Shown here in pieces: positions 1 through 64,000 of a stretch of DNA of 64,000 nt. The notes under the pieces are model-generated. The model had not been told where the DNA came from and searched no databases. It saw nothing but the letters and a program-made list of their open reading frames with translations. The DNA is from a virus. Each line of letters starts with the position of its first letter. The first letter of the stretch is position 1. The translations under genes and the position numbers were made by a program. The DNA lies in IMG/VR virus record IMGVR_UViG_3300032334_001019, positions 1-64,000 of that record; one strand, written 5' to 3'.

Positions 1-1441
1 ACCACTAACTGATAGTTATAAACATTTTGGAACTAGAATGAGAATTATTGGCAAGATTGAAAATGATGCTAATCGTGGACAAACACCAGTAGGTGCATCA
101 ACTTACTTTATAGTTCCAGGAACAACTCCAGATAAAAATATTACTATTGCTGGTGGCTCAGGTGGGCTTGGGGTTATGCTTAATCCAGCAACAAACAATG
201 GATATTATTTTGAAATCATCGCCCTGGGTGCAAACAATTTAAATGATACTCAAAAAGATAATGTTAACAATATTATGTTTTATAAAATAAAGAACTCTGA
301 TACTGGTGCGGTACCAGTAAAGTTATGGGAAGGTCTTACTAACATTATTGTTGATGATGGAAAATTTACTGGACAATATAGAATGGCCTCTGAAGAAAAT
401 CCAACGGTATATGATTTATCTGTAGAGTATCAAAACATAGGTGCAAAGAGAAGATTCTTTCTTTATATAAATAACAACCTAGTTGCAACAGTAGATGATC
501 CTGAGCCACTTCCAGTTTACAATAATATGGCACTATTTGTTCGTGGATCATCAAGAGTGATGTTTGAAAATGTTTATGCTTTGACTAACAACTATACACA
601 AAACACATCATTTAAACTGGATACACCTGTTAACTCAGTATTTGGTGATTCAGAACTAAATGCTAATGACTCATTTAGAAAATATGCAATGAGTGGAATC
701 GTTCAGTCAACATATTTATCTGGTATTAGTTCTTATCAGCCACCAGAGCATAAGATGTATTTTGAAGAATTTGGAACAATAATGAGAGAGGCAGCATCAT
801 TTAATGTAAGATACGATAAAGCATATCCTGCCCTCTACGCAAAGATGTCTCCTACATTTAATAGAATTAAGGGATACACAGTCTCTGGGTTTAGGGCGGG
901 ATCTTATGGAGCAGAGTTCCTAATTTTTAATGCAACTGATACAGCATTAAGCCTTGATGAAACAAGTGGAAACTATTTAAGAATTCAAGGTATAACATTT
1001 ACACAGCAATCAAATAACGACTTGACGGTAGATGAATATTTTTCAAAGAATAGCGATTTCTCAGATCCACAATTTAACGGAACTACGCTTGTATCATATC
1101 CAAACAAAGTTGCAAAAGATTATGAGGATATCAAGTTAAGCAGAATGTCCTACGGTAAAAAGGATTTTAATCTACAGGTTGAATATATTCAAACACAGGA
1201 TGATGCAAATAATTTAATGTCTTGGATTATTAAGAAGATAATGAAGCCAAGAAAGTCTGCTGGTGTAAAAATCTTTGCAAACCCAATGATACAATTAGGA
1301 GATATTGTTACATTAGACTATGTTGAGCATGGTGTAGATATAATTGGAAGCACTGACTCAAGGTTTGTTGTTTATAATATTGAATATTCAAGAAATCAGT
1401 CTGGACCAGAAATGACAGTATTTTTAAGTGAGGTAGTGTAA
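1..1441 (+). CDS. Tail/baseplate structural protein, 5'-truncated by window
   Basis: Frame is open from the window start. C-terminal 'NPMIQLGDIVTL...FVVYNIEYS' resembles phage tail hub proteins, and neighbours are structural-type genes. Confidence 0.65.
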   Translation, partial: PLTDSYKHFGTRMRIIGKIENDANRGQTPVGASTYFIVPGTTPDKNITIAGGSGGLGVMLNPATNNGYYFEIIALGANNLNDTQKDNVNNIMFYKIKNSDTGAVPVKLWEGLTNIIVDDGKFTGQYRMASEENPTVYDLSVEYQNIGAKRRFFLYINNNLVATVDDPEPLPVYNNMALFVRGSSRVMFENVYALTNNYTQNTSFKLDTPVNSVFGDSELNANDSFRKYAMSGIVQSTYLSGISSYQPPEHKMYFEEFGTIMREAASFNVRYDKAYPALYAKMSPTFNRIKGYTVSGFRAGSYGAEFLIFNATDTALSLDETSGNYLRIQGITFTQQSNNDLTVDEYFSKNSDFSDPQFNGTTLVSYPNKVAKDYEDIKLSRMSYGKKDFNLQVEYIQTQDDANNLMSWIIKKIMKPRKSAGVKIFANPMIQLGDIVTLDYVEHGVDIIGSTDSRFVVYNIEYSRNQSGPEMTVFLSEVV

Positions 1442-1935
1442 TGGCAACAGACGCAATAGCAAATCAACCATTAGCAACATCTTCTACAGCATCGGCATCC
1501 TCAGTTAAAATTGCCACACCAGAACTAGTTGCATTAAGCAATAAGCCATTAGATATTGACATAATGGCAGACCTAATATTTGAAAATATTGGGGGGCAAG
1601 AATTAATAAACATAGCAAGAAATGATATTATTAATGGACAAGATGTGCTGTATAGCCCTATTACAAATATGCAAAATATATATCTGCAATATAATCCTAA
1701 TAATATAGTTAGACTTCAGGATACAGCGGATACATATTTTAAGAATTTTCCTATCAGATTTGAATCAAAGTCTCCAACAGTTGGAACTGGTCCCAATGGC
1801 GAGATAGTTTATATTGATTCAACTACTGGAGATCTTGTTATAAATGTTTATAATCTTGAGCCTGGAGAGCAGGTAGATGTCCAGATATTGAACTCTGGAG
1901 ACTTCCTTGATGGTACAATATATGGAGTGGAGTAA
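1441..1935 (+). CDS. Putative virion structural protein
   Basis: 164-aa ORF translationally coupled within the tail module. Confidence 0.55.
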   Translation: MATDAIANQPLATSSTASASSVKIATPELVALSNKPLDIDIMADLIFENIGGQELINIARNDIINGQDVLYSPITNMQNIYLQYNPNNIVRLQDTADTYFKNFPIRFESKSPTVGTGPNGEIVYIDSTTGDLVINVYNLEPGEQVDVQILNSGDFLDGTIYGVE

Positions 1936-1937
1936 TA

Positions 1938-3086
1938 ATGATAACTAATACTGGTAAAAATATTTTAGCAAAGTATCTTGTTGGGCAGGCACCAGCCTAC
2001 GCCTCATATATTGCTATTGGATGTGGAGCAACACCACTAGATACAACAGATACGCTTGGTGACTACTCAAGCAAAGATTCTTTAGATTTTGAAATGTTTC
2101 GTGTTCCAATCACATCTCGTGGATATGTTGTAGAGAATGGTCAGTCAAAGATTGTATTTACAGCAGAACTTCCAACAGAAGAAAGATACGAGATTACAGA
2201 AGTTGGACTGTGGTCCGCTGGCGCAAACCCAACAGCGGGAGCCTATGACAGTAAAACAATTTATTCATTTAGCACAAATGAAAACTGGGAAGACCATGTT
2301 ACAGATGAAACATCTTATCAGGTAGTATCTAAATATGGACCACTAGATGATAGCGATGCAGATAATATTATTAATGATATAACAGTAACAAGGGGTGGAT
2401 CTTCTGTTGTTACAAAAACATTTCAGACAAATGCAGATAATAAAATTTTTACAAATCAAGAAAGAGCATCAAGATATGAGCGTTGTCGATTTTTAAATAA
2501 CATAATGGTTATTCGTGGAGATCATGCAGATTTAGATGTTTCTGGAAATCATTTAGTTGTTAATAACTCAACATCAGATCACCTTCACCTTACTGGCGCT
2601 GCTTTAGATTTCAATAAAAACTCACCAACTGATGAATTGAAATTGGCATTTGCTGTTTTTAATAAAGACGGAGAGTCTAGTATTCAGCCAGATGAAGTTA
2701 GAATACTTCTTGAGTTTGCTTCATCAGATATACATGGAACAGGCCAATGGGCAAGATTTGAAGTAATCCTTGATGAGGTAGATTTTTCTACAAATAGATA
2801 TTTTGTTATAAAAAAGCAGTTGCAGGAACTATACAAGAGTTCTGCATTTACATGGAATGCAATAGATCTTGTAAAGTTTTATGTTACTGTAATAAAAAAT
2901 AATGAACCTAGCAGTGATTATTATGTTGGATTAGATGCCTTGAGGCTAGAAAATAAAACATCTGCTAACCCAATTTATGGACTTACTGGTTACTCTGTAA
3001 TTAAAAATACAGGTGCAGAAACAATTATAAAGTTTGCTAATACAACAAACCATATTGAGTTTAGATTTGGAATGGATGTTTTGTAA
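1938..3086 (+). CDS. Putative baseplate/tail protein
   Basis: N-terminal 'MITNTGKNILAKYL...YIAIGCG...ITEVGLW' typical of baseplate/tail-fibre attachment proteins. Confidence 0.6.
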   Translation: MITNTGKNILAKYLVGQAPAYASYIAIGCGATPLDTTDTLGDYSSKDSLDFEMFRVPITSRGYVVENGQSKIVFTAELPTEERYEITEVGLWSAGANPTAGAYDSKTIYSFSTNENWEDHVTDETSYQVVSKYGPLDDSDADNIINDITVTRGGSSVVTKTFQTNADNKIFTNQERASRYERCRFLNNIMVIRGDHADLDVSGNHLVVNNSTSDHLHLTGAALDFNKNSPTDELKLAFAVFNKDGESSIQPDEVRILLEFASSDIHGTGQWARFEVILDEVDFSTNRYFVIKKQLQELYKSSAFTWNAIDLVKFYVTVIKNNEPSSDYYVGLDALRLENKTSANPIYGLTGYSVIKNTGAETIIKFANTTNHIEFRFGMDVL

Positions 3087-3523
3087 TGGCTGATGCTGGT
3101 GTTAAAAAGGTAATTATTAAAAAAGAAGATCTTCCAGCATTTCATGGAAATACACAACAGTATTCTGTTAGATATAGGATAGTCTCTGAAGACAAGAACA
3201 GATATTCTCACTGGTCTCCATACTATTCAGTTGCTGCGCCAACTGCACCTACAACAGAGTATTCCGCTACTGTAACTAATAGCACTATTAATGTTGTTTG
3301 GTCAAAGCCAACGGGATCTGAAATAAAAAACTATTATGTTTATTTCAAGATAAATGGTGGTGCATGGACATATATTGCTGCAACAACATCTACTCAATTT
3401 TCAACACTACTACAAAACACTGTTTCCACTATACAGGTTGCCGTACAAGTTCCAACATATCCAAAGTCATACTTTGCATCAGCAGCATTATTTACCTCTC
3501 CAGAAATAGAAGTAATGGTATAA
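3086..3523 (+). CDS. Fibronectin type III-like virion protein
   Basis: 'YSHWSP', 'INVVWSKP...YYVYFK' FN3-like pattern. Confidence 0.55.
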   Translation: MADAGVKKVIIKKEDLPAFHGNTQQYSVRYRIVSEDKNRYSHWSPYYSVAAPTAPTTEYSATVTNSTINVVWSKPTGSEIKNYYVYFKINGGAWTYIAATTSTQFSTLLQNTVSTIQVAVQVPTYPKSYFASAALFTSPEIEVMV

Positions 3524-3533
3524 TAGAATAACT

Positions 3534-3977
3534 ATGGCAAAAATTCCACTTCCAGAAAGAGGTCAACCTCTAGATGTAACATATATTTCACAACTTGCTC
3601 AGGCAGTTAATGAAATCTCATCAGATGTATCTTCAGCAACATATAAGTATACATCTGTAGACACACCAACTGCTGGAAGACAAAATGTCAAATCCTCTGA
3701 GGCAAGAGTAATTGGTGGATATGTAAATGTTATTAATAGTGGATCAATTACAGCAGGCGAAGAAAAATCATTTGTTTATGATTTCTCTGGAGAATTTAAG
3801 TATGCTCCTGTAGCAACTGCAACACCAATTAACATTGGAAATACGGTTGCTGGAAAAAATGTAACAGTAGTTCTTAAAAGTATAACTACCTCTGGAGTTG
3901 AGGGTATTGTTAGATTTAATACATCTGGAGATGTATCAATTGCTGTTAACCTAATAGTTATCGGCATACCAAACTAA
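3534..3977 (+). CDS. Putative minor tail protein
   Basis: 147 aa, beta-rich C-terminus resembling tail-fibre distal domains. Confidence 0.45.
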   Translation: MAKIPLPERGQPLDVTYISQLAQAVNEISSDVSSATYKYTSVDTPTAGRQNVKSSEARVIGGYVNVINSGSITAGEEKSFVYDFSGEFKYAPVATATPINIGNTVAGKNVTVVLKSITTSGVEGIVRFNTSGDVSIAVNLIVIGIPN

Positions 3978-4168
3978 TGTTAAAATGTTTTAGATGCAAC
4001 GGTAGAATGTTTATTGATAGACAGTACAGTACCATCTCACACCTTGAGATATATTGTATGAAATGTGGCTCAAGAAGTTTCTTTCATCCGCCACAAGAAT
4101 CTATGGAGGGCGCATGGCTGTTAAAAAAGGAACTATTGCGAGTGAAGGCTACAATGTCCTCCCTGTAA
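3977..4168 (+). CDS. Small zinc-ribbon protein
   Basis: CxxC...CxxC (CFRC, CMKC). Confidence 0.55.
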   Translation: MLKCFRCNGRMFIDRQYSTISHLEIYCMKCGSRSFFHPPQESMEGAWLLKKELLRVKATMSSL

Positions 4169-4656
4169 TTACAGGCAATAAAAAAGTTTGGTTTCTTAAT
4201 GGAGACCTAGTTAGAATTCATCATCTAAATAAATCCAATGGAATTATGTCTGTTTATAATATTACAAAAGATCAAATTGAAAGTTGTTTAATTAATGATT
4301 TTAAAAAGAAAAGAGAACGAGCATATACAGTTGGAGAGACTGCTGATTTAGTTAATCGTCATAAAAAATATATGCCATCATTAATGAAGCGTGGTGTAAT
4401 ACCTTTTCCAATGGGTTCACAAAAAGGTGGTGCAAGAGGTTTTCGTGTAAGATCATATTACTCTGAATCACAAGTAAAAGAGATACGTGATATACTTGCT
4501 TCATATCATATGGGTAGACCACGCAAAGATAAATTAATAACAAATGATATTACGCCCAGCAAGCAAGAGTTGACAAGAAGAATGGGCGATGGTATACTTA
4601 CATATACGAGAACAGAAGATGGACGATTTATTCCAGTGTGGAGTGAATCTATTTAA
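4114..4656 (+). CDS. MerR-like HTH DNA-binding protein
   Basis: 'YTVGETADLVNRHKKYM...RSYYSESQV'; GGAGGG SD before ATG 4114. Confidence 0.6.
   Translation: MAVKKGTIASEGYNVLPVITGNKKVWFLNGDLVRIHHLNKSNGIMSVYNITKDQIESCLINDFKKKRERAYTVGETADLVNRHKKYMPSLMKRGVIPFPMGSQKGGARGFRVRSYYSESQVKEIRDILASYHMGRPRKDKLITNDITPSKQELTRRMGDGILTYTRTEDGRFIPVWSESI
4570..4598 (+). promoter_or_regulatory. Sigma-70/HrdB-type promoter for the replication operon
   Basis: TTGACA-17 nt-TATACT with extended TG. Confidence 0.65.
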
Positions 4657-4669
4657 CGAAGGGTATGAA

Positions 4670-4876
4670 ATGCAAAACGAAGAAACAAAGGTATCTGTTA
4701 CACTTGGATACACGCTTAATCTTGGTAACTTTCAATCACTAAGACTTGATCTTGGTATTATTGATAGTAAGCGTGACGGAGAAAATACAAACGATGCATT
4801 TGAGCGTGTGTATAAGTTTGTTGAAGATAAGTTAACTGAAAAGATTAACGAAGCAAAGGCTGAGATTAACGAATAA
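4670..4876 (+). CDS. Conserved phage hypothetical protein
   Basis: 'VSVTLGYTLNLGNFQSLRLD' small protein preceding the helicase. Confidence 0.6.
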   Translation: MQNEETKVSVTLGYTLNLGNFQSLRLDLGIIDSKRDGENTNDAFERVYKFVEDKLTEKINEAKAEINE

Positions 4877-5184
4877 TGGCAGAACGCAAAGACCGCATGG
4901 CTTTGCTTTCAAGATACAGCAAGTATCACACCGCAAGGTATGAATCAAAGCCATCTCTAAACTTAAATGTTGAGCAGTGGGCATCTGATGCCCTTGTTGA
5001 ATCATACACATTGCCAGGATGCTACGATATACTTGAATATTACTTTTCAGTTGCAGAGAATCCTTCGTGGAACTACTTTGCATACAATGCAGAAAAAATA
5101 TTGCAGGCACAAAAAGATAAGAAGAAGGATGATGAAGAAAGAGCAGAACGTAGACGAATGGCAAAGGAGTGGCTAAGTGAATAA
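4876..5184 (+). CDS. Hypothetical replication-associated protein
   Basis: Coupled ORF directly upstream of the helicase. Confidence 0.55.
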   Translation: MAERKDRMALLSRYSKYHTARYESKPSLNLNVEQWASDALVESYTLPGCYDILEYYFSVAENPSWNYFAYNAEKILQAQKDKKKDDEERAERRRMAKEWLSE

Positions 5185-6397
5185 TACAGAAGCAAAGGTA
5201 ATCTCAGCAGTCCTTAATGATAAGCAGGTCCATGTTCTACTTCAGGCAAACATCGATAACCTACTAAGAACCCATAACGATGTCTGGGAGTTTATTAGAA
5301 ATTACTTTGAGCATAATAGTGCTGTTCCACCAATGAATCTAGTCATTGATAAATTTAGAGATTTTCAACCAGTCGATGGAGTTGGTGCAACAAAGCATCA
5401 CCTTGAAGAATTACAAACAGAATATTTAACTGATAGCCTTAAGGATATCTTACGGTCTGCTGCAGGAGTTGTTCAGCAGGGTGAAGGCAATAAAGCACTA
5501 GAAGATCTTATCACCCAGACTTCAGAACTAAAAAAGAATACATCTGCAATTCGTGATATTGATGTAACAGATTTAGAATCAGCCATTGCATACTTTGAAA
5601 ATCTTAAGGTGCAACAGGCAGCAGGCCATGTTGGAATTAAAACCAATCTGCCAGGGTTTGATAATTATCTTCCTTCTGGAATTATGCCAGGGCAGTTAGG
5701 AGTCTTTCTAGCATATCCAGGTATCGGAAAGTCATGGATGGCTCTATACTTTGCTGTACAGGCCTGGAAACAAGGCAAGACACCACTTGTAATCTCCCTT
5801 GAAATGAGTGAGACAGAAGTTCGTAACCGTGTATTTACCATTATGGGTGAGGGTCTTTGGTCTCATAGAAAGTTATCAAACGGAGATGTTGAACTTGATA
5901 CATTAAAGGCTTGGCATGCAAAGCATCTGCAAGGCAAACCAGAATTTCACATTATCTCTAATGATCAAGGTGGAGAGATTAACCCATCCGTTCTTCGTGG
6001 AAAAATCGATCAGTATAAGCCAGATTTTGTAATCGTTGACTACCTTCAGTTAATGTCACCAAACCAAAAGTCAGATAATGAAACTGTGCGAATGAAGAAC
6101 CTTTCACGAGAACTCAAACTAATGGCTATTGGTGAAGAAGTCCCAATCATTGCTATTTCATCAGCAACACCTGATGACGCTAATGATTTAACAAGCGTTC
6201 CAACACTTGGTCAAACATCTTGGTCTAGACAGATTGCCTACGATGCTGACTGGGTTATTGCACTAGGCCGTGCACAAAATAGCGATGTCATTGAGTGTGC
6301 CTTTAGAAAGAACCGTAACGGATTTATGGGTGATTTCCTTGTTCAAGTTGACTTTGACAAGGGATATTACAGATATAAAGATTTTGAAGATAAGTAG
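5177..6397 (+). CDS. dnaB: DnaB-like replicative helicase
   Basis: Walker A AYPGIGKS, 'SLEMS', 'IVDYLQLM', 'KNRNG'. Confidence 0.93.
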   Translation: MNNTEAKVISAVLNDKQVHVLLQANIDNLLRTHNDVWEFIRNYFEHNSAVPPMNLVIDKFRDFQPVDGVGATKHHLEELQTEYLTDSLKDILRSAAGVVQQGEGNKALEDLITQTSELKKNTSAIRDIDVTDLESAIAYFENLKVQQAAGHVGIKTNLPGFDNYLPSGIMPGQLGVFLAYPGIGKSWMALYFAVQAWKQGKTPLVISLEMSETEVRNRVFTIMGEGLWSHRKLSNGDVELDTLKAWHAKHLQGKPEFHIISNDQGGEINPSVLRGKIDQYKPDFVIVDYLQLMSPNQKSDNETVRMKNLSRELKLMAIGEEVPIIAISSATPDDANDLTSVPTLGQTSWSRQIAYDADWVIALGRAQNSDVIECAFRKNRNGFMGDFLVQVDFDKGYYRYKDFEDK

Positions 6398-6411
6398 GTA
6401 TAATATGTTAC

Positions 6412-6738
6412 ATGGCGAACTATCACCACAAGCCTATCAAGAAGTTCAATTTGAGCGGAGTTATCCACGATGAATCTGCACTTGGTAGACTTAAAATGGA
6501 ATATATTAGACTCCTTGAGTCTGAGATGCGCCTGTCTGGATATGTTCCAAGGCTTGACATTGTTCCAGATTTTACGGTAGACTATAACGAGAAGAAAAAA
6601 TATTTTGAATTTGAATTAACAGTACATGGTATACATACAGGGAGAAAACAGAGCGAATGGATAGAGGGAATAGACGGTACCAAAGCAATCTATACACAAA
6701 AGAGCAAATCAAAAGAGTCCTTACGGGAACAGGTGTAA
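6412..6738 (+). CDS. Hypothetical protein
   Basis: 108-aa ORF between helicase and primase, with a TATAAT -10 just upstream. Confidence 0.6.
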   Translation: MANYHHKPIKKFNLSGVIHDESALGRLKMEYIRLLESEMRLSGYVPRLDIVPDFTVDYNEKKKYFEFELTVHGIHTGRKQSEWIEGIDGTKAIYTQKSKSKESLREQV

Positions 6739-7601
6739 CGATTGAGTCTGAGATTGATTCAGACTATATAATTTTTTGTCCATACCATAATAATAATAGA
6801 ACCCCTGCAGGAGAAATAGATAAGTTTAATGGAACATTTTTTTGCTTTTCTTGTCAGAAAGTTGCAGACCTAGTAGAGTTTACAATGCATATGTCTGGTC
6901 GTACATATTTTGAGTCCATAAGATTTATTAAAAGCAAAGAAACAGAATCTGATATTACAAAAGAAGTCAATAAACAATTATTTGAAAAGCCTGAGTTTGT
7001 TCCATTCGATGAATTAATTTTAAAAAGACTTAACAATAATCTTAACACATCAGAAAGAGCAAAGGATTATTTTACTTATAGAAAAATATCCTTAGCATCT
7101 TGGTCAAAGTTTTCTTTAGGGTATTCAGAAAAACAAGATATGGTTACTGTGCCAGTTCATAGTCCAGATGGAATGCCAGTAGGATTTGTTGGTAGATCAA
7201 TTGAGGGCAAAGAATTTAAAAATACTCCAGGTCTTCCAAAAGCAAAGACTTTATTTAATTTGTACAGAGTAAAGACAGCAGACAAGGTTTATGTAGTGGA
7301 ATCATCATTTGATGCTATCCGCTTAGATCAAGTAGGCTTTCCAGCAGTTGCAACGCTTGGTGCTAATGTATCAAACACACAGATAGAATTGCTTCAAAAG
7401 TATTTCAATAACATTATAGTTATTGCAGATAATGATGAAGCGGGAGGAAACATGAAAACTAAGATAATTGAAAAACTTGGTTCTCGTGTGTCCGTTATAA
7501 AACTAAATAAACAATACAAAGATATAGGCGATATGGACGATAAGTCAATTCAAGAACTGGACTTTCAGTTTGACAAATCAATACAGTCTATGCTAAACTA
7601 A
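6657..7601 (+). CDS. dnaG: DNA primase
   Basis: CHC2 zinc finger (CPYH...CFSC), TOPRIM 'VVESSFD' and 'DNDEAG'. Confidence 0.92.
   Translation: MDRGNRRYQSNLYTKEQIKRVLTGTGVTIESEIDSDYIIFCPYHNNNRTPAGEIDKFNGTFFCFSCQKVADLVEFTMHMSGRTYFESIRFIKSKETESDITKEVNKQLFEKPEFVPFDELILKRLNNNLNTSERAKDYFTYRKISLASWSKFSLGYSEKQDMVTVPVHSPDGMPVGFVGRSIEGKEFKNTPGLPKAKTLFNLYRVKTADKVYVVESSFDAIRLDQVGFPAVATLGANVSNTQIELLQKYFNNIIVIADNDEAGGNMKTKIIEKLGSRVSVIKLNKQYKDIGDMDDKSIQELDFQFDKSIQSMLN
7570..7599 (+). promoter_or_regulatory. Promoter for ssb-dnaE-recA
   Basis: TTGACA-18 nt-TAAACT with TG. Confidence 0.55.
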
Positions 7602-7623
7602 TATAAAGAACAAGGAGAAACAA

Positions 7624-8277
7624 ATGAGCGTAATTAAAGGACTAAAAGAAATCAATGCACTACTTGACAAGCCAAAGTTTGAAAGCACTGGGCAAAAGGT
7701 TAAGTGGGTAAAGTTGGCTGATGGACAATCAGCAAAGATCCGTTTCGTTGAGGAACTAGATCAAGATTCAGCAAACTACTCAGATGCTCGTGGGCTATCT
7801 GTTGTAGTTGCAGAACACACTAATCCAAAGGATTATAAGCGCAAGGCTGCATGTACACAAGAATCAGAAGGTCGTTGCTTTGGTTGTGAGATGGATCGCA
7901 AGGAACCAAAGAGTGGCTGGAGAGCACGTATGCGTTTTTATTGCAACGTACTAATTAATGATGGTACAGAAGACCCATACATTGCTGTATGGTCACAGGG
8001 TATCTCAAAGCAATCAGCATTCAATAACATTCGTGAGTATGCACTTGATACAGGTAGCATCTCAAACCTTGAGTGGAAGTTAAAGCGTAATGGTCAGGGA
8101 ACTGAAACTAGTTACACTCTTCTTCCAAGCAAGCCAGACTCAGAGCCATTCAATTGGGATGGTTTTGAATTTTTCAACCTAGAAAAGGTTGTTCGTGAAG
8201 TTGTGTATCCAGAGCAAGAAGCATTCTACTTTGGATTCGATACACCTTCTGTTACCAGCACAAACATCGACTGGTAA
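7624..8277 (+). CDS. gp32-like single-stranded DNA-binding protein
   Basis: Zn motif (H...C-x6-CxxC), 'KRNGQGTETSY', acidic-aromatic C-terminus, AAGGAG SD. Confidence 0.75.
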   Translation: MSVIKGLKEINALLDKPKFESTGQKVKWVKLADGQSAKIRFVEELDQDSANYSDARGLSVVVAEHTNPKDYKRKAACTQESEGRCFGCEMDRKEPKSGWRARMRFYCNVLINDGTEDPYIAVWSQGISKQSAFNNIREYALDTGSISNLEWKLKRNGQGTETSYTLLPSKPDSEPFNWDGFEFFNLEKVVREVVYPEQEAFYFGFDTPSVTSTNIDW

Positions 8278-8280
8278 TAG

Positions 8281-11200
8281 ATGAATTACGTAGGCTTACA
8301 CGTACATACCCACTATTCCCTCTTTGACGGAATCGCTACTCCAGAAGAATACGTTGACCGTGCAGTTGAGTTAGGGATGCCAGCAATTGCCATCACTGAC
8401 CACGGTACTTTATCTGGGCATAGGGAACTGCACCGTATTGCAAAAGCGAAGGGTATTAAGCCTATACTTGGCGTAGAAGGCTATATGTGTCAAGATAGAT
8501 TCGACACTAGAGATAAGTCTGAAAGAGACGGAGATCTAGATTTAGTCTATAACCATATAGTTCTTCTCGCCAAGAACCAAATTGGGTTGGAAAACCTAAA
8601 TAAAATTAGCGAGATATCTTGGACAGAAGGATATTTCAAGAAGCCACGTTTTGACTTTGAGATTCTTGAAAAGTATTCAGAGGGTATTATTGTTACCTCT
8701 GCTTGTCCAAGTAGCGTACTTGTGAAAGCACTTGAGAACAATGAGTTTGCTGTAGCAAAGAAGTACATTGAATGGTTTAAGCGTGTATTCAATGATGACT
8801 ACTATGTAGAGGTTATGCCACACAATCCCGCAGAAATTAACAAGCAGTTGATTGCATTGGCAGATGAGTTTAAGGTAAAAATTGTTGTAACGCCTGACTG
8901 TCACCATAGTCACACAGATCAAAAAGAAATTCAAGAATTTAAGTTACTTCTAAACACACATGTTAAGATTGATAAAGAACACACATTTGAAAAGTCTAAG
9001 AAGCAACCAGACATGATGAAGCGCCTTGACTATTTGTATGGTGAAGATAGACAAATTACATTTAATAAGTTTGACATCCATCTACTTTCTTATGAAGAGA
9101 TGAAGTCTGCCATGGAAGCACAAGGCATTGACCGTCCAGATATTTATGCAAACACATTAGAGATTTCAAACAAGGTAACTGATTATGGAATTCAAGAAGG
9201 ACTAGATCTTCTTCCAGCACAGTATAAGAATCCAGATAAAGAATTAAAAGAGTTAGCACTTGCAGGTCTTATTGAAAGAGGAATTGAAGATAGACAAGAT
9301 TACCTAGATAGACTTGATGAAGAGTTGAAGGTAATTAAAGATAAGAAGTTTGCACCATACTTTCTTGTAGTACGAAACATGATTGCTTGGGCAAAGAAGG
9401 AAGGCATTATGGTAGGTCCTGGTCGTGGATCTGCAGCAGGTTCTTTACTTTGTTATGCTTTAAGTATTACAGACATTGATCCAATTAAGCATGGTCTACT
9501 CTTCTTTAGATTTATCAATCCAGATAGAAATGACTTTCCAGATATTGATACAGATATTCAAGACTCTCGTCGTGAAGAGGTAAAGGACTATCTTGTTAGA
9601 CAATATCGACATGTTGCATCTATTGCTACATTTCTTTCATTTAAAGATAAGGGTGTTGTACGAGATGTTGCACGAGTATTAAATATACCATTGACAGATG
9701 TAAACAAAGTATTGAAGTTGGTTGATACTTGGGATGACTTCTGTACATCAAAATCAACACGGGAATTCCGTGAGAAATATCCAGAGGTAGAAATATATGG
9801 TGAACAACTTCGTGGTCGTATTAGAGGTACTGGCATTCACGCTGCTGGTGTTGTCACTAGTAAAGATCCTATTTTTAGATACGCACCAATGGAGACACGT
9901 TCTTCTACTGGTAGTGATGAGCGTATCCCTGTTGTTGCGGTGGACATGGAAGAGGCTGAGAAGATTGGTCTAATTAAGATTGATGCTCTTGGATTAAAAA
10001 CTTTGTCTGTATTAAAAGATACACTTGATATTATTAAGGAGAGAGAAAGTAAAAAGATTGACCTTCTAAAAATTAATATGGATGATGCTAATGTTTATCA
10101 AATGCTATCTGATGGATATACAAAGGGTGTGTTTCAGTGTGAAGCAACACCATACACAAATCTTTTGGTAAAAATGGGTGTAAAGAATCTTGCAGAACTT
10201 GCAGCATCTAATGCTCTTGTTCGCCCAGGTGCTATGAATACAATTGGAAAAGATTATATTTCTATTAAGCATGGTCGTCAAAATCCAAATTATAAGCACC
10301 AAGTTATTAAATCATTTACGGAGGAAACATATGGTTGTATTCTTTACCAGGAACAAGTTATGCAAGCATGCGTACAACTTGGCGGTATGTCCATGTCGGA
10401 AGCAGATAAAGTTAGAAAGATCATTGGAAAGAAAAAAGATGCTAAAGAGTTTGACATTTTCAAGGATAAGTTCGTTGCTGGTGCGTCTGCTTACATATCT
10501 CCTAATGATGCTAAGGATCTATGGCATGATTTTGAAGCACATGCTGGTTACTCATTTAACAAGAGTCACGCAGTTGCTTACTCAACTCTTTCATATTGGA
10601 CGGCATGGCTAAAGTACCACTACCCACTTGAGTTTATGTATTCTTTACTTAAAAATGAAAAAGATAAAGATGCAAGAACAGAGTATCTGATTGAAGCAAA
10701 AAGAATGGGGATTAGTATTAAACTTCCTCATATCAATGATTCAGATATTGATTTTAAGATTGAAGGTAAGGGTATTCGATTTGGTCTATCAGGTATTAAG
10801 TATATCTCAGATAAGATTGCTGAAAGATATATGTCTGCAAGACCATTTAATTCATACAAACAGTTAGAAGAGTTTACCTTTACAAAAGGCAATGGGGTTA
10901 ACAGTCGTGCACTACAAGCCTTAAGAATTACTGGTGCAGCAACATTTAACGATAACCCAAGAAATGATCAGGAGATTAAAGAAAATTTATATGAATACTT
11001 AAATTTGCCAGAGTTTAATTTAACAGTACCATCTCACTATCATGCTTTTATTACATCAGCAGAAGATTATGAAGAAAAAGGTTCTTTTGTTCTCATGGGG
11101 ATGGTCAAAAGTATTAAAAGAGCAAAGGGTTGGTCAAGAGTAGAATTACTAGATAAAACAGGAAGCGTAGGTATCTTTGATGACGAACAAACAACTATTG

Positions 11201-11556
11201 AAGCAGGCATATCGTATATCATTCTTGCTAATGATAACAGGATTCTTTCTGCTGTGCCTGTCGATCAAATAAAAGGATCAGACAGTGCACTAATTAAATT
11301 TTTAAATTATAAAATGTTGCCATATAAAGATGATGACATGTTTGTGGTATCATTTAAACCAAGGATTACAAAAGCAGGAAAGAAGATGGCTTCATTAACT
11401 GTAGCAGATGCAAGCAGAGACTTACATTCTATTACTGTTTTTCCAACAGCATTTGCTAAAGCATATATGAAGATTGAAGAAGGTAATGTATATAAGTTTA
11501 GTTTAGGAAAGACTAAAGATGGAACAGTCATATTGGAGGATGTAAATGTCAGTTAG
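8281..11556 (+). CDS. dnaE: DNA polymerase III alpha subunit
   Basis: PHP 'HVHTHYS...TDHG', 'GPGRGSAAGS', 'PDIDTD', 'FNKSHA'. Confidence 0.97.
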   Translation: MNYVGLHVHTHYSLFDGIATPEEYVDRAVELGMPAIAITDHGTLSGHRELHRIAKAKGIKPILGVEGYMCQDRFDTRDKSERDGDLDLVYNHIVLLAKNQIGLENLNKISEISWTEGYFKKPRFDFEILEKYSEGIIVTSACPSSVLVKALENNEFAVAKKYIEWFKRVFNDDYYVEVMPHNPAEINKQLIALADEFKVKIVVTPDCHHSHTDQKEIQEFKLLLNTHVKIDKEHTFEKSKKQPDMMKRLDYLYGEDRQITFNKFDIHLLSYEEMKSAMEAQGIDRPDIYANTLEISNKVTDYGIQEGLDLLPAQYKNPDKELKELALAGLIERGIEDRQDYLDRLDEELKVIKDKKFAPYFLVVRNMIAWAKKEGIMVGPGRGSAAGSLLCYALSITDIDPIKHGLLFFRFINPDRNDFPDIDTDIQDSRREEVKDYLVRQYRHVASIATFLSFKDKGVVRDVARVLNIPLTDVNKVLKLVDTWDDFCTSKSTREFREKYPEVEIYGEQLRGRIRGTGIHAAGVVTSKDPIFRYAPMETRSSTGSDERIPVVAVDMEEAEKIGLIKIDALGLKTLSVLKDTLDIIKERESKKIDLLKINMDDANVYQMLSDGYTKGVFQCEATPYTNLLVKMGVKNLAELAASNALVRPGAMNTIGKDYISIKHGRQNPNYKHQVIKSFTEETYGCILYQEQVMQACVQLGGMSMSEADKVRKIIGKKKDAKEFDIFKDKFVAGASAYISPNDAKDLWHDFEAHAGYSFNKSHAVAYSTLSYWTAWLKYHYPLEFMYSLLKNEKDKDARTEYLIEAKRMGISIKLPHINDSDIDFKIEGKGIRFGLSGIKYISDKIAERYMSARPFNSYKQLEEFTFTKGNGVNSRALQALRITGAATFNDNPRNDQEIKENLYEYLNLPEFNLTVPSHYHAFITSAEDYEEKGSFVLMGMVKSIKRAKGWSRVELLDKTGSVGIFDDEQTTIEAGISYIILANDNRILSAVPVDQIKGSDSALIKFLNYKMLPYKDDDMFVVSFKPRITKAGKKMASLTVADASRDLHSITVFPTAFAKAYMKIEEGNVYKFSLGKTKDGTVILEDVNVS

Positions 11557-12556
11557 TGTAGAAGAGGCGTTAGCGCAGTTAGACCCAAAGTTGAGGAAAA
11601 GACTTGGTACTGGGGTTGGAGTTAATTATGAGTATCAGCCAACACCAAGTTTTGGTTTGAACCGTGCTCTAGGCGGAGGACTTCCATATGGTAGACAAGT
11701 TCTTATCTGGGGTTCAAAGTCTTCTGCAAAGTCCTCTATGTGCCTTCAGATGATTGCTTTAGCACAAGCAGAAGGAAAGTTGTGTGCATGGATCGACTCT
11801 GAAATGTCATACTCAGAAGACTGGGCTAGGTCTCTTGGGGTAGATCCAGAAAAACTAATCTATTCACAGGCAAGAACTATTAGTGATATGGTGGATGTTG
11901 GTGTTGGATTAATGAATGCTGGCGTTGATTTGATCGTAGTAGATTCTATTACATCAATGCTTCCTGCAATTTATTTTGAGAAAGACACAGATGAAATGAA
12001 GGCTTTGGAAAATACAAAGCAAATCGGTGCAGAGTCTAGAGACTTTAGCAATGCTTGGAAGATGCTCAACTATGCTAATAATAAAGTTAAGCCAACCCTG
12101 CTTGTTCTTATTTCTCAATCTCGTAATAATATCAATGCTATGTATACTAGCCAGCAACCTTCTGGTGGGCAGGCTACAAAATTTTATTCTTCATGCGTAA
12201 TTAAATTATTTAGTTCTGAGTCAGATAACCAAGCCATTAAAGGAAAAATCAAGGTAGGAGATAAATTAATTGAAGAAAAAATTGGTAGAACTATTCGCTG
12301 GGAATTACAATTTTCAAAAACCTCTCCAGGGTTCCAGTCTGGTGAGTATGATTTTTACTTTAGAGGTGATGATATTGGTCTTGATACCATTGGTGACTTG
12401 GTTACTACAGCAGAACTAAATGGTATTGTAGAACGCACAGGTGCTTGGTACATTCTTCCAGATGGATCAAAGGTACAAGGCAAGGAAGCATTTGTTAATC
12501 GTGTAAGAGAGGATCTTGACTTGCAAGAATCAATTAAGGCAAAACTAAATGCCTAG
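11546..12556 (+). CDS. recA: RecA-like recombinase
   Basis: 'GGLPYGR', Walker A variant GSKSSAKS, 'IVVDS', 'GAWY', 'QGKE'. Confidence 0.92.
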   Translation: MSVSVEEALAQLDPKLRKRLGTGVGVNYEYQPTPSFGLNRALGGGLPYGRQVLIWGSKSSAKSSMCLQMIALAQAEGKLCAWIDSEMSYSEDWARSLGVDPEKLIYSQARTISDMVDVGVGLMNAGVDLIVVDSITSMLPAIYFEKDTDEMKALENTKQIGAESRDFSNAWKMLNYANNKVKPTLLVLISQSRNNINAMYTSQQPSGGQATKFYSSCVIKLFSSESDNQAIKGKIKVGDKLIEEKIGRTIRWELQFSKTSPGFQSGEYDFYFRGDDIGLDTIGDLVTTAELNGIVERTGAWYILPDGSKVQGKEAFVNRVREDLDLQESIKAKLNA

Positions 12557-12725
12557 TTATACAGTTTATAATGGTAAGTTTATTTGTCATGAGTGCAAAA
12601 TAGAAGTGCGATCTTTAAGGCTTTATGCAGAAACAAAGACTGCTACTTGGATGTGCAGGGACAAGCATCTTAGCACTGTTAAGTTTGGCAAACAAAAATG
12701 GAAACAAAATGACGGAGAAAAGTGA
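12549..12725 (+). CDS. Small Zn-finger protein (not in ORF track)
   Basis: Translated by hand: MPSYTVYNGKFICHECK...WMCRDKH; overlaps the recA stop. Confidence 0.6.
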   Translation: MPSYTVYNGKFICHECKIEVRSLRLYAETKTATWMCRDKHLSTVKFGKQKWKQNDGEK

Positions 12726-12993
12726 ATCAAAAAGAATTAATGCTAAGCAGCATAAGAACTCTGGTAGGAATACTCAAAAAGGGGATGCGACTTGGCAAAA
12801 TTTTGTAGTAGACTTTAAAGAAGTTGGAAAATCATTTACCCTGAATAAAGATGTCTGGGCAAAAGCAACTACAGATGCTATGAAAAATGGAAAAGATCCA
12901 GCAATTGTTGTGGTTATTGGGGAGGGCAACTCAAAAGTTAGACTTGCTATAATAGAAATGTCAATTCTTGAAGATCTTGTGGATGGGGTATAA
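12709..12993 (+). CDS. Holliday junction resolvase-like PD-(D/E)xK nuclease
   Basis: 'NSGR...KGDA...VVDFKE'. Confidence 0.7.
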   Translation: MTEKSESKRINAKQHKNSGRNTQKGDATWQNFVVDFKEVGKSFTLNKDVWAKATTDAMKNGKDPAIVVVIGEGNSKVRLAIIEMSILEDLVDGV

Positions 12994-13001
12994 TAGTATA
13001 T

Positions 13002-13628
13002 ATGTTTAGTAATAACTATAAAACAGATGTCTTTACACCTGAAGAAGTTAAACAAATACAGGACTCCATTAATCATGAACTAATGACTAGGGAGACTGTT
13101 GAGTGGGATGATTCAACTATGGGTGGTACACATAATACTGACCTAATCAGAATTAAAAAGAATAACCTTGGTAGACTAGAGATAAACAATCTACCACTTC
13201 CATTTGAGTTAAGAATGAAGATTTGGCGAATCGGACAAGAAATGTATCAACTTGATACATCTTATCCTAAAAATATTAGTGGTATAACATATGTTGAGTA
13301 TAATCCAAAGTACGGAACCCCAGTATTAAAGGTGCATAAAGATAATGGTACCTGTGGACTCATCCTAGACTATCAGTTAGACGCAAACATCTCTTGGCCA
13401 TTTGGAGTTGAAGATTCTGTATATGAGTTAGAGAATAACTCAATTTTAGCAATGTACCCAATTACACACTATCACTGGCGACCAGAGATAGAGTGGAACG
13501 ATGGAGACTTTGTTAAACTTTTATTTTTTGAGTTCTTTACTCCAGACTTAACAAAAATAGAAGACCAGGCAAGGAAAAAAGAAGTGGTAGAATTTATAGA
13601 TAGTTTTTCTGTAGGAGGAAAAAAATGA
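13002..13628 (+). CDS. 2OG-Fe(II) oxygenase-like protein
   Basis: HxD (HKD), 'DYQLD..I.WP', distal 'HWR'. Confidence 0.75.
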   Translation: MFSNNYKTDVFTPEEVKQIQDSINHELMTRETVEWDDSTMGGTHNTDLIRIKKNNLGRLEINNLPLPFELRMKIWRIGQEMYQLDTSYPKNISGITYVEYNPKYGTPVLKVHKDNGTCGLILDYQLDANISWPFGVEDSVYELENNSILAMYPITHYHWRPEIEWNDGDFVKLLFFEFFTPDLTKIEDQARKKEVVEFIDSFSVGGKK

Positions 13629-14257
13629 AGCATGACGAAGCAAATGTTATTGTCGATAATGTATTTACTGATGAAGAAATAGATCAAATTTTACACGCAC
13701 TTGAAAATAAAAATGGAAGCGTGTTTGTTGCTATTCATTGTCAGACCAATAATTTTATTCAGTTGCCTCAAAATATAGTTGATAAGTTTACTAATTATGC
13801 TAGGTCTATAAGTGGAAACAACAACTTAGTGCTAACTGAGTACTGTCACAATAGATATGAGAATGTTGAGCATGAAGGAAAATCATACAAGCCATCACTA
13901 TTTCCACACTATGATGAAACATTTAAAGAGCCAAGATTTACATTTGACTATCAGTTAAGATCAAATATAGATTGGCCAATCGTTGTAGAGCCAAACATTG
14001 AATTAGTTCTTAAAGATAATCAGGCAGCAACTTTTAGTGGAACTAATCAAATACACTGGAGAACTCCAACAGAGTTTAAAGACGGAGACTATCTTGAAAT
14101 GGTATTCTGTCATTTTTCAGATCCTACAAGCGGTCCTAAGCCTGCAGAAGCAAATGAAATTATGGATGCAAAGGCAGCAAAGTATCAAGAGTGGTTTGAT
14201 CAAAATGGCGGATACTCTAATGGTAAATATATGAATGGACGGTATGTAAATGTTTGA
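13625..14257 (+). CDS. 2OG-Fe(II) oxygenase-like protein
   Basis: 'PHYD', 'DYQLRSNIDWP', 'QIHWR'. Confidence 0.78.
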   Translation: MKHDEANVIVDNVFTDEEIDQILHALENKNGSVFVAIHCQTNNFIQLPQNIVDKFTNYARSISGNNNLVLTEYCHNRYENVEHEGKSYKPSLFPHYDETFKEPRFTFDYQLRSNIDWPIVVEPNIELVLKDNQAATFSGTNQIHWRTPTEFKDGDYLEMVFCHFSDPTSGPKPAEANEIMDAKAAKYQEWFDQNGGYSNGKYMNGRYVNV

Positions 14258-15038
14258 GTTACACGAGTATTTAACTGGGTTTGATAAGTACAATAAGCCT
14301 TTGCCATTTTATGTTGACAATCTATTTAATGATGAACAAATATCAAGAATAAAATCCGTAATTGAGGAAAATAGAAAACTTGAGCCAGTCATTATTGGTG
14401 ACAGAATTGAAGACGGATATATAAGAACATCAACATTTAAGAGTAGGTTTCAACCAAAGATTGCAAAAAATATGTCAAGAACTCTTATCGAATTTGATCT
14501 GCCTAAAGACTGCGAAGATGCAATGAATAAGATTGTAAAGCCATTATATAAAGAAGATATTGCTTTGTGTCATTATAACTATATTGACTACAATCTTGCA
14601 TACGGATATGGTGATAATAGCCCAGCACTTCCTCCTCATTTAGATGCAGACAATAACCTTGTTACAGTTAACTTTTGTTTAGATACAAATATAGAGTGGG
14701 ATCTATATATTGGAAACTGGAATGATACTGGCAACTTTACAAGGTATTCTTTAGGTGCTGGACAAACAATAATATTCAGCGCAGTCAACCAAATTCATTG
14801 GAGACCAAAGCGTAAGTTTAAGGAAGGCGAGTTCTGTGAAATTATCAGCATGGACTACTCTCCACTTGATAGTTATAGATTTTTAAATGGAGAAAACCCA
14901 ATTGATCCAGAACTTTATCCAGAAAAAAGATTAGATTATTTAAATAAATTACAGTCTAGACAAGATATGATGTATGCTTTTGATTTATGGAATGAAGATG
15001 GAATTAAAGATGGAATACCAAGGGAGTCAATGGGATAA
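14250..15038 (+). CDS. 2OG-Fe(II) oxygenase-like protein
   Basis: 'PHLD', 'NIEWDL', 'QIHWRP'. Confidence 0.78.
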   Translation: MFELHEYLTGFDKYNKPLPFYVDNLFNDEQISRIKSVIEENRKLEPVIIGDRIEDGYIRTSTFKSRFQPKIAKNMSRTLIEFDLPKDCEDAMNKIVKPLYKEDIALCHYNYIDYNLAYGYGDNSPALPPHLDADNNLVTVNFCLDTNIEWDLYIGNWNDTGNFTRYSLGAGQTIIFSAVNQIHWRPKRKFKEGEFCEIISMDYSPLDSYRFLNGENPIDPELYPEKRLDYLNKLQSRQDMMYAFDLWNEDGIKDGIPRESMG

Positions 15039-15730
15039 TGTACTATCTAGAATATGCACCTAAAAATAATATAGAGCCAAAGGTCTATAAAAATTTCTTT
15101 AGTAATGAAGAACTTGAAAAGATTAATCAGTGTATCAATGATTCAAAAAAACTTGAGTATGGTACAAGTCTTTACGCACCTGTTATTCAAAAAGAGTTAT
15201 CACGAGTACACATAGAACTTGTGTATCCAGAAGATATATTAAAAAGGGTTGAGGAGTTTGCTTCTGAACTTTGTGGAGAGCCAGTTGTTATGACTCACAA
15301 TAGTTACTATCATTATGATAAAAACTATAACACTGAAGTTGAAACACCAACTCTTAGACCACACAGAGATTTTGATAATTACTATTCAAAACTTACTCTG
15401 GACTATCAACTAGATAAAACTGTTGACTGGGATATCATAATAGAAGGTGATAGATATAATCTTGAGGTAGGGGACATGCTTGCTTTTTGGGGCGCAGGTG
15501 TTATTCACTGGAGAGAAAATATTGTTTTGCAAGAAAATGAGACTACTACGGTTCTAACATTACACTTTTCTAATAAAGAAGACCATGAAAAATTAAATGA
15601 GGTTGCTAGAGATAATGAAGAAAGAGTTCGTAGGCACAATATAAACATGCAGGATGAAAATCTCCAAAACTATAAAAAAATTTGGGAACAAGAAAGAGTA
15701 GACTTTAATAATAGAAAAAACGGGGTATGA
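15038..15730 (+). CDS. 2OG-Fe(II) oxygenase-like protein
   Basis: 'PHRD', 'DYQLDKTVDW', 'IHWRE'. Confidence 0.78.
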   Translation: MYYLEYAPKNNIEPKVYKNFFSNEELEKINQCINDSKKLEYGTSLYAPVIQKELSRVHIELVYPEDILKRVEEFASELCGEPVVMTHNSYYHYDKNYNTEVETPTLRPHRDFDNYYSKLTLDYQLDKTVDWDIIIEGDRYNLEVGDMLAFWGAGVIHWRENIVLQENETTTVLTLHFSNKEDHEKLNEVARDNEERVRRHNINMQDENLQNYKKIWEQERVDFNNRKNGV

Positions 15731-16038
15731 CAATGCAACAAGAACAAACAACAATAGATATGGTCAATGGCTTATCTGAAATTGCTGAGTACATGCAGGA
15801 TGAGGAATTGACTACAGCATTAACCTTTATTGCTAAAATTATTATAAAGCCAGATATCCCTCTCAATGTTGCTACAGTTGAGATCGTTAGACTTCAGGCT
15901 ATTGCTGCTAAGATGGCTTTTAAGGCTACATGGATGGCTAATGTTGACAAGTCTGATCGTGGAAAGAAGAATCTTTACTACACCGCTGCAGAATCTATTA
16001 ATAACTTGGTGTCAGCACTCAAATATATCACACGCTAA
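15727..16038 (+). CDS. Conserved phage hypothetical protein
   Basis: 103-aa helical ORF. Confidence 0.6.
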   Translation: MTMQQEQTTIDMVNGLSEIAEYMQDEELTTALTFIAKIIIKPDIPLNVATVEIVRLQAIAAKMAFKATWMANVDKSDRGKKNLYYTAAESINNLVSALKYITR

Positions 16039-16074
16039 TCTGCTATACTTATATAGAATAGAAACGAGTAAAAC

Positions 16075-16875
16075 ATGACAAAAAGTTTATTGCAACAAAT
16101 TATGGTTAAGCAGGAAAAACCACCAGTGCATTCTATAGATGCGATTGGTCTTACTGAAAAAATTCAGTCTGGGTATACTGTTAATCGAATTGACAAGCAT
16201 ACACAAAAGAAAACATTTGCACCATCTACAATTGCCTACGGTCATGGAGAATGTCCAAGATACTGGTACCTTGCTTTTGATGGTCAAACATTTGAAGATG
16301 ATGCAACACCATACAGCGCAGCAAATATGACTGCTGGGACTAAGTCACACGAAAGAATTCAAGAGGCTATGAGAAATGTTCCAGATTTTCTTGTAGATGA
16401 AGAGTTTAAAATCACCTATTCAGATCCTCCAATTTTTGGGTATGGAGATGTTATGGTTAATTGGCAAGGAGAAGAACTCCTTGGTGAAATTAAAACAATG
16501 ATGAATGAAGGCTTTGAGTATCGTAAAGCACATATGAAGCCAAAGACTGGACATTTAGTCCAGTTGCTTATTTATATGAAGATTCTCAAGAAGGCAAAAG
16601 CAGTTCTGATTTATGAAAATAAAAATAATCACGAATTACTTATTCTTCCTGTAGAAGTTAATGATTATTATCGTCGGTGGGTAGACCAGACGTTTGAATG
16701 GATGCGACAAGTTCGTAAGGCTTGGGTCGATAGAACCCTTCCTGAAAAGAACTATCGTTCCAATTCAAAGATTTGCAAATCATGTCCAATTAAAAAGGCT
16801 TGTGCAGATGCTGGTAAGGGAGACTTTAAATTAAAGTCCTTGGAGCCACTAGATGAAACATTGTCAATGGTGTGA
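16075..16875 (+). CDS. Cas4-like/RecB-family exonuclease
   Basis: N-terminal CPR, 'GD...EIKT', 'QLLIY', C-terminal CxxCxxxxxC. Confidence 0.85.
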   Translation: MTKSLLQQIMVKQEKPPVHSIDAIGLTEKIQSGYTVNRIDKHTQKKTFAPSTIAYGHGECPRYWYLAFDGQTFEDDATPYSAANMTAGTKSHERIQEAMRNVPDFLVDEEFKITYSDPPIFGYGDVMVNWQGEELLGEIKTMMNEGFEYRKAHMKPKTGHLVQLLIYMKILKKAKAVLIYENKNNHELLILPVEVNDYYRRWVDQTFEWMRQVRKAWVDRTLPEKNYRSNSKICKSCPIKKACADAGKGDFKLKSLEPLDETLSMV

Positions 16876-17128
16876 CAGAGTATTTGAAACAACTATAAGT
16901 TATCAAATTTATTGTTCACCTAACTGTCGTGATGAAGCAACAAAAGAAAAAATTGCTGCTCGTTATATAATTTCTAGACGGCAAAAAAGAAAAGGCAAAG
17001 AAAGAAAATGTAAGTCTTGCGGTGAAGCGTTATCAATATATAATGACGAGAGTTTATGTATAAAATGTAATGTAAATCCAAGCGATGTAAATAAAGCATT
17101 AAAACAGATTAAGGATAATTTGAAATGA
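16853..17128 (+). CDS. Zinc-finger protein
   Basis: Four Cys pairs, including 'YCSPNC'. Confidence 0.65.
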   Translation: MKHCQWCDRVFETTISYQIYCSPNCRDEATKEKIAARYIISRRQKRKGKERKCKSCGEALSIYNDESLCIKCNVNPSDVNKALKQIKDNLK

Positions 17129-17721
17129 AACTAGCAGAGGCAATAGGAACTAAACTTCCAAAAACTATTTGTGCAATAGATGCCAGCACCAATAGTCTTG
17201 CCTTTGCTCTTTTTAATACAAATGACAAAGGTCTTGGTGCGGTAGGTAAGATTAATTTTAAAGGCAAAGATACCTATGAAAAAGTTATGGATGCTGGACA
17301 AAAGGTCAAAGCATTCTTTGATTACTATGGTGGGTTTGAAGCAATAGTAATTGAGCATACTGTATTCATGAATAGCCCTAAGACTGCTGCAGATCTTGCA
17401 TTAGTTCAAGGGGCTATTCTTGGAGCAGCAGGACAGTCTGGAACAAAGGTTATTGGTAAGGTTGCACCAATCACATGGCAAAACTTTATTGGAAACAAAA
17501 AGATTTCTAAAGATGAAAAACTATATATTAAATCACAAAATCCTGGAAAGTCAGAGTCATGGCTTAAGGGGTATGAACGTGAACTTCGTAAACAAAGAAC
17601 AATTAACTTTATCAATGTTCAGTACGATAGATCTATATCTGATAATGATGTTGCAGATGCATGCGGTATTGGTCACTGGGCATTAAAAAACTGGGGTAAA
17701 GCAATAGGAGTTGACAATTAA
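17125..17721 (+). CDS. ruvC: RuvC-like resolvase
   Basis: 'AIDAS', 'VIE', 'DNDVADACGIG'. Confidence 0.8.
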   Translation: MKLAEAIGTKLPKTICAIDASTNSLAFALFNTNDKGLGAVGKINFKGKDTYEKVMDAGQKVKAFFDYYGGFEAIVIEHTVFMNSPKTAADLALVQGAILGAAGQSGTKVIGKVAPITWQNFIGNKKISKDEKLYIKSQNPGKSESWLKGYERELRKQRTINFINVQYDRSISDNDVADACGIGHWALKNWGKAIGVDN

Positions 17722-17725
17722 TACC

Positions 17726-17881
17726 ATGGGTGCTAAACTATATACAAGCGAGACTTTTATGCGTAAGCGTTATCTTATGGATAAGAAGACTCCAGAAGAG
17801 ATTGCAAAGGAGTGTGGAGTGAGCCTAGAAACCATCTATGTCTACCTTGCAAAATTTGGATTAAGGAAGTCAAAGCGATGA
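17726..17881 (+). CDS. Small HTH protein (not in ORF track; start could be 17759)
   Basis: 'KTPEEIAKECGVSLETIYVYL'; promoter TTGACA-17-TAAACT at 17711-17739. Confidence 0.65.
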   Translation: MGAKLYTSETFMRKRYLMDKKTPEEIAKECGVSLETIYVYLAKFGLRKSKR

Positions 17882-18120
17882 GCGATAACTTACACATTAC
17901 TGTTGATCAAGTCAATCATCCGTCTCACTATACAACAGATCCGTCTGGTGTTGAGTGTATTCAGATTACACGCCATCGTAATTTTAATATTGGTAATGCA
18001 TTTAAATATTTATGGAGAGCAGGATTAAAAGATGAGAGTAAAACAATTCAAGATTTAGAAAAAGCAATTTTTTATATTAAGGATGAGATTAACAGATTAG
18101 AAGGTAAGTATGTCAACTGA
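17878..18120 (+). CDS. DUF3310 (SaV-like) protein
   Basis: 'VNHPSHY...ECI...GNAFKYLWRAGLK...DLEKA'. Confidence 0.85.
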   Translation: MSDNLHITVDQVNHPSHYTTDPSGVECIQITRHRNFNIGNAFKYLWRAGLKDESKTIQDLEKAIFYIKDEINRLEGKYVN

Positions 18121-18646
18121 AGACGATCTCGTTAAGCACCTTGATCAAGTAAATCAAGTTGTTGAAGAGTATTTAAAGGGTAGTGATCCAACTCAAATAT
18201 CTAAAGATCTTGCAATACCAAGACAAAGAGTTGTTGCATATATTGATGAGTGGAAGGTTAGTGCATCAAATAATGCAGCCATTCGTGCTCGTGCTAAAGA
18301 AGCCCTAGCAGCAGCAGACACTCATTATAGTAAACTAATCTCAAAATCATATGAAGTTATTGATGAAGCAACAATGACAAATAATCTTAGTGCCAAAACA
18401 ACTGCAATAAAGTTAGTTATGGATATTGAATCTAAAAGAATTGATATGCTTCAAAAGGCTGGCCTTTTAGAGAATAAAGAGTTAGCAGATGAGATGATGG
18501 AAATTGAAAGACGGCAGGAAGTTTTAGTATCTATATTAAAAGACATTGCATCTGAGTATCCACAAATTCGTGATGAGATCATGCATAGGCTTTCTTCTTT
18601 TGCAAAAGACAATGAGGTGATTACCGTTGTCCACGATGTTCAATGA
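18110..18646 (+). CDS. Probable terminase small subunit (HTH)
   Basis: N-terminal HTH, helical, overlaps the large terminase. Confidence 0.6.
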   Translation: MSTEDDLVKHLDQVNQVVEEYLKGSDPTQISKDLAIPRQRVVAYIDEWKVSASNNAAIRARAKEALAAADTHYSKLISKSYEVIDEATMTNNLSAKTTAIKLVMDIESKRIDMLQKAGLLENKELADEMMEIERRQEVLVSILKDIASEYPQIRDEIMHRLSSFAKDNEVITVVHDVQ

Positions 18647-20408
18647 GTTTCTTGAAGTTCTTAAAGACAATCACTTTATAGAAAAGCCAGTAGATGCAAG
18701 AACATTTGTAGAGGGTGAAGACTATCTTGGACAGCCCCCGCTTTCAGACATTCAGTATGATATTGTTGAAGCAATGAGTCAGATATATCGCAAAGAAGAT
18801 TTAATTGATTTAATGGGAGAAGAAAAAGGATCAAGATACTATGAAAAATACACAAAAAATGAAATCATCTTACAACTTGGTAAAGGTAGCGGTAAAGACT
18901 TCACCTCTACTGTGGCTTGTTCTTATATTGTATACAAACTACTTTGTCTTAAAGACCCTGCAAGATACTTCGGAAAGCCATCTGGAGATGCTATAGACTT
19001 AATCAATGTTGCTATTAATGCTCAACAGGCTAAAAATGTTTTCTTTAAAGGTTTCAAAACAAAAATTGAGAAGTCTCCTTGGTTTGCTGGAAAATATTAT
19101 GCAAAGGCTGATTCAATTGAGTTTGATAAATCAATCACTGTTTATTCTGGACACTCAGAAAGAGAGTCACACGAGGGATTAAATCTTTTGCTTGCAGTTC
19201 TTGATGAGATTTCTGGTTTTGCATCTGAGGTTGGAACAGGAAACGAACAAGGAAAAACTGCTGACAATATCTATAAAGCATTTCGTGGTTCAGTAGATTC
19301 TCGTTTTCCTGATCTTGGTAAGGTAGTTCTTCTTTCATTCCCACGCTATCCAGGCGACTTTATTTCAGAAAGATATGATGATGTTATTGCAGAAAAAGAA
19401 GTTGTTGAAAGAACCCATAAATTTATAGTAAATCCATTGCTTCCAGATGATGCAGCAGATAACTCATTTGACATATCTTGGGATGAAGATCATATCATTT
19501 CATATAAATATCCTGGGGTATTTGCATTAAAGAAACCAACATGGGAAGTAAATCCTACAAGAAAGATTGATGATTTTAAGATTGCTTTTATGACAGATCT
19601 TGGAGATGCAATGATGCGTTTTGCTTGTGTTCCAACATTTGCATCTGACGCCTTTTTTAAACAACATGAAAAAGTAAGATCATGTATGACTACAAGAAAC
19701 CCAATAGATACATTTAAAAGATTTGATGAATCATTTAAGCCAGACCCAGATAAAAAATATTATGTTCATGCTGACCTTGCACAAAAGCATGACAAGTGTG
19801 CGGTTGCGATTGCACATGTTGATAAGTGGGTAAATATCCAGGTAATTAATAATTATGAACAAGTAGCACCCATTGTAGTAGTAGATGCAGTTGCTTGGTG
19901 GGAACCAAAAATTGAGGGACCAGTTAATCTATCAGAAGTTAAACAGTGGATTCAAAACCTAAGAAGACTTGGATTTGATATTGGATTGGTTTCATTTGAC
20001 CGTTGGCAATCATTTGATATTCAGAATGAACTTCAGCAGGTAGGAATGAGAACTGATACTGTTTCTGTTGCTAAAAAGCACTATGAGGATATGGCCATGC
20101 TTGTTTACGAGGAAAGACTTGTTATGCCAGCAATCGAACTTTTGTTTGAAGAATTAACACAATTAAAAATTATGAAAAATGACAGAGTTGACCACCCCCG
20201 CAAAAAGTCAAAAGACTTGGCTGATGCTGTGTGTGGAGCAATATTTGGGGCAATATCTCATACACCCAAAGACCAAAATCTAGTTGTTGAGGTTCATACT
20301 ATTAGTGATCGACCAAAGCAGGTTGACAAGGATAGTGAGAATCTGATACAATATAAACCTATGCCAGATGATGTAAAAGACTATTTGGATAGATTTAACT
20401 TACTATAA
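18627..20408 (+). CDS. terL: Terminase large subunit
   Basis: Walker A GKGSGKD, Walker B VLDE, nuclease 'HADLA..HD', 'SKDLADA'. Confidence 0.9.
   Translation: MSTMFNEFLEVLKDNHFIEKPVDARTFVEGEDYLGQPPLSDIQYDIVEAMSQIYRKEDLIDLMGEEKGSRYYEKYTKNEIILQLGKGSGKDFTSTVACSYIVYKLLCLKDPARYFGKPSGDAIDLINVAINAQQAKNVFFKGFKTKIEKSPWFAGKYYAKADSIEFDKSITVYSGHSERESHEGLNLLLAVLDEISGFASEVGTGNEQGKTADNIYKAFRGSVDSRFPDLGKVVLLSFPRYPGDFISERYDDVIAEKEVVERTHKFIVNPLLPDDAADNSFDISWDEDHIISYKYPGVFALKKPTWEVNPTRKIDDFKIAFMTDLGDAMMRFACVPTFASDAFFKQHEKVRSCMTTRNPIDTFKRFDESFKPDPDKKYYVHADLAQKHDKCAVAIAHVDKWVNIQVINNYEQVAPIVVVDAVAWWEPKIEGPVNLSEVKQWIQNLRRLGFDIGLVSFDRWQSFDIQNELQQVGMRTDTVSVAKKHYEDMAMLVYEERLVMPAIELLFEELTQLKIMKNDRVDHPRKKSKDLADAVCGAIFGAISHTPKDQNLVVEVHTISDRPKQVDKDSENLIQYKPMPDDVKDYLDRFNLL
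20323..20352 (+). promoter_or_regulatory. Promoter for secreted Ala/Thr-rich protein
   Basis: TTGACA-18 nt-TACAAT with TG. Confidence 0.55.
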
Positions 20409-20426
20409 AACAAGGAGAAATAAAGA

Positions 20427-21554
20427 ATGAATTCATTCAAGAAGATCGCACTAGCCATGGTTGCAGCCATGACTCTGGGCACAATCGTAGCAACACCTGC
20501 AAGTGCTGCTGTAATGACAGTCGCTGTATCATTGGACGGAACTGCTAATACAACAGCATCCGCAATTGCTACACCTGCTGCATTGCCAGTCCCTGCAGAC
20601 AACTCAGTTGACGCTGCTGATGCACTTAAGTTTGTAGCAACAGTAGATGCTGGAACATCAGTTACAGCAGTAGCAACAAACGCAACAATCGTGTCTGCAC
20701 TACACACATCTGCTGCACCAGTAGGAGCAACATCAGGATCATCATCTTTGACAGTTGCAACTGGTACAGGAACAACAGCAACATTTTATGTCTATACAAA
20801 GACAACAGCAATTGGTACAGTTGCTATTACAAATGGTGGAACAACACTTACATACTACGTACAGGGAACTGCTGGAAAGATTAATAATCTAACAGTATCT
20901 GCTCCTGCTGCTGGTGCTGCTGGTACAAAGCAAGACATCACAGTAACAGCAACTGACGTATTTGGAAATAAGGTTTCTGGTAAGTCAATTACTGCAACAG
21001 TATTTGCTGCAACAGCAACAGTTGATTCAGCAACAGCAACAACTGGCGCAACACTTTCAGACTTTGGAGTTGCAAAGTTTGCTGCAACACTTCCAACAAC
21101 TGGAACACGAGCACTAATTATGTTTGCTCCAACAACTTCAACAGATGCAACATCTGCAGATGTAGTTGGTCTAACAGCACGTACACTTGCTCCATTTGCA
21201 GAGATTGCAGTTCGTGATCTAGTATCAGAACTTGCTGCTGCAAATGCTGCCAAGGATGCAGCAATTGCTGCTAAGGCTACATCAGATGCTGCAGTTGTAA
21301 AGGCTGCTGCAGATGCTGCTGCTGCTAAGGTTGCTTCAGATGCTGCTCTTGCAGCAGAAAAGGCTGCTTCAGCAAAGGCACTAGCAGATGCTAAGGTTGC
21401 ATCAGATAAGGCACTTGCTGATAAGGATGCACAGATTACTAAGTTGACTGCAGATAATGCTGCAGTGCTTGCAACTCTAAAGGCATCATTCAATGCACTT
21501 GCTAAGCAATGGAATGCAAAGAATCCAAAGGCTAAGGTTACTTTGGTTAAGTAA
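20427..21554 (+). CDS. Secreted Ala/Thr-rich Ig-like surface protein with C-terminal coiled coil
   Basis: Sec signal ending 'PASA', 'VTATDVFGN' Big-like motif, Ala-Lys coiled coil, strong SD, biased codons. Confidence 0.7.
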   Translation: MNSFKKIALAMVAAMTLGTIVATPASAAVMTVAVSLDGTANTTASAIATPAALPVPADNSVDAADALKFVATVDAGTSVTAVATNATIVSALHTSAAPVGATSGSSSLTVATGTGTTATFYVYTKTTAIGTVAITNGGTTLTYYVQGTAGKINNLTVSAPAAGAAGTKQDITVTATDVFGNKVSGKSITATVFAATATVDSATATTGATLSDFGVAKFAATLPTTGTRALIMFAPTTSTDATSADVVGLTARTLAPFAEIAVRDLVSELAAANAAKDAAIAAKATSDAAVVKAAADAAAAKVASDAALAAEKAASAKALADAKVASDKALADKDAQITKLTADNAAVLATLKASFNALAKQWNAKNPKAKVTLVK

Positions 21555-21567
21555 TTAATCCAACACT

Positions 21568-21600
21568 AAAGGGGTTGCCAATTAAGGTAGCCCCTTTTTT
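21568..21600 (+). terminator. Intrinsic terminator
   Basis: AAAGGGGTTGCC-AATTAA-GGTAGCCCCTTT followed by a T-run. Confidence 0.85.
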
Positions 21601-21658
21601 GTGCAATAAAATGGTATAATCATCTTATCAGACATCTTGTCTGTAAGGGGGAAGGCAA

Positions 21659-23800
21659 ATAAAACGACTAATACGCATAGTAACCGCAACAGTTTTAGCC
21701 TTTGGCTGGCTTTTTATAGCACCCCAAGATGCTCATTCTGATGATCCTTTAACTGTTGCAGCCAAGGAAATTGAAAAACTCAATAGCGCAGTAGATAAAT
21801 TAGACTATAAAGATGATCTAATTAATATGATTGACATAGCAGAAAACAAATTCATGTATGCTAAAAATATGCGGGATGTAAGAGATTTTGCAATTAAAGA
21901 CTACGAAGATGCAGTAGAGGCAGAAGCATTAGCCCTAGAAGCCAAAAATCTTGCTCAATCCAATGTTGATGAACAAATAATTATAGTTGATGAAGCATTA
22001 CAAAATAAAGATAATGCAAAGGATGCACTTGATTTAGCAAACCTTAATCTTACAACAGCCCAATCAAACTTGCAAAGTGCTAGTGGTGCAGGTTTAAGAT
22101 ATGATGTTTATAGTTTAATTAGACAAAATGGTCAAGCAGTTCCATATCAATATCTATGTTCTGGTGTTTTAAATGGAAATGCTATGTCTCCTGGATCTGC
22201 TACATGTGGATATTATCAGAATTTTATTGTTAAATTTACTGGAAAAATAACAGTTCCTTCATGGTTTACATCAACAAAATTTGCAGGATACACAGATGAT
22301 GGTTTTAAAATGTATATTAATGGAAACCTTGCTATAAATAATTGGCGGGAGCAGGGAACAACTTGGAGTGCATATTCTCCAATATACGATGTAAGTGAAG
22401 AGAAAGCATTAAATGTAGAGATTTGGTGGTATAACGGTGGTGGTCCAGGATATTATCATCTAGGTTGGGGAATCCCTTATGACTCATCTAATAGTTTAGG
22501 TTGGACTGGTGCAGGATGTGATTATGCTGGAAATCCAAGAGTATGGGGACAAAACTTTAGTTGTAATCTCAATACATTTTCATCTGGTTCTGAACCAACA
22601 CAGCAACAACTTGATGCGTATAATCAAGCGTTATCTGATAAAAATGCAGCACAACAAAATTATAATGATAAATTAACTATTTATAATGCAGAAGTTGCAA
22701 CATTAAATGCAGACAATCAAACTTTAACTAATAAGATATCTGAATATGACAATGCTGTAATAAACACAGCAAATAACTTAGATGCTAAAAACAATACAGC
22801 ACAAGGCTATACTAATCAATTAAATGATTTAAATAATGCAATTGATGACGCATGGCGTTATTACGATGAGCAATCACAAAAAGAAATTCAAAGAGCAATA
22901 GCACAAGCAGCAGCCAACGCTGCAGCAAATCAGCCTAAGCCAGAGCCATCCCCAAAGCCAACTGAAGAGGCACCAAAGCCAAAACCGTCTGCACCACCAA
23001 CAGAGAAGCCAGAACCAAAGCCAACTAACAATACTGCTACAGAAGAGCCAGAACCAAAGCCTACACAGCCAGGAACAAAGCCTACAGAGCCTGGACCTAA
23101 ACCAGAACCAACAGATAAGCCAAAGCCAGAAGAGCCCAAGCCTACACCTGCCCCAAGCCCTGAACCAAAGCCAGAGACTGCTCCAGAGCCTCCTGTTGAG
23201 CCTTCTCCAGAGTCTAAGCCATTGCCAAGACCAGACTTTAAGCCAGCAGAAAATATTGACCCAGTTATTAAGGATGCTGAATTAGCAGCGCTTATTCCAG
23301 AAAAGGGTACAGGAAATGCAGAAGATCTATCTGGAGTTATTGCTAACCTTACAAGCAAGGATAATAAATTAGTTAAACTTTCTGCAGAACAAACAGCAGC
23401 AGTTAGTCAAACACTAAAGGCTTTAACACAAGAAGCAAAAACACAAGTTGCTCAAAACCTTGGTATTTCTGCATCAGAAGTTGCAAAGGTTGCAGATCAA
23501 ATGAAATCTAACCCAGCACTTGCTGCTGCATTCGTTGCATTTAATGATAAAGCAGCAGAATCAGGAGATACTCCAATGCCATTTACATTAGCAGATGCAG
23601 TAACAGAAGTACAAACAGATGAATTTTTAGCAGATCCACTTGGAGCAGTATTTGCAGTGGACCCACTAGAACTCCTATCCAATTTCTCTGAATTGGGTAT
23701 GGACATGACAGATGATCAGAGAGAAAAAGCACAAGAAGTAATTGTCCCAGTGGTCATTGCATCACAAATTGCAGGGGCAATGATAAGGAGGAACAAATGA
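21659..23800 (+). CDS. Membrane-anchored PA14-domain protein with coiled coils and Pro-rich linker (probable AUA start; ORF track start 21827)
   Basis: PA14 'TDDGFKMYING...WWYNGGG'; PEPKP repeats; C-terminal hydrophobic segment plus RRNK; in-frame signal peptide upstream of ATG 21827. Confidence 0.7.
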   Translation: MKRLIRIVTATVLAFGWLFIAPQDAHSDDPLTVAAKEIEKLNSAVDKLDYKDDLINMIDIAENKFMYAKNMRDVRDFAIKDYEDAVEAEALALEAKNLAQSNVDEQIIIVDEALQNKDNAKDALDLANLNLTTAQSNLQSASGAGLRYDVYSLIRQNGQAVPYQYLCSGVLNGNAMSPGSATCGYYQNFIVKFTGKITVPSWFTSTKFAGYTDDGFKMYINGNLAINNWREQGTTWSAYSPIYDVSEEKALNVEIWWYNGGGPGYYHLGWGIPYDSSNSLGWTGAGCDYAGNPRVWGQNFSCNLNTFSSGSEPTQQQLDAYNQALSDKNAAQQNYNDKLTIYNAEVATLNADNQTLTNKISEYDNAVINTANNLDAKNNTAQGYTNQLNDLNNAIDDAWRYYDEQSQKEIQRAIAQAAANAAANQPKPEPSPKPTEEAPKPKPSAPPTEKPEPKPTNNTATEEPEPKPTQPGTKPTEPGPKPEPTDKPKPEEPKPTPAPSPEPKPETAPEPPVEPSPESKPLPRPDFKPAENIDPVIKDAELAALIPEKGTGNAEDLSGVIANLTSKDNKLVKLSAEQTAAVSQTLKALTQEAKTQVAQNLGISASEVAKVADQMKSNPALAAAFVAFNDKAAESGDTPMPFTLADAVTEVQTDEFLADPLGAVFAVDPLELLSNFSELGMDMTDDQREKAQEVIVPVVIASQIAGAMIRRNK
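22932..23232 (+). repeat. Low-complexity Pro/Glu/Lys/Thr repeats within CDS
   Basis: Repeated CCAGARCCAAAGCC units. Confidence 0.7.
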
Positions 23801-24024
23801 AAATAATCAATAAAGCCATCAACCTAGTAGGCAAAATGCTAAAGGGATTAATTAAATGGTTTAAAGATGCAGGAATGGAATTAATTGCACAGGCATTTAC
23901 CCTCCTTGGCTTCTTTATCGCATGGCTAACTTTGACGGGATCAGCAAGAGATATTGTTGGCGTTGCAGTACTTGCAACAACAGTTATTTGGCTAATCACA
24001 ATCCCACTAAGAAAGGAGGACTAA
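23797..24024 (+). CDS. Small membrane protein
   Basis: Two hydrophobic helices. Confidence 0.65.
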   Translation: MKIINKAINLVGKMLKGLIKWFKDAGMELIAQAFTLLGFFIAWLTLTGSARDIVGVAVLATTVIWLITIPLRKED

Positions 24025-24025
24025 A

Positions 24026-24313
24026 ATGGCAACAAGAAAAAAGGTAGTAGAGACTCCTAAGAAAGAGCACCCACAAAAGGCTTTGACAAATGTTTTGATG
24101 CGTATTGTAGCAGTGTTTGCTGCTTCTGGTCTGTCAGTACTTGGTGCTGGAGCAGTAGTAGGAATTGACACAGTTCAGGCAGTAATGCTTGCAGGTTTAT
24201 TAGGCGTAGCAACAGTCATTGAAAGACTAGCAAGGGCTTTTTTGGACGATGGAAAACTTACAATCGCAGAAATAAATGATGCATTTAAGACTGTAGACAA
24301 AAAGGCTAATTAG
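24026..24313 (+). CDS. Holin-like membrane protein
   Basis: Two TM segments, charged termini. Confidence 0.55.
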   Translation: MATRKKVVETPKKEHPQKALTNVLMRIVAVFAASGLSVLGAGAVVGIDTVQAVMLAGLLGVATVIERLARAFLDDGKLTIAEINDAFKTVDKKAN

Positions 24314-24329
24314 TCATTGTAGGTTATAG

Positions 24330-24385
24330 TTGACAGCCCTCTCTGGGCAATGGTATACTTAATTGTTACCTATCTGGAGAGGGCT
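24330..24385 (+). promoter_or_regulatory. Promoter embedded in an inverted repeat covering the downstream RBS
   Basis: TTGACA-18-TATACT; AGCCCTCTC (24335-24343) / GAGAGGGCT (24377-24385). Confidence 0.65.
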
Positions 24386-24387
24386 TC

Positions 24388-25233
24388 ATGTATTTTACAG
24401 ATTTACCCAAGCAAAATGTTTTTAGACACAACATAGTATTTGGATCATTGCCAATTGGAAATCCAGCAGATTTATCATTTAATATGGTTGCCCACATCAA
24501 GCAGGCAGACATTATTGTTGTAGAAAGTCATGAGCAGTTCTCTAGACTATTAACAGAGTTTAGACAGTCTTCTTTGAGGAATGGTGCTCAACTAGAAACA
24601 TATGCAGATATATATCAGTATAGTTTAGAAAGTGCACCAGGAGCAATGAGAAGAGTTAATGATATTGTTATACAAAATTGTAAAGACAAAAAGATTCTGG
24701 TTGTTTCAGATGAGGGGTCTTCAATTTTTTTAGAGCCAATGTGTACACTAAAAGCAGAATTGCACAACTTAGATATTTTGTATCAGGTTATTTCTGGACC
24801 AAACTCAATGGTATCTACAGTCATATCTTCGGACAGAAACACAAATGAGTTTTATTTTGGATGTGGAATATCTGCAATTAGAAAAGATAGACGACCAGAA
24901 GTATTTGAAAAAATCAGAGACCTTGCCATTCCAGCAGTCTTTTTATTAACTGGTAAAGAAGCAAAAGAATCTATTGAAGATCTTCAGGCTACCTTTGGAA
25001 ATCATTACCATGCAGATCTTTGTATTAATCTATCTATGGTAACAGAAGAACATGTGCGTGGATCTTTTACACAAATATTAAACTATATAGATGATAATCC
25101 TAAAAGATTTTCAAGGGATACAGAAAGAGATAAATATTCTATTATTATTTTCCCACCACACCAAGATAAATCACATTATGTGACTTATGATTTTGAAACA
25201 GAAGAAATGGCTCAATCTGGTGATACAAAATGA
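24388..25233 (+). CDS. Divergent RsmI-like (tetrapyrrole methylase fold) methyltransferase
   Basis: 'LPIGNPADLS', 'VVSDEG', 'ISGPNS'. Confidence 0.7.
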   Translation: MYFTDLPKQNVFRHNIVFGSLPIGNPADLSFNMVAHIKQADIIVVESHEQFSRLLTEFRQSSLRNGAQLETYADIYQYSLESAPGAMRRVNDIVIQNCKDKKILVVSDEGSSIFLEPMCTLKAELHNLDILYQVISGPNSMVSTVISSDRNTNEFYFGCGISAIRKDRRPEVFEKIRDLAIPAVFLLTGKEAKESIEDLQATFGNHYHADLCINLSMVTEEHVRGSFTQILNYIDDNPKRFSRDTERDKYSIIIFPPHQDKSHYVTYDFETEEMAQSGDTK

Positions 25234-25754
25234 CATGCATTGTTGCATTAAAGCATGAAGATAAAATCTACATGGCTGGAGATCGTGGTGCCTCAGATGA
25301 TGGAGTTATTCTTTCACTTGTTGCACCAAAAGTTTGGAAAGTTGGTCCATACCTAATAGGATATTCTGGTTCAATGGATGGTGAGCGCATGCGACATAAT
25401 TTTAAACCAACAGCACCAAATATTAAAGATACAGATAAATTTATGCAAACTAAATTTGTTAAAGAACTTAGAGATTACTATAATGAATTTTGGGTTGATA
25501 CATCAAAAGATGGTGAGTTTAGTTTGATTATTGGTATACGTGGTGAAATTTATGAACATAGTTCTGGAGATATGTCTTTAATTAGATATACACTTCCGTA
25601 TGTGTCTATTGGGTCAGGATCAGAGTATGCCTATGGTGTTTTATATGCAACAGACAAACAAAAAAATGCAAGAAATCGTGTGCATTCAGCAGTAAGTGCA
25701 GCAATAAAATTTTCCCCATCCTGCATGGGACCAGTTGACATCGTAAGCATTTAA
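25230..25754 (+). CDS. HslV/proteasome-beta-like Ntn hydrolase
   Basis: N-terminal M-T-C-I-V-A, 'AGD', 'GYSGS', 'SIGSGS.YA.G'. Confidence 0.75.
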   Translation: MTCIVALKHEDKIYMAGDRGASDDGVILSLVAPKVWKVGPYLIGYSGSMDGERMRHNFKPTAPNIKDTDKFMQTKFVKELRDYYNEFWVDTSKDGEFSLIIGIRGEIYEHSSGDMSLIRYTLPYVSIGSGSEYAYGVLYATDKQKNARNRVHSAVSAAIKFSPSCMGPVDIVSI

Positions 25755-25769
25755 GGATATACTTTATAT

Positions 25770-25991
25770 ATGGACAAAGAATTTGAAGAAATTCTAAAAG
25801 ATATGCAAAACTCTGAGTCAGATTTCAATGAGTTTGAAATATGGCTTGAGAATGGAATTGAACGGGGATGGATAACAGAGCCGTTTTGTAATACTCATGA
25901 GGGTGATCCCTATATGACTGAAGAAGAAGAGCAAGAGTGGGAAGCAGGTGGCGACCCATGTCAACTAGTAATCAAGATAAAGGGTATGTAA
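25770..25991 (+). CDS. Acidic hypothetical protein
   Basis: Leaderless, after TTGACA-17-TATACT (25735-25763). Confidence 0.6.
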   Translation: MDKEFEEILKDMQNSESDFNEFEIWLENGIERGWITEPFCNTHEGDPYMTEEEEQEWEAGGDPCQLVIKIKGM

Positions 25992-25993
25992 AT

Positions 25994-26794
25994 ATGAAAA
26001 AGTTGTTAGCATTAATTGCAGTATTATTTTCAGTAGTAGTTCCAGTTCAGTCACAAGCAGCAGATTTAAAGGCTCTTGTTATTATTGATAGTTACTTTGA
26101 TTCCAGAGTAACTGGTGGAAATGTTTCTTGCATTACACTAACCAATAAGGTTTGCACAGATGTAGTAACAGCAATTCCATCTTCATTATCAAATGATATT
26201 AATCATGGCAATGCCATGGTAGAAGTTGCTAAAAAGCAAAATGCCACACTACCAATTATTGCACTTGCAGCAACAGTTCCAAGCAATAAATCTGTCTCAG
26301 CAGTAAATGCTGGAAATTTTATTGATGCATTGCGTTGGGTTGATTCTAACTCAAACAAGATTGGCGCCGTATCATTTTCAAGATACTTTAATGGTACAAA
26401 AGATTGCTCACCAGCATCAACAAATACTGTTCCATATGGTGGAGTTAGTGGAGCAGATACAACTATTCGATCACTTATTGCTTCATTGAAGGCTAAGGGC
26501 ATTCCAGTATTTGTTGCAACAGGAAATAATCCTGGAACTAAGATTGACTATCCAGCATGTATTCAAGATACAGTATCTGTAAGTGTTGGGGAAACAAACA
26601 AGGTTGGTGTTGTTGTTTCTGGATTTGCATTAAATAAAGAGACTGACTATGTTGCTACTTCAAATGTTTATAGTTATTTATCTCCAAAGTTGGGGCTTAT
26701 TGCTAATACAACGTCTGCTGGAACAGCAGCAGTAGCAGCAATATTTGCAACTGGCTCTTTGTCAGCAAACAGGGTTGTTATTGTAAAGCCTTAA
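25994..26794 (+). CDS. Secreted subtilisin-like (S8) protease
   Basis: Signal peptide; 'IIDS', 'NHG', 'ATGN', 'YPAC', 'TTSAG'. Confidence 0.75.
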   Translation: MKKLLALIAVLFSVVVPVQSQAADLKALVIIDSYFDSRVTGGNVSCITLTNKVCTDVVTAIPSSLSNDINHGNAMVEVAKKQNATLPIIALAATVPSNKSVSAVNAGNFIDALRWVDSNSNKIGAVSFSRYFNGTKDCSPASTNTVPYGGVSGADTTIRSLIASLKAKGIPVFVATGNNPGTKIDYPACIQDTVSVSVGETNKVGVVVSGFALNKETDYVATSNVYSYLSPKLGLIANTTSAGTAAVAAIFATGSLSANRVVIVKP

Positions 26795-26801
26795 TAGGTT
26801 T

Positions 26802-26877
26802 TGGGGTGTAACTCAGATGGTAGAGTGCCGAACTGTTAATTCGGATGTCGCAGGATCGATACCTGCCACCCCAGCCA
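26802..26877 (+). tRNA. tRNA-Asn(GTT)
   Basis: Cloverleaf TGGGGTG/CACCCCA, anticodon loop CTGTTAA, encoded CCA. Confidence 0.92.
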
Positions 26878-26951
26878 GGTCCGTTAGAATAGTTGGTTAG
26901 TTCGCCACCCTGTCACGGTGGAGGTCACGGGTTCAAGTCCCGTACGGATCG
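26878..26951 (+). tRNA. tRNA-Asp(GTC)
   Basis: GGTCCGT/ACGGATC stem, loop CTGTCAC, T-loop TTCAAGT. Confidence 0.92.
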
Positions 26952-27061
26952 CATGTTAGAAATACATCATGGTTCTAAGGTGGTATACTCATCATATGAG
27001 TTATCACTGCATAGTAGTTTAAAAATGGGTTATGATAACTGGATAGACTGGACAGGTTCTC

Positions 27062-27736
27062 ATGGATAAACCAAAGATGCTTCATGATATGGAGTATGAC
27101 TTTGATGTATGGTATAAAACTAATGATCCTGTTTTTTCAGATATAAGTATGAAGTCAAGGCTTCCAGGAAAATGGATTACATATGCTCCAGTTAGAGTTG
27201 GCAAATATAAAGATAGTATATTAAAGCCAATTAACTCCTATGTTCAGTCTTTATATCCTGCACCAACATTAGTAAGTATTGAAGGTAATACCGTAAGACT
27301 AAGACAAGGCAATCATGCTGAGTTCTTTTTGTTAGAAAAAGAAGACGGCACCTTTAGGAATATTGATAGACCTTGGATGAGACAATATTATAATACATCA
27401 GAAGAGCATATACCAATGGCTGGTTGTTTTCCAGGTACCTTTAAATTTTATACTCCTTGGTTTTTAGATGAAGATAATATTGAAATAAACTATGAAATAC
27501 CAGATGTAGAAACACCATTCTATATATATCCAAAAACTTTTGTTTCAGAAAAGGCACAACCTGGATTAGTTTATAAAGAACCAGAGTTTATATCGTTTCA
27601 TTTTAAGAGGGTTGGTCCTCACATGCAAACAGAAAAGTTTGGCAAAATTAAAAGGCAGCAGCCGATGTATGACATGGTTTTCCAGGCAGATGATATAATA
27701 GTAGAGAGAGTTAGGAAGTTCTATGAACAAGATTAG
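27062..27736 (+). CDS. Divergent DUF6065-like protein
   Basis: 'FKFYTPW', C-terminal 'KIKRQQPMYDMVF' parallels the neighbours' 'IxxGTPxxQxIPF'. Confidence 0.5.
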   Translation: MDKPKMLHDMEYDFDVWYKTNDPVFSDISMKSRLPGKWITYAPVRVGKYKDSILKPINSYVQSLYPAPTLVSIEGNTVRLRQGNHAEFFLLEKEDGTFRNIDRPWMRQYYNTSEEHIPMAGCFPGTFKFYTPWFLDEDNIEINYEIPDVETPFYIYPKTFVSEKAQPGLVYKEPEFISFHFKRVGPHMQTEKFGKIKRQQPMYDMVFQADDIIVERVRKFYEQD

Positions 27737-28445
27737 TTTTTATCCTTTTAATGATAAAACTGTTTCATTTGCACCACCACCAATACCTGCTACAAAGGCA
27801 GTTCCAGATTGGTATAAAAAGCAACCAGGCACAATAGATGAAGAGAATTTTATTAAGAATGGACAAACTTCTTCTACTGTTAAAAGATGTATGCCTATAT
27901 TTGACATCATGACTGCTGGATATATAATCTCAATGCCATGTGACATACATATAGATGCAACAAATCCAGATAAAATTGAGTGGTCTGTTCCTATCTCTAT
28001 GAAAAGTTTTGGATCTGATATGGTTGCATCACATGCTCGTGAACAATATGATCATTATCCAATTGATAAAGATAAATATCACAGAGATCTTTTTCGTATC
28101 ATGCCGTTCTGGTCAGTAAAAACTCCACAAGGATATAGCACTTTATTTACTCAGCCAATACATAAAGATCCATCTCCTTTGCTTGCGATAGGTGGTCTTG
28201 TTGACACTGATAATTTTATTACTGATGGCCATCTGTCATTTTTAATTCAAAAAGATTTTGTTGGAATTATTAAACAGGGAACACCTCTTGTTCAGGTAAT
28301 ACCATTTAAGCGTGATGACTGGGAGATGGAACTAGTTGAATCTTCGCAGGCAACAAAAGAAGTACAAGAACAAAGATTAGACTTAAGAAGCACATTTGTT
28401 AATGGGTATAGGAATAAAATGAGAGCAATCAAAGAGTGGCGATAG
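27723..28445 (+). CDS. DUF6065-like (dUTPase-fold-like) protein
   Basis: 'PDWYK', 'KRCMPIFD', 'TPQGYS', 'IKQGTPLVQVIPFKR'. Confidence 0.7.
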   Translation: MNKISFYPFNDKTVSFAPPPIPATKAVPDWYKKQPGTIDEENFIKNGQTSSTVKRCMPIFDIMTAGYIISMPCDIHIDATNPDKIEWSVPISMKSFGSDMVASHAREQYDHYPIDKDKYHRDLFRIMPFWSVKTPQGYSTLFTQPIHKDPSPLLAIGGLVDTDNFITDGHLSFLIQKDFVGIIKQGTPLVQVIPFKRDDWEMELVESSQATKEVQEQRLDLRSTFVNGYRNKMRAIKEWR

Positions 28446-29212
28446 AAAATCCTCTTGTAATTAAATTTACACCAGGCTTTAATGGACCTGCTGGAAGGTT
28501 AACTGCTCCAGTTCCAGGCGTATCTAATGTGCCAGAGTGGTATAGAAGTTTAGCAAGATTTCATATGTCAAATGATGACATAACTCTTGGTGTAAATAAT
28601 AATATTGGTACAGATGGTGCTATGGTAGCAACTAAAATGTGTATGCCATTTTTTGATGCAATGACTGGTGGATATCACTATGTTCTTGAAGATGACCTAT
28701 ATGTAGACATGGACCCAGATGGTAGACCAATTTTATCTTGGGGTGGAGATGTAATGTTGGTTGATAAGAGGCCAACCATAGAGTTACCAGTTCCAGATAA
28801 TTGTCATCCAATTCATTATGGATGGAGAATGAACTGGTACTATGAAACACCACCTGGATATTCAGTGTTAATCACACACCCAATGAATAGATTTGATTTG
28901 CCATTTTATACAATGTCTGGAATTGTTGAGTCTGATATTTGGGGTCTACCAGTATTCACTGCATTCTTTTTGAAGAGAAACTTTATTGGTGTAATACCTA
29001 AAGGAACTCCAATTTTTCAAATAATTCCATTTAAGCGTGAAGCCTGGGAACTAGAAGAGGTTGACACTGTTGAAGAATTGGACAGACACGAATTGATGGC
29101 AGAAAATAGAAGGTCAAGGCTTTATGGATATTATAAAGAAACAGCCTGGCGTAAAAAATTTTTTGGTTTGAAGAATAAAAAAATAAAGGATGTAAGTCAT
29201 GATGATGAATGA
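28436..29212 (+). CDS. DUF6065-like protein
   Basis: 'PEWYR', 'KMCMPFFD', 'TPPGYS', 'IPKGTPIFQIIPFKR'. Confidence 0.7.
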   Translation: MAIENPLVIKFTPGFNGPAGRLTAPVPGVSNVPEWYRSLARFHMSNDDITLGVNNNIGTDGAMVATKMCMPFFDAMTGGYHYVLEDDLYVDMDPDGRPILSWGGDVMLVDKRPTIELPVPDNCHPIHYGWRMNWYYETPPGYSVLITHPMNRFDLPFYTMSGIVESDIWGLPVFTAFFLKRNFIGVIPKGTPIFQIIPFKREAWELEEVDTVEELDRHELMAENRRSRLYGYYKETAWRKKFFGLKNKKIKDVSHDDE

Positions 29213-30071
29213 TATATCAGTTATAGTTTATTCTTATAAAGGTAAACTACTAAAAGATGTTCTTAAAAGGTTGCTTGATAATTCAAGCAGCAAAAGTAGG
29301 ATTCATTTTAAAATAATTGATCAGCATCCACTAAAAAGAACCGAAATGTTTGAAAATGAATTTGATTGTGCATATACACATATGTTTTGGGATTGGCAAC
29401 ATAGTCCACTAGGACACAAAAAGACTATGCTTGATGCAACACTTGAAAAGTATACACTTTTTATTGCAGATAATATATTTGTACAGAAGGATTGGGATAT
29501 AGAGTTAGTTGAGTTTATTAAAGATTCAGACAATATTGTATCTGGTAACTCTAATTTAAAACTTGAAAAAGATGGCAACTTCTTTATTAAAAAAAATCGT
29601 ATTTCATCAAGTGCATTTGAACTTACACAGTTTGTAGATAGAAGATTTATCTTTGGAAAAACATCAACTTTTAATGATAAGATGAAGTTTCCAGACTATC
29701 TAAAGTACAATGGTGAAGAGGAGTGTATGTCTCTTGAACTTTTCACAAGTGGGTGTGACATTTTTACTGCACCATCAGCAATGTATAGTGAGATTGGAAA
29801 AAATAACTTGGATCAACTATATGTTCCTTTTTCTTTAAATCATAATTACAATAATGCAATAGACCTTATTCAGATTGGAACAAATAGATTTACATCTGTC
29901 AATGGAAGAAAGATGTCGGTTGAAGATTTTAATCTATTCCATAATAATATATTTAAATCATTGTCAAAACTACCATTTCAAACCAACGATGTGGAATATG
30001 ATCCAATGGATCTAAATTTTAATACCGTAGATGCTAGAAGGTTTGTTGCAAGAACTAAGGCAATTCACTAG
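29199..30071 (+). CDS. GT-A glycosyltransferase resembling GT60 (Skp1 hydroxyproline GlcNAc-transferase family)
   Basis: 'ISVIVYSYK', 'KDWD..L', 'YNGEEECMSLELFTSGCDIFTAP' parallel to GT60 'F.GEE..(L)A.R.WT.GYDIY.P'. Confidence 0.6.
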   Translation: MMMNDISVIVYSYKGKLLKDVLKRLLDNSSSKSRIHFKIIDQHPLKRTEMFENEFDCAYTHMFWDWQHSPLGHKKTMLDATLEKYTLFIADNIFVQKDWDIELVEFIKDSDNIVSGNSNLKLEKDGNFFIKKNRISSSAFELTQFVDRRFIFGKTSTFNDKMKFPDYLKYNGEEECMSLELFTSGCDIFTAPSAMYSEIGKNNLDQLYVPFSLNHNYNNAIDLIQIGTNRFTSVNGRKMSVEDFNLFHNNIFKSLSKLPFQTNDVEYDPMDLNFNTVDARRFVARTKAIH

Positions 30072-30099
30072 TGGTATAATTATATAAAAGGAGAATCAA

Positions 30100-30792
30100 A
30101 TGACAGACCCAACAATGCCTGCAGAGCGCAGGGCAGATCAAGCAGGTGGACATAGAATCCATGTTATCAAAAATTTTATTACACCAGAGGACGCACAAAT
30201 CCTTATTGATGAGCAACATAATCCATCAGCAGTAAACCCATATCCAGAATACTACAAGGAAAGGTTTGGCGGTACTGCTTTTCCATATAATAGAAGAGTT
30301 ATGGACATTTTAAAAAGGTATGGTGAAAAAGCAAATCAGGTGCATAAGGAACAAAATGCTTTTTATAATGACATCTATGTATTTAAGGCTTTTGGTTCAT
30401 GGTGGACAGAGGGCACAAAGGGCGATCTTCACATTGACGCACAAGATCCAGAGCCATTTATTGAGTGGAGCACAATCATTTATCTAAATGGCAGCCTTAA
30501 TCCAGATGAAGAGTTGCGTGGAGAAAAAATTAAACCAGAATTAGAATTTACTGGTGGTCGCATCTATTTCCCAAACCAAAATTATGTTTATGAGCCAAGA
30601 AGGTATTCTGCTGTATTTTTTCCAAGCGCAGGAACGGAATACATTCATGGAATTACAAAGGTATTGAGTGGTAATAGACATACAGCATTATACATGCATA
30701 CAAGTTTACCAAAGCATGCAGACCCAGACTTCTTAGAGCCAGGAACTACACCAGAATGGAAGGCAATAGGGTATCCATTACGAAATGAATAA
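30100..30792 (+). CDS. Prolyl-4-hydroxylase-like 2OG-Fe(II) oxygenase
   Basis: 'HID', 'IIYLN', 'GG.I.F', 'HGITKV..G.R'. Confidence 0.85.
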   Translation: MTDPTMPAERRADQAGGHRIHVIKNFITPEDAQILIDEQHNPSAVNPYPEYYKERFGGTAFPYNRRVMDILKRYGEKANQVHKEQNAFYNDIYVFKAFGSWWTEGTKGDLHIDAQDPEPFIEWSTIIYLNGSLNPDEELRGEKIKPELEFTGGRIYFPNQNYVYEPRRYSAVFFPSAGTEYIHGITKVLSGNRHTALYMHTSLPKHADPDFLEPGTTPEWKAIGYPLRNE

Positions 30793-31447
30793 TTATGAAA
30801 TATTAGATCTTGGTATGGTTTATTATAAAAATATTATTAAAGATCCAAAAGATTTAATAAATAAGATTGAAGACCTTGATGCTAGATATGCTCAAGACAA
30901 TCCAACCTCAACAGAAACAGTAGTTAAACCATGGATACCATGGAAAAATGAAACTGGTAGACACGAAACATTTTGCTTGCAAAAGTTTATACCACAGGTG
31001 CATAATATTTCTGCAACAGATAAGTATAGGGATGAACAAACATTCATTTCTTCACAACTCTTTGGTGCACTAGACGACACATTACATCATTATTCTACTC
31101 AGATTTATCCATTTGCTGAAAAGAACATCAAGTCAAGAGAGCACATGATGCACCTGTTAAGATATGACGCATCTGGATATTTACCAGCACATCAAGATCA
31201 GGGTGTTAGTACAAGAGTTTTATCAGTGCTTTTGTATTTAAATGATGACTATGAAGGTGGAGAAATTACATTTAGACATTCTAACATAACGCTAAAGCCA
31301 GAACCAGGAAGCGTATTATTTTTTCCATCAAACTTTTTATATGTACATGAAGTGGCACCAGTTACAAAGGGTCCAAGATATGCCCTTCCAAATTGGTATC
31401 ACAATGTCCCACTTGAGTTTAAAAGAGATTCTACTGGGGCAGAATAA
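30785..31447 (+). CDS. Prolyl-4-hydroxylase-like 2OG-Fe(II) oxygenase
   Basis: 'HQD', 'YLNDDYEGGE', 'HEVAPVTKGPRY'. Confidence 0.88.
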   Translation: MNNYEILDLGMVYYKNIIKDPKDLINKIEDLDARYAQDNPTSTETVVKPWIPWKNETGRHETFCLQKFIPQVHNISATDKYRDEQTFISSQLFGALDDTLHHYSTQIYPFAEKNIKSREHMMHLLRYDASGYLPAHQDQGVSTRVLSVLLYLNDDYEGGEITFRHSNITLKPEPGSVLFFPSNFLYVHEVAPVTKGPRYALPNWYHNVPLEFKRDSTGAE

Positions 31448-32250
31448 TGCTTAGTATATTAAAAAATTTTTATAATAATGAAAACAATTTTAAATATGAT
31501 TGTTTATGCTCTACATTTAATGTAAAAAGAAAATATGATGGCGATACTAAATCATACGTAGATACAATAAATTATGATTATTCAGAATGTTCAGAGACCC
31601 ATATATCTCATACTAAACTTAGAGATGATTATGGACTCAACTCTATCAATCTTAGATCTGATGAACTAAAGGTAGTCAAAGATGGCACACACATTCTTTT
31701 TGGTGGTTGTTCACAAACATGGGGATATGGCATTGACAATAAAGAAGACTTGTGGTCACATATAGTTAATCAAAGTTTTAGTGACTCAAGTGGTTATTTT
31801 AACCTTGCTAGAAGTGGTTGGAATACATCTCAAATAGTTGCAGATGCTATAGCATATTGCAATACATACGGCATTCCTAAATATATGTTTTTGGTATTTC
31901 CAGATTATGAAAGAGAAACTGTAAATTTTAGAATGAATCAGGATGATGTAAAACCTATAGATAAGGATTATATTCTTATGTTGCAGCAAAGAACTATGTT
32001 TCTTGCAATAATGGCAATAGAAGGTTTTTGTAAAGCAAATAATATAAAATTAGTATATTCAACTTGGCATGGTTTAACTACACACTTTCTTGCAAGATTA
32101 AAATTAGAAAACTTTATTACATTATGGGATGTTCATAATTTACTTATTGAGCCAAACTTATTTTTCTTTACTGATCTTCAAAACGATGGACATTGGGCAG
32201 AAAAACATCACAAAAGATTTGCTGAAATTGTTTTGGAAAAGATTAAATGA
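31447..32250 (+). CDS. SGNH hydrolase/acyltransferase-like protein
   Basis: 'FGGCSQTWG', 'NLARSG', 'DGH'. Confidence 0.65.
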   Translation: MLSILKNFYNNENNFKYDCLCSTFNVKRKYDGDTKSYVDTINYDYSECSETHISHTKLRDDYGLNSINLRSDELKVVKDGTHILFGGCSQTWGYGIDNKEDLWSHIVNQSFSDSSGYFNLARSGWNTSQIVADAIAYCNTYGIPKYMFLVFPDYERETVNFRMNQDDVKPIDKDYILMLQQRTMFLAIMAIEGFCKANNIKLVYSTWHGLTTHFLARLKLENFITLWDVHNLLIEPNLFFFTDLQNDGHWAEKHHKRFAEIVLEKIK

Positions 32251-33680
32251 TAATACTTGGTATAAATGAAACAACACATGATGCATCTGTGTCTTTAATT
32301 AAAGATGGAGAAGTTTTGTTTGCTGGACACGCTGAAAGATATAGTAAGCAAAAAAATGATTGGTTTACAAACAAAGAATTAATTAAAGATGCATTGCAGT
32401 ATGGCTATCCAGATAAGATTGCCTACTATGAAAAGCCTTTACTTAAAAAACTTAGAGTAAAGACTAAAGGTGGGTTTGGTGGAGACAGACCTTGGTTTGA
32501 GTCTACAGAACTTGGAGATTTGCCAAGAAAAAACTTTACACACCACTACTCCCATGCAGCAGCAGGATACTACACCAGTGCCTATAATGAAGCATGTATT
32601 ATAGTTCTTGATGCAATAGGTGAATTTACTACATCATCAATCTGGGTTGGTGAAGGAAATAAGATTAAACAAAAGTATCGACAAAACTACCCAATAAGTT
32701 TTGGTCTTTTTTATTCTGCATTTACACAACTGATTGGTCTTATGCCAAACCAAGAAGAATATATAATGATGGGTATGGCTGCGTATGGAGACCCAAATAA
32801 ATATTTAAAAAAGGTTGTTGATTATTTCCCATCTATTATGTCTCAGAAATATAACTTTCATAAAGGAATTAATGATTGGGGCTGGATTGAATCAGAGCAA
32901 GATAGGTTTGATATTGCAGCAGCAGTACAGGCAGTTTATCAAAGCAGACTCATTGAGTTTGCAACAACAGCAAAAGCAATAACTGGAAAAAAGAATCTTG
33001 TATTTATGGGTGGATGTGCACTAAACTCTTCTGCAAATACAGCACTATGGAAAATTTTTGACAGCATCTGGATTATGCCAAACCCTGGTGATGCTGGAAG
33101 TTCTTTGGGTGCAGCAGCAGGACTTTATGGAAAACACCTTAACTGGAAATCTCCATATCTTGGATATGATCTTGGCGGAGAGTATCCGATTGATAAAATA
33201 ATTGAGGGGCTAAAGAAAGATAAAATCGTAGCAGTGGCAACTGGTAAAGCAGAGTATGGTCCAAGAGCATTGGGTAACAGAAGCATTCTTGCTGATCCAC
33301 GAGATCCAGATATTAAAGACAAAGTAAACCTAATTAAACAAAGAGAACTCTTTAGACCATTTGCCCCAGTGGTAATGGCAGAGCATGCCTCCAAGTGGTT
33401 TGATATGGACTTTGAAAGCCCATATATGCAGTATACTGTTAAGTGCTTACAGCCACACAAGATTCCTTCTGTAGTACATGAAGATGGAACATCTAGAGTT
33501 CAAACTGTTACAAAAGAGCAACATCCAGGTCTTTGGAGAGTTTTAAATAAGTTTTACTTAGAGACTGGCGTTCCAATTCTTCTTAATACTAGTTTAAATA
33601 TTAAGGGTCAACCACTACTTAATGATGAGACTGACATTATTAAATGGGAAAAAGAATACAACTTTACAATTTGCAGGTAA
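32247..33680 (+). CDS. Carbamoyltransferase (NodU/CmcH family)
   Basis: 'HDAS', 'HHYSHAA', 'GGCALN', 'PGDAG', 'EYGPRALGNRS', 'LNTSLN'. Confidence 0.93.
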   Translation: MIILGINETTHDASVSLIKDGEVLFAGHAERYSKQKNDWFTNKELIKDALQYGYPDKIAYYEKPLLKKLRVKTKGGFGGDRPWFESTELGDLPRKNFTHHYSHAAAGYYTSAYNEACIIVLDAIGEFTTSSIWVGEGNKIKQKYRQNYPISFGLFYSAFTQLIGLMPNQEEYIMMGMAAYGDPNKYLKKVVDYFPSIMSQKYNFHKGINDWGWIESEQDRFDIAAAVQAVYQSRLIEFATTAKAITGKKNLVFMGGCALNSSANTALWKIFDSIWIMPNPGDAGSSLGAAAGLYGKHLNWKSPYLGYDLGGEYPIDKIIEGLKKDKIVAVATGKAEYGPRALGNRSILADPRDPDIKDKVNLIKQRELFRPFAPVVMAEHASKWFDMDFESPYMQYTVKCLQPHKIPSVVHEDGTSRVQTVTKEQHPGLWRVLNKFYLETGVPILLNTSLNIKGQPLLNDETDIIKWEKEYNFTICR

Positions 33681-33716
33681 AGTGCTATAATAGATACATA
33701 TAAAAGGAGGCCAAAA

Positions 33717-34358
33717 ATGGCAGCAAAAGGTAGTGTAGAAGCAATCATTGAGGTTGCAAAGAATGAAGTGGGCACAATAGAAGGCCCAAAGGATAATGAA
33801 ACAAAATACGGTGCATGGATCAAGGTTAACTTTCAACCTTGGTGTCAGTCATTTGTTTCTTGGTCAGCATTTACTGCGGGAGTAAAATCATTCCCAAAGA
33901 CAGCATCAACAGTTGCAGCAGCAGATTGGTTTAAGAAGGCTGAGCGTTGGTCAGATGCTCGTAACGATGACCCACAGCCAGGAGACTGGATCTATTTTGA
34001 TTTCCCAGATGATGGTGTAAATCGTATTTCACATGTTGGTCTTTGCATTAAGAACAATGGTGACGGAACAATCCAAGTTATTGAAGGAAATACTTCAGGA
34101 ACTGCTAAAGGAGATCAGCGCAATGGCGGAATGTGTGTTGAAAAAACTCGTGGCTATGTAAAGAATAACAAGAAGAAGTTGCTTAACGCTGTGGTTGGTT
34201 GGGGTCGTCCAGTTTATACTGGTGAAGAAAATGCTCCACTACTAAACAAGATTGCAGCATCTGCTACTTCAGCACCAGCAAAGACAACAACTATACCTGC
34301 TGCTAAGAAGACCGCAAAGAAATCTTCTGGTGGAGGAAAAGGGGCAGCAGCGCTATAA
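33717..34358 (+). CDS. Endolysin, CHAP amidase
   Basis: 'PWCQSFVSW', 'SHVG', 'IEGNT'. Confidence 0.85.
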   Translation: MAAKGSVEAIIEVAKNEVGTIEGPKDNETKYGAWIKVNFQPWCQSFVSWSAFTAGVKSFPKTASTVAAADWFKKAERWSDARNDDPQPGDWIYFDFPDDGVNRISHVGLCIKNNGDGTIQVIEGNTSGTAKGDQRNGGMCVEKTRGYVKNNKKKLLNAVVGWGRPVYTGEENAPLLNKIAASATSAPAKTTTIPAAKKTAKKSSGGGKGAAAL

Positions 34359-34558
34359 TGGAATCTACTAAGAGAACATTACTAAAAACAGCAAGTTGGG
34401 AAACATTTCATCTTGTTGGAGTTGCTGGAGTAATTTATTTGTTCACTGGAGAATGGGAGTATGCATCACTTGGTGCATTACTTTACATTGGATGGGAAGC
34501 ACTTGGATACTTTATTCATGAAAGAGTTTGGGCTAAATTTGGAAAAGGAGTAAAATAA
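34358..34558 (+). CDS. DUF2061 membrane protein
   Basis: 'RTLLKTASW...HERVW'. Confidence 0.75.
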   Translation: MESTKRTLLKTASWETFHLVGVAGVIYLFTGEWEYASLGALLYIGWEALGYFIHERVWAKFGKGVK

Positions 34559-34664
34559 TGCGTATTAAAATTATTAAGTTTGTTGTTAAAGCACTTGGAT
34601 ATGACTGGGGCGGAGATAATCTAAAACTTCCTTATTGGACAGTAAAAGAAAAGAAGAAGAAGTA

Positions 34665-34850
34665 GTGGCTCTTTACGAATATCATTGTAGCACTTGTGTT
34701 GATAATTTTATTAAAGAAAGACCAATAGCATCAGATGATCCAGGTTACAAATGTGAGACTTGCAATACTGATTTAACTCGTGTATACTCTAATGTAGGAG
34801 CAGTTTTTAACGGTACTGGATTTTATTCCACTGACAATAGAAAGAAGTAG
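34665..34850 (+). CDS. FmdB-family zinc-ribbon protein
   Basis: 'YEYHC..C...C..C...F.GTGFYSTD'. Confidence 0.8.
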   Translation: MALYEYHCSTCVDNFIKERPIASDDPGYKCETCNTDLTRVYSNVGAVFNGTGFYSTDNRKK

Positions 34851-34858
34851 AGTATACT

Positions 34859-35116
34859 ATGAGTATTATGATTGACACACCTTCAGAAGTTAAGAACTGG
34901 GTACTCAAGGCAACTGATAGATGCGATTCATGTGCAGCAGAAGCCTTGGTGCAGGTTACTGGACTAAATGGAGAACTTCTTTTTTGTGGTCATCACTATA
35001 ACAAGATTATGAATAATCAAGAAGGATACAAGAAAATGATGTCGTTTATGATTACATTAATTGATGAACGAGATAAACTGATTGAGAACAAAGCAAAGGA
35101 AGAGCCACACGCATGA
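34859..35116 (+). CDS. Small actinobacterial-type Zn-binding protein
   Basis: 'DRCDSCAA.A...LLFCGHH'. Confidence 0.65.
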   Translation: MSIMIDTPSEVKNWVLKATDRCDSCAAEALVQVTGLNGELLFCGHHYNKIMNNQEGYKKMMSFMITLIDERDKLIENKAKEEPHA

Positions 35117-35874
35117 TTATTCAGATTATTGGGCTTCCAGGTTCTGGCAAGACAGAACTGGCGAAGGCCCTAAAGGAACGCATTAACGCTATTCATCTTA
35201 ATGCAGATGAGGTTAGAGCAACAGTCAATTCTGATCTAGGTTTTACAATAGAAGATAGACTTGAGCAGGCCCGTCGCATGGGTGAGATGGCAAGAATAAT
35301 TGCAAAGCAGGGGGTTGCTCCTGTTATTGTAGACTTTGTTTGTCCAACAGAATTAACTCGTGCAGCATTTGGTAAGCCAGACATCCTTGTATTTATGGAC
35401 ACACTTGCTGAGGGTAGATTTGAAGATACTAATAAGATGTTTGAACGACCAACAGAGTTTGATGTATCTTTTATTAGTCACAATTTAGATGCAGAAGCAA
35501 AGGCATCCCACATCATTTCAAAGTTTGGTCTACATGATTGGTCTGCACCTACAACCCTAATGCTTGGTAGGTACCAGCCATGGCACGAAGGTCATCACGC
35601 CCTTTACAAAGAGGCGGGTAAGAGAACTGACCAAGTACTGCTTGGAGTCCGTAATACCTACAACACAAGCGAAAAGGACCCACTTAGGTTTGATCAGGTA
35701 AAAGAATATATTGCCAAGGATGAATTTATGGATGGTGCATTGGTATTAAGACTACCTAATATTACCAACATTGTTTATGGTCGTGATGTAGGATATAAGA
35801 TTGAGCAAGTAGATTTAGGTGCTGATATACATGCTATTTCTGCTACACAAAAGCGCAAAGAAATGGGCATCTAA
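35113..35874 (+). CDS. APS kinase-like domain fused to HxGH nucleotidyltransferase
   Basis: 'GLPGSGKT', 'NADEVR...DLGF..EDR' (CysC-like); C-terminal 'GRYQPWHEGH'. Confidence 0.8.
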   Translation: MIIQIIGLPGSGKTELAKALKERINAIHLNADEVRATVNSDLGFTIEDRLEQARRMGEMARIIAKQGVAPVIVDFVCPTELTRAAFGKPDILVFMDTLAEGRFEDTNKMFERPTEFDVSFISHNLDAEAKASHIISKFGLHDWSAPTTLMLGRYQPWHEGHHALYKEAGKRTDQVLLGVRNTYNTSEKDPLRFDQVKEYIAKDEFMDGALVLRLPNITNIVYGRDVGYKIEQVDLGADIHAISATQKRKEMGI

Positions 35875-35962
35875 ATGTTAGAAAATGGTATTGCAGTTGT
35901 TGTTTCACTTATAGTTGCTTCTATTGCTGTTTACTTTGTTGACAAAAAGTGGGGTGGATCTG

Positions 35963-36166
35963 ATGACAGTAACCAAGGCTAGATCATTTATTAAAGCATT
36001 GAGTTATCGTATATGGGGAACATTGTCATCATTTGTTGTTGCCTATATCTTAACAGGAGATGCAACTCTTTCAAGTGCTATTGCTTTTTGGGAAACGGTA
36101 GTTAAAGTATTTATCTATTACGCACATGAGCGTGGGTGGAATTATATTCAGTGGGGTAGAAAGTAA
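35963..36166 (+). CDS. DUF2061 membrane protein
   Basis: 'RSFIKALSYRI...YYAHERGW'. Confidence 0.8.
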   Translation: MTVTKARSFIKALSYRIWGTLSSFVVAYILTGDATLSSAIAFWETVVKVFIYYAHERGWNYIQWGRK

Positions 36167-36191
36167 CAAAAGGTTACTGTATAATGTAATA

Positions 36192-37724
36192 ATGAAAAAA
36201 GTTGTTATTGTCGGTGGTGGTACTGCTGGGTGGCTTACCGCTTTGGCTGCACAACAGAGATATCCTAATGAAGATATAACTGTCGTAGAGAGCACAGAGG
36301 TAGGAATTCTTGGTGCTGGAGAGGGATCTGTTCCAGATTTACTTTTTTTCTTAAATAGACTGGGAATCAAGGTCTCAGATTTAATAAAAGAAACTGGTGC
36401 TACAATTAAATCTGGTATTCTGTTTAGGAATTGGGCAAGCGATGGCAGTCAGTACTTCCATAGTTTTAAAAAAAATGAAGAACTAACAGTTAACAAGTCT
36501 TTAAAGTTAAACGAGATAGATCAGACTTTTTCAGATATGCCAGTAGATGAACTTATAGCAATGCTTGAATATAAAAGAGATTCTAGCAAAATTGATGCGA
36601 TGGCTATTAAAAAAAATAATGTTCCTTTTGTAAAGAAAGAGGAAAAGAATACAAAAAGTTTTAAAGATTTTGATCTATACAATAGGTTTTCAGTACATTT
36701 TGATGCAAGACTGTTTGCAATTTTTTTATCAAAAGTAGGAATTTCTCGTGGAATTAAAGTTGTAGATGCTAAAGTAAAAAATTTTGTTACAGATGAAAAT
36801 AACAATATCATTAAAGTTGATTTTGATAACTCAAATTCAATTGAATGTGATTTTATTTTTGATTGTTCTGGATTTTATAGGCTTATAACTGGTAAACATT
36901 ATAATGCTGAATGGATTAGTTTTTCTAAACACCTGCCTGCAAAAAAAGCAATACCATTCTTCTTAGACATTGACAAAGAATCTATAGAGCCATACACTGA
37001 CTCAGTTGCTATGGATTATGGCTGGATGTGGAAGATTCCACTACAGCATCGTTATGGTTGTGGATATGTTTTTGACTCAGATTTTATTACAGAGGATCAA
37101 GCAAAAGAAGAAGTAGAAAAATTATTGGGGAAAAAGATTATTTCACCCAAAACATTTAGTTTTAATCCAGGTCACTATGAAAAGATATGGAATAAAAATA
37201 GTATAGGAATTGGACTTTCTTCTGGATTTGTTGAACCTCTTGAGGCAACATCAATTATGCAAACTGTTCATACTTTAGCCACAGTCTTTTCACCTTTAAA
37301 AGATATTTTTAAAATGGAGGAGTCGCATGTAAAATTGGTTAATGATGTTTATAAAAAAGACTGTAATGAAATTTTAAATGTAATATATTTACATTATATG
37401 ACAGATAAAACAAATACTGATTTTTGGAAAAATTTTACAACTAATAATGAGATGCCAGAATCGCTAAAAAAAGATATAGAAAAGGTAAAAAATTACACTC
37501 ATGAGGAAAATCCAAATAATTTTTTTAAATCCAGAAGTTACTACACAATTATAGATGGCAATAATATTATGGATCGATCATCATTAACTAAACTGTATGA
37601 TGAAAAACTAAAAGATTACCATGATACAATTAAAAAAGAGAATGAACTAAAAATAAAAGAGTCTGAAAATTTTATAAGTCATTCAGATTTTATTAGATAT
37701 CTTGGGGGATTAAGTGAGAATTAA
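36192..37724 (+). CDS. Flavin-dependent (tryptophan) halogenase family protein
   Basis: GGGTAGW, GAGEG, 'ATIK' Lys, WMWKIP, 'FVEPLEAT'. Confidence 0.88.
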   Translation: MKKVVIVGGGTAGWLTALAAQQRYPNEDITVVESTEVGILGAGEGSVPDLLFFLNRLGIKVSDLIKETGATIKSGILFRNWASDGSQYFHSFKKNEELTVNKSLKLNEIDQTFSDMPVDELIAMLEYKRDSSKIDAMAIKKNNVPFVKKEEKNTKSFKDFDLYNRFSVHFDARLFAIFLSKVGISRGIKVVDAKVKNFVTDENNNIIKVDFDNSNSIECDFIFDCSGFYRLITGKHYNAEWISFSKHLPAKKAIPFFLDIDKESIEPYTDSVAMDYGWMWKIPLQHRYGCGYVFDSDFITEDQAKEEVEKLLGKKIISPKTFSFNPGHYEKIWNKNSIGIGLSSGFVEPLEATSIMQTVHTLATVFSPLKDIFKMEESHVKLVNDVYKKDCNEILNVIYLHYMTDKTNTDFWKNFTTNNEMPESLKKDIEKVKNYTHEENPNNFFKSRSYYTIIDGNNIMDRSSLTKLYDEKLKDYHDTIKKENELKIKESENFISHSDFIRYLGGLSEN

Positions 37725-37995
37725 GGTAATATTGACAGTATTAAAGAAAATGTCAGACAAGTCTTATTGGACATTACCAAACTTTGTTGAGTTTGTAGCA
37801 TTTATGACAAAGGTTGTTATTATTGTTCCAGGACTATTGTTTGGTCTTCAGTGGTGGTGGTTATATATTTTTGCATTAGCATCCAGCATATCACTGATAT
37901 GGACATCAACTGTAAAAACTCTCCCAACAATAATAATATTCAATATGATCTGGACTTTACTGGCAGCAACTGCTATAATTAAGTATTGGGTCTAA
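37714..37995 (+). CDS. Membrane protein
   Basis: Three hydrophobic segments. Confidence 0.6.
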   Translation: MRIKVILTVLKKMSDKSYWTLPNFVEFVAFMTKVVIIVPGLLFGLQWWWLYIFALASSISLIWTSTVKTLPTIIIFNMIWTLLAATAIIKYWV

Positions 37996-38005
37996 GGGGG
38001 CTTGT

Positions 38006-38413
38006 ATGTATGAGTACTATGTAAGAAAAGTAGAGAATGTAGTAGATGGAGATACCATCGATGTTCTTATTGATTTAGGGTTTGATATTTTGTTTGCATC
38101 TCGTGTAAGATTGGCTGGTATTGATACCCCTGAGTCTCGCACAAAGGATCTTGCTGAGAAGGCACTTGGCCTAGAAGCCAAGGAATATCTAAAGAAGCAT
38201 CTTAAGGATGCTAAGTCTGTTGTTATTAAGACTGAAAAGATGGACTCATCTGAGAAGTATGGTCGCATTTTGGGCTGGGTATATGTAGATGGAAACACCG
38301 TATCTCTTAATGACATGATGATCAATGATGGTTATGCTTGGGGATACCTAGGTGATACTAAGGTTAAGGACTTCGATGCTCTTGCAAAGGCTAGAAAGAA
38401 GTCTGGTAAGTGA
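38006..38413 (+). CDS. Thermonuclease (SNase-like)
   Basis: 'VVDGDT', 'RLAGIDTPE', 'KYGRIL'. Confidence 0.9.
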   Translation: MYEYYVRKVENVVDGDTIDVLIDLGFDILFASRVRLAGIDTPESRTKDLAEKALGLEAKEYLKKHLKDAKSVVIKTEKMDSSEKYGRILGWVYVDGNTVSLNDMMINDGYAWGYLGDTKVKDFDALAKARKKSGK

Positions 38414-38751
38414 CACCAGAAGAAAGCGACATCATTGATAATTTAATACTTACTGGAGCACTGGAGCCGTGTGGTATTGATATTGAAAGTGGTGAAATGT
38501 TGTACAACTTTACAGATAAGTTGAAGCAGGTAGATCCGCTACTTCATGATGAATTTCAAAGATACTTTACATCAGAGACAATGGCTTTGTGGGAGCATGG
38601 TTTTATTGAGATGGATGTCACATTAGATCATCCAGTAGTCTCACTCACACAAAAGGCTTTTGATTCAGCAGAGGTTTTAAAACTTGATAAAAATCATCAA
38701 TACACACTAAAGGAAATCATAAGAATTATACTTGAGGATAATAAAAATTAG
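38410..38751 (+). CDS. Hypothetical protein
   Basis: Coupled ORF. Confidence 0.55.
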   Translation: MTPEESDIIDNLILTGALEPCGIDIESGEMLYNFTDKLKQVDPLLHDEFQRYFTSETMALWEHGFIEMDVTLDHPVVSLTQKAFDSAEVLKLDKNHQYTLKEIIRIILEDNKN

Positions 38752-38753
38752 CA

Positions 38754-39179
38754 ATGGAATATTTTCTTGGTTCATTAACTACACTATTAATCATTGGGTT
38801 GGTTTCATATATAATAAAACCATCTAACATTGTAAGTGATATGCCGAAACTAAGATATAGTCAAAGCCATATATTTGAATTAGTCAAACCAATACTTCCA
38901 CCAATAAAAAGTTTACCAGGGAAAAAGAAAATTTATCAATCTACTAAGCATGAAGAAAAAACAAGGATCAAGGTTATAATATTGGATAAGAAAGCCTATT
39001 GGGTAAAAGACAATCTATTTTATGTGGCGGATATTGATGGGCAAGGAATCGATAAAGACAATGCACGAGTAGTTGACACGATACATATGGATAAGGTACA
39101 ATTAGATAAGATGCTTTTTATAATGGATCAACTAAGAGATGGGAAAGTAAATGATAATGGGGATTCAAGGGACCAGTAG
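38754..39179 (+). CDS. Hypothetical protein with N-terminal TM
   Basis: Hydrophobic N-terminus. Confidence 0.55.
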   Translation: MEYFLGSLTTLLIIGLVSYIIKPSNIVSDMPKLRYSQSHIFELVKPILPPIKSLPGKKKIYQSTKHEEKTRIKVIILDKKAYWVKDNLFYVADIDGQGIDKDNARVVDTIHMDKVQLDKMLFIMDQLRDGKVNDNGDSRDQ

Positions 39180-39501
39180 TTTTAATGACTACCAGGTTTT
39201 TCTTAGAGCCATGGGTGTAGCAATGTCTTCTTTGCAAAGCGAAGACCCATACTTTTATATTTATTCTGCTGGCCCAGCAAATGTTAACTCTATGGTTTCA
39301 GAGTTTGTAAACCTTTCTGAGCGTGGCATGAAGTCTCGTGGAAAAAAGATTAAGATGTATAAGGTTGCACCAAGTTGGATTTCAGAGAATATGAAAGATG
39401 TTAACTACTTTGCATTTTTAAGCAATGAGAAAGAACATGTTTCAAAATTAGTAAGTGAAGCAGAACTAAGTAATGTCGACTTCGGCATTTTCCGATACTA
39501 A
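39151..39501 (+). CDS. SLOG/YspA-like Rossmannoid protein
   Basis: 'IQGTSSFNDY' resembles YspA 'ITGSRxFxDY'. Confidence 0.45.
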   Translation: MIMGIQGTSSFNDYQVFLRAMGVAMSSLQSEDPYFYIYSAGPANVNSMVSEFVNLSERGMKSRGKKIKMYKVAPSWISENMKDVNYFAFLSNEKEHVSKLVSEAELSNVDFGIFRY

Positions 39502-39514
39502 CAGAAAGAATAAA

Positions 39515-39724
39515 ATGCAAATTAAATCATTAGAGCAAATGGAAAAAATTGTTTCAAGCAACAAGTCCTTGCATTGGGATGGATGGACAGTAGTAAATTC
39601 TTATCCTTCTGAAAAGGGCAGAACATCATCACAGGGAGCATTTGTCAGTGGCAAGTGGCACCTACAGCGTCGTTTTGTGCCTTCTCAGTTTGGATGGGAG
39701 ATACCAGATAAGTTTGCAGGTTAA
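39515..39724 (+). CDS. Hypothetical protein
   Basis: 69-aa ORF upstream of whiB. Confidence 0.55.
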   Translation: MQIKSLEQMEKIVSSNKSLHWDGWTVVNSYPSEKGRTSSQGAFVSGKWHLQRRFVPSQFGWEIPDKFAG

Positions 39725-39725
39725 T

Positions 39726-40013
39726 ATGCCTAAACATGAATGGAAAGATGATGCTTTATGTTTAGAGTATGATACGAACTTATTCTTTGATAAGTATGAA
39801 GAAGATGAACTTCTTCGTCCAGCCATAGATAAACTTTGCTCTAGTTGCTCAGTTGCAAAGATGTGCTTTGCTGTTGGAGTTTCTCAAAAAGAGTGGGGTA
39901 TCTGGGGTGGAGTATATTTAGAAAATGGACAGATATCTAAAGAATTTTCAAAGCATAAGGCTAAGTCTGATTGGGCTAATACTTGGCAATACTTAACTAT
40001 GGAGTCTGAATAG
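39726..40013 (+). CDS. whiB: WhiB-family Fe-S transcription factor
   Basis: W...ALC, 'LFF', CxxCxxxxxC, 'GIWGG'. Confidence 0.9.
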   Translation: MPKHEWKDDALCLEYDTNLFFDKYEEDELLRPAIDKLCSSCSVAKMCFAVGVSQKEWGIWGGVYLENGQISKEFSKHKAKSDWANTWQYLTMESE

Positions 40014-40970
40014 ATGTTGGCGCTTGGTGAAGAAAATAAATTTCTTGTTTATGATGGTGTTTATAAAATATCATATAATCGTGGATATTCTTCGCCACCA
40101 ATAATAGAGCAAGCAGTCTCTAGTGATACTGGATATGTGTTTGATAAAGATGAGCCAAAGTGTGTTGTTAGGTTGTCTCAAAGATACTATCACACATTTA
40201 TGCAGACGCTTGGAATAATACTGCAAGAATTTAACAAAAATAAAGATACTCATTTTTTTATAATAATAGAAAGTCCTTCTCATTTGTTATTAGAAAATCA
40301 TATTTTATTTTTTATAAATACTCTAAAAAGTCAGGATATAAAGTATACCTTGTTAGATCTTGGACATTATAAACTTCAAGGTCATAGTTTTTTAATAAAA
40401 GATTTTTATTATTATGATTATCCTCAACTAACAGATACATTTGTAACTAATTTATACAATGTTTCCAAAAAATATCACTTTGAAGGTGAGCCTTTTAGAA
40501 AAGTTTATTGTAGTAGAAAAAAAACAAAATATCAAACTGGATCAGCAATTTATGGGAACAGGGATCCAAAAACTTTGCCAATAAAGGATGATTCAGAAAG
40601 GCTTTCTGGTGAGTTAGAACTTGAAAACTATTTATTATCTAAAGGTTTTGAAGTTATTTGCCCAGAAGATTTTGACAATTTTGAAGATCAAATAAGATAC
40701 TTTAGTTCAATAAAAACTTTGGTATCTCCAACTGGTGCAGGACTAACAAGCATGTGTTTTATGAAAGAAGGATCACAGTTGGTCGAACTCACTATACCAA
40801 TGTTAGTTCAGGGAAGTATATCTCTTCATAATCACTATTCGTCAATGGCCTGGGCTAAAAAGTTAGTATATTTTTCCATACCCTCAATGAGGTCTGCCAA
40901 AGAAGTAATTGATACAATTGAAAATAATTCAATACTTTTAAGTTTAATTTCTGAGGGGAGTGAGCAATGA
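40014..40970 (+). CDS. Glycosyltransferase family 61-like
   Basis: 'YYH', 'KVYCSR', 'EDQIRYFS', 'SPTGAGLT'. Confidence 0.75.
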   Translation: MLALGEENKFLVYDGVYKISYNRGYSSPPIIEQAVSSDTGYVFDKDEPKCVVRLSQRYYHTFMQTLGIILQEFNKNKDTHFFIIIESPSHLLLENHILFFINTLKSQDIKYTLLDLGHYKLQGHSFLIKDFYYYDYPQLTDTFVTNLYNVSKKYHFEGEPFRKVYCSRKKTKYQTGSAIYGNRDPKTLPIKDDSERLSGELELENYLLSKGFEVICPEDFDNFEDQIRYFSSIKTLVSPTGAGLTSMCFMKEGSQLVELTIPMLVQGSISLHNHYSSMAWAKKLVYFSIPSMRSAKEVIDTIENNSILLSLISEGSEQ

Positions 40971-41914
40971 GATACCATGACACATACCAAGATATATTAT
41001 TTTATAAAGATGAAATGATATTTAATGGCCAGCCACCGAATCAATACAAACTTGAGTTGTTAGAGTTTAAGGATTACGATGGTCCAGTTAATTCATCATT
41101 TTTAGAAGATGAACAAAAGTTTTTTATTCATTTACACCCTACATTTTTTCATTTACTGTTAGAGGATTTTGGATCTATTTTATCAATGATGAGAAAATAT
41201 CCAGGAAGACACTTTGTTTTATCTGTTTCTGATATGCTGATGTCTAGTGAATCCTTAAAAGGAATGTTGGATTTGTTATTAGAAGTGCTTACGGAGAACC
41301 AAGTAAAATACTCAGTTATATCGACCACACATCAAGGTCCGATAAGGATTAATCTTTTTTATTATCACCCTTCAAGGTTTATGGACAAAGAAGGCGTTGA
41401 TGCAATCTATGGTGTTTTTAGCAAAAAATTTAACACTGTATCAATTCCTGCAGAGAAAAAGGTATACCTAAGTCGATCTAAGGTTATGGAAAAAAATCCA
41501 GAGGGTCTTTTTAAGGGACAACCTTTAGATAAGTTTTCCTTTACAGATGATATAAGATTATATAATGAACACTTGCTTGTAGATTTCTTTTCTTCTTGTG
41601 GATTTGATATTGTTGTGCCAGAAGATTTTGAAACATTTGAGGAGCAAATTAAGTTTTTCAGTTCAGTAAAAACTTTGGTATCTACAACGGGGGCTGGTCT
41701 TTCAAATATGGTATTTATGAAGCCAGGAACAACTGTGATTGAATTAACAACATCTCTTATAGCCGCTGGAAGAGAAGATGTTCATACACACTATCAAAGT
41801 CTTGCGTATGCAATGGATCAAACATACATCTCTTTACCAGTAATGAGAAATTCTTACAAAGCATTGGAGATTATTAAAAAATCAGAAGGGCTTATGAAGA
41901 TAGTAAATGAGTAA
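40967..41914 (+). CDS. Glycosyltransferase family 61-like
   Basis: 'FFH', 'KVYLSR', 'EEQIKFFS', 'GAGLSNMVFMKPGT.VIEL'. Confidence 0.78.
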   Translation: MRYHDTYQDILFYKDEMIFNGQPPNQYKLELLEFKDYDGPVNSSFLEDEQKFFIHLHPTFFHLLLEDFGSILSMMRKYPGRHFVLSVSDMLMSSESLKGMLDLLLEVLTENQVKYSVISTTHQGPIRINLFYYHPSRFMDKEGVDAIYGVFSKKFNTVSIPAEKKVYLSRSKVMEKNPEGLFKGQPLDKFSFTDDIRLYNEHLLVDFFSSCGFDIVVPEDFETFEEQIKFFSSVKTLVSTTGAGLSNMVFMKPGTTVIELTTSLIAAGREDVHTHYQSLAYAMDQTYISLPVMRNSYKALEIIKKSEGLMKIVNE

Positions 41915-43271
41915 ATTAATTGTTTTTGATTTAGATGGAGTACTTGTAGATAGCAAGACAATACATTTTGATTCACTAAATAATGCCCTTGCTGCTTTGG
42001 ATGAAAAGTATATTATTACACCAGAGGAGCAAACAAGTACGTACGAAGGCTTGCCAACAAAATCAAAATTATTATTACTTGCAAAAAATAAAGGGCTTCC
42101 AGAAAGTTGCTTTGATAGTATTTGGAACATGAAACAAGAAATAACAAGCATGATGTTTTCTAATATTGGAGAAGATAAAGAATTAATTGATCTTCTTAAA
42201 ATTATTAAAACCAATAATATTAATATAGCGGTAGCAAGTAATAGTATTAAAAAGACAATACTTGAATGCTTAGAAGGACTAGGTATTATAGATTTAATAG
42301 ACCATGTTGTAAGCAATGAGGATGTAAAAAATCCTAAACCTCATCCAGAGATGTATTGGAAGGCCATGTCATACTTTGGAGTGATTGCAGATGAGACTGT
42401 TATTTTTGAAGATAGCATAGTTGGAAGAATAGCAGCAATAGATAGCAATGCTACCCTTATTAAAGTTAAAGATAGAGCAGACCTAACCATGGATAAAGTT
42501 CAAAAGGCTGTTACCATGTTACTAAGTAACAAGGGGTCTTGGAAGGAGTCTAACTTGAATGTTTTAATACCCATGGCAGGGGCTGGAAGCCGTTTTGCAG
42601 AGGCTGGATACTCTTTCCCTAAGCCACTTATAGATGTCAATGATAAACCGATGATACAGGCTGTTGTGGACAATTTAGCAATTGATGCTACATATACATA
42701 TATTGTGCAAAAATCTCATTTTGAAAAATATAATCTTGGGTATCTTCTAAATGCAATTACTCCTAATTGCAATATTGTGCAGGTAGATGGAGTAACAGAG
42801 GGCGCAGCGGTAACATGCCTACTGGCTAAAGAATTTATCAATACAGAAGATCCTCTTGTAATGGCAAACTCTGACCAGATAGTTGATTGGAATAGCAGAG
42901 AGTTCTTATATGAAATGCATAGTAAGAACGCTGATGGTGGTATTGCTACCTTTAAATCTACCCACCCAAAATGGTCATATGCTAAAGTAAATGAATTAGG
43001 ATTAGTAACTGAGGTTGCTGAAAAGAAACCAATTAGCGATGATGCAACTGTTGGTATTTATTATTGGAAGCATGGTTCAGATTTTGTAAAGTATGCAGAG
43101 CAGATGATTAATAAAGATATTAGGGTTAATGGTGAGTTTTATACATGCCCTGTTTTTAATGAGGCTATTCAAGATGATAAAAGAATTTATACAGCAACAG
43201 TTAAAAAAATGTGGGGAATAGGAACTCCAGAAGATTTAAACAACTACTTATACAGGAGCAATAATGATTAA
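41907..43271 (+). CDS. HAD phosphatase fused to sugar nucleotidyltransferase
   Basis: 'FDLDGVLVDS', 'KPHPE', 'EDS'; 'IPMAGAGSRF...PKPLI', 'EKK'. Confidence 0.88.
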   Translation: MSKLIVFDLDGVLVDSKTIHFDSLNNALAALDEKYIITPEEQTSTYEGLPTKSKLLLLAKNKGLPESCFDSIWNMKQEITSMMFSNIGEDKELIDLLKIIKTNNINIAVASNSIKKTILECLEGLGIIDLIDHVVSNEDVKNPKPHPEMYWKAMSYFGVIADETVIFEDSIVGRIAAIDSNATLIKVKDRADLTMDKVQKAVTMLLSNKGSWKESNLNVLIPMAGAGSRFAEAGYSFPKPLIDVNDKPMIQAVVDNLAIDATYTYIVQKSHFEKYNLGYLLNAITPNCNIVQVDGVTEGAAVTCLLAKEFINTEDPLVMANSDQIVDWNSREFLYEMHSKNADGGIATFKSTHPKWSYAKVNELGLVTEVAEKKPISDDATVGIYYWKHGSDFVKYAEQMINKDIRVNGEFYTCPVFNEAIQDDKRIYTATVKKMWGIGTPEDLNNYLYRSNND

Positions 43272-43698
43272 GATAGCACATAGAGGAAATATTAATGGTC
43301 CAAAACCAGAATTAGAAAATAATCCAGACTACTTATATGATGCAATTAATGCTGGTTTTGATGTAGAAGTAGATATATGGTCTGTAGATGGAATTTTGTA
43401 TCTTGGTCATGACACACCTCATTACAAGGTTGATGATTCTTTTGTAATTTCTATTTTGCCATATGCTTGGTTTCATTGTAAGAATCTAGAAGTATTAGAT
43501 AGATTTATAAGTATTAAGCCAATCATTAGGTTTTTTTGGCACCAAGAAGATGATTACACACTTACTAGTAATGGTTTTATATGGACTTATCCTGGTAAAA
43601 ATATAACAAAGAACAGCATCGTAGTACATTTAGAAAAGTTTGATAAAGACAACTTTAATGTTAAGCCATTTGCTATTTGTAGTGATTTTCTGATATAA
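43264..43698 (+). CDS. Glycerophosphodiester phosphodiesterase-like protein
   Basis: 'IAHRGN', 'VEVD', 'LGHD', 'HCKN'. Confidence 0.75.
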   Translation: MIKIAHRGNINGPKPELENNPDYLYDAINAGFDVEVDIWSVDGILYLGHDTPHYKVDDSFVISILPYAWFHCKNLEVLDRFISIKPIIRFFWHQEDDYTLTSNGFIWTYPGKNITKNSIVVHLEKFDKDNFNVKPFAICSDFLI

Positions 43699-43723
43699 TA
43701 GAATATAGAGAAAATAGGTAATT

Positions 43724-43939
43724 ATGTGGTCATGGATTCTTGCTGTAATAGGTGTTTCTGGAATATTCTTAGTTGGTCGTAAAACAATATGGGGATGGTT
43801 AATTCTTTGTGTTAATGAATGTTTATGGATTGCTTATGCCCTTGCAACAAAACAATATGGTTTTATAGCAATGGCTGTTGCCTATGCTGCAGTGTACATT
43901 AAATCATTTATTCATTGGAGGAAAGATGAGAAAATCTAA
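43724..43939 (+). CDS. PnuC-like small membrane protein
   Basis: Three short TM helices, 'GW', 'YG', 'W' pattern. Confidence 0.55.
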   Translation: MWSWILAVIGVSGIFLVGRKTIWGWLILCVNECLWIAYALATKQYGFIAMAVAYAAVYIKSFIHWRKDEKI

Positions 43940-44096
43940 AGAGTTTGACGAACTAGATAAATCAATTACACTAGTTGTAAAAACAAAATGTCCACAAAAG
44001 TGGTTACTTATCGACAGGGAAACTGGTAATGTTTTTGAAGGAAACAGCGACGGAGCATGGGATAGATTAGATCCAGTTAAAAGAGAGCGAATGTAG
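43926..44096 (+). CDS. Hypothetical protein
   Basis: 'KTKCPQKWLLIDRETG' with GGAGG SD. Confidence 0.55.
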   Translation: MRKSKEFDELDKSITLVVKTKCPQKWLLIDRETGNVFEGNSDGAWDRLDPVKRERM

Positions 44097-44332
44097 TGTA
44101 TACTGATAAAATGAAGATGGCATTTCATTCAATAAAGCCACCTAAAAATTTTATACTACAACTTATAGATCACGATAATTTTATAACAGTAAAGGCAAGT
44201 GAAAAACAATTTATGAGATTGTCTGGTGAAGAAAGACGAGAAGCAGTTGAATATATGATTCGTGTAAAAAAAGCACTTGAAGATAACGGAGCAATTGTTT
44301 TATTAGTTAGAGAAGGTGGTAAAGAACTATGA
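44096..44332 (+). CDS. Hypothetical protein
   Basis: Coupled ORF with GTG start. Confidence 0.55.
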   Translation: MYTDKMKMAFHSIKPPKNFILQLIDHDNFITVKASEKQFMRLSGEERREAVEYMIRVKKALEDNGAIVLLVREGGKEL

Positions 44333-44751
44333 TAGAGTTTATATCTTTTGTTTTATTTGTATCACTATTTGCTTTGCTTGTGGCCATGTTTGTTAAATCT
44401 AAAATAAATAATTTTAAGTTAGTGCAAATTAACCTACAACTTGCTATAGAAAAAGCAGAACTATTTAAAAAACTTGAACAATCTTTAAATAAAGAATCAG
44501 ACGTACCAATAACACAAACTGAAGGATTTGTTAACTTTATATCACAGTCTCGTGACTGGGCATTTGACTACATTGAAACAGTTCAGGTTGGTATAGATAA
44601 TTTTGTAAGGGATGCAGGCCCTTCAATTGAGTACTTTGATAAGTATGGGGATGTAATCTGGACCCCACTAACTGAGGGTATGGAAAAGATTTCTGCAGCG
44701 TATAAGGACCTAAAGGTATTGATACCAGAAGACTATGGTAAACTAGACTAA
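44329..44751 (+). CDS. Membrane-anchored hypothetical protein
   Basis: N-terminal TM plus coiled coil. Confidence 0.55.
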   Translation: MIEFISFVLFVSLFALLVAMFVKSKINNFKLVQINLQLAIEKAELFKKLEQSLNKESDVPITQTEGFVNFISQSRDWAFDYIETVQVGIDNFVRDAGPSIEYFDKYGDVIWTPLTEGMEKISAAYKDLKVLIPEDYGKLD

Positions 44752-44915
44752 TGATAAGATTTAAGTCCAGCCAAGATCTAGAGTATGATGCATTTTATTC
44801 ATGCCATGTTCTTGGATGTGAACTTGAAGCAGAAAAAATATATTCTACTGAATCAAAAATTGTAGATGTATGTTCAAACCATTACAAAGAATTATTAGAT
44901 AGGGACTATCAATGA
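44751..44915 (+). CDS. Small Cys/His protein (not in track)
   Basis: MIRFKSS...C.V.GC...VCSNH. Confidence 0.45.
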   Translation: MIRFKSSQDLEYDAFYSCHVLGCELEAEKIYSTESKIVDVCSNHYKELLDRDYQ

Positions 44916-45070
44916 AAGATATAATTTTATCAACACTAACAGGTTTTGGATGTGGCATAGTATTTGCTGCATTCAAATTGCCAGTACCAGCACCACCAGT
45001 TTTTGCGGGAGTCGCAGGAATTATTGGTTTATGGATTGGTTTTACAGTACTAACAAACTTCATATCCTAG
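44912..45070 (+). CDS. XapX/DUF1427 membrane protein (not in track)
   Basis: 'KLPVPAPPVFAGVAGIIGLWIG'. Confidence 0.75.
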   Translation: MKDIILSTLTGFGCGIVFAAFKLPVPAPPVFAGVAGIIGLWIGFTVLTNFIS

Positions 45071-45080
45071 GAGGAAAATT

Positions 45081-45377
45081 ATGAATGAACAAATTAAAGC
45101 AGCACTAGCATCATACGGTAGATCAGTAGTTGGAGCAGTTACAGCAATGTATGCTGCAGGAATTACAGATCCAGAAACTTTGGTGTACTCACTACTTGGT
45201 GCAGTTGTACCAGTAGTATTGAGAGCAGCAAATCCTAATGACAAGGCGTTTGGAAAGATGCCTGCAGTAGAAGATATTGATGTAGCACTAAAGACTGCTA
45301 AGGTAGTTAAGAAGACTGCAAAGAAGGCTCCTGCAAAGAAGTCTTCAGGTGGCGGAGCATCTAATAAGGCTCTATAG
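45081..45377 (+). CDS. Holin-like protein with basic tail
   Basis: 'ASYGRS', two TM, 'R..NP.D..FG'; AGGAGG SD. Confidence 0.6.
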   Translation: MNEQIKAALASYGRSVVGAVTAMYAAGITDPETLVYSLLGAVVPVVLRAANPNDKAFGKMPAVEDIDVALKTAKVVKKTAKKAPAKKSSGGGASNKAL

Positions 45378-45389
45378 TATAAAAGAATT

Positions 45390-45414
45390 AGGGGGCCTTT
45401 CGGCCCCCTTTTTC
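45390..45414. terminator. Intrinsic terminator between convergent genes
   Basis: AGGGGGCC-TTTC-GGCCCCCT plus T-run. Confidence 0.85.
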
Positions 45415-45423
45415 TATTTTAGG

Positions 45424-46080
45424 TTAATTTCTTAAAAAGTATTTAAATTCTGGTTCATATGGAAAGTCTATGCTATCAAGTCTAGCAGTTCTTTCTTCTT
45501 CTGTTATCTCACAACCAAAACAAACCATTGTATATCTTGTATTACCAGCAGTTACCTTGTGTATTTGATGCTGATATGAGTATGCAGATGGGAACAATAG
45601 AAAGTCTCCAGCCTTTGGCTTAATCTTTACTCCAAAATGAACAAACTCTAGTTCTCCGCCTTCATAGTCATCATTAGGATAGTAAACCATAGAAACTGTT
45701 CTAGGTGTTCCATAAGAATCATCTGGATGCATAGAGAAAAACTCATTATGCTCAAACTTTGTAATTCTAAATGCTTCACGAGTAATTGGTGCAATATCCC
45801 ACATCTGACAATATGAGTCTACTATCTCCTCAAAGGCATCAGCAATTTCATCACTCTGATAAATCCATGTCGTGCTTGCCTTCTTGCCAATTTCTTCATC
45901 ATAATAGTCTTCTCTTTGGAACTTACCTTCTGCTTCAAGTCTACGCATTAGGTCCATTCCACCTGGAAATGTATTGTGGTAAATATGAATTCCTGGCGCT
46001 GGTGAGTCAAAATTAAATTCATTTCCTTTACGGCTGCGTGTAATTCCACGGGCCTTGAGTTCTAGTTTTTGCTTGTCCAT
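45424..46080 (-). CDS. Prolyl-4-hydroxylase-like 2OG-Fe(II) oxygenase
   Basis: 'HPD', 'NDDYEGGELEF', 'HQIHKVTAG.TRY'; AAGGAG SD before 46080. Confidence 0.85.
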   Translation of the reverse strand: MDKQKLELKARGITRSRKGNEFNFDSPAPGIHIYHNTFPGGMDLMRRLEAEGKFQREDYYDEEIGKKASTTWIYQSDEIADAFEEIVDSYCQMWDIAPITREAFRITKFEHNEFFSMHPDDSYGTPRTVSMVYYPNDDYEGGELEFVHFGVKIKPKAGDFLLFPSAYSYQHQIHKVTAGNTRYTMVCFGCEITEEERTARLDSIDFPYEPEFKYFLRN

Positions 46081-46130
46081 GCTTCTCCTTAGTGACTTTA
46101 CAAGTATACCATAATCTGGTATAATCATTA

Positions 46131-46182
46131 TACCTGCCCATATGGGGGGTAAATTAACTTATTCGCTTGAAAGGGGAATAAT
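46131..46182 (+). promoter_or_regulatory. ROSE-like RNA thermometer in hsp20 5'UTR
   Basis: Two hairpins; the second (TTATTCGCTT-GAAA-GGGGAATAA) pairs the SD with UCGCU and a bulged G. Confidence 0.65.
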
Positions 46183-46587
46183 ATGGTAAAAACAGCACTG
46201 GATCTTTTTAATGATCCATTTTTTAATACCTTCTCAAATTTTCAGAAGGTAACAACAACAACAAACTATCCACCTTATAACCAGATTAAATTAAATGATA
46301 CAGAGTATATTCTTTCATTTGCTTTGGCTGGTTTTTCTAAGGATGATGTCTCAGTATCGCTAGACAATCGCAAACTTACAATCAGGGGCGAGAAGCAGGA
46401 TGCTGAGTTGCCAGAGGGTGCAGAGTATCTACATAAGGGCATTGCTGCTCGTAAGTTCACGGATATCTTTACCCTTCCTGAGTTTATAGAAGTTGTTGGG
46501 GCTGAATTTAAGGACGGTATCTTAGATATCAGACTTGAAAAGCAGATCCCAGAAGATAAACTACCAAAGACCATTGAAATTAGGTAG
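46183..46587 (+). CDS. Small heat shock protein (Hsp20/IbpA)
   Basis: 'YPPYN', 'ALAGF', 'YLHKGIAARKF', 'FKDGIL'. Confidence 0.93.
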   Translation: MVKTALDLFNDPFFNTFSNFQKVTTTTNYPPYNQIKLNDTEYILSFALAGFSKDDVSVSLDNRKLTIRGEKQDAELPEGAEYLHKGIAARKFTDIFTLPEFIEVVGAEFKDGILDIRLEKQIPEDKLPKTIEIR

Positions 46588-46597
46588 TATAATAAAC

Positions 46598-46704
46598 TAT
46601 TCCGTCATGATACATGCAGTTGCTTTATAAGCGACCTTATTGCTGAGTACGGAGAAACCCTGGATCGCTACCTGGGAAGACCTGAGTAAGTCTGTAAACT
46701 GCTC
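46598..46704 (+). ncRNA. Candidate structured ncRNA ending in a pseudoknot
   Basis: TATAAT at 46588-46593; stems TCCGT/ACGGA and GTTGCT/AGCGAC, CCC-GG/CC-GGG hairpin, terminal H-type pseudoknot; no ORF. Confidence 0.5.
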
Positions 46705-46727
46705 TTTATCATGCTATAATGGTAGTT

Positions 46728-47177
46728 ATGGAAGAATTAATTAATCTACTAAAGGTGCTGCTTGCAGATAATATTACTCTCAAGTTAAAGGCTCATGGCT
46801 ATCACTGGAATGTAGAAGGTGATGATTTTCTTCAGTACCACGAACTTTTTGAAAATATTTATACAGATTATGATGAAGCAACAGATACCTATGCTGAATG
46901 GCTTCGTAAATTAGATACATATGCACCATTTAAACTATCAAGATTTATTCAACTTAATGAAGTTGGAGAACCTGATGTTACTTCAGATCCAATGATGATG
47001 TCTGCAGATCTGCTTATGGCTAATGACATGGTTCTTGCTAAGTTAGTAGATGCTTGCGATATGGCAACATCAAACAAACAACACGCACTTGCAAACTTTT
47101 TTGCAGAGCGTATGGATCAACATCAAAGATGGCACTGGATGTTATCTGTTTCAATTAAAACAGTAGGAGAAGAATAA
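46728..47177 (+). CDS. dps: Dps/ferritin-like protein
   Basis: 'KAHGYHWNVEG..F...HELFE', 'D.YAE..R'. Confidence 0.9.
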   Translation: MEELINLLKVLLADNITLKLKAHGYHWNVEGDDFLQYHELFENIYTDYDEATDTYAEWLRKLDTYAPFKLSRFIQLNEVGEPDVTSDPMMMSADLLMANDMVLAKLVDACDMATSNKQHALANFFAERMDQHQRWHWMLSVSIKTVGEE

Positions 47178-48055
47178 TGCCATATCATGTAGGAGCAAAA
47201 GGTTCAAACGGTTGTTCTGGATATCCAGTAGTAAGTGATGCTGGAAAAGTAGCGGGATGTCATACAACAGAAGCAGAGGCAGTAAATCAAATGCAAGCAT
47301 TATATGCAAATGTGCCAGATGCAAAAAAGGGTGAAGCATCTATTGAAACATCAGGTAATCCTGAGAACCCATCAGAATCAATTAATCCAACTGTTGGAAT
47401 GAGAAAGCCCGCAGTAATGCCAGGTGGAAAGAAAAAGAAAAAGTATCGTGCTGCTAAAGCAATTGATGCTACAACAATCTTAAAAGATATGGTTGCAGAA
47501 GGTGACTTTGTTATTGTTTCGTGTGAAGATGAAACACATGTTGGTATTGTTCAGTATGTAATGACTGAAGGAATGTTTGGAATTGCCACATCTGACTATG
47601 CTATTGAAGCATCAGCAGAAAACCCAGCAGTTCTTGTTCGTACCCTTGAACTTGAAGAAGATGAGGGTATTTGGGAAGAATCAGAATATTTAGTAGGAGC
47701 AGAAGCAAAGATGGTTACTAAGATTGAGCCACTGGCATTAGAAATAGAAGTAGTATCTAATGGTTATCAGGATTGCGGATGTCCTACATGCGAAGCACTT
47801 AATGTAGACTGTGAAAACTGTCCAGTATGTTCTCCAATACCTGCAACTGATTCTGAAGTTGAGATGGCAATGTATGACTCATCTATTGGTAAGGCTGATC
47901 CTTGCTGGGATGGTTATGTACAGCGTGGAATGAAGGAACAGGGTGGAAAAATGGTTCCAAACTGTGTTCCAGTTGAAAAAACAGAGTCAATTTTTGCGGG
48001 ACTTGGTAAAGATTATACAAAATCAACCACAAATACATATAGAGTTGAAGAGTAA
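47177..48055 (+). CDS. Cys-rich acidic hypothetical protein
   Basis: 'CWDGYVQRGMK...VPNCVP' phage motif, Cys clusters. Confidence 0.55.
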   Translation: MPYHVGAKGSNGCSGYPVVSDAGKVAGCHTTEAEAVNQMQALYANVPDAKKGEASIETSGNPENPSESINPTVGMRKPAVMPGGKKKKKYRAAKAIDATTILKDMVAEGDFVIVSCEDETHVGIVQYVMTEGMFGIATSDYAIEASAENPAVLVRTLELEEDEGIWEESEYLVGAEAKMVTKIEPLALEIEVVSNGYQDCGCPTCEALNVDCENCPVCSPIPATDSEVEMAMYDSSIGKADPCWDGYVQRGMKEQGGKMVPNCVPVEKTESIFAGLGKDYTKSTTNTYRVEE

Positions 48056-48070
48056 TTTAGTAATAGTTTT

Positions 48071-48745
48071 ATGAAAAGAGTAGCGCTACTCTATTCTGGA
48101 GAAATAAGAAATATCCTTGATTGCTTTAATAATCATTATGATAATATAATCTTACCAAACAAAGATGAGTATGAGTTTGATATATATTTTCATCTTTGGA
48201 TTACACCATGGGAAACCAATGATCTTCGTACTAGAGTGTTACAAACATTAAGACCATTAGCATATGAGTTTGAACCATACATAGAATTTAAAAATGATAT
48301 TGTACCAGATCCAAGGTTTCCACATCCAGTTCAAAATTTTTACTCAATGTTTTATGGTATGAATAAAGTAAATAAACTAAAAGAAAAAATAGAGCATGAT
48401 CAAAACAAAAAATATGATTTAGTCTTTAGAATGAGAACTGATTTATTTTTTCTTAGATCAATAGGAAAACTAAGCGACTATGATAATACTAGAATTCATA
48501 TACAGGAAGATTGGGCACACCTAGAGTACGGAGTCAATGATCAGTTTGCCTTCGGTCCATCGGAGGATATGTCAAAGTTTATATCTGTCTACGAAAACTT
48601 AGACGAACTATATAAGATGGGCTGTGCCATAAATCCAGAATGCCTGATGGGTTTTAACGCTCAGAATGTACATAACCTTAAAATTGAACGGCATAAGTGG
48701 AAGTTTTGGCTATTTAGACATATCCTATGGAACATAAGTAAGTAG
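48071..48745 (+). CDS. Putative glycosyltransferase-like protein
   Basis: 'VALLYSGEIR', 'YDLVFRMRTD', 'NDQFAFG'. Confidence 0.55.
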   Translation: MKRVALLYSGEIRNILDCFNNHYDNIILPNKDEYEFDIYFHLWITPWETNDLRTRVLQTLRPLAYEFEPYIEFKNDIVPDPRFPHPVQNFYSMFYGMNKVNKLKEKIEHDQNKKYDLVFRMRTDLFFLRSIGKLSDYDNTRIHIQEDWAHLEYGVNDQFAFGPSEDMSKFISVYENLDELYKMGCAINPECLMGFNAQNVHNLKIERHKWKFWLFRHILWNISK

Positions 48746-48894
48746 TGTATAATAGATAAATGCCTAAAAAGAAATCATATGCATTTAATCCAATGCAGAT
48801 AAAAGATGGATGGATTGTAAGACTGTACAAAGACGGACGCATAAAGTCTAAGATAGAAAAATATACGCCAAAGGCTCCTAAAAAGAGTTAGCCC

Positions 48895-49149
48895 ATGAAA
48901 GAAATTCTGCACTTTACGGCAGATTGGTGCATGCCATGCAAAAGGTTAAAGCCTATATTAGATGAAATACTTTTAGATTATCCTGATATAAAGTACAACA
49001 GTATAGATGTAGATTCAAACATTGGTATTACAAATGACTATAATGTTCAAAGTGTTCCAACACTGATAATTTTAGTTGATGGTGGTATACATAAAAGACA
49101 CCGTGGAGTTGCAACTAAAGAAGAGTTAATTAAGTTTATTAGTGAATAA
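48895..49149 (+). CDS. Thioredoxin
   Basis: 'FTADWCMPCK', 'VQSVPT'. Confidence 0.9.
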   Translation: MKEILHFTADWCMPCKRLKPILDEILLDYPDIKYNSIDVDSNIGITNDYNVQSVPTLIILVDGGIHKRHRGVATKEELIKFISE

Positions 49150-49870
49150 CTATACAACAGTTACCATCTATTCTGTCATTAGATAGTAGGTAATCTTTTA
49201 AGTCGCCAAGATTTTTTCTAATAATAAGTTCATCTTGTCTTGTCAGATTATAACAAAGGGTACTCTGTTTATGTTTTCCAAAAGCATTTATTACTTCATC
49301 TAAAAATAAAAATATATGATCACTAAAGTCTGCCTTTTGGTTAGGCAATAGATTTCTTTGCTTATTCATAATATAAAAAACCATTGGTATATCATTATTT
49401 TTAATTTTATTTAAATGATTTATTCTATCCTGTTTGTCATGTGAAAGAAACCCCTCAAATGAAAACCTATTCATGCAGCCAGCAACAGATACTGCAGCCA
49501 TAATAGCAGAAGGTCCAGGAGTTGATGTTATCTCTACTCTTCCATCCTCTATAATTCTTTTTACTATTTGTTCCCCTGGGTCTGCAATACCAGGCATCCC
49601 CTCATCTGAAATAATAAAAATATCATTGCCACTTACAAGTAAATCAATTATGCGATCATACTCTTTTGCTTCTTTGTCATTTCCTTCTTCATATGCAATA
49701 TCTATAAGTTCTGCACTACACTCAACACTTATTCTACTGCAAAAATCTTTAAACAATAAGGGATTTTCAACTGCTATATATTTAGCAGTTTTAATTGCTT
49801 GAATAGTTGTAAAAGAAATATCATCAATGTTTCCAATTGGAGATCCAATAAGGTAAAGTTTGCCAAACAT
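49139..49870 (-). CDS. RsmI-like methyltransferase
   Basis: 'LYLIGSPIGNIDDIS', 'ISDEGMPGIADPG', 'PGPSA', 'F.FEGFL'. Confidence 0.8.
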   Translation of the reverse strand: MFGKLYLIGSPIGNIDDISFTTIQAIKTAKYIAVENPLLFKDFCSRISVECSAELIDIAYEEGNDKEAKEYDRIIDLLVSGNDIFIISDEGMPGIADPGEQIVKRIIEDGRVEITSTPGPSAIMAAVSVAGCMNRFSFEGFLSHDKQDRINHLNKIKNNDIPMVFYIMNKQRNLLPNQKADFSDHIFLFLDEVINAFGKHKQSTLCYNLTRQDELIIRKNLGDLKDYLLSNDRIDGNCCIVIH

Positions 49871-49930
49871 TAGTAAATAAAACCTCTTACCTTATTAATC
49901 TTTTTAAGAGCCTTTTTTACTCTACGTTTT

Positions 49931-50971
49931 TTAAGTAGATTTTTTATGAATTTCATTTATAATCCCCCTCTCTTTAATTGCTTTTAAAAAATCTTCTGCC
50001 CAACATAGGTTAGTTAAATATCCTGGATGACCATCTCTTGCATAAAGATCTGCTTCTTTAAATTTTCCATCTGGCCTATGCCTTGCAATAAACTCTTCAG
50101 TTGCTTCGTTAATTCTAAAGAATGTATCTTCAAATAATTTACTATTCTCTACATTAATAGCGTTTGCATCATCCCACATTGTCCAAATAATTTTTATATC
50201 ACTTGCTTTGCAAAATTCAATAAATGAAAACCATGCAGTTGCCCAAACTGGAAAGATTTGTCGTTCTTCATACAAGGTTGGATATGGACTTAGATCTAGT
50301 GATGTAAAAGGATCTCCACTACCCCTTGTTTCTCTATTTTCTTTAATTATTTTATCTTGATTTGTTCTATCTGATGCATATGGAAACTGCTGAGTGTATC
50401 TCCATTGATTTTCTGATTCTATCCAGTAATAATTTCTTAATATATTTGGATGATTTATTAAAAGCACATCTGGTTTTGCATATTCTTTACAATATTTAAA
50501 AACAGCAGACATAATCTTTTGCCAACCATAACCACCCTTACCTAAACTAAAAAATCCAGAAAGATTATAGTCTTTTGAAAGTTCATCGTAAACAATCTTT
50601 GTCCAAACATTGTCTATTTTTGAGCCAACACCTTCTGTGTTTGAACATCCAGCAAATAAAATATGTAATCCGTCATGATCTTTTTTAAAGTGTTCTGATC
50701 TAAACCAATCTGAGTTGTATTTGTAACCAACAGCCCAATCTTTTCTTTGAGGATTAACATTTTCAGGCGGGATAGGATCTAATATATGATAATTACTTTC
50801 ATCAAGTTTATAGTTAAATGCTTTGTATAAAAAGGCAGTCTCTGACTCTGTTTTATCAACTACTGGGTCAGCCCAAGTTTTATCAAATTCAGCAATCTTC
50901 ATTGTTCTTAGAGCGTCTATGCTTAATTTTAATTCTTCAGCGAGTTCTCTTGTTTGATCGTAATCGCTCAT
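49931..50971 (-). CDS. SGNH-like protein
   Basis: 'LFAGCSNTEG', 'DGHPG'; paralogous to 31447-32250. Confidence 0.65.
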   Translation of the reverse strand: MSDYDQTRELAEELKLSIDALRTMKIAEFDKTWADPVVDKTESETAFLYKAFNYKLDESNYHILDPIPPENVNPQRKDWAVGYKYNSDWFRSEHFKKDHDGLHILFAGCSNTEGVGSKIDNVWTKIVYDELSKDYNLSGFFSLGKGGYGWQKIMSAVFKYCKEYAKPDVLLINHPNILRNYYWIESENQWRYTQQFPYASDRTNQDKIIKENRETRGSGDPFTSLDLSPYPTLYEERQIFPVWATAWFSFIEFCKASDIKIIWTMWDDANAINVENSKLFEDTFFRINEATEEFIARHRPDGKFKEADLYARDGHPGYLTNLCWAEDFLKAIKERGIINEIHKKST

Positions 50972-50972
50972 T

Positions 50973-51671
50973 TCAGTAAGCCTTTCTAAGATAAATATCA
51001 TAAAAACCTAGATTATGTAATGCAAGTGCATCAACTACCCAGTTTGTATTAATAGATAAGAATTCATTTACTGTTTGAAATGTACCATATCCAATATCTT
51101 CAATTATACCATCGTAGATAAGGTAATCATTTAGCCCAATGCGACCACCAACATTAACTAAATTAGAAGAGTCTTGTAAAACCTTTCTTGTAAGAAATCT
51201 ATCATTTGAAACATCGATGTAAATAAAGTCATATTTATTATTTAATGTCGACAATATGTTTGCTGCATCACCCTTCATAGTAGCAACCTTTGGATGATAA
51301 CTAAACTTGTCAATGATATAAGTTTGGTGAGTTTCTGGTGTATACAAAAGTTCATGCTTAAATCCATCACATTGGCATGAGCCAAACTTTCTCCATGACC
51401 AGCACTTAAGGTCTTGGTTATAAAGGTCTACCAATACGGCTTCTGAGGCTTCTGAGGCGTCTATAAACATCTGTGCTGAGTATCCCCAAGCAACTCCTAC
51501 CTCCAAGTACCTTATGCCTTTAGGAAGGCTTTTAGCATACTCTTCTCTTGATGAAAAGATTCTTGCTTCATTTAATTGCTCTTGAGATATTTTTGGTGAG
51601 TCTTCAATTTCATCATCATTTACATATCTTATTTCATCATAATTAGACGAACGCACTGGTTTTTTAGGCAT
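50973..51671 (-). CDS. Class I SAM-dependent methyltransferase
   Basis: 'LEVGVAWGYS', 'YDFIYID', 'GG.I..NDY'. Confidence 0.8.
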   Translation of the reverse strand: MPKKPVRSSNYDEIRYVNDDEIEDSPKISQEQLNEARIFSSREEYAKSLPKGIRYLEVGVAWGYSAQMFIDASEASEAVLVDLYNQDLKCWSWRKFGSCQCDGFKHELLYTPETHQTYIIDKFSYHPKVATMKGDAANILSTLNNKYDFIYIDVSNDRFLTRKVLQDSSNLVNVGGRIGLNDYLIYDGIIEDIGYGTFQTVNEFLSINTNWVVDALALHNLGFYDIYLRKAY

Positions 51672-52368
51672 TTAGTCTGCGTTCCTGGCTATCAATAATA
51701 GTTTTATTTGCAGAATAAAATAGTTCAATTGCCTCATCTAGTCTGGTATGAGACTCAACCAATTGCTTTATTTCATAATAAATCTCTGGTTTTTCATCTA
51801 CTGGTAATGGGTTGTTGAATGCAGGATGGCCCTTGTCATGTTGATTAATTACCCTCCGTGCCTCATCCATTAAATCTTGCAACATGTCATTACTTAATTT
51901 TCTATATGGCAAATTAAAATTAGACATAACATAGTCAACAACAAAGTTAGGGTTAGAAGTCATCTGATCAAATGTAAAAGCAAAAAGATTATCTATATTT
52001 TTAATGGTTGATCCAGACCATCTCCTGTACACATCAAACTGATCGTCGACAAGTCTTTCTAGTGATGGAAGATTGTTATATTCGTGTGGCATTGGTATTC
52101 CAGATGCAACAGTATTTCCAATACCTCCCATTGTTTTGGTAACAATAGATGGAATTATGTCAACTGGATTTCTTAAAACGGTTGTTTGCACAATATCTTT
52201 AAACTCACCCAATAAAATTACTGGGGCATTGGTTCTAATAATAAACCTATCTTCTATCTCGCCCATAGAGATTGATCTATCAAAGTCAACTGATTTAAGA
52301 AGAAGATATTGTAACCAGGTGTGGCCAGACCTTGGTGATGCATTAATTAAAACTCTTATGTCTTTCAT
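51664..52368 (-). CDS. Sulfotransferase-like protein
   Basis: 5'-PSB 'SPRSGHTWL', 3'-PB 'LRNPVD..PS'. Confidence 0.7.
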   Translation of the reverse strand: MKDIRVLINASPRSGHTWLQYLLLKSVDFDRSISMGEIEDRFIIRTNAPVILLGEFKDIVQTTVLRNPVDIIPSIVTKTMGGIGNTVASGIPMPHEYNNLPSLERLVDDQFDVYRRWSGSTIKNIDNLFAFTFDQMTSNPNFVVDYVMSNFNLPYRKLSNDMLQDLMDEARRVINQHDKGHPAFNNPLPVDEKPEIYYEIKQLVESHTRLDEAIELFYSANKTIIDSQERRLNA

Positions 52369-52589
52369 TAACCAATCCTTGAGTGTGATCCATCACAAAA
52401 TGGTGCTCTTGCACTTTGCCCACAAACACAGGACTTTTTCTTCTTTAAATTATCTAACTTTACTGTAATCTGTTCATTTGTTTGCAACACATTGACTAAA
52501 TAGTTTTCTTCATTAATGCTTAAAACTTCTACTGCTTTACCGCTGTATCCTTCAAGGTCTACAACTATTGCATAATCATTTATATTCAT
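52368..52589 (-). CDS. CDGSH iron-sulfur domain protein
   Basis: 'CVCGQSARAPFCDGSH'. Confidence 0.85.
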   Translation of the reverse strand: MNINDYAIVVDLEGYSGKAVEVLSINEENYLVNVLQTNEQITVKLDNLKKKKSCVCGQSARAPFCDGSHSRIG

Positions 52590-52612
52590 AATACTCCTTT
52601 TAACTATTATAG

Positions 52613-52685
52613 CACCCCTGGCAGGAATCGAACCTGCGACGCATGGCTTAGAAGTCCATCGTTCTGTCCACTGAACTACAGAGGT
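52613..52685 (-). tRNA. tRNA-Arg(TCT)
   Basis: ACCTCTG/CAGGGGT stem, loop CTTCTAA, TTCGATT T-loop. Confidence 0.9.
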
Positions 52686-52689
52686 ATTG

Positions 52690-52762
52690 CATCTCCAACG
52701 GAATTCGAATCCGTGTTGCTGCCGTGAAAGGGCAGAGTCCTAGGCCACTAGACGATGAAGAC
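52690..52762 (-). tRNA. tRNA-Glu(TTC)
   Basis: Anticodon arm CTGCC-CTTTCAC-GGCAG, TTCGAAT T-loop. Confidence 0.9.
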
Positions 52763-52766
52763 ATAG

Positions 52767-52840
52767 TACATCTGGAAGGACTTGAACCTTCGGCTCTCCG
52801 CATATAAGGCGGGTACTCTAACCAACTGAGTTACAGATGT
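52767..52840 (-). tRNA. tRNA-Ile(TAT)
   Basis: ACATCTG/CAGATGT, anticodon loop CTTATAT, TTCAAGT T-loop. Confidence 0.85.
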
Positions 52841-52844
52841 GTAG

Positions 52845-52919
52845 TACACCAGGTAGGACTTGAACCTACGAATAGCCGAATTATGAGTTCGGTGCCTTAA
52901 CCAACTTGGCTACTGGTGC
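52845..52919 (-). tRNA. tRNA with CAT anticodon (elongator Met or Ile2)
   Basis: CCGAA-CTCATAA-TTCGG; lacks the initiator 3 G-C pairs. Confidence 0.88.
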
Positions 52920-53266
52920 TAGTCCTTAAGATACTAGTATACCAAGTAGCATACCAATTGTAAAGCAAAGAATACCAACAGTCCAGTGATAGTAGGTTTT
53001 CATGTGTTCTTTAATAATCTGATCTTTAATTTCTGTTTTAATTTTTTTTACTTCTTCTGTCATTTTTACACCATATCTTATAGTCGCTCATAGTCTGGTG
53101 ATTATCCCAGTACTCAATGTTTTCTTTGTCCATCTTACAGGTAGGGCAGATCATTGTCTATGCCGTTTCTTATTGCCAAACTTAGACTTAACTTCAGCCT
53201 TAGCCTGATCAACAATAGCCTTCGTAATGTCTTCAACACTAAACTCTTGATCAAACTCTGCTTCAT

Positions 53267-53566
53267 TCATTCTGATTCCTTAATATGATTTAGTTTAGTA
53301 TTGTAATAATTAGTAGAGGAACCGTGTTTCATTTTTCTTAACTTCTTCCACACTGCAAACCTAAGACCAAGTTTTGTATAGGCAAGTCCACCCCTACCCA
53401 TTCTAGTATAATAAACTTCATTGTAGCGATTAGATAGTTCTTGATTGAATTGTTGAACTTCCCAAAACATAGCATGTTTGCCATATCGCCAGTCTTTCTC
53501 AATCTTTACCCTGATTAACTCTTCAGGTGGTTCAATTTGTGAATATGTTTCTTTACGTTTTTTCAT
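53267..53566 (-). CDS. Hypothetical protein
   Basis: ORF track; minus-strand small-gene array. Confidence 0.5.
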   Translation of the reverse strand: MKKRKETYSQIEPPEELIRVKIEKDWRYGKHAMFWEVQQFNQELSNRYNEVYYTRMGRGGLAYTKLGLRFAVWKKLRKMKHGSSTNYYNTKLNHIKESE

Positions 53567-53757
53567 GGGCGTGCAGTCCTTTCAAGGTAGTCAATCACAT
53601 CACAATCTATATCACAAAGATCAAGGGAGATGATATCTGCCACAATATCTGATCTAATTGAATTCATTATTGCTCTGCTCATTTGCTCCTCAATATCTAA
53701 TTCAAGGTTAACATACTTAACCCAGGGTTTGCGTAATGTATATGGTCCTATTTTCAT
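53563..53757 (-). CDS. Hypothetical protein
   Basis: ORF track; coupled to the next gene. Confidence 0.5.
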   Translation of the reverse strand: MKIGPYTLRKPWVKYVNLELDIEEQMSRAIMNSIRSDIVADIISLDLCDIDCDVIDYLERTARP

Positions 53758-53772
53758 ATATATATCATATCA

Positions 53773-54201
53773 CTAAGAACCTTGTTCACGCAAGTCTAAA
53801 GTCTTAATACTTTCAATACATGTTGTAACAGCCTTAGCCCAATTCTTAGCCCCTGGATATTTCATGTTGGAAGTTACGCTACGATTGGCATGCTTGTACC
53901 AAGTAATAATTAAACCATTTTTCTTGTACACAAAGTTTGGTGCACAACCATCTGGATGAGGACCTTCATACTCTCCCCATCCTGAATCACACCAGCAATA
54001 AGGACGCATCTCAAACACATCATTAATAAATTCTGGATCACCAGAGTTTGATGTTAGAAGGTTTGCATATCCGTATTTACCGTGAGAATACCCACGGTAT
54101 TCAGCAATAACTTCTGCAATTAAGTTAAGACCTTCAGTAGCCCAAAAACCATCATAAGTTTGTGACGGAGTATTACTAAGTAGCATTTGTCCTAATTCCA
54201 T
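53773..54201 (-). CDS. Hypothetical protein
   Basis: 'FEMRPYCWCD...PNF.YK...I.WYK' phage motif. Confidence 0.55.
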   Translation of the reverse strand: MELGQMLLSNTPSQTYDGFWATEGLNLIAEVIAEYRGYSHGKYGYANLLTSNSGDPEFINDVFEMRPYCWCDSGWGEYEGPHPDGCAPNFVYKKNGLIITWYKHANRSVTSNMKYPGAKNWAKAVTTCIESIKTLDLREQGS

Positions 54202-54404
54202 TACCATCCTCCAAGGCATTCGTTGCGTGTGTGAAATAATCTAATCTTTGTCATAATTTTGCGGGATGGAGCATAAAGCATCTCATTACAAGCACACTTA
54301 TAAGACCATTCACCAGTAAAGAAATCATGCACATAACCTTTGGCATTAGCGTATTTCTTAGATACAAAGGTTTGAAATGGGTCAGGTATTTCCATATTGA
54401 TCAT
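54201..54404 (-). CDS. Hypothetical protein
   Basis: Leaderless after TATACT. Confidence 0.55.
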   Translation of the reverse strand: MINMEIPDPFQTFVSKKYANAKGYVHDFFTGEWSYKCACNEMLYAPSRKIMTKIRLFHTRNECLGGW

Positions 54405-54422
54405 ATACTAAGTATACTTTAG

Positions 54423-55133
54423 TTATGGCTGTTTGTCAACATTAGATCTTTTAAATATATTAAGTTTAATTCTTTTCTTTTCATGCTTACCAATAACCTC
54501 ACCCTTGTGATTTAGTGCATCCCTGTATCTATCTGTCCATTTACCCTGTGCTGCAACTGCTTCAAATGCTTTACCAGATTCCATCAATTCGTCATAATAT
54601 GATTGAGGTAAATCTTTATCTGATAATTCTAATTCTGTAAGTTCTAGTTCTGTTAGTGATATTGGCATTATAGATCCTATTGGAGTACCTGCTGGAATTG
54701 TAATAATAGTATCTGGTCTTGTAACTTTATAAACAATTGGCAATGGACCTTTATATACTGAAGTACTCAATATTGCTGTAAATGCTTGTATTCCATCGAT
54801 GAACTGATTTGGAACTGGCATTGTTAATAAACTTACATTCTCTTCAGACTCAAATGTAAGTCCAGAATTTAAACTAATACTCTGATTTGCCCTGTTGGTG
54901 TTTGCATATTGATGACCAGACAAAATCTCAACTTGAGTATTATGACTATGCCAGATAAAAGTAATATCTTCATTAAAAGAAAATGTCCAACCTAAAAAAT
55001 TTGCCAAGGTAACAGGAAAACACCTATAAGCATGATGATCCCAACTAGCATCCATCCAATCACGCTTAACTCCAAGCACATCGAAATTAACATCATAGTT
55101 ATCTCGTTTGTATACTTTTATTTTATTTGTCAT
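54423..55133 (-). CDS. DUF6065 family protein
   Basis: 'RDWMD...HAYRCFPVT.AN..GW', 'IPAGTPI..IMP'. Confidence 0.75.
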   Translation of the reverse strand: MTNKIKVYKRDNYDVNFDVLGVKRDWMDASWDHHAYRCFPVTLANFLGWTFSFNEDITFIWHSHNTQVEILSGHQYANTNRANQSISLNSGLTFESEENVSLLTMPVPNQFIDGIQAFTAILSTSVYKGPLPIVYKVTRPDTIITIPAGTPIGSIMPISLTELELTELELSDKDLPQSYYDELMESGKAFEAVAAQGKWTDRYRDALNHKGEVIGKHEKKRIKLNIFKRSNVDKQP

Positions 55134-55643
55134 GAGGATTGATAGTTTGTTAAATGTTTCTTGCATACGCCAACAACAGAATAGTCTGCAAGATCATTGT
55201 ATAGTGCATCATTGTTGCAATAGTGACATCTTTCTGGTGGTCTGTTTTCAATCATAATTTAATTATATCACAGACTACTTTGTAGACAAATGATGCCCTT
55301 TTGTATATTCACACTTAGTACACTTAGAAATAACAAAAGATCCCCTTATGTATAACTGAATATCATGTTTGCAATCAGGCACGGTAGTTTCTCACTACTG
55401 CAGCAGCAAGCATACGCATGCCTAAAGCATTAAGTTGAGAATTATCTTCGCCAAGTGGTATAGATTCAATGGCCTTTGCAAGTTCTTCTCTTAGTGTAAT
55501 TTCATCTAGACTCATATTCTACCCCTTATTATCCTTTTGTGGAACCCAAATAAGTTTTCCATCTTTGTATTCTCTTTCATATCCTAAAGCCTTCCAGTCC
55601 ATCTGCATAATCTTAGGTTCTTTTGGCATGTCAGACTCCAATC

Positions 55644-56195
55644 TTATATTATAATTTTCTTTTCTAAAAGTTTATTGTATTCATAATAACATAAATCAGT
55701 ATTAAAGTCAACCAAACTTATTGTTTTATATTCCTTAAGATTCTGGCTTGATCCTAAATACTTTTCACCATTAAACTTTTTATAATCTTCAATGGTAAAT
55801 TCAAGATTGTCTTCTATTTTTATGTTTAGGTAATCCATAAAATTATTAATTACTAAACTAGAATCATTGACTAAATCATTAAAATCAATAACATAATCTG
55901 CATGTTCATACAAAAATTTATAAAAAAGTATATAGTTTGATAGAACATGATTTATAAAATCTTTGTTAACATCTTGACCATAACTTGATTGCACTGCTAA
56001 AATTGACATAGCAGTTTCTTTTGGGTCTCTGACTATTGTAATAATTTGTTTTGTTTTGTTCATATCTTTATAAAACAAATCTAATATTGTATGAGAGCCT
56101 TCGATTCTGATACCAGTTTTTTGATAAAACAATTGATGAAAATAGTGTGATCCACTTCTTGGATATGTTAATAGATATGGAGGATTGCTATGCAT
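55644..56195 (-). CDS. Sulfotransferase-like protein
   Basis: 'TYPRSGSHYF', 'IVRDPKE...S'. Confidence 0.7.
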   Translation of the reverse strand: MHSNPPYLLTYPRSGSHYFHQLFYQKTGIRIEGSHTILDLFYKDMNKTKQIITIVRDPKETAMSILAVQSSYGQDVNKDFINHVLSNYILFYKFLYEHADYVIDFNDLVNDSSLVINNFMDYLNIKIEDNLEFTIEDYKKFNGEKYLGSSQNLKEYKTISLVDFNTDLCYYEYNKLLEKKIII

Positions 56196-56197
56196 TT

Positions 56198-56743
56198 TTA
56201 AACTATAACTTTCTTTTCTAAAAGTTTATTGTATTCATAATAACATAATCCAATATTAAAATTATCTAGTTTTATTTCATTATATGAATCAAATTTTTTG
56301 CTTGATTGTATCCATCTCTCACCATTAAATTTTTTATAATCTTCAATAATAAAATTTGAATCTTTGTTATATTCTATATTTAAAAAATTTAATATTTTAT
56401 TAACTATGGTATCTGGATATTTAATTAAATCGTTATAATCTATCACATAGTCTGCATGATTATACAAACATTGATAAAGTAAGGCATAGTTTGATATGGT
56501 ATGACGAATAGAGTCGTCATGAACCTCTGTACCCTGTTCTTTTTGCATTGTCAAAAGAGATCGTATGCTTTCTTCTGGATTTCTTGCTATTGTAATAATA
56601 GTTTTTGTTTTTATTTTATTTTTATCAAAAACATCTCCAATTGTGTGAGATCTTTTAAAGCGATACCCTATTTTTGCATAAACTAAATGTTCAAAATAGT
56701 GAGAACCACTTCTTGGGTATGTCAATAAGTGTGGAACCATCAA
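56198..56743 (-). CDS. Sulfotransferase-like protein (tandem paralog)
   Basis: 'TYPRSGSHYF', 'IARNPEE...S'. Confidence 0.7.
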   Translation of the reverse strand: MMVPHLLTYPRSGSHYFEHLVYAKIGYRFKRSHTIGDVFDKNKIKTKTIITIARNPEESIRSLLTMQKEQGTEVHDDSIRHTISNYALLYQCLYNHADYVIDYNDLIKYPDTIVNKILNFLNIEYNKDSNFIIEDYKKFNGERWIQSSKKFDSYNEIKLDNFNIGLCYYEYNKLLEKKVIV

Positions 56744-56885
56744 GCACCTATTGAAGGCATGGTTTGTTCGCAGGGACAGATGATAGACTCAGGTAACTCA
56801 TGAACCTCAGTCTCAATAGATATAATTGTTGCACAATCTGGACATTTATAAATAGTTTTCATGTTTTAAGTATATCAGATTAAAA

Positions 56886-57686
56886 CTATGCAGTCAACTC
56901 TTTAATTACAGAAAATATACCAGATAGATCCTTTTGATCTGTAACTATAATGAAATCATCTATATTGAAATCTTTAGATATCTGTTTAATTTGATTAATA
57001 ACTTCTTCGTGAGTGCCTTTGATAGTATGATTGGGTTTAATTGTATACTGGTATTGATTATATTCGACGGTATCTAGGCTTTGACCTTCTTTAAGTACTA
57101 GTGGATCAATTATTAGTATTAGTTTAGTATTCGTAATCTTGTCAAGTATATGCTCATTAAGCATATATTCTCCTACAATCAGGTAGTCTGCATAGTTATT
57201 TGCTATTCTTATGGTGGTATCAGATGAGCCAACTACACATAACTTTGCATCAAAGTCAAACTCTTTCATTAAATAAACAAACTTTTCCATCCAAGGCTCA
57301 GTTAATGCAACTCTTTTTTCATGATCATCTAGTATGGATGGATCTCCTGGATATGCTTGAATTACCATATTTTCTCTATTTTCATCATATCTGCCAGCAA
57401 CTAGGTTAAGATCTAGTCTTTTATGAGCAAAATTGTTAACTGACTTAAATATTTTTGCAGCATATTCTGGTGTAATACCATAGGCAGGCAGTGCAAGCAT
57501 CATCTTAATCTTTTTGGTTGCATTAAGCATTGGAAACAAATGAATTGAAAAATCTATACCTCTTGGGCCATAAGGAAGTAATATGGATGTTATGTTTGAA
57601 TTTTCCATATCTTTAGCCATGCGGATAAGTCCATCACCCTCTACTGGCCAACCCACACGATGCATCCAGTGAAATTTTATGCTCAT
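56886..57686 (-). CDS. Luciferase-like flavin monooxygenase (SsuD-like)
   Basis: 'MSIKFHW', 'SILLP', 'RLDLNLVAG', 'GSSD'. Confidence 0.7.
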   Translation of the reverse strand: MSIKFHWMHRVGWPVEGDGLIRMAKDMENSNITSILLPYGPRGIDFSIHLFPMLNATKKIKMMLALPAYGITPEYAAKIFKSVNNFAHKRLDLNLVAGRYDENRENMVIQAYPGDPSILDDHEKRVALTEPWMEKFVYLMKEFDFDAKLCVVGSSDTTIRIANNYADYLIVGEYMLNEHILDKITNTKLILIIDPLVLKEGQSLDTVEYNQYQYTIKPNHTIKGTHEEVINQIKQISKDFNIDDFIIVTDQKDLSGIFSVIKELTA

Positions 57687-57774
57687 TATTAAATTATACC
57701 TGATTTAAAGTTCGGCGGAAAATAGAAGTAACAAACCATCTTATGCCCTACACGGGCGGTATTGGTTAATATAT

Positions 57775-58272
57775 CTACACAAGCCTACGAGATAGTAATA
57801 GATTATATGCCTCATATGCCTTAGATAAGTCATAGCCATCTAAATGGTTTTGACCATACAACTCTGAAGTAGTACTTGATACTAAATAAACCTCATCAGG
57901 CCTATCAATCATAGAGTCTTCATATGTATGGTCAATGACTGGTTTGTTTAATATATAGGATATTGAGTCTATAACTGCATCTGGGTTTTTTATCAGGGTA
58001 TCGTAATCAATAACAGCATTAGCCCTAGTATATAACAAACCATATAGTGCCGTATATTTATCTATCTCTGCCTGTATGCCTATATCCTGATGATAATGTG
58101 ATGACATAGTTATGAAAGACTGAAGTGTATCTTTAGGGTTTCTTGCTATAGTAAAGACAAAGCCATCTGCATCATCTATCAGGTGTGAGCCATCTATCCT
58201 AGTATCTAACTTTTGTACAATCAATGCTCTTAAGTAATGTGAGCCAGATCTAGGATAGGTAATTATGATCAT
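57775..58272 (-). CDS. Sulfotransferase-like protein
   Basis: 'TYPRSGSHYL', 'IARNPKD...S'. Confidence 0.7.
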   Translation of the reverse strand: MIIITYPRSGSHYLRALIVQKLDTRIDGSHLIDDADGFVFTIARNPKDTLQSFITMSSHYHQDIGIQAEIDKYTALYGLLYTRANAVIDYDTLIKNPDAVIDSISYILNKPVIDHTYEDSMIDRPDEVYLVSSTTSELYGQNHLDGYDLSKAYEAYNLLLSRRLV

Positions 58273-58315
58273 ATATTTAGTATAACATATGGCTCAAAGT
58301 TTATATCCCCTGGCT

Positions 58316-58510
58316 TTAGTCACAGGATACACAGTAATATGGAGCACGAAGGTGATCTGGAGCAATAAATGATGGTTTGCCACATCTTACACATACTGCT
58401 CTGACTAAACCATTGTCTTCCATCTCAAATCTAAATGATCTTGTGTAGTATACCCTTGTGGCATACCAGGTGAAGGCTATAGCGATTATTGTTATCATTT
58501 TACTCCTCAA
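58316..58510 (-). CDS. Small membrane/Zn-ribbon protein
   Basis: Hydrophobic N-terminus, CxxC...CxxC. Confidence 0.45.
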   Translation of the reverse strand: MRSKMITIIAIAFTWYATRVYYTRSFRFEMEDNGLVRAVCVRCGKPSFIAPDHLRAPYYCVSCD

Positions 58511-58880
58511 AACTCATTTGTGATGACCAAAAGTCATTATTGTCTGTTTCAATTTCATCTACAACGACATGACAATTAGAACAAGTTACCTTGCCATCTA
58601 AGTCAATTTCATAGTAATGTCTACAGTCCATAACTCTATAGTACCACATCAAGGTTAACAGATATCCACAGGTTAGCAGTTATGAGTATAGCCACAATCA
58701 GGACATTTCTCTCCTGGATTTGCTACACAATCATCACACCAATCTGGAGCATCCTTCCAAGATTTACCTAAAGAATCATATTCTGGTTTGTCCATGTGTC
58801 TAGTATATCAAAAGATATTGTAATTTGATAGTGGATTTGTCGATAAATCATCTTACTGATGATATTTCTAGATAGGGTAG

Positions 58881-58910
58881 AAGTGGAGTAAAGTGGAGGA
58901 TAGTGGAGTA
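58881..58910 (+). repeat. Three 10-bp-phased direct repeats (W)AGTGGAG, MraZ-box-like
   Basis: AAGTGGAGTA AAGTGGAGGA TAGTGGAGTA. Confidence 0.75.
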
Positions 58911-59034
58911 CTGAGCATTTATTTGAAGGCGCCGTAATTTCCACAACGGCCAAACCACCTATCTTTCAAACCACCATATCCCTCATATACCACATATGGG
59001 GAATATTGTCAAACCTTCGTAATATTGTTTGGGC

Positions 59035-59063
59035 ATTATATACCCTGAAACAGGGTTTGTCAA
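59035..59063 (-). promoter_or_regulatory. Perfect consensus promoter with palindromic spacer
   Basis: TTGACA-17 nt-TATAAT; spacer holds ACCCTG-TTT-CAGGGT. Confidence 0.7.
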
Positions 59064-59199
59064 GCCCCAAACCACATATATTTGTATAATGTATTGTCGA
59101 CAAATCTCCAAATATCAGAGAAAAATTAAATAAAAATATATAAAGGTTTGATAAATATTTAAATATCAGGATAAAAGGTTTGATATCGTAATATAGGGG

Positions 59200-59436
59200 T
59201 TATTCTGTATCAGAGTTGGCTTGTTTGTATACCTTGCCTAGTTCCCGCCCAATTTTGCGGGGGTTGAGAACCTCTGGATCTACGCCTGATAAATCGGCGG
59301 GGGTAAAAGAGAAGAAACGATTAACAATAGGAACATACTTAGTAACAGATACAAAACCATTCCATAGGTTATCACTGAATGCTTGATATTGTTTTGGATC
59401 TTGCTTAGCATAGTCTGCAAAATGTGATCTTCCCAT
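59200..59436 (-). CDS. Hypothetical protein
   Basis: Leaderless after TGATATAAT. Confidence 0.4.
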   Translation of the reverse strand: MGRSHFADYAKQDPKQYQAFSDNLWNGFVSVTKYVPIVNRFFSFTPADLSGVDPEVLNPRKIGRELGKVYKQANSDTE

Positions 59437-59653
59437 ATAAGAATTATATCATGGTTTGACAAACAAGGTTTTATATGATAAAAGGTTTGGTACGGGGAAA
59501 AGAATTTGTCTTTCGTAATCTGGTTTGGGGAAAATAATTGTTTGATCGTAATATGGTTTGATATGAATGTTTGGTATGTCCGATATGTCCGAATTCACGT
59601 GGCGATTTTCTGGCAGCACAAAGCAGGGGCGCAAGGCCCCCACCTGTGACTGA

Positions 59654-59950
59654 TTATTCTATTGTGTTTTTCTTGATGTGTGACTCTGCCAAGAGAGCAG
59701 GAAGTGTGATTTCATCAAATGATTCAATCTCTTCCTCTGTAAGTTCGATAGCCTGAATAAACATCTCAAACGATTCAACAATGTATTGCTCACCTAGTGG
59801 TGAGATTTCTTTTACTAAACCTTCAGCAACATAGTATGCCAATGGCAATCCAATGTCGTTATACTCAATGAAGTTACTAAAATCCTCATCGTCCCTGAAG
59901 TTAATCCACAGTTCTCCTAAGATCCCTGCCTTGTCTGCCAAATCTACCAT
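59654..59950 (-). CDS. Hypothetical acidic protein
   Basis: 'YNDIGLPLAY' phage protein. Confidence 0.55.
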   Translation of the reverse strand: MVDLADKAGILGELWINFRDDEDFSNFIEYNDIGLPLAYYVAEGLVKEISPLGEQYIVESFEMFIQAIELTEEEIESFDEITLPALLAESHIKKNTIE

Positions 59951-60177
59951 ACTGGTCTCCCTGTCTTTATCTCTTGCATAAGTTTATCATACTCCTCCCC
60001 CGCTGTCAAGGCAACAACCTCAAAGCGGTCATAGACAATCTTAGGCAGGTTTCTAACTAAATAATAACCAACTCGTTCTAGGTCAATAGAAAAGTCCTCT
60101 GTCATCAACTTGCCAATACGCTCTGCTTGTCGTGTTTCTTTGTTTGCACCATTAAGACTAGTAAGCCTTCTAGACAT
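59944..60177 (-). CDS. Hypothetical protein
   Basis: GAGGAG SD. Confidence 0.55.
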   Translation of the reverse strand: MSRRLTSLNGANKETRQAERIGKLMTEDFSIDLERVGYYLVRNLPKIVYDRFEVVALTAGEEYDKLMQEIKTGRPVW

Positions 60178-60260
60178 AGTTCTCCTCTCTATTCATTGTA
60201 CCAAAAAAGTATTGGGGGCGCAAGGTGGCAGGCCCCACGCCCCCTATAGGTAAGGGAGAC

Positions 60261-60623
60261 CTAGGCCCCTACCTCCGCAGCAACAGGTGCATAGGCTAAG
60301 ACAAATACATCCCAGCCAACGGCATTGCCCTGTTCATCAATAACAGTATGATTAATCAAGTCAACAATCACAGTGGTCTCGCCCAAATCATAGTTGGTTC
60401 CAGTGATGGAGTAAATTCCAAAGCCGTGCTCATCCAGAACAGAATCTTGAATAAGATAACTAATCATCATACGGGTGGCATATGATGGATCAGTCCACCT
60501 AGGCTTAGCATGCTCCAGGGCCATGGCAATATCACGACGCCAGCCAGTCTCACCCCAATGGCTGTACAAAACAACTGCAGATGACAGTTCGTCCTTAAAA
60601 ACAAAGTTAATCCGTGCTCCCAT
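60261..60623 (-). CDS. Hypothetical early protein
   Basis: 'MGAR...LYSHWG' motif; AAGGA SD. Confidence 0.6.
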   Translation of the reverse strand: MGARINFVFKDELSSAVVLYSHWGETGWRRDIAMALEHAKPRWTDPSYATRMMISYLIQDSVLDEHGFGIYSITGTNYDLGETTVIVDLINHTVIDEQGNAVGWDVFVLAYAPVAAEVGA

Positions 60624-60768
60624 TAGTTTTCTTCCTTCCAAGATACAATTGATAGTTGACTTAAAATTTCATTGCAAAGGTCAGCCTCATTATCTGATTC
60701 AGCCTCATAACTAAATGTCATGTAATCACCTGTTGGTTCAAAGATGATTTCTACTTTATATTCGTTCA

Positions 60769-61224
60769 TTAGATTGCTCCTAGGTCTCTTAGTTCTTCAA
60801 TACTAGCACAGCCTGCACATTTTTGCAACTCCTCAAACTTTTCAAAATGTAGAGTTGCTTGCTCGTCATCCCATATCATCTCACAATTTGGGCATTCGTA
60901 AGATGGTTCGATAACCGATACCTGATAATCCTTGCTTTCATCCCAAGGTACCTCAGTAACAAAATAGCCAATCCTATTAACAATGCAGCGACCATTAATA
61001 ACATAGGTACCCCCATCATCTCCGTCAATGTATGTCCAAGTATATAATGGGTCAGCGTCAGAAACATACTGTACTTCATCACCGTAGGTCTCAAACATAA
61101 TGCCACCTTCGCCATTGTCAAATGAAGCATTTTCATCTAGATGATTGGTGATAGGCTTGTAGGTCTCTAGCCATTCATCAAAGTCTATCTCTATAAGTTC
61201 GTTAGGCAAAGTACTTCTCCTCAA
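60769..61224 (-). CDS. Hypothetical protein
   Basis: 'FETYG.E...WT...VNRIGY.VTE.PW'; start uncertain. Confidence 0.55.
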   Translation of the reverse strand: MRRSTLPNELIEIDFDEWLETYKPITNHLDENASFDNGEGGIMFETYGDEVQYVSDADPLYTWTYIDGDDGGTYVINGRCIVNRIGYFVTEVPWDESKDYQVSVIEPSYECPNCEMIWDDEQATLHFEKFEELQKCAGCASIEELRDLGAI

Positions 61225-61441
61225 TGTTTTTGCGGTCTATAGATAAATTATAGGTCATGCAGTATGCACTTGTCAAGGCTTCCATATACCCTTCCAAAAA
61301 TCTATCAGCATTGCCTTCCATGGCGTACTCGCACTCCAGCATTTCTTGCTTTAGCCACCCATGCATGAGGTCAATCAGAGGTATAGAGATGTCCTCTAAT
61401 GGTTTAGTTAAATATTCGGGGATGAATGGATACTTACTCAT
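61202..61441 (-). CDS. Hypothetical protein
   Basis: ORF track. Confidence 0.5.
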   Translation of the reverse strand: MSKYPFIPEYLTKPLEDISIPLIDLMHGWLKQEMLECEYAMEGNADRFLEGYMEALTSAYCMTYNLSIDRKNIEEKYFA

Positions 61442-61586
61442 TGATTACTTCAATCAGATGTTTAACAGCATAGATTTGTCCCTCGATATCTACCACATGG
61501 ATAGAGGCTGGGTTTTCTTCAAGGTCTTGTTCAAGACTTATAAGGTGCAGGTTTAGATACTCTTTAAATGTTTTTAGGTCCATATA

Positions 61587-61826
61587 TTAATTATAAGGGT
61601 TGGTGTTGATTTTTACAAGTTTTGCTGGTGTGACCTTCATCACAGGCTCATCGTCAGGTGTTGGATCTTCATCCACATGTGTAACAGTAGTATTCCATTT
61701 GCTTAATAGGATTACATGTGATGTAGCATGGCAAATACAGGCGGGATCAATCTGAGGATTAACAGATGCGCTAATCTCTATAAGAGCATCACAATCAGTA
61801 CAAAGATAACTATACTTAGTCCACAT
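61587..61826 (-). CDS. Small Cys-containing hypothetical protein
   Basis: 'CTDCD...C.C'; AAGGAG SD. Confidence 0.5.
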   Translation of the reverse strand: MWTKYSYLCTDCDALIEISASVNPQIDPACICHATSHVILLSKWNTTVTHVDEDPTPDDEPVMKVTPAKLVKINTNPYN

Positions 61827-62230
61827 ATTAGTCTCCTTGATTAACTAGATAAGCACGAACTTCTTCCAGGGCATCAATAGCCTGTTCACATACTACAATC
61901 ATATCTTCTCTAGTCATTAGTCAAAATACCCTTCTGCCCATAGACCCTGGAGGAATGCATAGGTCTTAGCCAAACCATCAGAAACAGTTTCATCTGTTGT
62001 GTAATCATGAGCGGTACCAACTGAGTTAATCATTTCATCTAACTCTATTTTAGTATATCCTAGCATTATTCAACATACCCCACAATCATTTGCATAGCCT
62101 GGTGTAGGAAGCAATCGCAATCCCCACCATTCATATTTTCCATTAGTTCAAAGTGTGAGAAGTTATCCTCGTAGATAGCGGTAAGTAGTTCATCTATTGT
62201 GTATGGTTTATAGGTCGTTGTCATAGATTA

Positions 62231-62259
62231 ATTCTACCCTAGACTGGGGAAAAATGCAA
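62231..62259 (-). promoter_or_regulatory. Early-type leaderless promoter
   Basis: TTGCAT-17 nt-TAGAAT, ATG 6 nt downstream (62224). Confidence 0.6.
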
Positions 62260-62351
62260 GTCATCTTAAAGTTTTTATATAAGAAATTTCATTGTCCGAA
62301 ATGTCCGTTTTTCACGTCCCGCATTTTTATGCATATCAGTGAATAAAAATT

Positions 62352-62378
62352 GAGCAGTTTATTCTCATGCTCAGGAGA
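62352..62378 (-). other. H-type pseudoknot motif copy 2
   Basis: TCTC-CTGAGCAT-GAGA-ATAAA-CTGCTC just after the DUF932 stop. Confidence 0.6.
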
Positions 62379-62386
62379 TTTTTTAT

Positions 62387-63403
62387 TTATGCAATCTGCA
62401 AAGTGCTTTGCACAATTTTGAGCAAACGATTTTTCTCTGCGTTAATTGCAGGGTCAAATCCGCTTGCACTTGCAAGGATAGATTCGTTAGAACCACCACG
62501 AGCAGAACGATACCAATCTAAACGCTCTGTGAGCGCATTGAAAGCGCCCCATGCGTTACCAGCAATCATTCCGTTAAACTCGCCTGTGTAGATGTCGTTA
62601 ATAACATCGACCTTGTTTTCCCACTTCTTGAACGCACCCTTAGAGTCTTTTTCAGGCTTAGGGTATGCAGCAAGAATGATGTCGTTGAATTGCTTAGCAT
62701 TGACTTCTGTTTCAATCATAGCCTTAGCCATGAGGTCAAAAGAATCCATGTACTTATGAGCCATGCCTAATGTCTCACGAGCAACTTGTACCTTGCCAGC
62801 AGCAGTTTGCGTGTGGCGAATCTTGAAAGATTGCTTGATGCCATTCTTACGCTTAGTAGTGTTAAGTGCAAGATTGAGGGTGTTAGCGCACACAACACGA
62901 ACAGGTGTTATGCTTGCTTGAATAGCGATTGAGCCATCGTGTGATGTGTTGATTAGAAGATAAGTCTTTACCTTATCTGCTACACCGTTAGGGTCAAGAA
63001 CTGTTTCACGCTCTAGTGCTAAAGCGCCAAATACTACACGACCACCCTTGATTGAGCCAGCGGTCTCCCAACGACCTCCGCCGTCAAGAATGTTATCACC
63101 AAATGAAAATAAATCTTCATTCTGCATAACATGATAACGCTCACCTACGACACCTAAAATGTCTGTCTGTGAATTATCTGTAGGGTTAGTACGCAAAACA
63201 TACTGGTATGTCTTGTCGCTTGTTAAATGTGATGGGGTTTCCAAATCTTCCAGACGAACATTCCAACCATTGAGGTTTGCAGCCTCTAGCATTTCTGCTG
63301 TTGTTTTTTCTTCTGTAAATACGGTACCCAATCCATGCCAAGCGGGTTCACGAAATGATGCGAATGAAGCCTTACCATTTTGTGTTTCGATTTCATGTGC
63401 CAT
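62387..63403 (-). CDS. DUF932 (phage/plasmid-like protein, TIGR03299-type)
   Basis: 'PAWHGLG', 'Y..MQN', 'ETAGS..GGR', 'SHDGS', 'RVVCANT', 'RHT'; AAGGAG SD before 63403. Confidence 0.88.
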   Translation of the reverse strand: MAHEIETQNGKASFASFREPAWHGLGTVFTEEKTTAEMLEAANLNGWNVRLEDLETPSHLTSDKTYQYVLRTNPTDNSQTDILGVVGERYHVMQNEDLFSFGDNILDGGGRWETAGSIKGGRVVFGALALERETVLDPNGVADKVKTYLLINTSHDGSIAIQASITPVRVVCANTLNLALNTTKRKNGIKQSFKIRHTQTAAGKVQVARETLGMAHKYMDSFDLMAKAMIETEVNAKQFNDIILAAYPKPEKDSKGAFKKWENKVDVINDIYTGEFNGMIAGNAWGAFNALTERLDWYRSARGGSNESILASASGFDPAINAEKNRLLKIVQSTLQIA

Positions 63404-63434
63404 GAGTTTACTCCTTTGTTGTTGTTGAGATTTA

Positions 63435-63463
63435 AGTATAACAGGATGGGCTGACAAATGCAA
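63435..63463 (-). promoter_or_regulatory. Promoter of DUF932 gene
   Basis: TTGCAT-17 nt-TATACT with TG. Confidence 0.65.
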
Positions 63464-63569
63464 ATCGGGATAGTTAAACATGGGCAATTTGGACATGGGA
63501 AAAGTTTGACTGATCATAACGGCGTGTCGACTTGACAGGGGACGTGGCAAAATTTTGCAGGGATTGAAG

Positions 63570-63597
63570 GAGCAGTTTTAAAACATGCTTAGGTTTT
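63570..63597 (-). other. H-type pseudoknot motif copy 3
   Basis: AAAAC-CTAAGCAT-GTTTT-AAAA-CTGCTC after the stop at 63613. Confidence 0.55.
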
Positions 63598-63612
63598 ATT
63601 AGTAGCCCCCTA

Positions 63613-64000
63613 CTAAATATCGATACGGTCAACACTGGATGATAAATAAGTTACACCCTGTGGTTCTGATACAGAATCAAAATCAATGTCATGAATTAAA
63701 TTCATTGCTGATTCTTCATCTCGTGCATTGACTGTAATTGAATATTGAACTGTAACTTCTAGTTCAAATTCTTTTGATAATTCAAATCCGCAAATATCTG
63801 CAATTGATTGAGCAGTGTCTTCATCAATGGTACCAAATTCCATTGCTTCCAAGGTCCACTCTTGCATTTCGCTACGCATACGGGAGCGCTCTGCAGCCTC
63901 GCCATATGAGCGCTGAGTTACTGTTTGAATGTGCTCTTCAAGTTGCTTGATACGCTCATCCTTTTGTGCAATTTGAGATTGAAGAAAATCTATTGTTGTG
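63613..64000 (-). CDS. Hypothetical protein, 5'-truncated by window
   Basis: Frame remains open from 63879 to the window end (coiled-coil N-part). Confidence 0.55.
   Translation of the reverse strand, partial: TTIDFLQSQIAQKDERIKQLEEHIQTVTQRSYGEAAERSRMRSEMQEWTLEAMEFGTIDEDTAQSIADICGFELSKEFELEVTVQYSITVNARDEESAMNLIHDIDFDSVSEPQGVTYLSSSVDRIDI

Follow-up and report, generated by a model that had tools for sequence, protein, structure and literature searches.

The window analysed here is the whole stretch of 64,000 nucleotides (positions 1 to 64,000) of the IMG/VR virus record IMGVR_UViG_3300032334_001019, which belongs to a phage genome of 118 kb. It contains an Hsp20 gene and a Ferritin/Dps-like gene on one strand and, towards its end, a DUF932-family gene and the 3' part of a 137-aa open reading frame (ORF) on the other (Table 1). 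A short RNA pseudoknot recurs beside these genes. A sequence-only reading had counted three copies; all three were recovered in place, and a descriptor scan together with a covariance model raises the total for the phage genome to six, three of them inside the window. Copy c1 (P1 AGAC/GTCT, loop CTGAGTAA, L3 GTAAAC, P2 3' strand TGCTC) lies in the 131-nt gap from the Hsp20 gene to the Dps-like gene, with P1 90 nt past the Hsp20 stop. This copy had been taken for the end of a candidate non-coding RNA, a reading for which no support was found. The other two closely follow stop codons, at the distances of 8 and 15 nt noted earlier. The TAA stop of the DUF932 gene (62389-62387) is separated by 8 nt from P1 of copy c5 (stop offset -14; P1 TCTC/GAGA, loop CTGAGCAT, P2 UGAGCA/UGCUCA), and a TAG stop (63615-63613) by 15 nt from P1 of copy c4 (stop offset -22; P1 AAAAC/GTTTT with 5 bp, loop CTAAGCAT, an A.C mismatch as the P2 end pair). 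The 137-aa ORF before c4 yielded no significant Pfam or PHROG family. Strong sigma70-like promoters are present after some copies in the phage genome, between the knot and the next gene. Metatranscriptome contigs matching the copy region are short pieces of relatives.

Table 1. Pseudoknot copies and neighbouring genes in the window and just beyond its end
Feature	Position	Strand	Evidence
Pseudoknot copy c1	46678..46704	+	covariance model R1 41.6 bits, E 4.2e-10; descriptor scan
Pseudoknot copy c5	62351..62378	-	model R1 43.3 bits, E 1.4e-10
Pseudoknot copy c4	63570..63597	-	model R1 41.6 bits, E 4.1e-10
Remaining three copies, just beyond the window end	genome 64102-64128, 64596-64623, 66586-66613	-	descriptor scan and covariance model
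Hsp20 gene, upstream of copy c1	46183..46587	+	Pfam HSP20 E 2.6e-16
Ferritin/Dps-like gene, start about 15-24 nt past copy c1	46719..47177	+	Pfam Ferritin E 2.5e-17; PHROG 3636
DUF932-family gene, 387 aa, followed by copy c5	62387..63550	-	Pfam PF06067 E 2.5e-47; PHROG 1221 E 2.3e-103
137-aa ORF, 3' part, followed by copy c4	63613..63999, runs on to genome 64026	-	ORF lists

The three window copies have the loop CTRAGYAW and the tail AAACTGCTC in common. Chance is no explanation for them: AAACTGCTC occurs four times in the window as compared to 0.70 expected (four or more in 0 of 100 shuffles), and CCTRAGYAWG four times as compared to 0.86 expected (four or more in 1 of 100 shuffles). The covariance model scores the six copies at 33.5-43.3 bits (E <=1e-7), and the runner-up in the 78 kb searched reaches 14.1 bits.

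The element is a cis-acting RNA that folds into an H-type pseudoknot, with a fixed length of about 28 nt. It consists of a P1 of 4 bp (consensus N-G-W-C / G-W-C-N), a single invariant C as L1, a P2 of 6 bp (U3-A8 with U20-A25), one junction base W9 and an L3 of NNAAAC. The sixth P2 pair is probably U3-A25. A P1 that changes while its pairing is kept, and a loop that pairs with the tail, had been proposed from three copies, and both are borne out by far more. Each of the two inner variable P1 pairs is Watson-Crick in 146 of the 146 viral matches listed, and the third is paired in 115 of them. Across 150 sequences 91.9% of cells are paired, as compared to 78.2% after shuffling and at most 41.4% in slid controls; the covariation score of these sequences is 0.396 as compared to 0.154 in shuffles, and 0 of 500 shuffles equal it. 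Compensatory double changes in P2 occur in 25 variant copies, as compared to 0 matches in shuffled loci, and the variants include GGGUA/UACCC, GGACA/UGUCC, AGGCA/UGCCU, GGCCA/UGGCC, GAUCA/UGAUC and GGGCG/CGCCC. The P2 end pair R4:N24 is G-C in 113, A-U in 21, G-U in 5 and something else in 7 of the 146 viral matches listed. Over the six copies of the phage genome it is G-C, G-U, A-U, A.C, G-C and A-U, which by itself would be weak evidence; the case for P2 is built on the wider set. Covariation of both helices shows the predicted H-type fold, and the U.G pairs fix the RNA strand. The nucleotides C2, A16-A18 and C19 are unpaired and invariant. Each helix taken alone has a weak nested folding energy in the window copies (-3.8 to -6.5 kcal/mol), and conservation of such weak helices points to a tertiary fold rather than a plain hairpin. 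The invariant AAAC of L3 probably sits in the minor groove of P1, as a triplex.

At least 120 contigs of IMG/VR carry the exact pattern, and so do at least 118 contigs of bacteria from many phyla; its carriers are many phages, mobile elements and bacteria. The sequence-only reading had recognised no named family, in agreement with searches of Rfam 15. At gathering thresholds the window matches tRNAs alone. Between 62300 and 63700 there are chance-level snoRNA, CRISPR and miRNA matches alone at E <=10; in this interval no riboswitch model matches the knot at that threshold, and none of the ribozyme models (pistol, hatchet, twister and others) covers it. Nine motif-bearing loci match tRNAs alone at E <=0.01. 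In these searches the knot matches no Rfam 15 family, and it is an uncatalogued RNA.

Among 151 viral sites listed, the knot is on the strand of the surrounding ORFs in 123, on the opposite strand in one and unclear in 27; the element is transcribed as part of sense-strand polycistronic messages. Its position is set with respect to the upstream stop codon. An upstream frame of 60 codons or more is present at 111 of the viral sites listed; there the stop codon begins at -11 (23 sites), -12 (10), -13 (7), -14 (12) or -15 (15) relative to C1 and at none of the positions -10 to -1 (0/111). The gap from stop to P1 has 5 nt as its minimum and its mode, and it measures 5-9 nt at 67 of the 111 sites. 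Pairs of sites share homologous ORFs 245 times upstream and 42 times downstream, a count biased by noisier ORF calling on the downstream side and by homology among many of the loci themselves. DUF932 is also the commonest upstream family elsewhere (15 of 148 ORFs scanned) and HSP20 genes recur there (4 of 148 upstream ORFs), while most flanking ORFs have no family and the flanking genes are functionally unrelated. At 12 loci in bacteria an ORF of 20-26 aa (20 aa at 10 of these loci) has a stop codon that overlaps the knot, and an intrinsic terminator follows the knot at several of the 12.

The 8 nt past P2 are U/C-rich and poor in G, and some copies are followed by a U-rich run. Structured RNAs lie close behind. 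tRNA genes begin 2-13 nt past the knot in 17 of the 147 viral matches listed, and a tRNA directly upstream of the knot was found in 0 of these 147. At locus L164 a type III hammerhead begins at T23 of each of two copies (50.5 and 41.2 bits), with a predicted cut 7 nt past the knot; the layout of ORF, stop, knot, hammerhead, Shine-Dalgarno (SD) sequence and ORF is repeated. This is the one locus at which Rfam supports the hammerhead association; candidates seen by eye at L159, L003 and L007 have no Rfam match at E <=0.001, and a strict pattern finds a ribozyme near 3 of 252 copies. At three loci DUF2800 RNA begins 3-4 nt past the knot. Because tRNAs, hammerheads and DUF2800 RNAs 0-13 nt downstream leave no room for a promoter, RNA polymerase reads through the knot, which indirectly shows that the knot is not an efficient terminator. 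Classical terminators had been reported as missing at two of the copies, and the terminator scan indeed lists no site at any copy. Few viral copies have an intrinsic terminator nearby (among the 146 matches listed, 2 have one downstream and 1 upstream); a terminator-like hairpin directly precedes the knot in some Firmicutes-type elements. Small Firmicutes siphophages (Lactobacillus and Anoxybacillus phages) have one copy per genome, at the minor-head/scaffold boundary. Among downstream families the PF06810 and DUF4355 scaffold genes lead (8 and 4 of 148), and in 55 of the 129 viral cases listed a start codon with an SD sequence follows at 10-39 nt.

Three roles had been proposed: exonuclease block, non-canonical terminator, and ligand- or protein-binding knot. 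As judged from genomic context, a 3'-end element blocking exonucleases would fit best: the knot is tied to the upstream stop and gene, cleavage sites of RNase P or of hammerheads come a few nt after it, and no tRNA precedes it directly. We tentatively favour the view that the knot is a portable barrier which guards the upstream cistron at its 3' boundary. Its place in the untranslated gap would let it just escape melting by a ribosome on the upstream stop codon. RNase P (where a tRNA follows), a hammerhead or a host endonuclease acting on the U/C-rich tail would cut the transcript a few nt downstream, or degradation would start at a distant 3' end. In either case the knot would stall 3'-to-5' exonucleases and the upstream message would survive; PNPase and the RNase II/R family, the presumed partners, are near-universal. 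Several observations speak against a barrier. The scaffold-gene boundary of small Firmicutes siphophages would gain more from boosting the downstream genes. The terminator behind the knot at several of the short-ORF loci would already protect the 3' end, and the hairpin in some Firmicutes-type elements stands before the knot. With promoters after some phage copies, upstream transcripts may simply run on. Finally, the upstream excess of homology comes from the biased count, and the hammerheads from the single Rfam-supported locus.

Intercistronic 3' stabilisers are familiar from bacterial operons, as in the REP hairpins of malE-malF and the hairpins of the puf operon. Like the knot, these occupy the untranslated gap right after a stop codon in a polycistronic message and are proposed to halt 3'-to-5' exonucleases, sparing the upstream segment. 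They are, however, plain long GC-rich palindromes confined to one species or genus, whereas the knot is a 28-nt pseudoknot with invariant loop bases in many phyla.

It is less likely, though worth weighing, that elongating RNA polymerase, the terminating ribosome or a conserved protein docks on the knot, in the manner of nut or put sites. The knot might sustain transcription where coupling is lost (by anti-backtracking, anti-Rho action or processive antitermination) or steer the post-termination ribosome. The 5-nt lower limit and mode of the gap equal the spacer of recoding pseudoknots and, given where mRNA enters the ribosome relative to the stop codon, would put the knot at the mRNA entry of a ribosome on that codon. 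The untranslated structured RNAs directly downstream and the U/C-rich, G-poor tail are in line with docking, a sequence so strongly conserved from phylum to phylum suggests a universal partner, and in the 20-aa-ORF class, with its stop inside the knot and a terminator thereafter, translation could switch the knot off. On the other hand, no partner protein gene consistently co-occurs, the rarity of terminators near viral copies leaves little to antiterminate, some loci have the terminator before rather than after the knot, and the likeness to boxA is confined to UGCUC, which is paired in P2.

Known systems bear on docking in different ways. The lambda nutR (boxA-boxB) and HK022 put RNAs act in cis on the elongating polymerase and must stay untranslated; nutR lies just past the cro stop codon; in boxB a GNRA-like pentaloop caps a simple hairpin, and boxA is single-stranded. 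Placement behind a stop codon and cis-acting untranslated RNA are shared with the knot. A lambda-type nut site was rejected, as the knot loop has 8 nt (CUGAGCAU) and its boxA-like UGCUC forms the 3' strand of the covarying P2; nor was an N-like gene identified. The -1 frameshift pseudoknots of BWYV-type luteoviruses have about 28 nt. They and the present knot are compact and H-type: in each, L1 has 1-2 nt and includes a C, the junction is a single base, and an A-rich L3 lies over a short P1. Both stand 5-9 nt past the ribosomal A-site codon, so that the geometry of a frameshift knot is present. Here, in contrast, a stop codon occupies the A site, P2 exceeds P1 in length and many copies are followed by a tRNA. 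A frameshift stimulator was rejected, since a stop codon precedes the knot and neither a slippery heptamer nor an overlapping or continuing -1 frame was seen by eye at the six copies of the phage genome, with gaps of 60-130 nt. The gene 32 leader pseudoknot is the operator for that gene's own protein, at a single 5'-leader site. This T4/T2 structure is mentioned in PMC10690425. The present knot resembles it as a small H-type fold in untranslated phage mRNA, there followed by an unstructured A/U-rich stretch, but has no sequence likeness to it and is dispersed behind unrelated genes.

Somewhat more doubtful is a service to the downstream RNA, as a 5' stabiliser against 5'-end-dependent decay, a folding insulator or a translation enhancer. 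The lone copy of the Lactobacillus and Anoxybacillus phages directly before scaffold and major-head genes, the lead of scaffold families in the downstream tally and the nearby SD start codons would suit such a role, as would the A-rich L3 over a short P1, an arrangement that in frameshift knots resists unwinding from the 5' side. However, cleavage at a tRNA or hammerhead detaches the knot from the downstream RNA, upstream genes accompany it more than downstream genes do, promoter-like sites separate some phage knots from the next gene, and the motif occurs in proteobacterial hosts, many of which lack RNase J. The names GP20-a and GP20-b, which are mentioned in PMC10690425, reportedly go back to Weinberg in 2017. 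These motifs are structured RNAs directly upstream of phage PF06810 (GP20/scaffold) genes, as the knot is in 8 of 148 cases; the PF06810-adjacent knot loci, however, match tRNA models alone (Rfam, E <=0.01), and the knot has many other contexts.

A small-molecule or ion aptamer with ligand-dependent folding and a preQ1-I-like architecture appears improbable. A pseudoknot, several invariant unpaired nucleotides and a spread over many phyla are combined here, and Weinberg et al. 2017 (PMC5737381) take such properties as signs of sophisticated function. The preQ1-I aptamer (RF00522) has about the same size and topology: P1 is short, the A-rich tail ends in C, and loop and tail pair in a short P2. 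This aptamer was rejected, for RF00522 gives no match at E <=10 and the knot is multi-copy and behind stops, not in 5' leaders of queuosine genes. Against aptamers generally stand the missing Rfam riboswitch match, the functionally unrelated flanking genes, the several copies per genome outside 5' leaders and the lack of an evident expression platform. That the knot is itself a tiny self-cleaving ribozyme, or assists adjoining ribozymes as a helper domain, is highly improbable. Hammerheads and tRNAs adjoin it, and new ribozyme classes were discovered in such neighbourhoods according to PMC5737381; but 28 nt is far below the size of any known class, a complete hammerhead after each L164 copy would be redundant, most copies have no ribozyme nearby, and hammerhead models begin only at the last bases of the knot. 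Equally remote is a role as a non-canonical terminator or as a signal at the DNA level, for instance a hairpin promoter or a recombination site at module boundaries: phage copies at gene ends without classical terminators, the U-rich run after some copies, 23-28 nt of identity at gene boundaries that could foster recombination, and upstream-only homology fitting breakpoints at or after the knot are outweighed by the structured RNAs 0-13 nt downstream, which need read-through, leave no promoter room and contradict the terminator role, by P2 covariation and strand-specific U.G pairs, which mark selection on an RNA fold, by stems too weak for an intrinsic terminator (P1 has 4 bp, 5 in one copy, in place of a stable GC-rich stem of about 5-12 bp) and by a spread over phyla with unlike promoters.

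In wider terms, it is possible, if uncertain, that the knot represents a near-universal RNA class of bacteria and phages, a 28-nt triplex pseudoknot that serves as a general roadblock or docking module where translation ends. Such a class would be a prokaryotic counterpart of viral exonuclease-resistant RNAs or of recoding knots, carried horizontally by phages and conjugative elements across more than 10 phyla and even targeted by CRISPR systems, and its partner would be universal machinery, whether 3' exonucleases, the terminating ribosome or RNA polymerase.

The sequence-only reading had named three copies of an H-type RNA pseudoknot of ~28 nt (hereafter knot; helices P1 and P2, loops L1 and L3). 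All three sequences are present in the window as it described them, and a scan of the complete genome raises the number of copies from three to six, the others lying just past the window end. P1 differs in sequence in each of the six copies and pairs perfectly in each. Both knot sub-motifs are over-represented in the window: AAACTGCTC occurs 4 times versus 0.70 expected (0 of 100 shuffles reach 4) and CCTRAGYAWG 4 times versus 0.86 expected (1 of 100). A covariance model scored the six copies at 33.5-43.3 bits; the runner-up match in 78 kb reached 14.1 bits.

The window is taken from a phage contig of 118,464 bp, of which it covers the first 64 kb. In a protein search with its DnaE-type polymerase, the closest cultured relatives were Streptomyces BE/BK-type phages (~54% amino-acid identity), although the genome has just ~35% G+C. 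Megablast found nothing among cultured phages that matches the region, and the matches of the DUF932 protein are too widespread to place the phage. Public runs with parts of the region come from metagenomes labelled freshwater, pond, lake or estuary, in small shares that do not establish a habitat. RNA runs found in one search share only 5-10% of the sampled words with the region; four of these runs gave short contigs of relatives, mainly over the conserved DUF932 gene, which cannot show RNA ends or levels. The tRNA genes of the window form two clusters, and none adjoins a knot copy in this phage; in its relatives, tRNA-Asp comes after the DUF932-knot junction. A near-consensus sigma70-type promoter (11/12) lies just past the window, 14 nt after knot copy c3 and behind a small CCC-GCAA-GGG hairpin; the homologue of c3 in relatives is followed by hairpins with UUCG or GCAA tetraloops.

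Features of the phage genome and of other knot-bearing contigs (L-numbers)
Feature	Sequence	Coordinates	Strand	Details
Knot copy c1	window	46678-46704	+	AGAC-CTGAGTAA-GTCT-GT-AAAC-TGCTC
Knot copy c5	window	62352-62378	-	TCTC-CTGAGCAT-GAGA-AT-AAAC-TGCTC
Knot copy c4	window	63570-63597	-	AAAAC-CTAAGCAT-GTTTT-A-AAAC-TGCTC
Three further knot copies	phage genome	64102-64128, 64596-64623, 66586-66613	-	whole-genome scan
DnaE-type polymerase	window	8281-11556	+	protein search
Two tRNA genes	window	26802-26951	+	
Four tRNA genes	window	52613-52919	-	
Sigma70-type promoter	phage genome	64059-64088	-	TTGACA-18-TACAAT
Two type III hammerheads	L164	7271-7325, 7541-7595	-	Rfam; bracketing a 51-aa ORF
DUF2800 RNA (RF02960) after knot	L028	285-445		Rfam
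DUF2800 RNA (RF02960) after knot	L117	1616-1771		Rfam
DUF2800 RNA (RF02960) after knot	L206	5432-5592		Rfam
20-26-aa ORF	L139	162-221	-	
20-26-aa ORF	L203	2690-2749	+	
20-26-aa ORF	L197	7520-7579	-	
20-26-aa ORF	L158	1169-1228	-	eight more loci besides these four

Further matches were collected with the fixed-length pattern CCTRAGYAWG-N5-AAACTGCT. Since it constrains neither the flanks of P1 nor any base beyond CTGCT, these positions test structure. Among 146 viral matches, both inner variable pairs of P1 are Watson-Crick in all 146, the third is paired in 115 and the fourth is roughly random. At the end of P2, the unconstrained pair R4:N24 is G-C in 113 matches, A-U in 21, G-U in 5, A.C in 1 and other in 6, and U3:N25 is U-A in 92. 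An alignment of the six genome copies and 144 random draws from 257 distinct pattern matches, with unpaired ones retained, has 91.9% paired cells versus 78.2 +/- 0.7% in shuffles and a covariation score of 0.396 versus 0.154, which 0 of 500 shuffles reached; with partners slid, pairing did not exceed 41.4%. Because the pattern freezes most of P2, a descriptor requiring P2 pairing with free sequence was run over 238 loci. It gave 263 sites, 25 of them outside the pattern, and 0 sites in shuffled loci. The 25 sites carry compensatory double changes in P2 (GGGUA/UACCC, GGACA/UGUCC, AGGCA/UGCCU, AGACA/UGUCU, GGCCA/UGGCC, GAUCA/UGAUC, GGGCG/CGCCC and GAGUA/UACUC). Single helices are weak in nested folding (-3.8 to -6.5 kcal/mol). 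Together with the covariation and the compensatory P2 changes, this establishes the pseudoknot that had been proposed. U.G pairs (U7.G21 in 39/150, G4.U24 in 15/150) would be A.C on the opposite strand, so the RNA strand is the one given. The consensus N-G-W-C / C / U-R-A-G-Y-A / W / G-W-C-N / N-N-A-A-A-C / U-G-C-U-Y-A comprises a 4-bp P1, a 1-nt L1, a 6-bp P2, a single junction base and a 6-nt L3 with an invariant AAAC. Outside the 28 nt there is no conservation except G depletion and U/C enrichment over the next ~8 nt.

The pattern occurs in at least 120 IMG/VR contigs and at least 118 contigs of GTDB species genomes. Among the matches listed, genome carriers include Saccharibacteria and other Patescibacteria, Lactobacillales, Lachnospiraceae, Bacteroidota, Cyanobacteria (also a Nostoc plasmid), Alpha-, Beta- and Gammaproteobacteria, Aminicenantes, Thermodesulfobacteriota and others. 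About 1 in 10 genome matches lack P1 pairing and are therefore probably chance matches. Cultured carriers include the Lactobacillus phages phiAQ113, KC5a and phi jlb1, prophage Lj771 and Anoxybacillus phage A403. Relatives of 104-116 kb have 6-7 copies per genome, clustered as in this phage. The knot sequence is also a CRISPR spacer in two MAG arrays, one of Saprospirales (L178, minus-strand index 3391; 121 repeats, ~66-nt period) and one of Bradymonadales (L145, plus-strand index 1795; 42 repeats, ~72-nt period); hosts thus target motif-bearing elements. Four contigs binned with Lachnospiraceae or Bacteroidaceae (L121, L173, L233, L198) share a conserved layout that runs from a promoter-like site through a short leader (hairpin and U tract), the knot and a U-rich stretch with terminal AUGCC to a Shine-Dalgarno (SD) sequence and a gene, which encodes a DnaJ-domain protein in two cases.

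The family appears to be uncatalogued. Rfam 15 holds no family for the knot, in agreement with the sequence-only reading: the window gave six tRNAs only at gathering thresholds, positions 62300-63700 chance-level matches only at E <=10, and nine motif-bearing loci tRNAs only at E <=0.01. Identity with the 'drum' motif was dropped, as that family is in Rfam and does not match the knot. Full-text searches with motif strings (unrelated papers only) and keywords found no description. Nor was one found in the accessible text of Weinberg et al. 2017 (PMC5737381) and Fremin et al. 2023 (PMC10690425), whose supplementary tables (224 motifs; 10,006 candidate RNAs) may list the knot under another label. 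The former paper treats a pseudoknot, invariant nucleotides and multi-phylum spread as marks of sophisticated RNA function. With its pseudoknot, invariant unpaired bases and multi-phylum spread, the knot merits experimental follow-up.

The knot is tied to the upstream stop codon. At 151 viral sites its strand is that of the surrounding ORFs in 123, opposite in 1 and unclear in 27. Upstream open frames of 60 codons or more precede 111 viral sites. Counted from C1, the first base of the pattern, their stop codons begin at -11 (23), -12 (10), -13 (7), -14 (12) or -15 (15), with a thin tail farther out, none from -10 to -1 and one at +2. Hence the gap between stop and P1 is never below 5 nt, and its mode is 5 nt. 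At this spacing, a stop codon in the ribosomal A site puts the start of P1 at ~+12, just outside the helicase site of the ribosome. The six copies in this genome have gaps of 7, 8, 9, 15, 21 and 90 nt. Distances to the downstream start are looser (10-39 nt in 55/129, >=100 nt in 53/129). Intrinsic terminators near viral copies are rare (downstream 2/146, upstream 1/146), which makes the knot an intercistronic element in phages.

Upstream ORFs (148 scanned of 157) encode DUF932 (15), DUF7249 (5), HSP20 (4), ArdA (2), DUF2958 (2) and DUF3768 (1) proteins, the majority being without family. Downstream ORFs (148 of 155) encode Phage_scaffold PF06810 (8), DUF4355 (4) and Zn_ribbon_8 (4), the remainder being scattered. 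The genes preceding the six copies of this phage are Hsp20, a DUF932 gene and four small uncharacterised ORFs. Over 175 sites with ORFs on both sides, homologous ORFs were found upstream only in 245 site pairs, downstream only in 42 and on both sides in 44. To judge by this count, in which ORFs downstream were called with more noise, the knot seems to accompany the gene upstream of it.

Structured RNAs follow the knot closely. tRNA genes lie 2-13 nt past it in 17 of 147 viral matches and directly upstream in none; many of these cases are homologous DUF932-knot-tRNA-Asp loci, the Leu, Arg, Gly and Ser cases being separate. In each of the three loci with an Rfam match to DUF2800 RNA, this RNA starts 3-4 nt past the knot. 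A contig binned with Polynucleobacter (L164) reads ORF-stop-knot-hammerhead-SD-51-aa ORF-stop-knot-hammerhead-SD-ORF. Its two hammerheads (50.5 bits, above gathering, and 41.2 bits, E 1.4e-7) each begin at T23 of a knot and are thus fused to its 3' edge. The predicted cut would fall 7 nt past the knot, and the arrangement would divide a polycistronic RNA into single-gene messages. Hammerhead-like sequences seen by eye in three other contigs (L159, L003, L007) were unconfirmed by Rfam at E <=0.001. The proximity of these RNAs leaves no room for a promoter, and RNA polymerase must read through the knot, which is therefore neither an efficient terminator nor a promoter.

A conserved stand-alone ORF overlaps the knot in 12 bacterial loci from MAGs of several phyla. 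It encodes 20-26 aa (20 aa in 10/12; MKRFxxPRxAHCxEGCxxxS) and has a strong Shine-Dalgarno sequence, and its stop is the UGA at loop positions U3-G4-A5. Pfam and NCBIfam hold no family for the 20-aa peptide, and the neighbours are unrelated housekeeping genes. Selenocysteine insertion at this UGA was dropped, because on reading the frames beyond it are not conserved.

Tentatively, we favour the explanation that the knot, as a portable and autonomous RNA fold, marks the 3' boundary of the upstream cistron and protects it. It would be set as near the stop codon as the terminating ribosome permits. The transcript would be cut a few nucleotides beyond by RNase P, a hammerhead or perhaps a host endonuclease acting in the U/C-rich tail, and 3'-to-5' exonucleases, common to nearly all these hosts, would stall at the knot. 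The data establish the fold, its strand, its placement and the read-through, whereas exonuclease stalling is an inference. Of the earlier proposals, the 3'-end element thus stays as our best guess, and the non-canonical terminator is not supported, given the read-through into tRNAs, hammerheads and DUF2800 RNAs. Four observations strain the favoured explanation. The single copy ahead of scaffold and major-head genes would fit a downstream booster better than a 3' block. Some Firmicutes-type elements have the knot behind a terminator-like hairpin. A 3' block seems redundant at the several loci where an intrinsic terminator succeeds the 20-26-aa ORF and its knot. Finally, stop codons fall into two discrete registers, one at least 5 nt upstream of P1 and one within the loop, which hints that knot and terminating ribosome are directly connected.

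A docking site for RNA polymerase, the ribosome or a protein, similar to nut or put sites, is a rather unlikely alternative. Somewhat more doubtful is a 5' module for the downstream RNA: the knot seems to move with the gene before it, but in small Firmicutes siphophages a single copy lies between minor-head and scaffold genes. We regard an aptamer as improbable, and a ribozyme or ribozyme helper as more improbable still. Read-through and RNA-level covariation leave a terminator or DNA-level signal equally implausible; a sigma54-like or two-hexamer promoter was discarded because of the spacing and the same covariation.

If the favoured explanation holds, the message boundaries of polycistronic transcripts are set by one tiny portable RNA module that phages and mobile elements have in common across very different hosts. 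This would explain how the upstream cistron survives RNase P or ribozyme cuts beside tRNA and ribozyme genes, and synthetic operons could use the knot as a compact insulator or stabiliser. The short list of widespread structured RNAs of bacteria would grow by a new fold that is easy to study. Its 28-nt size suits NMR or crystallography, and, given the sharp stop-codon spacing, a direct link to the terminating ribosome can be tested.
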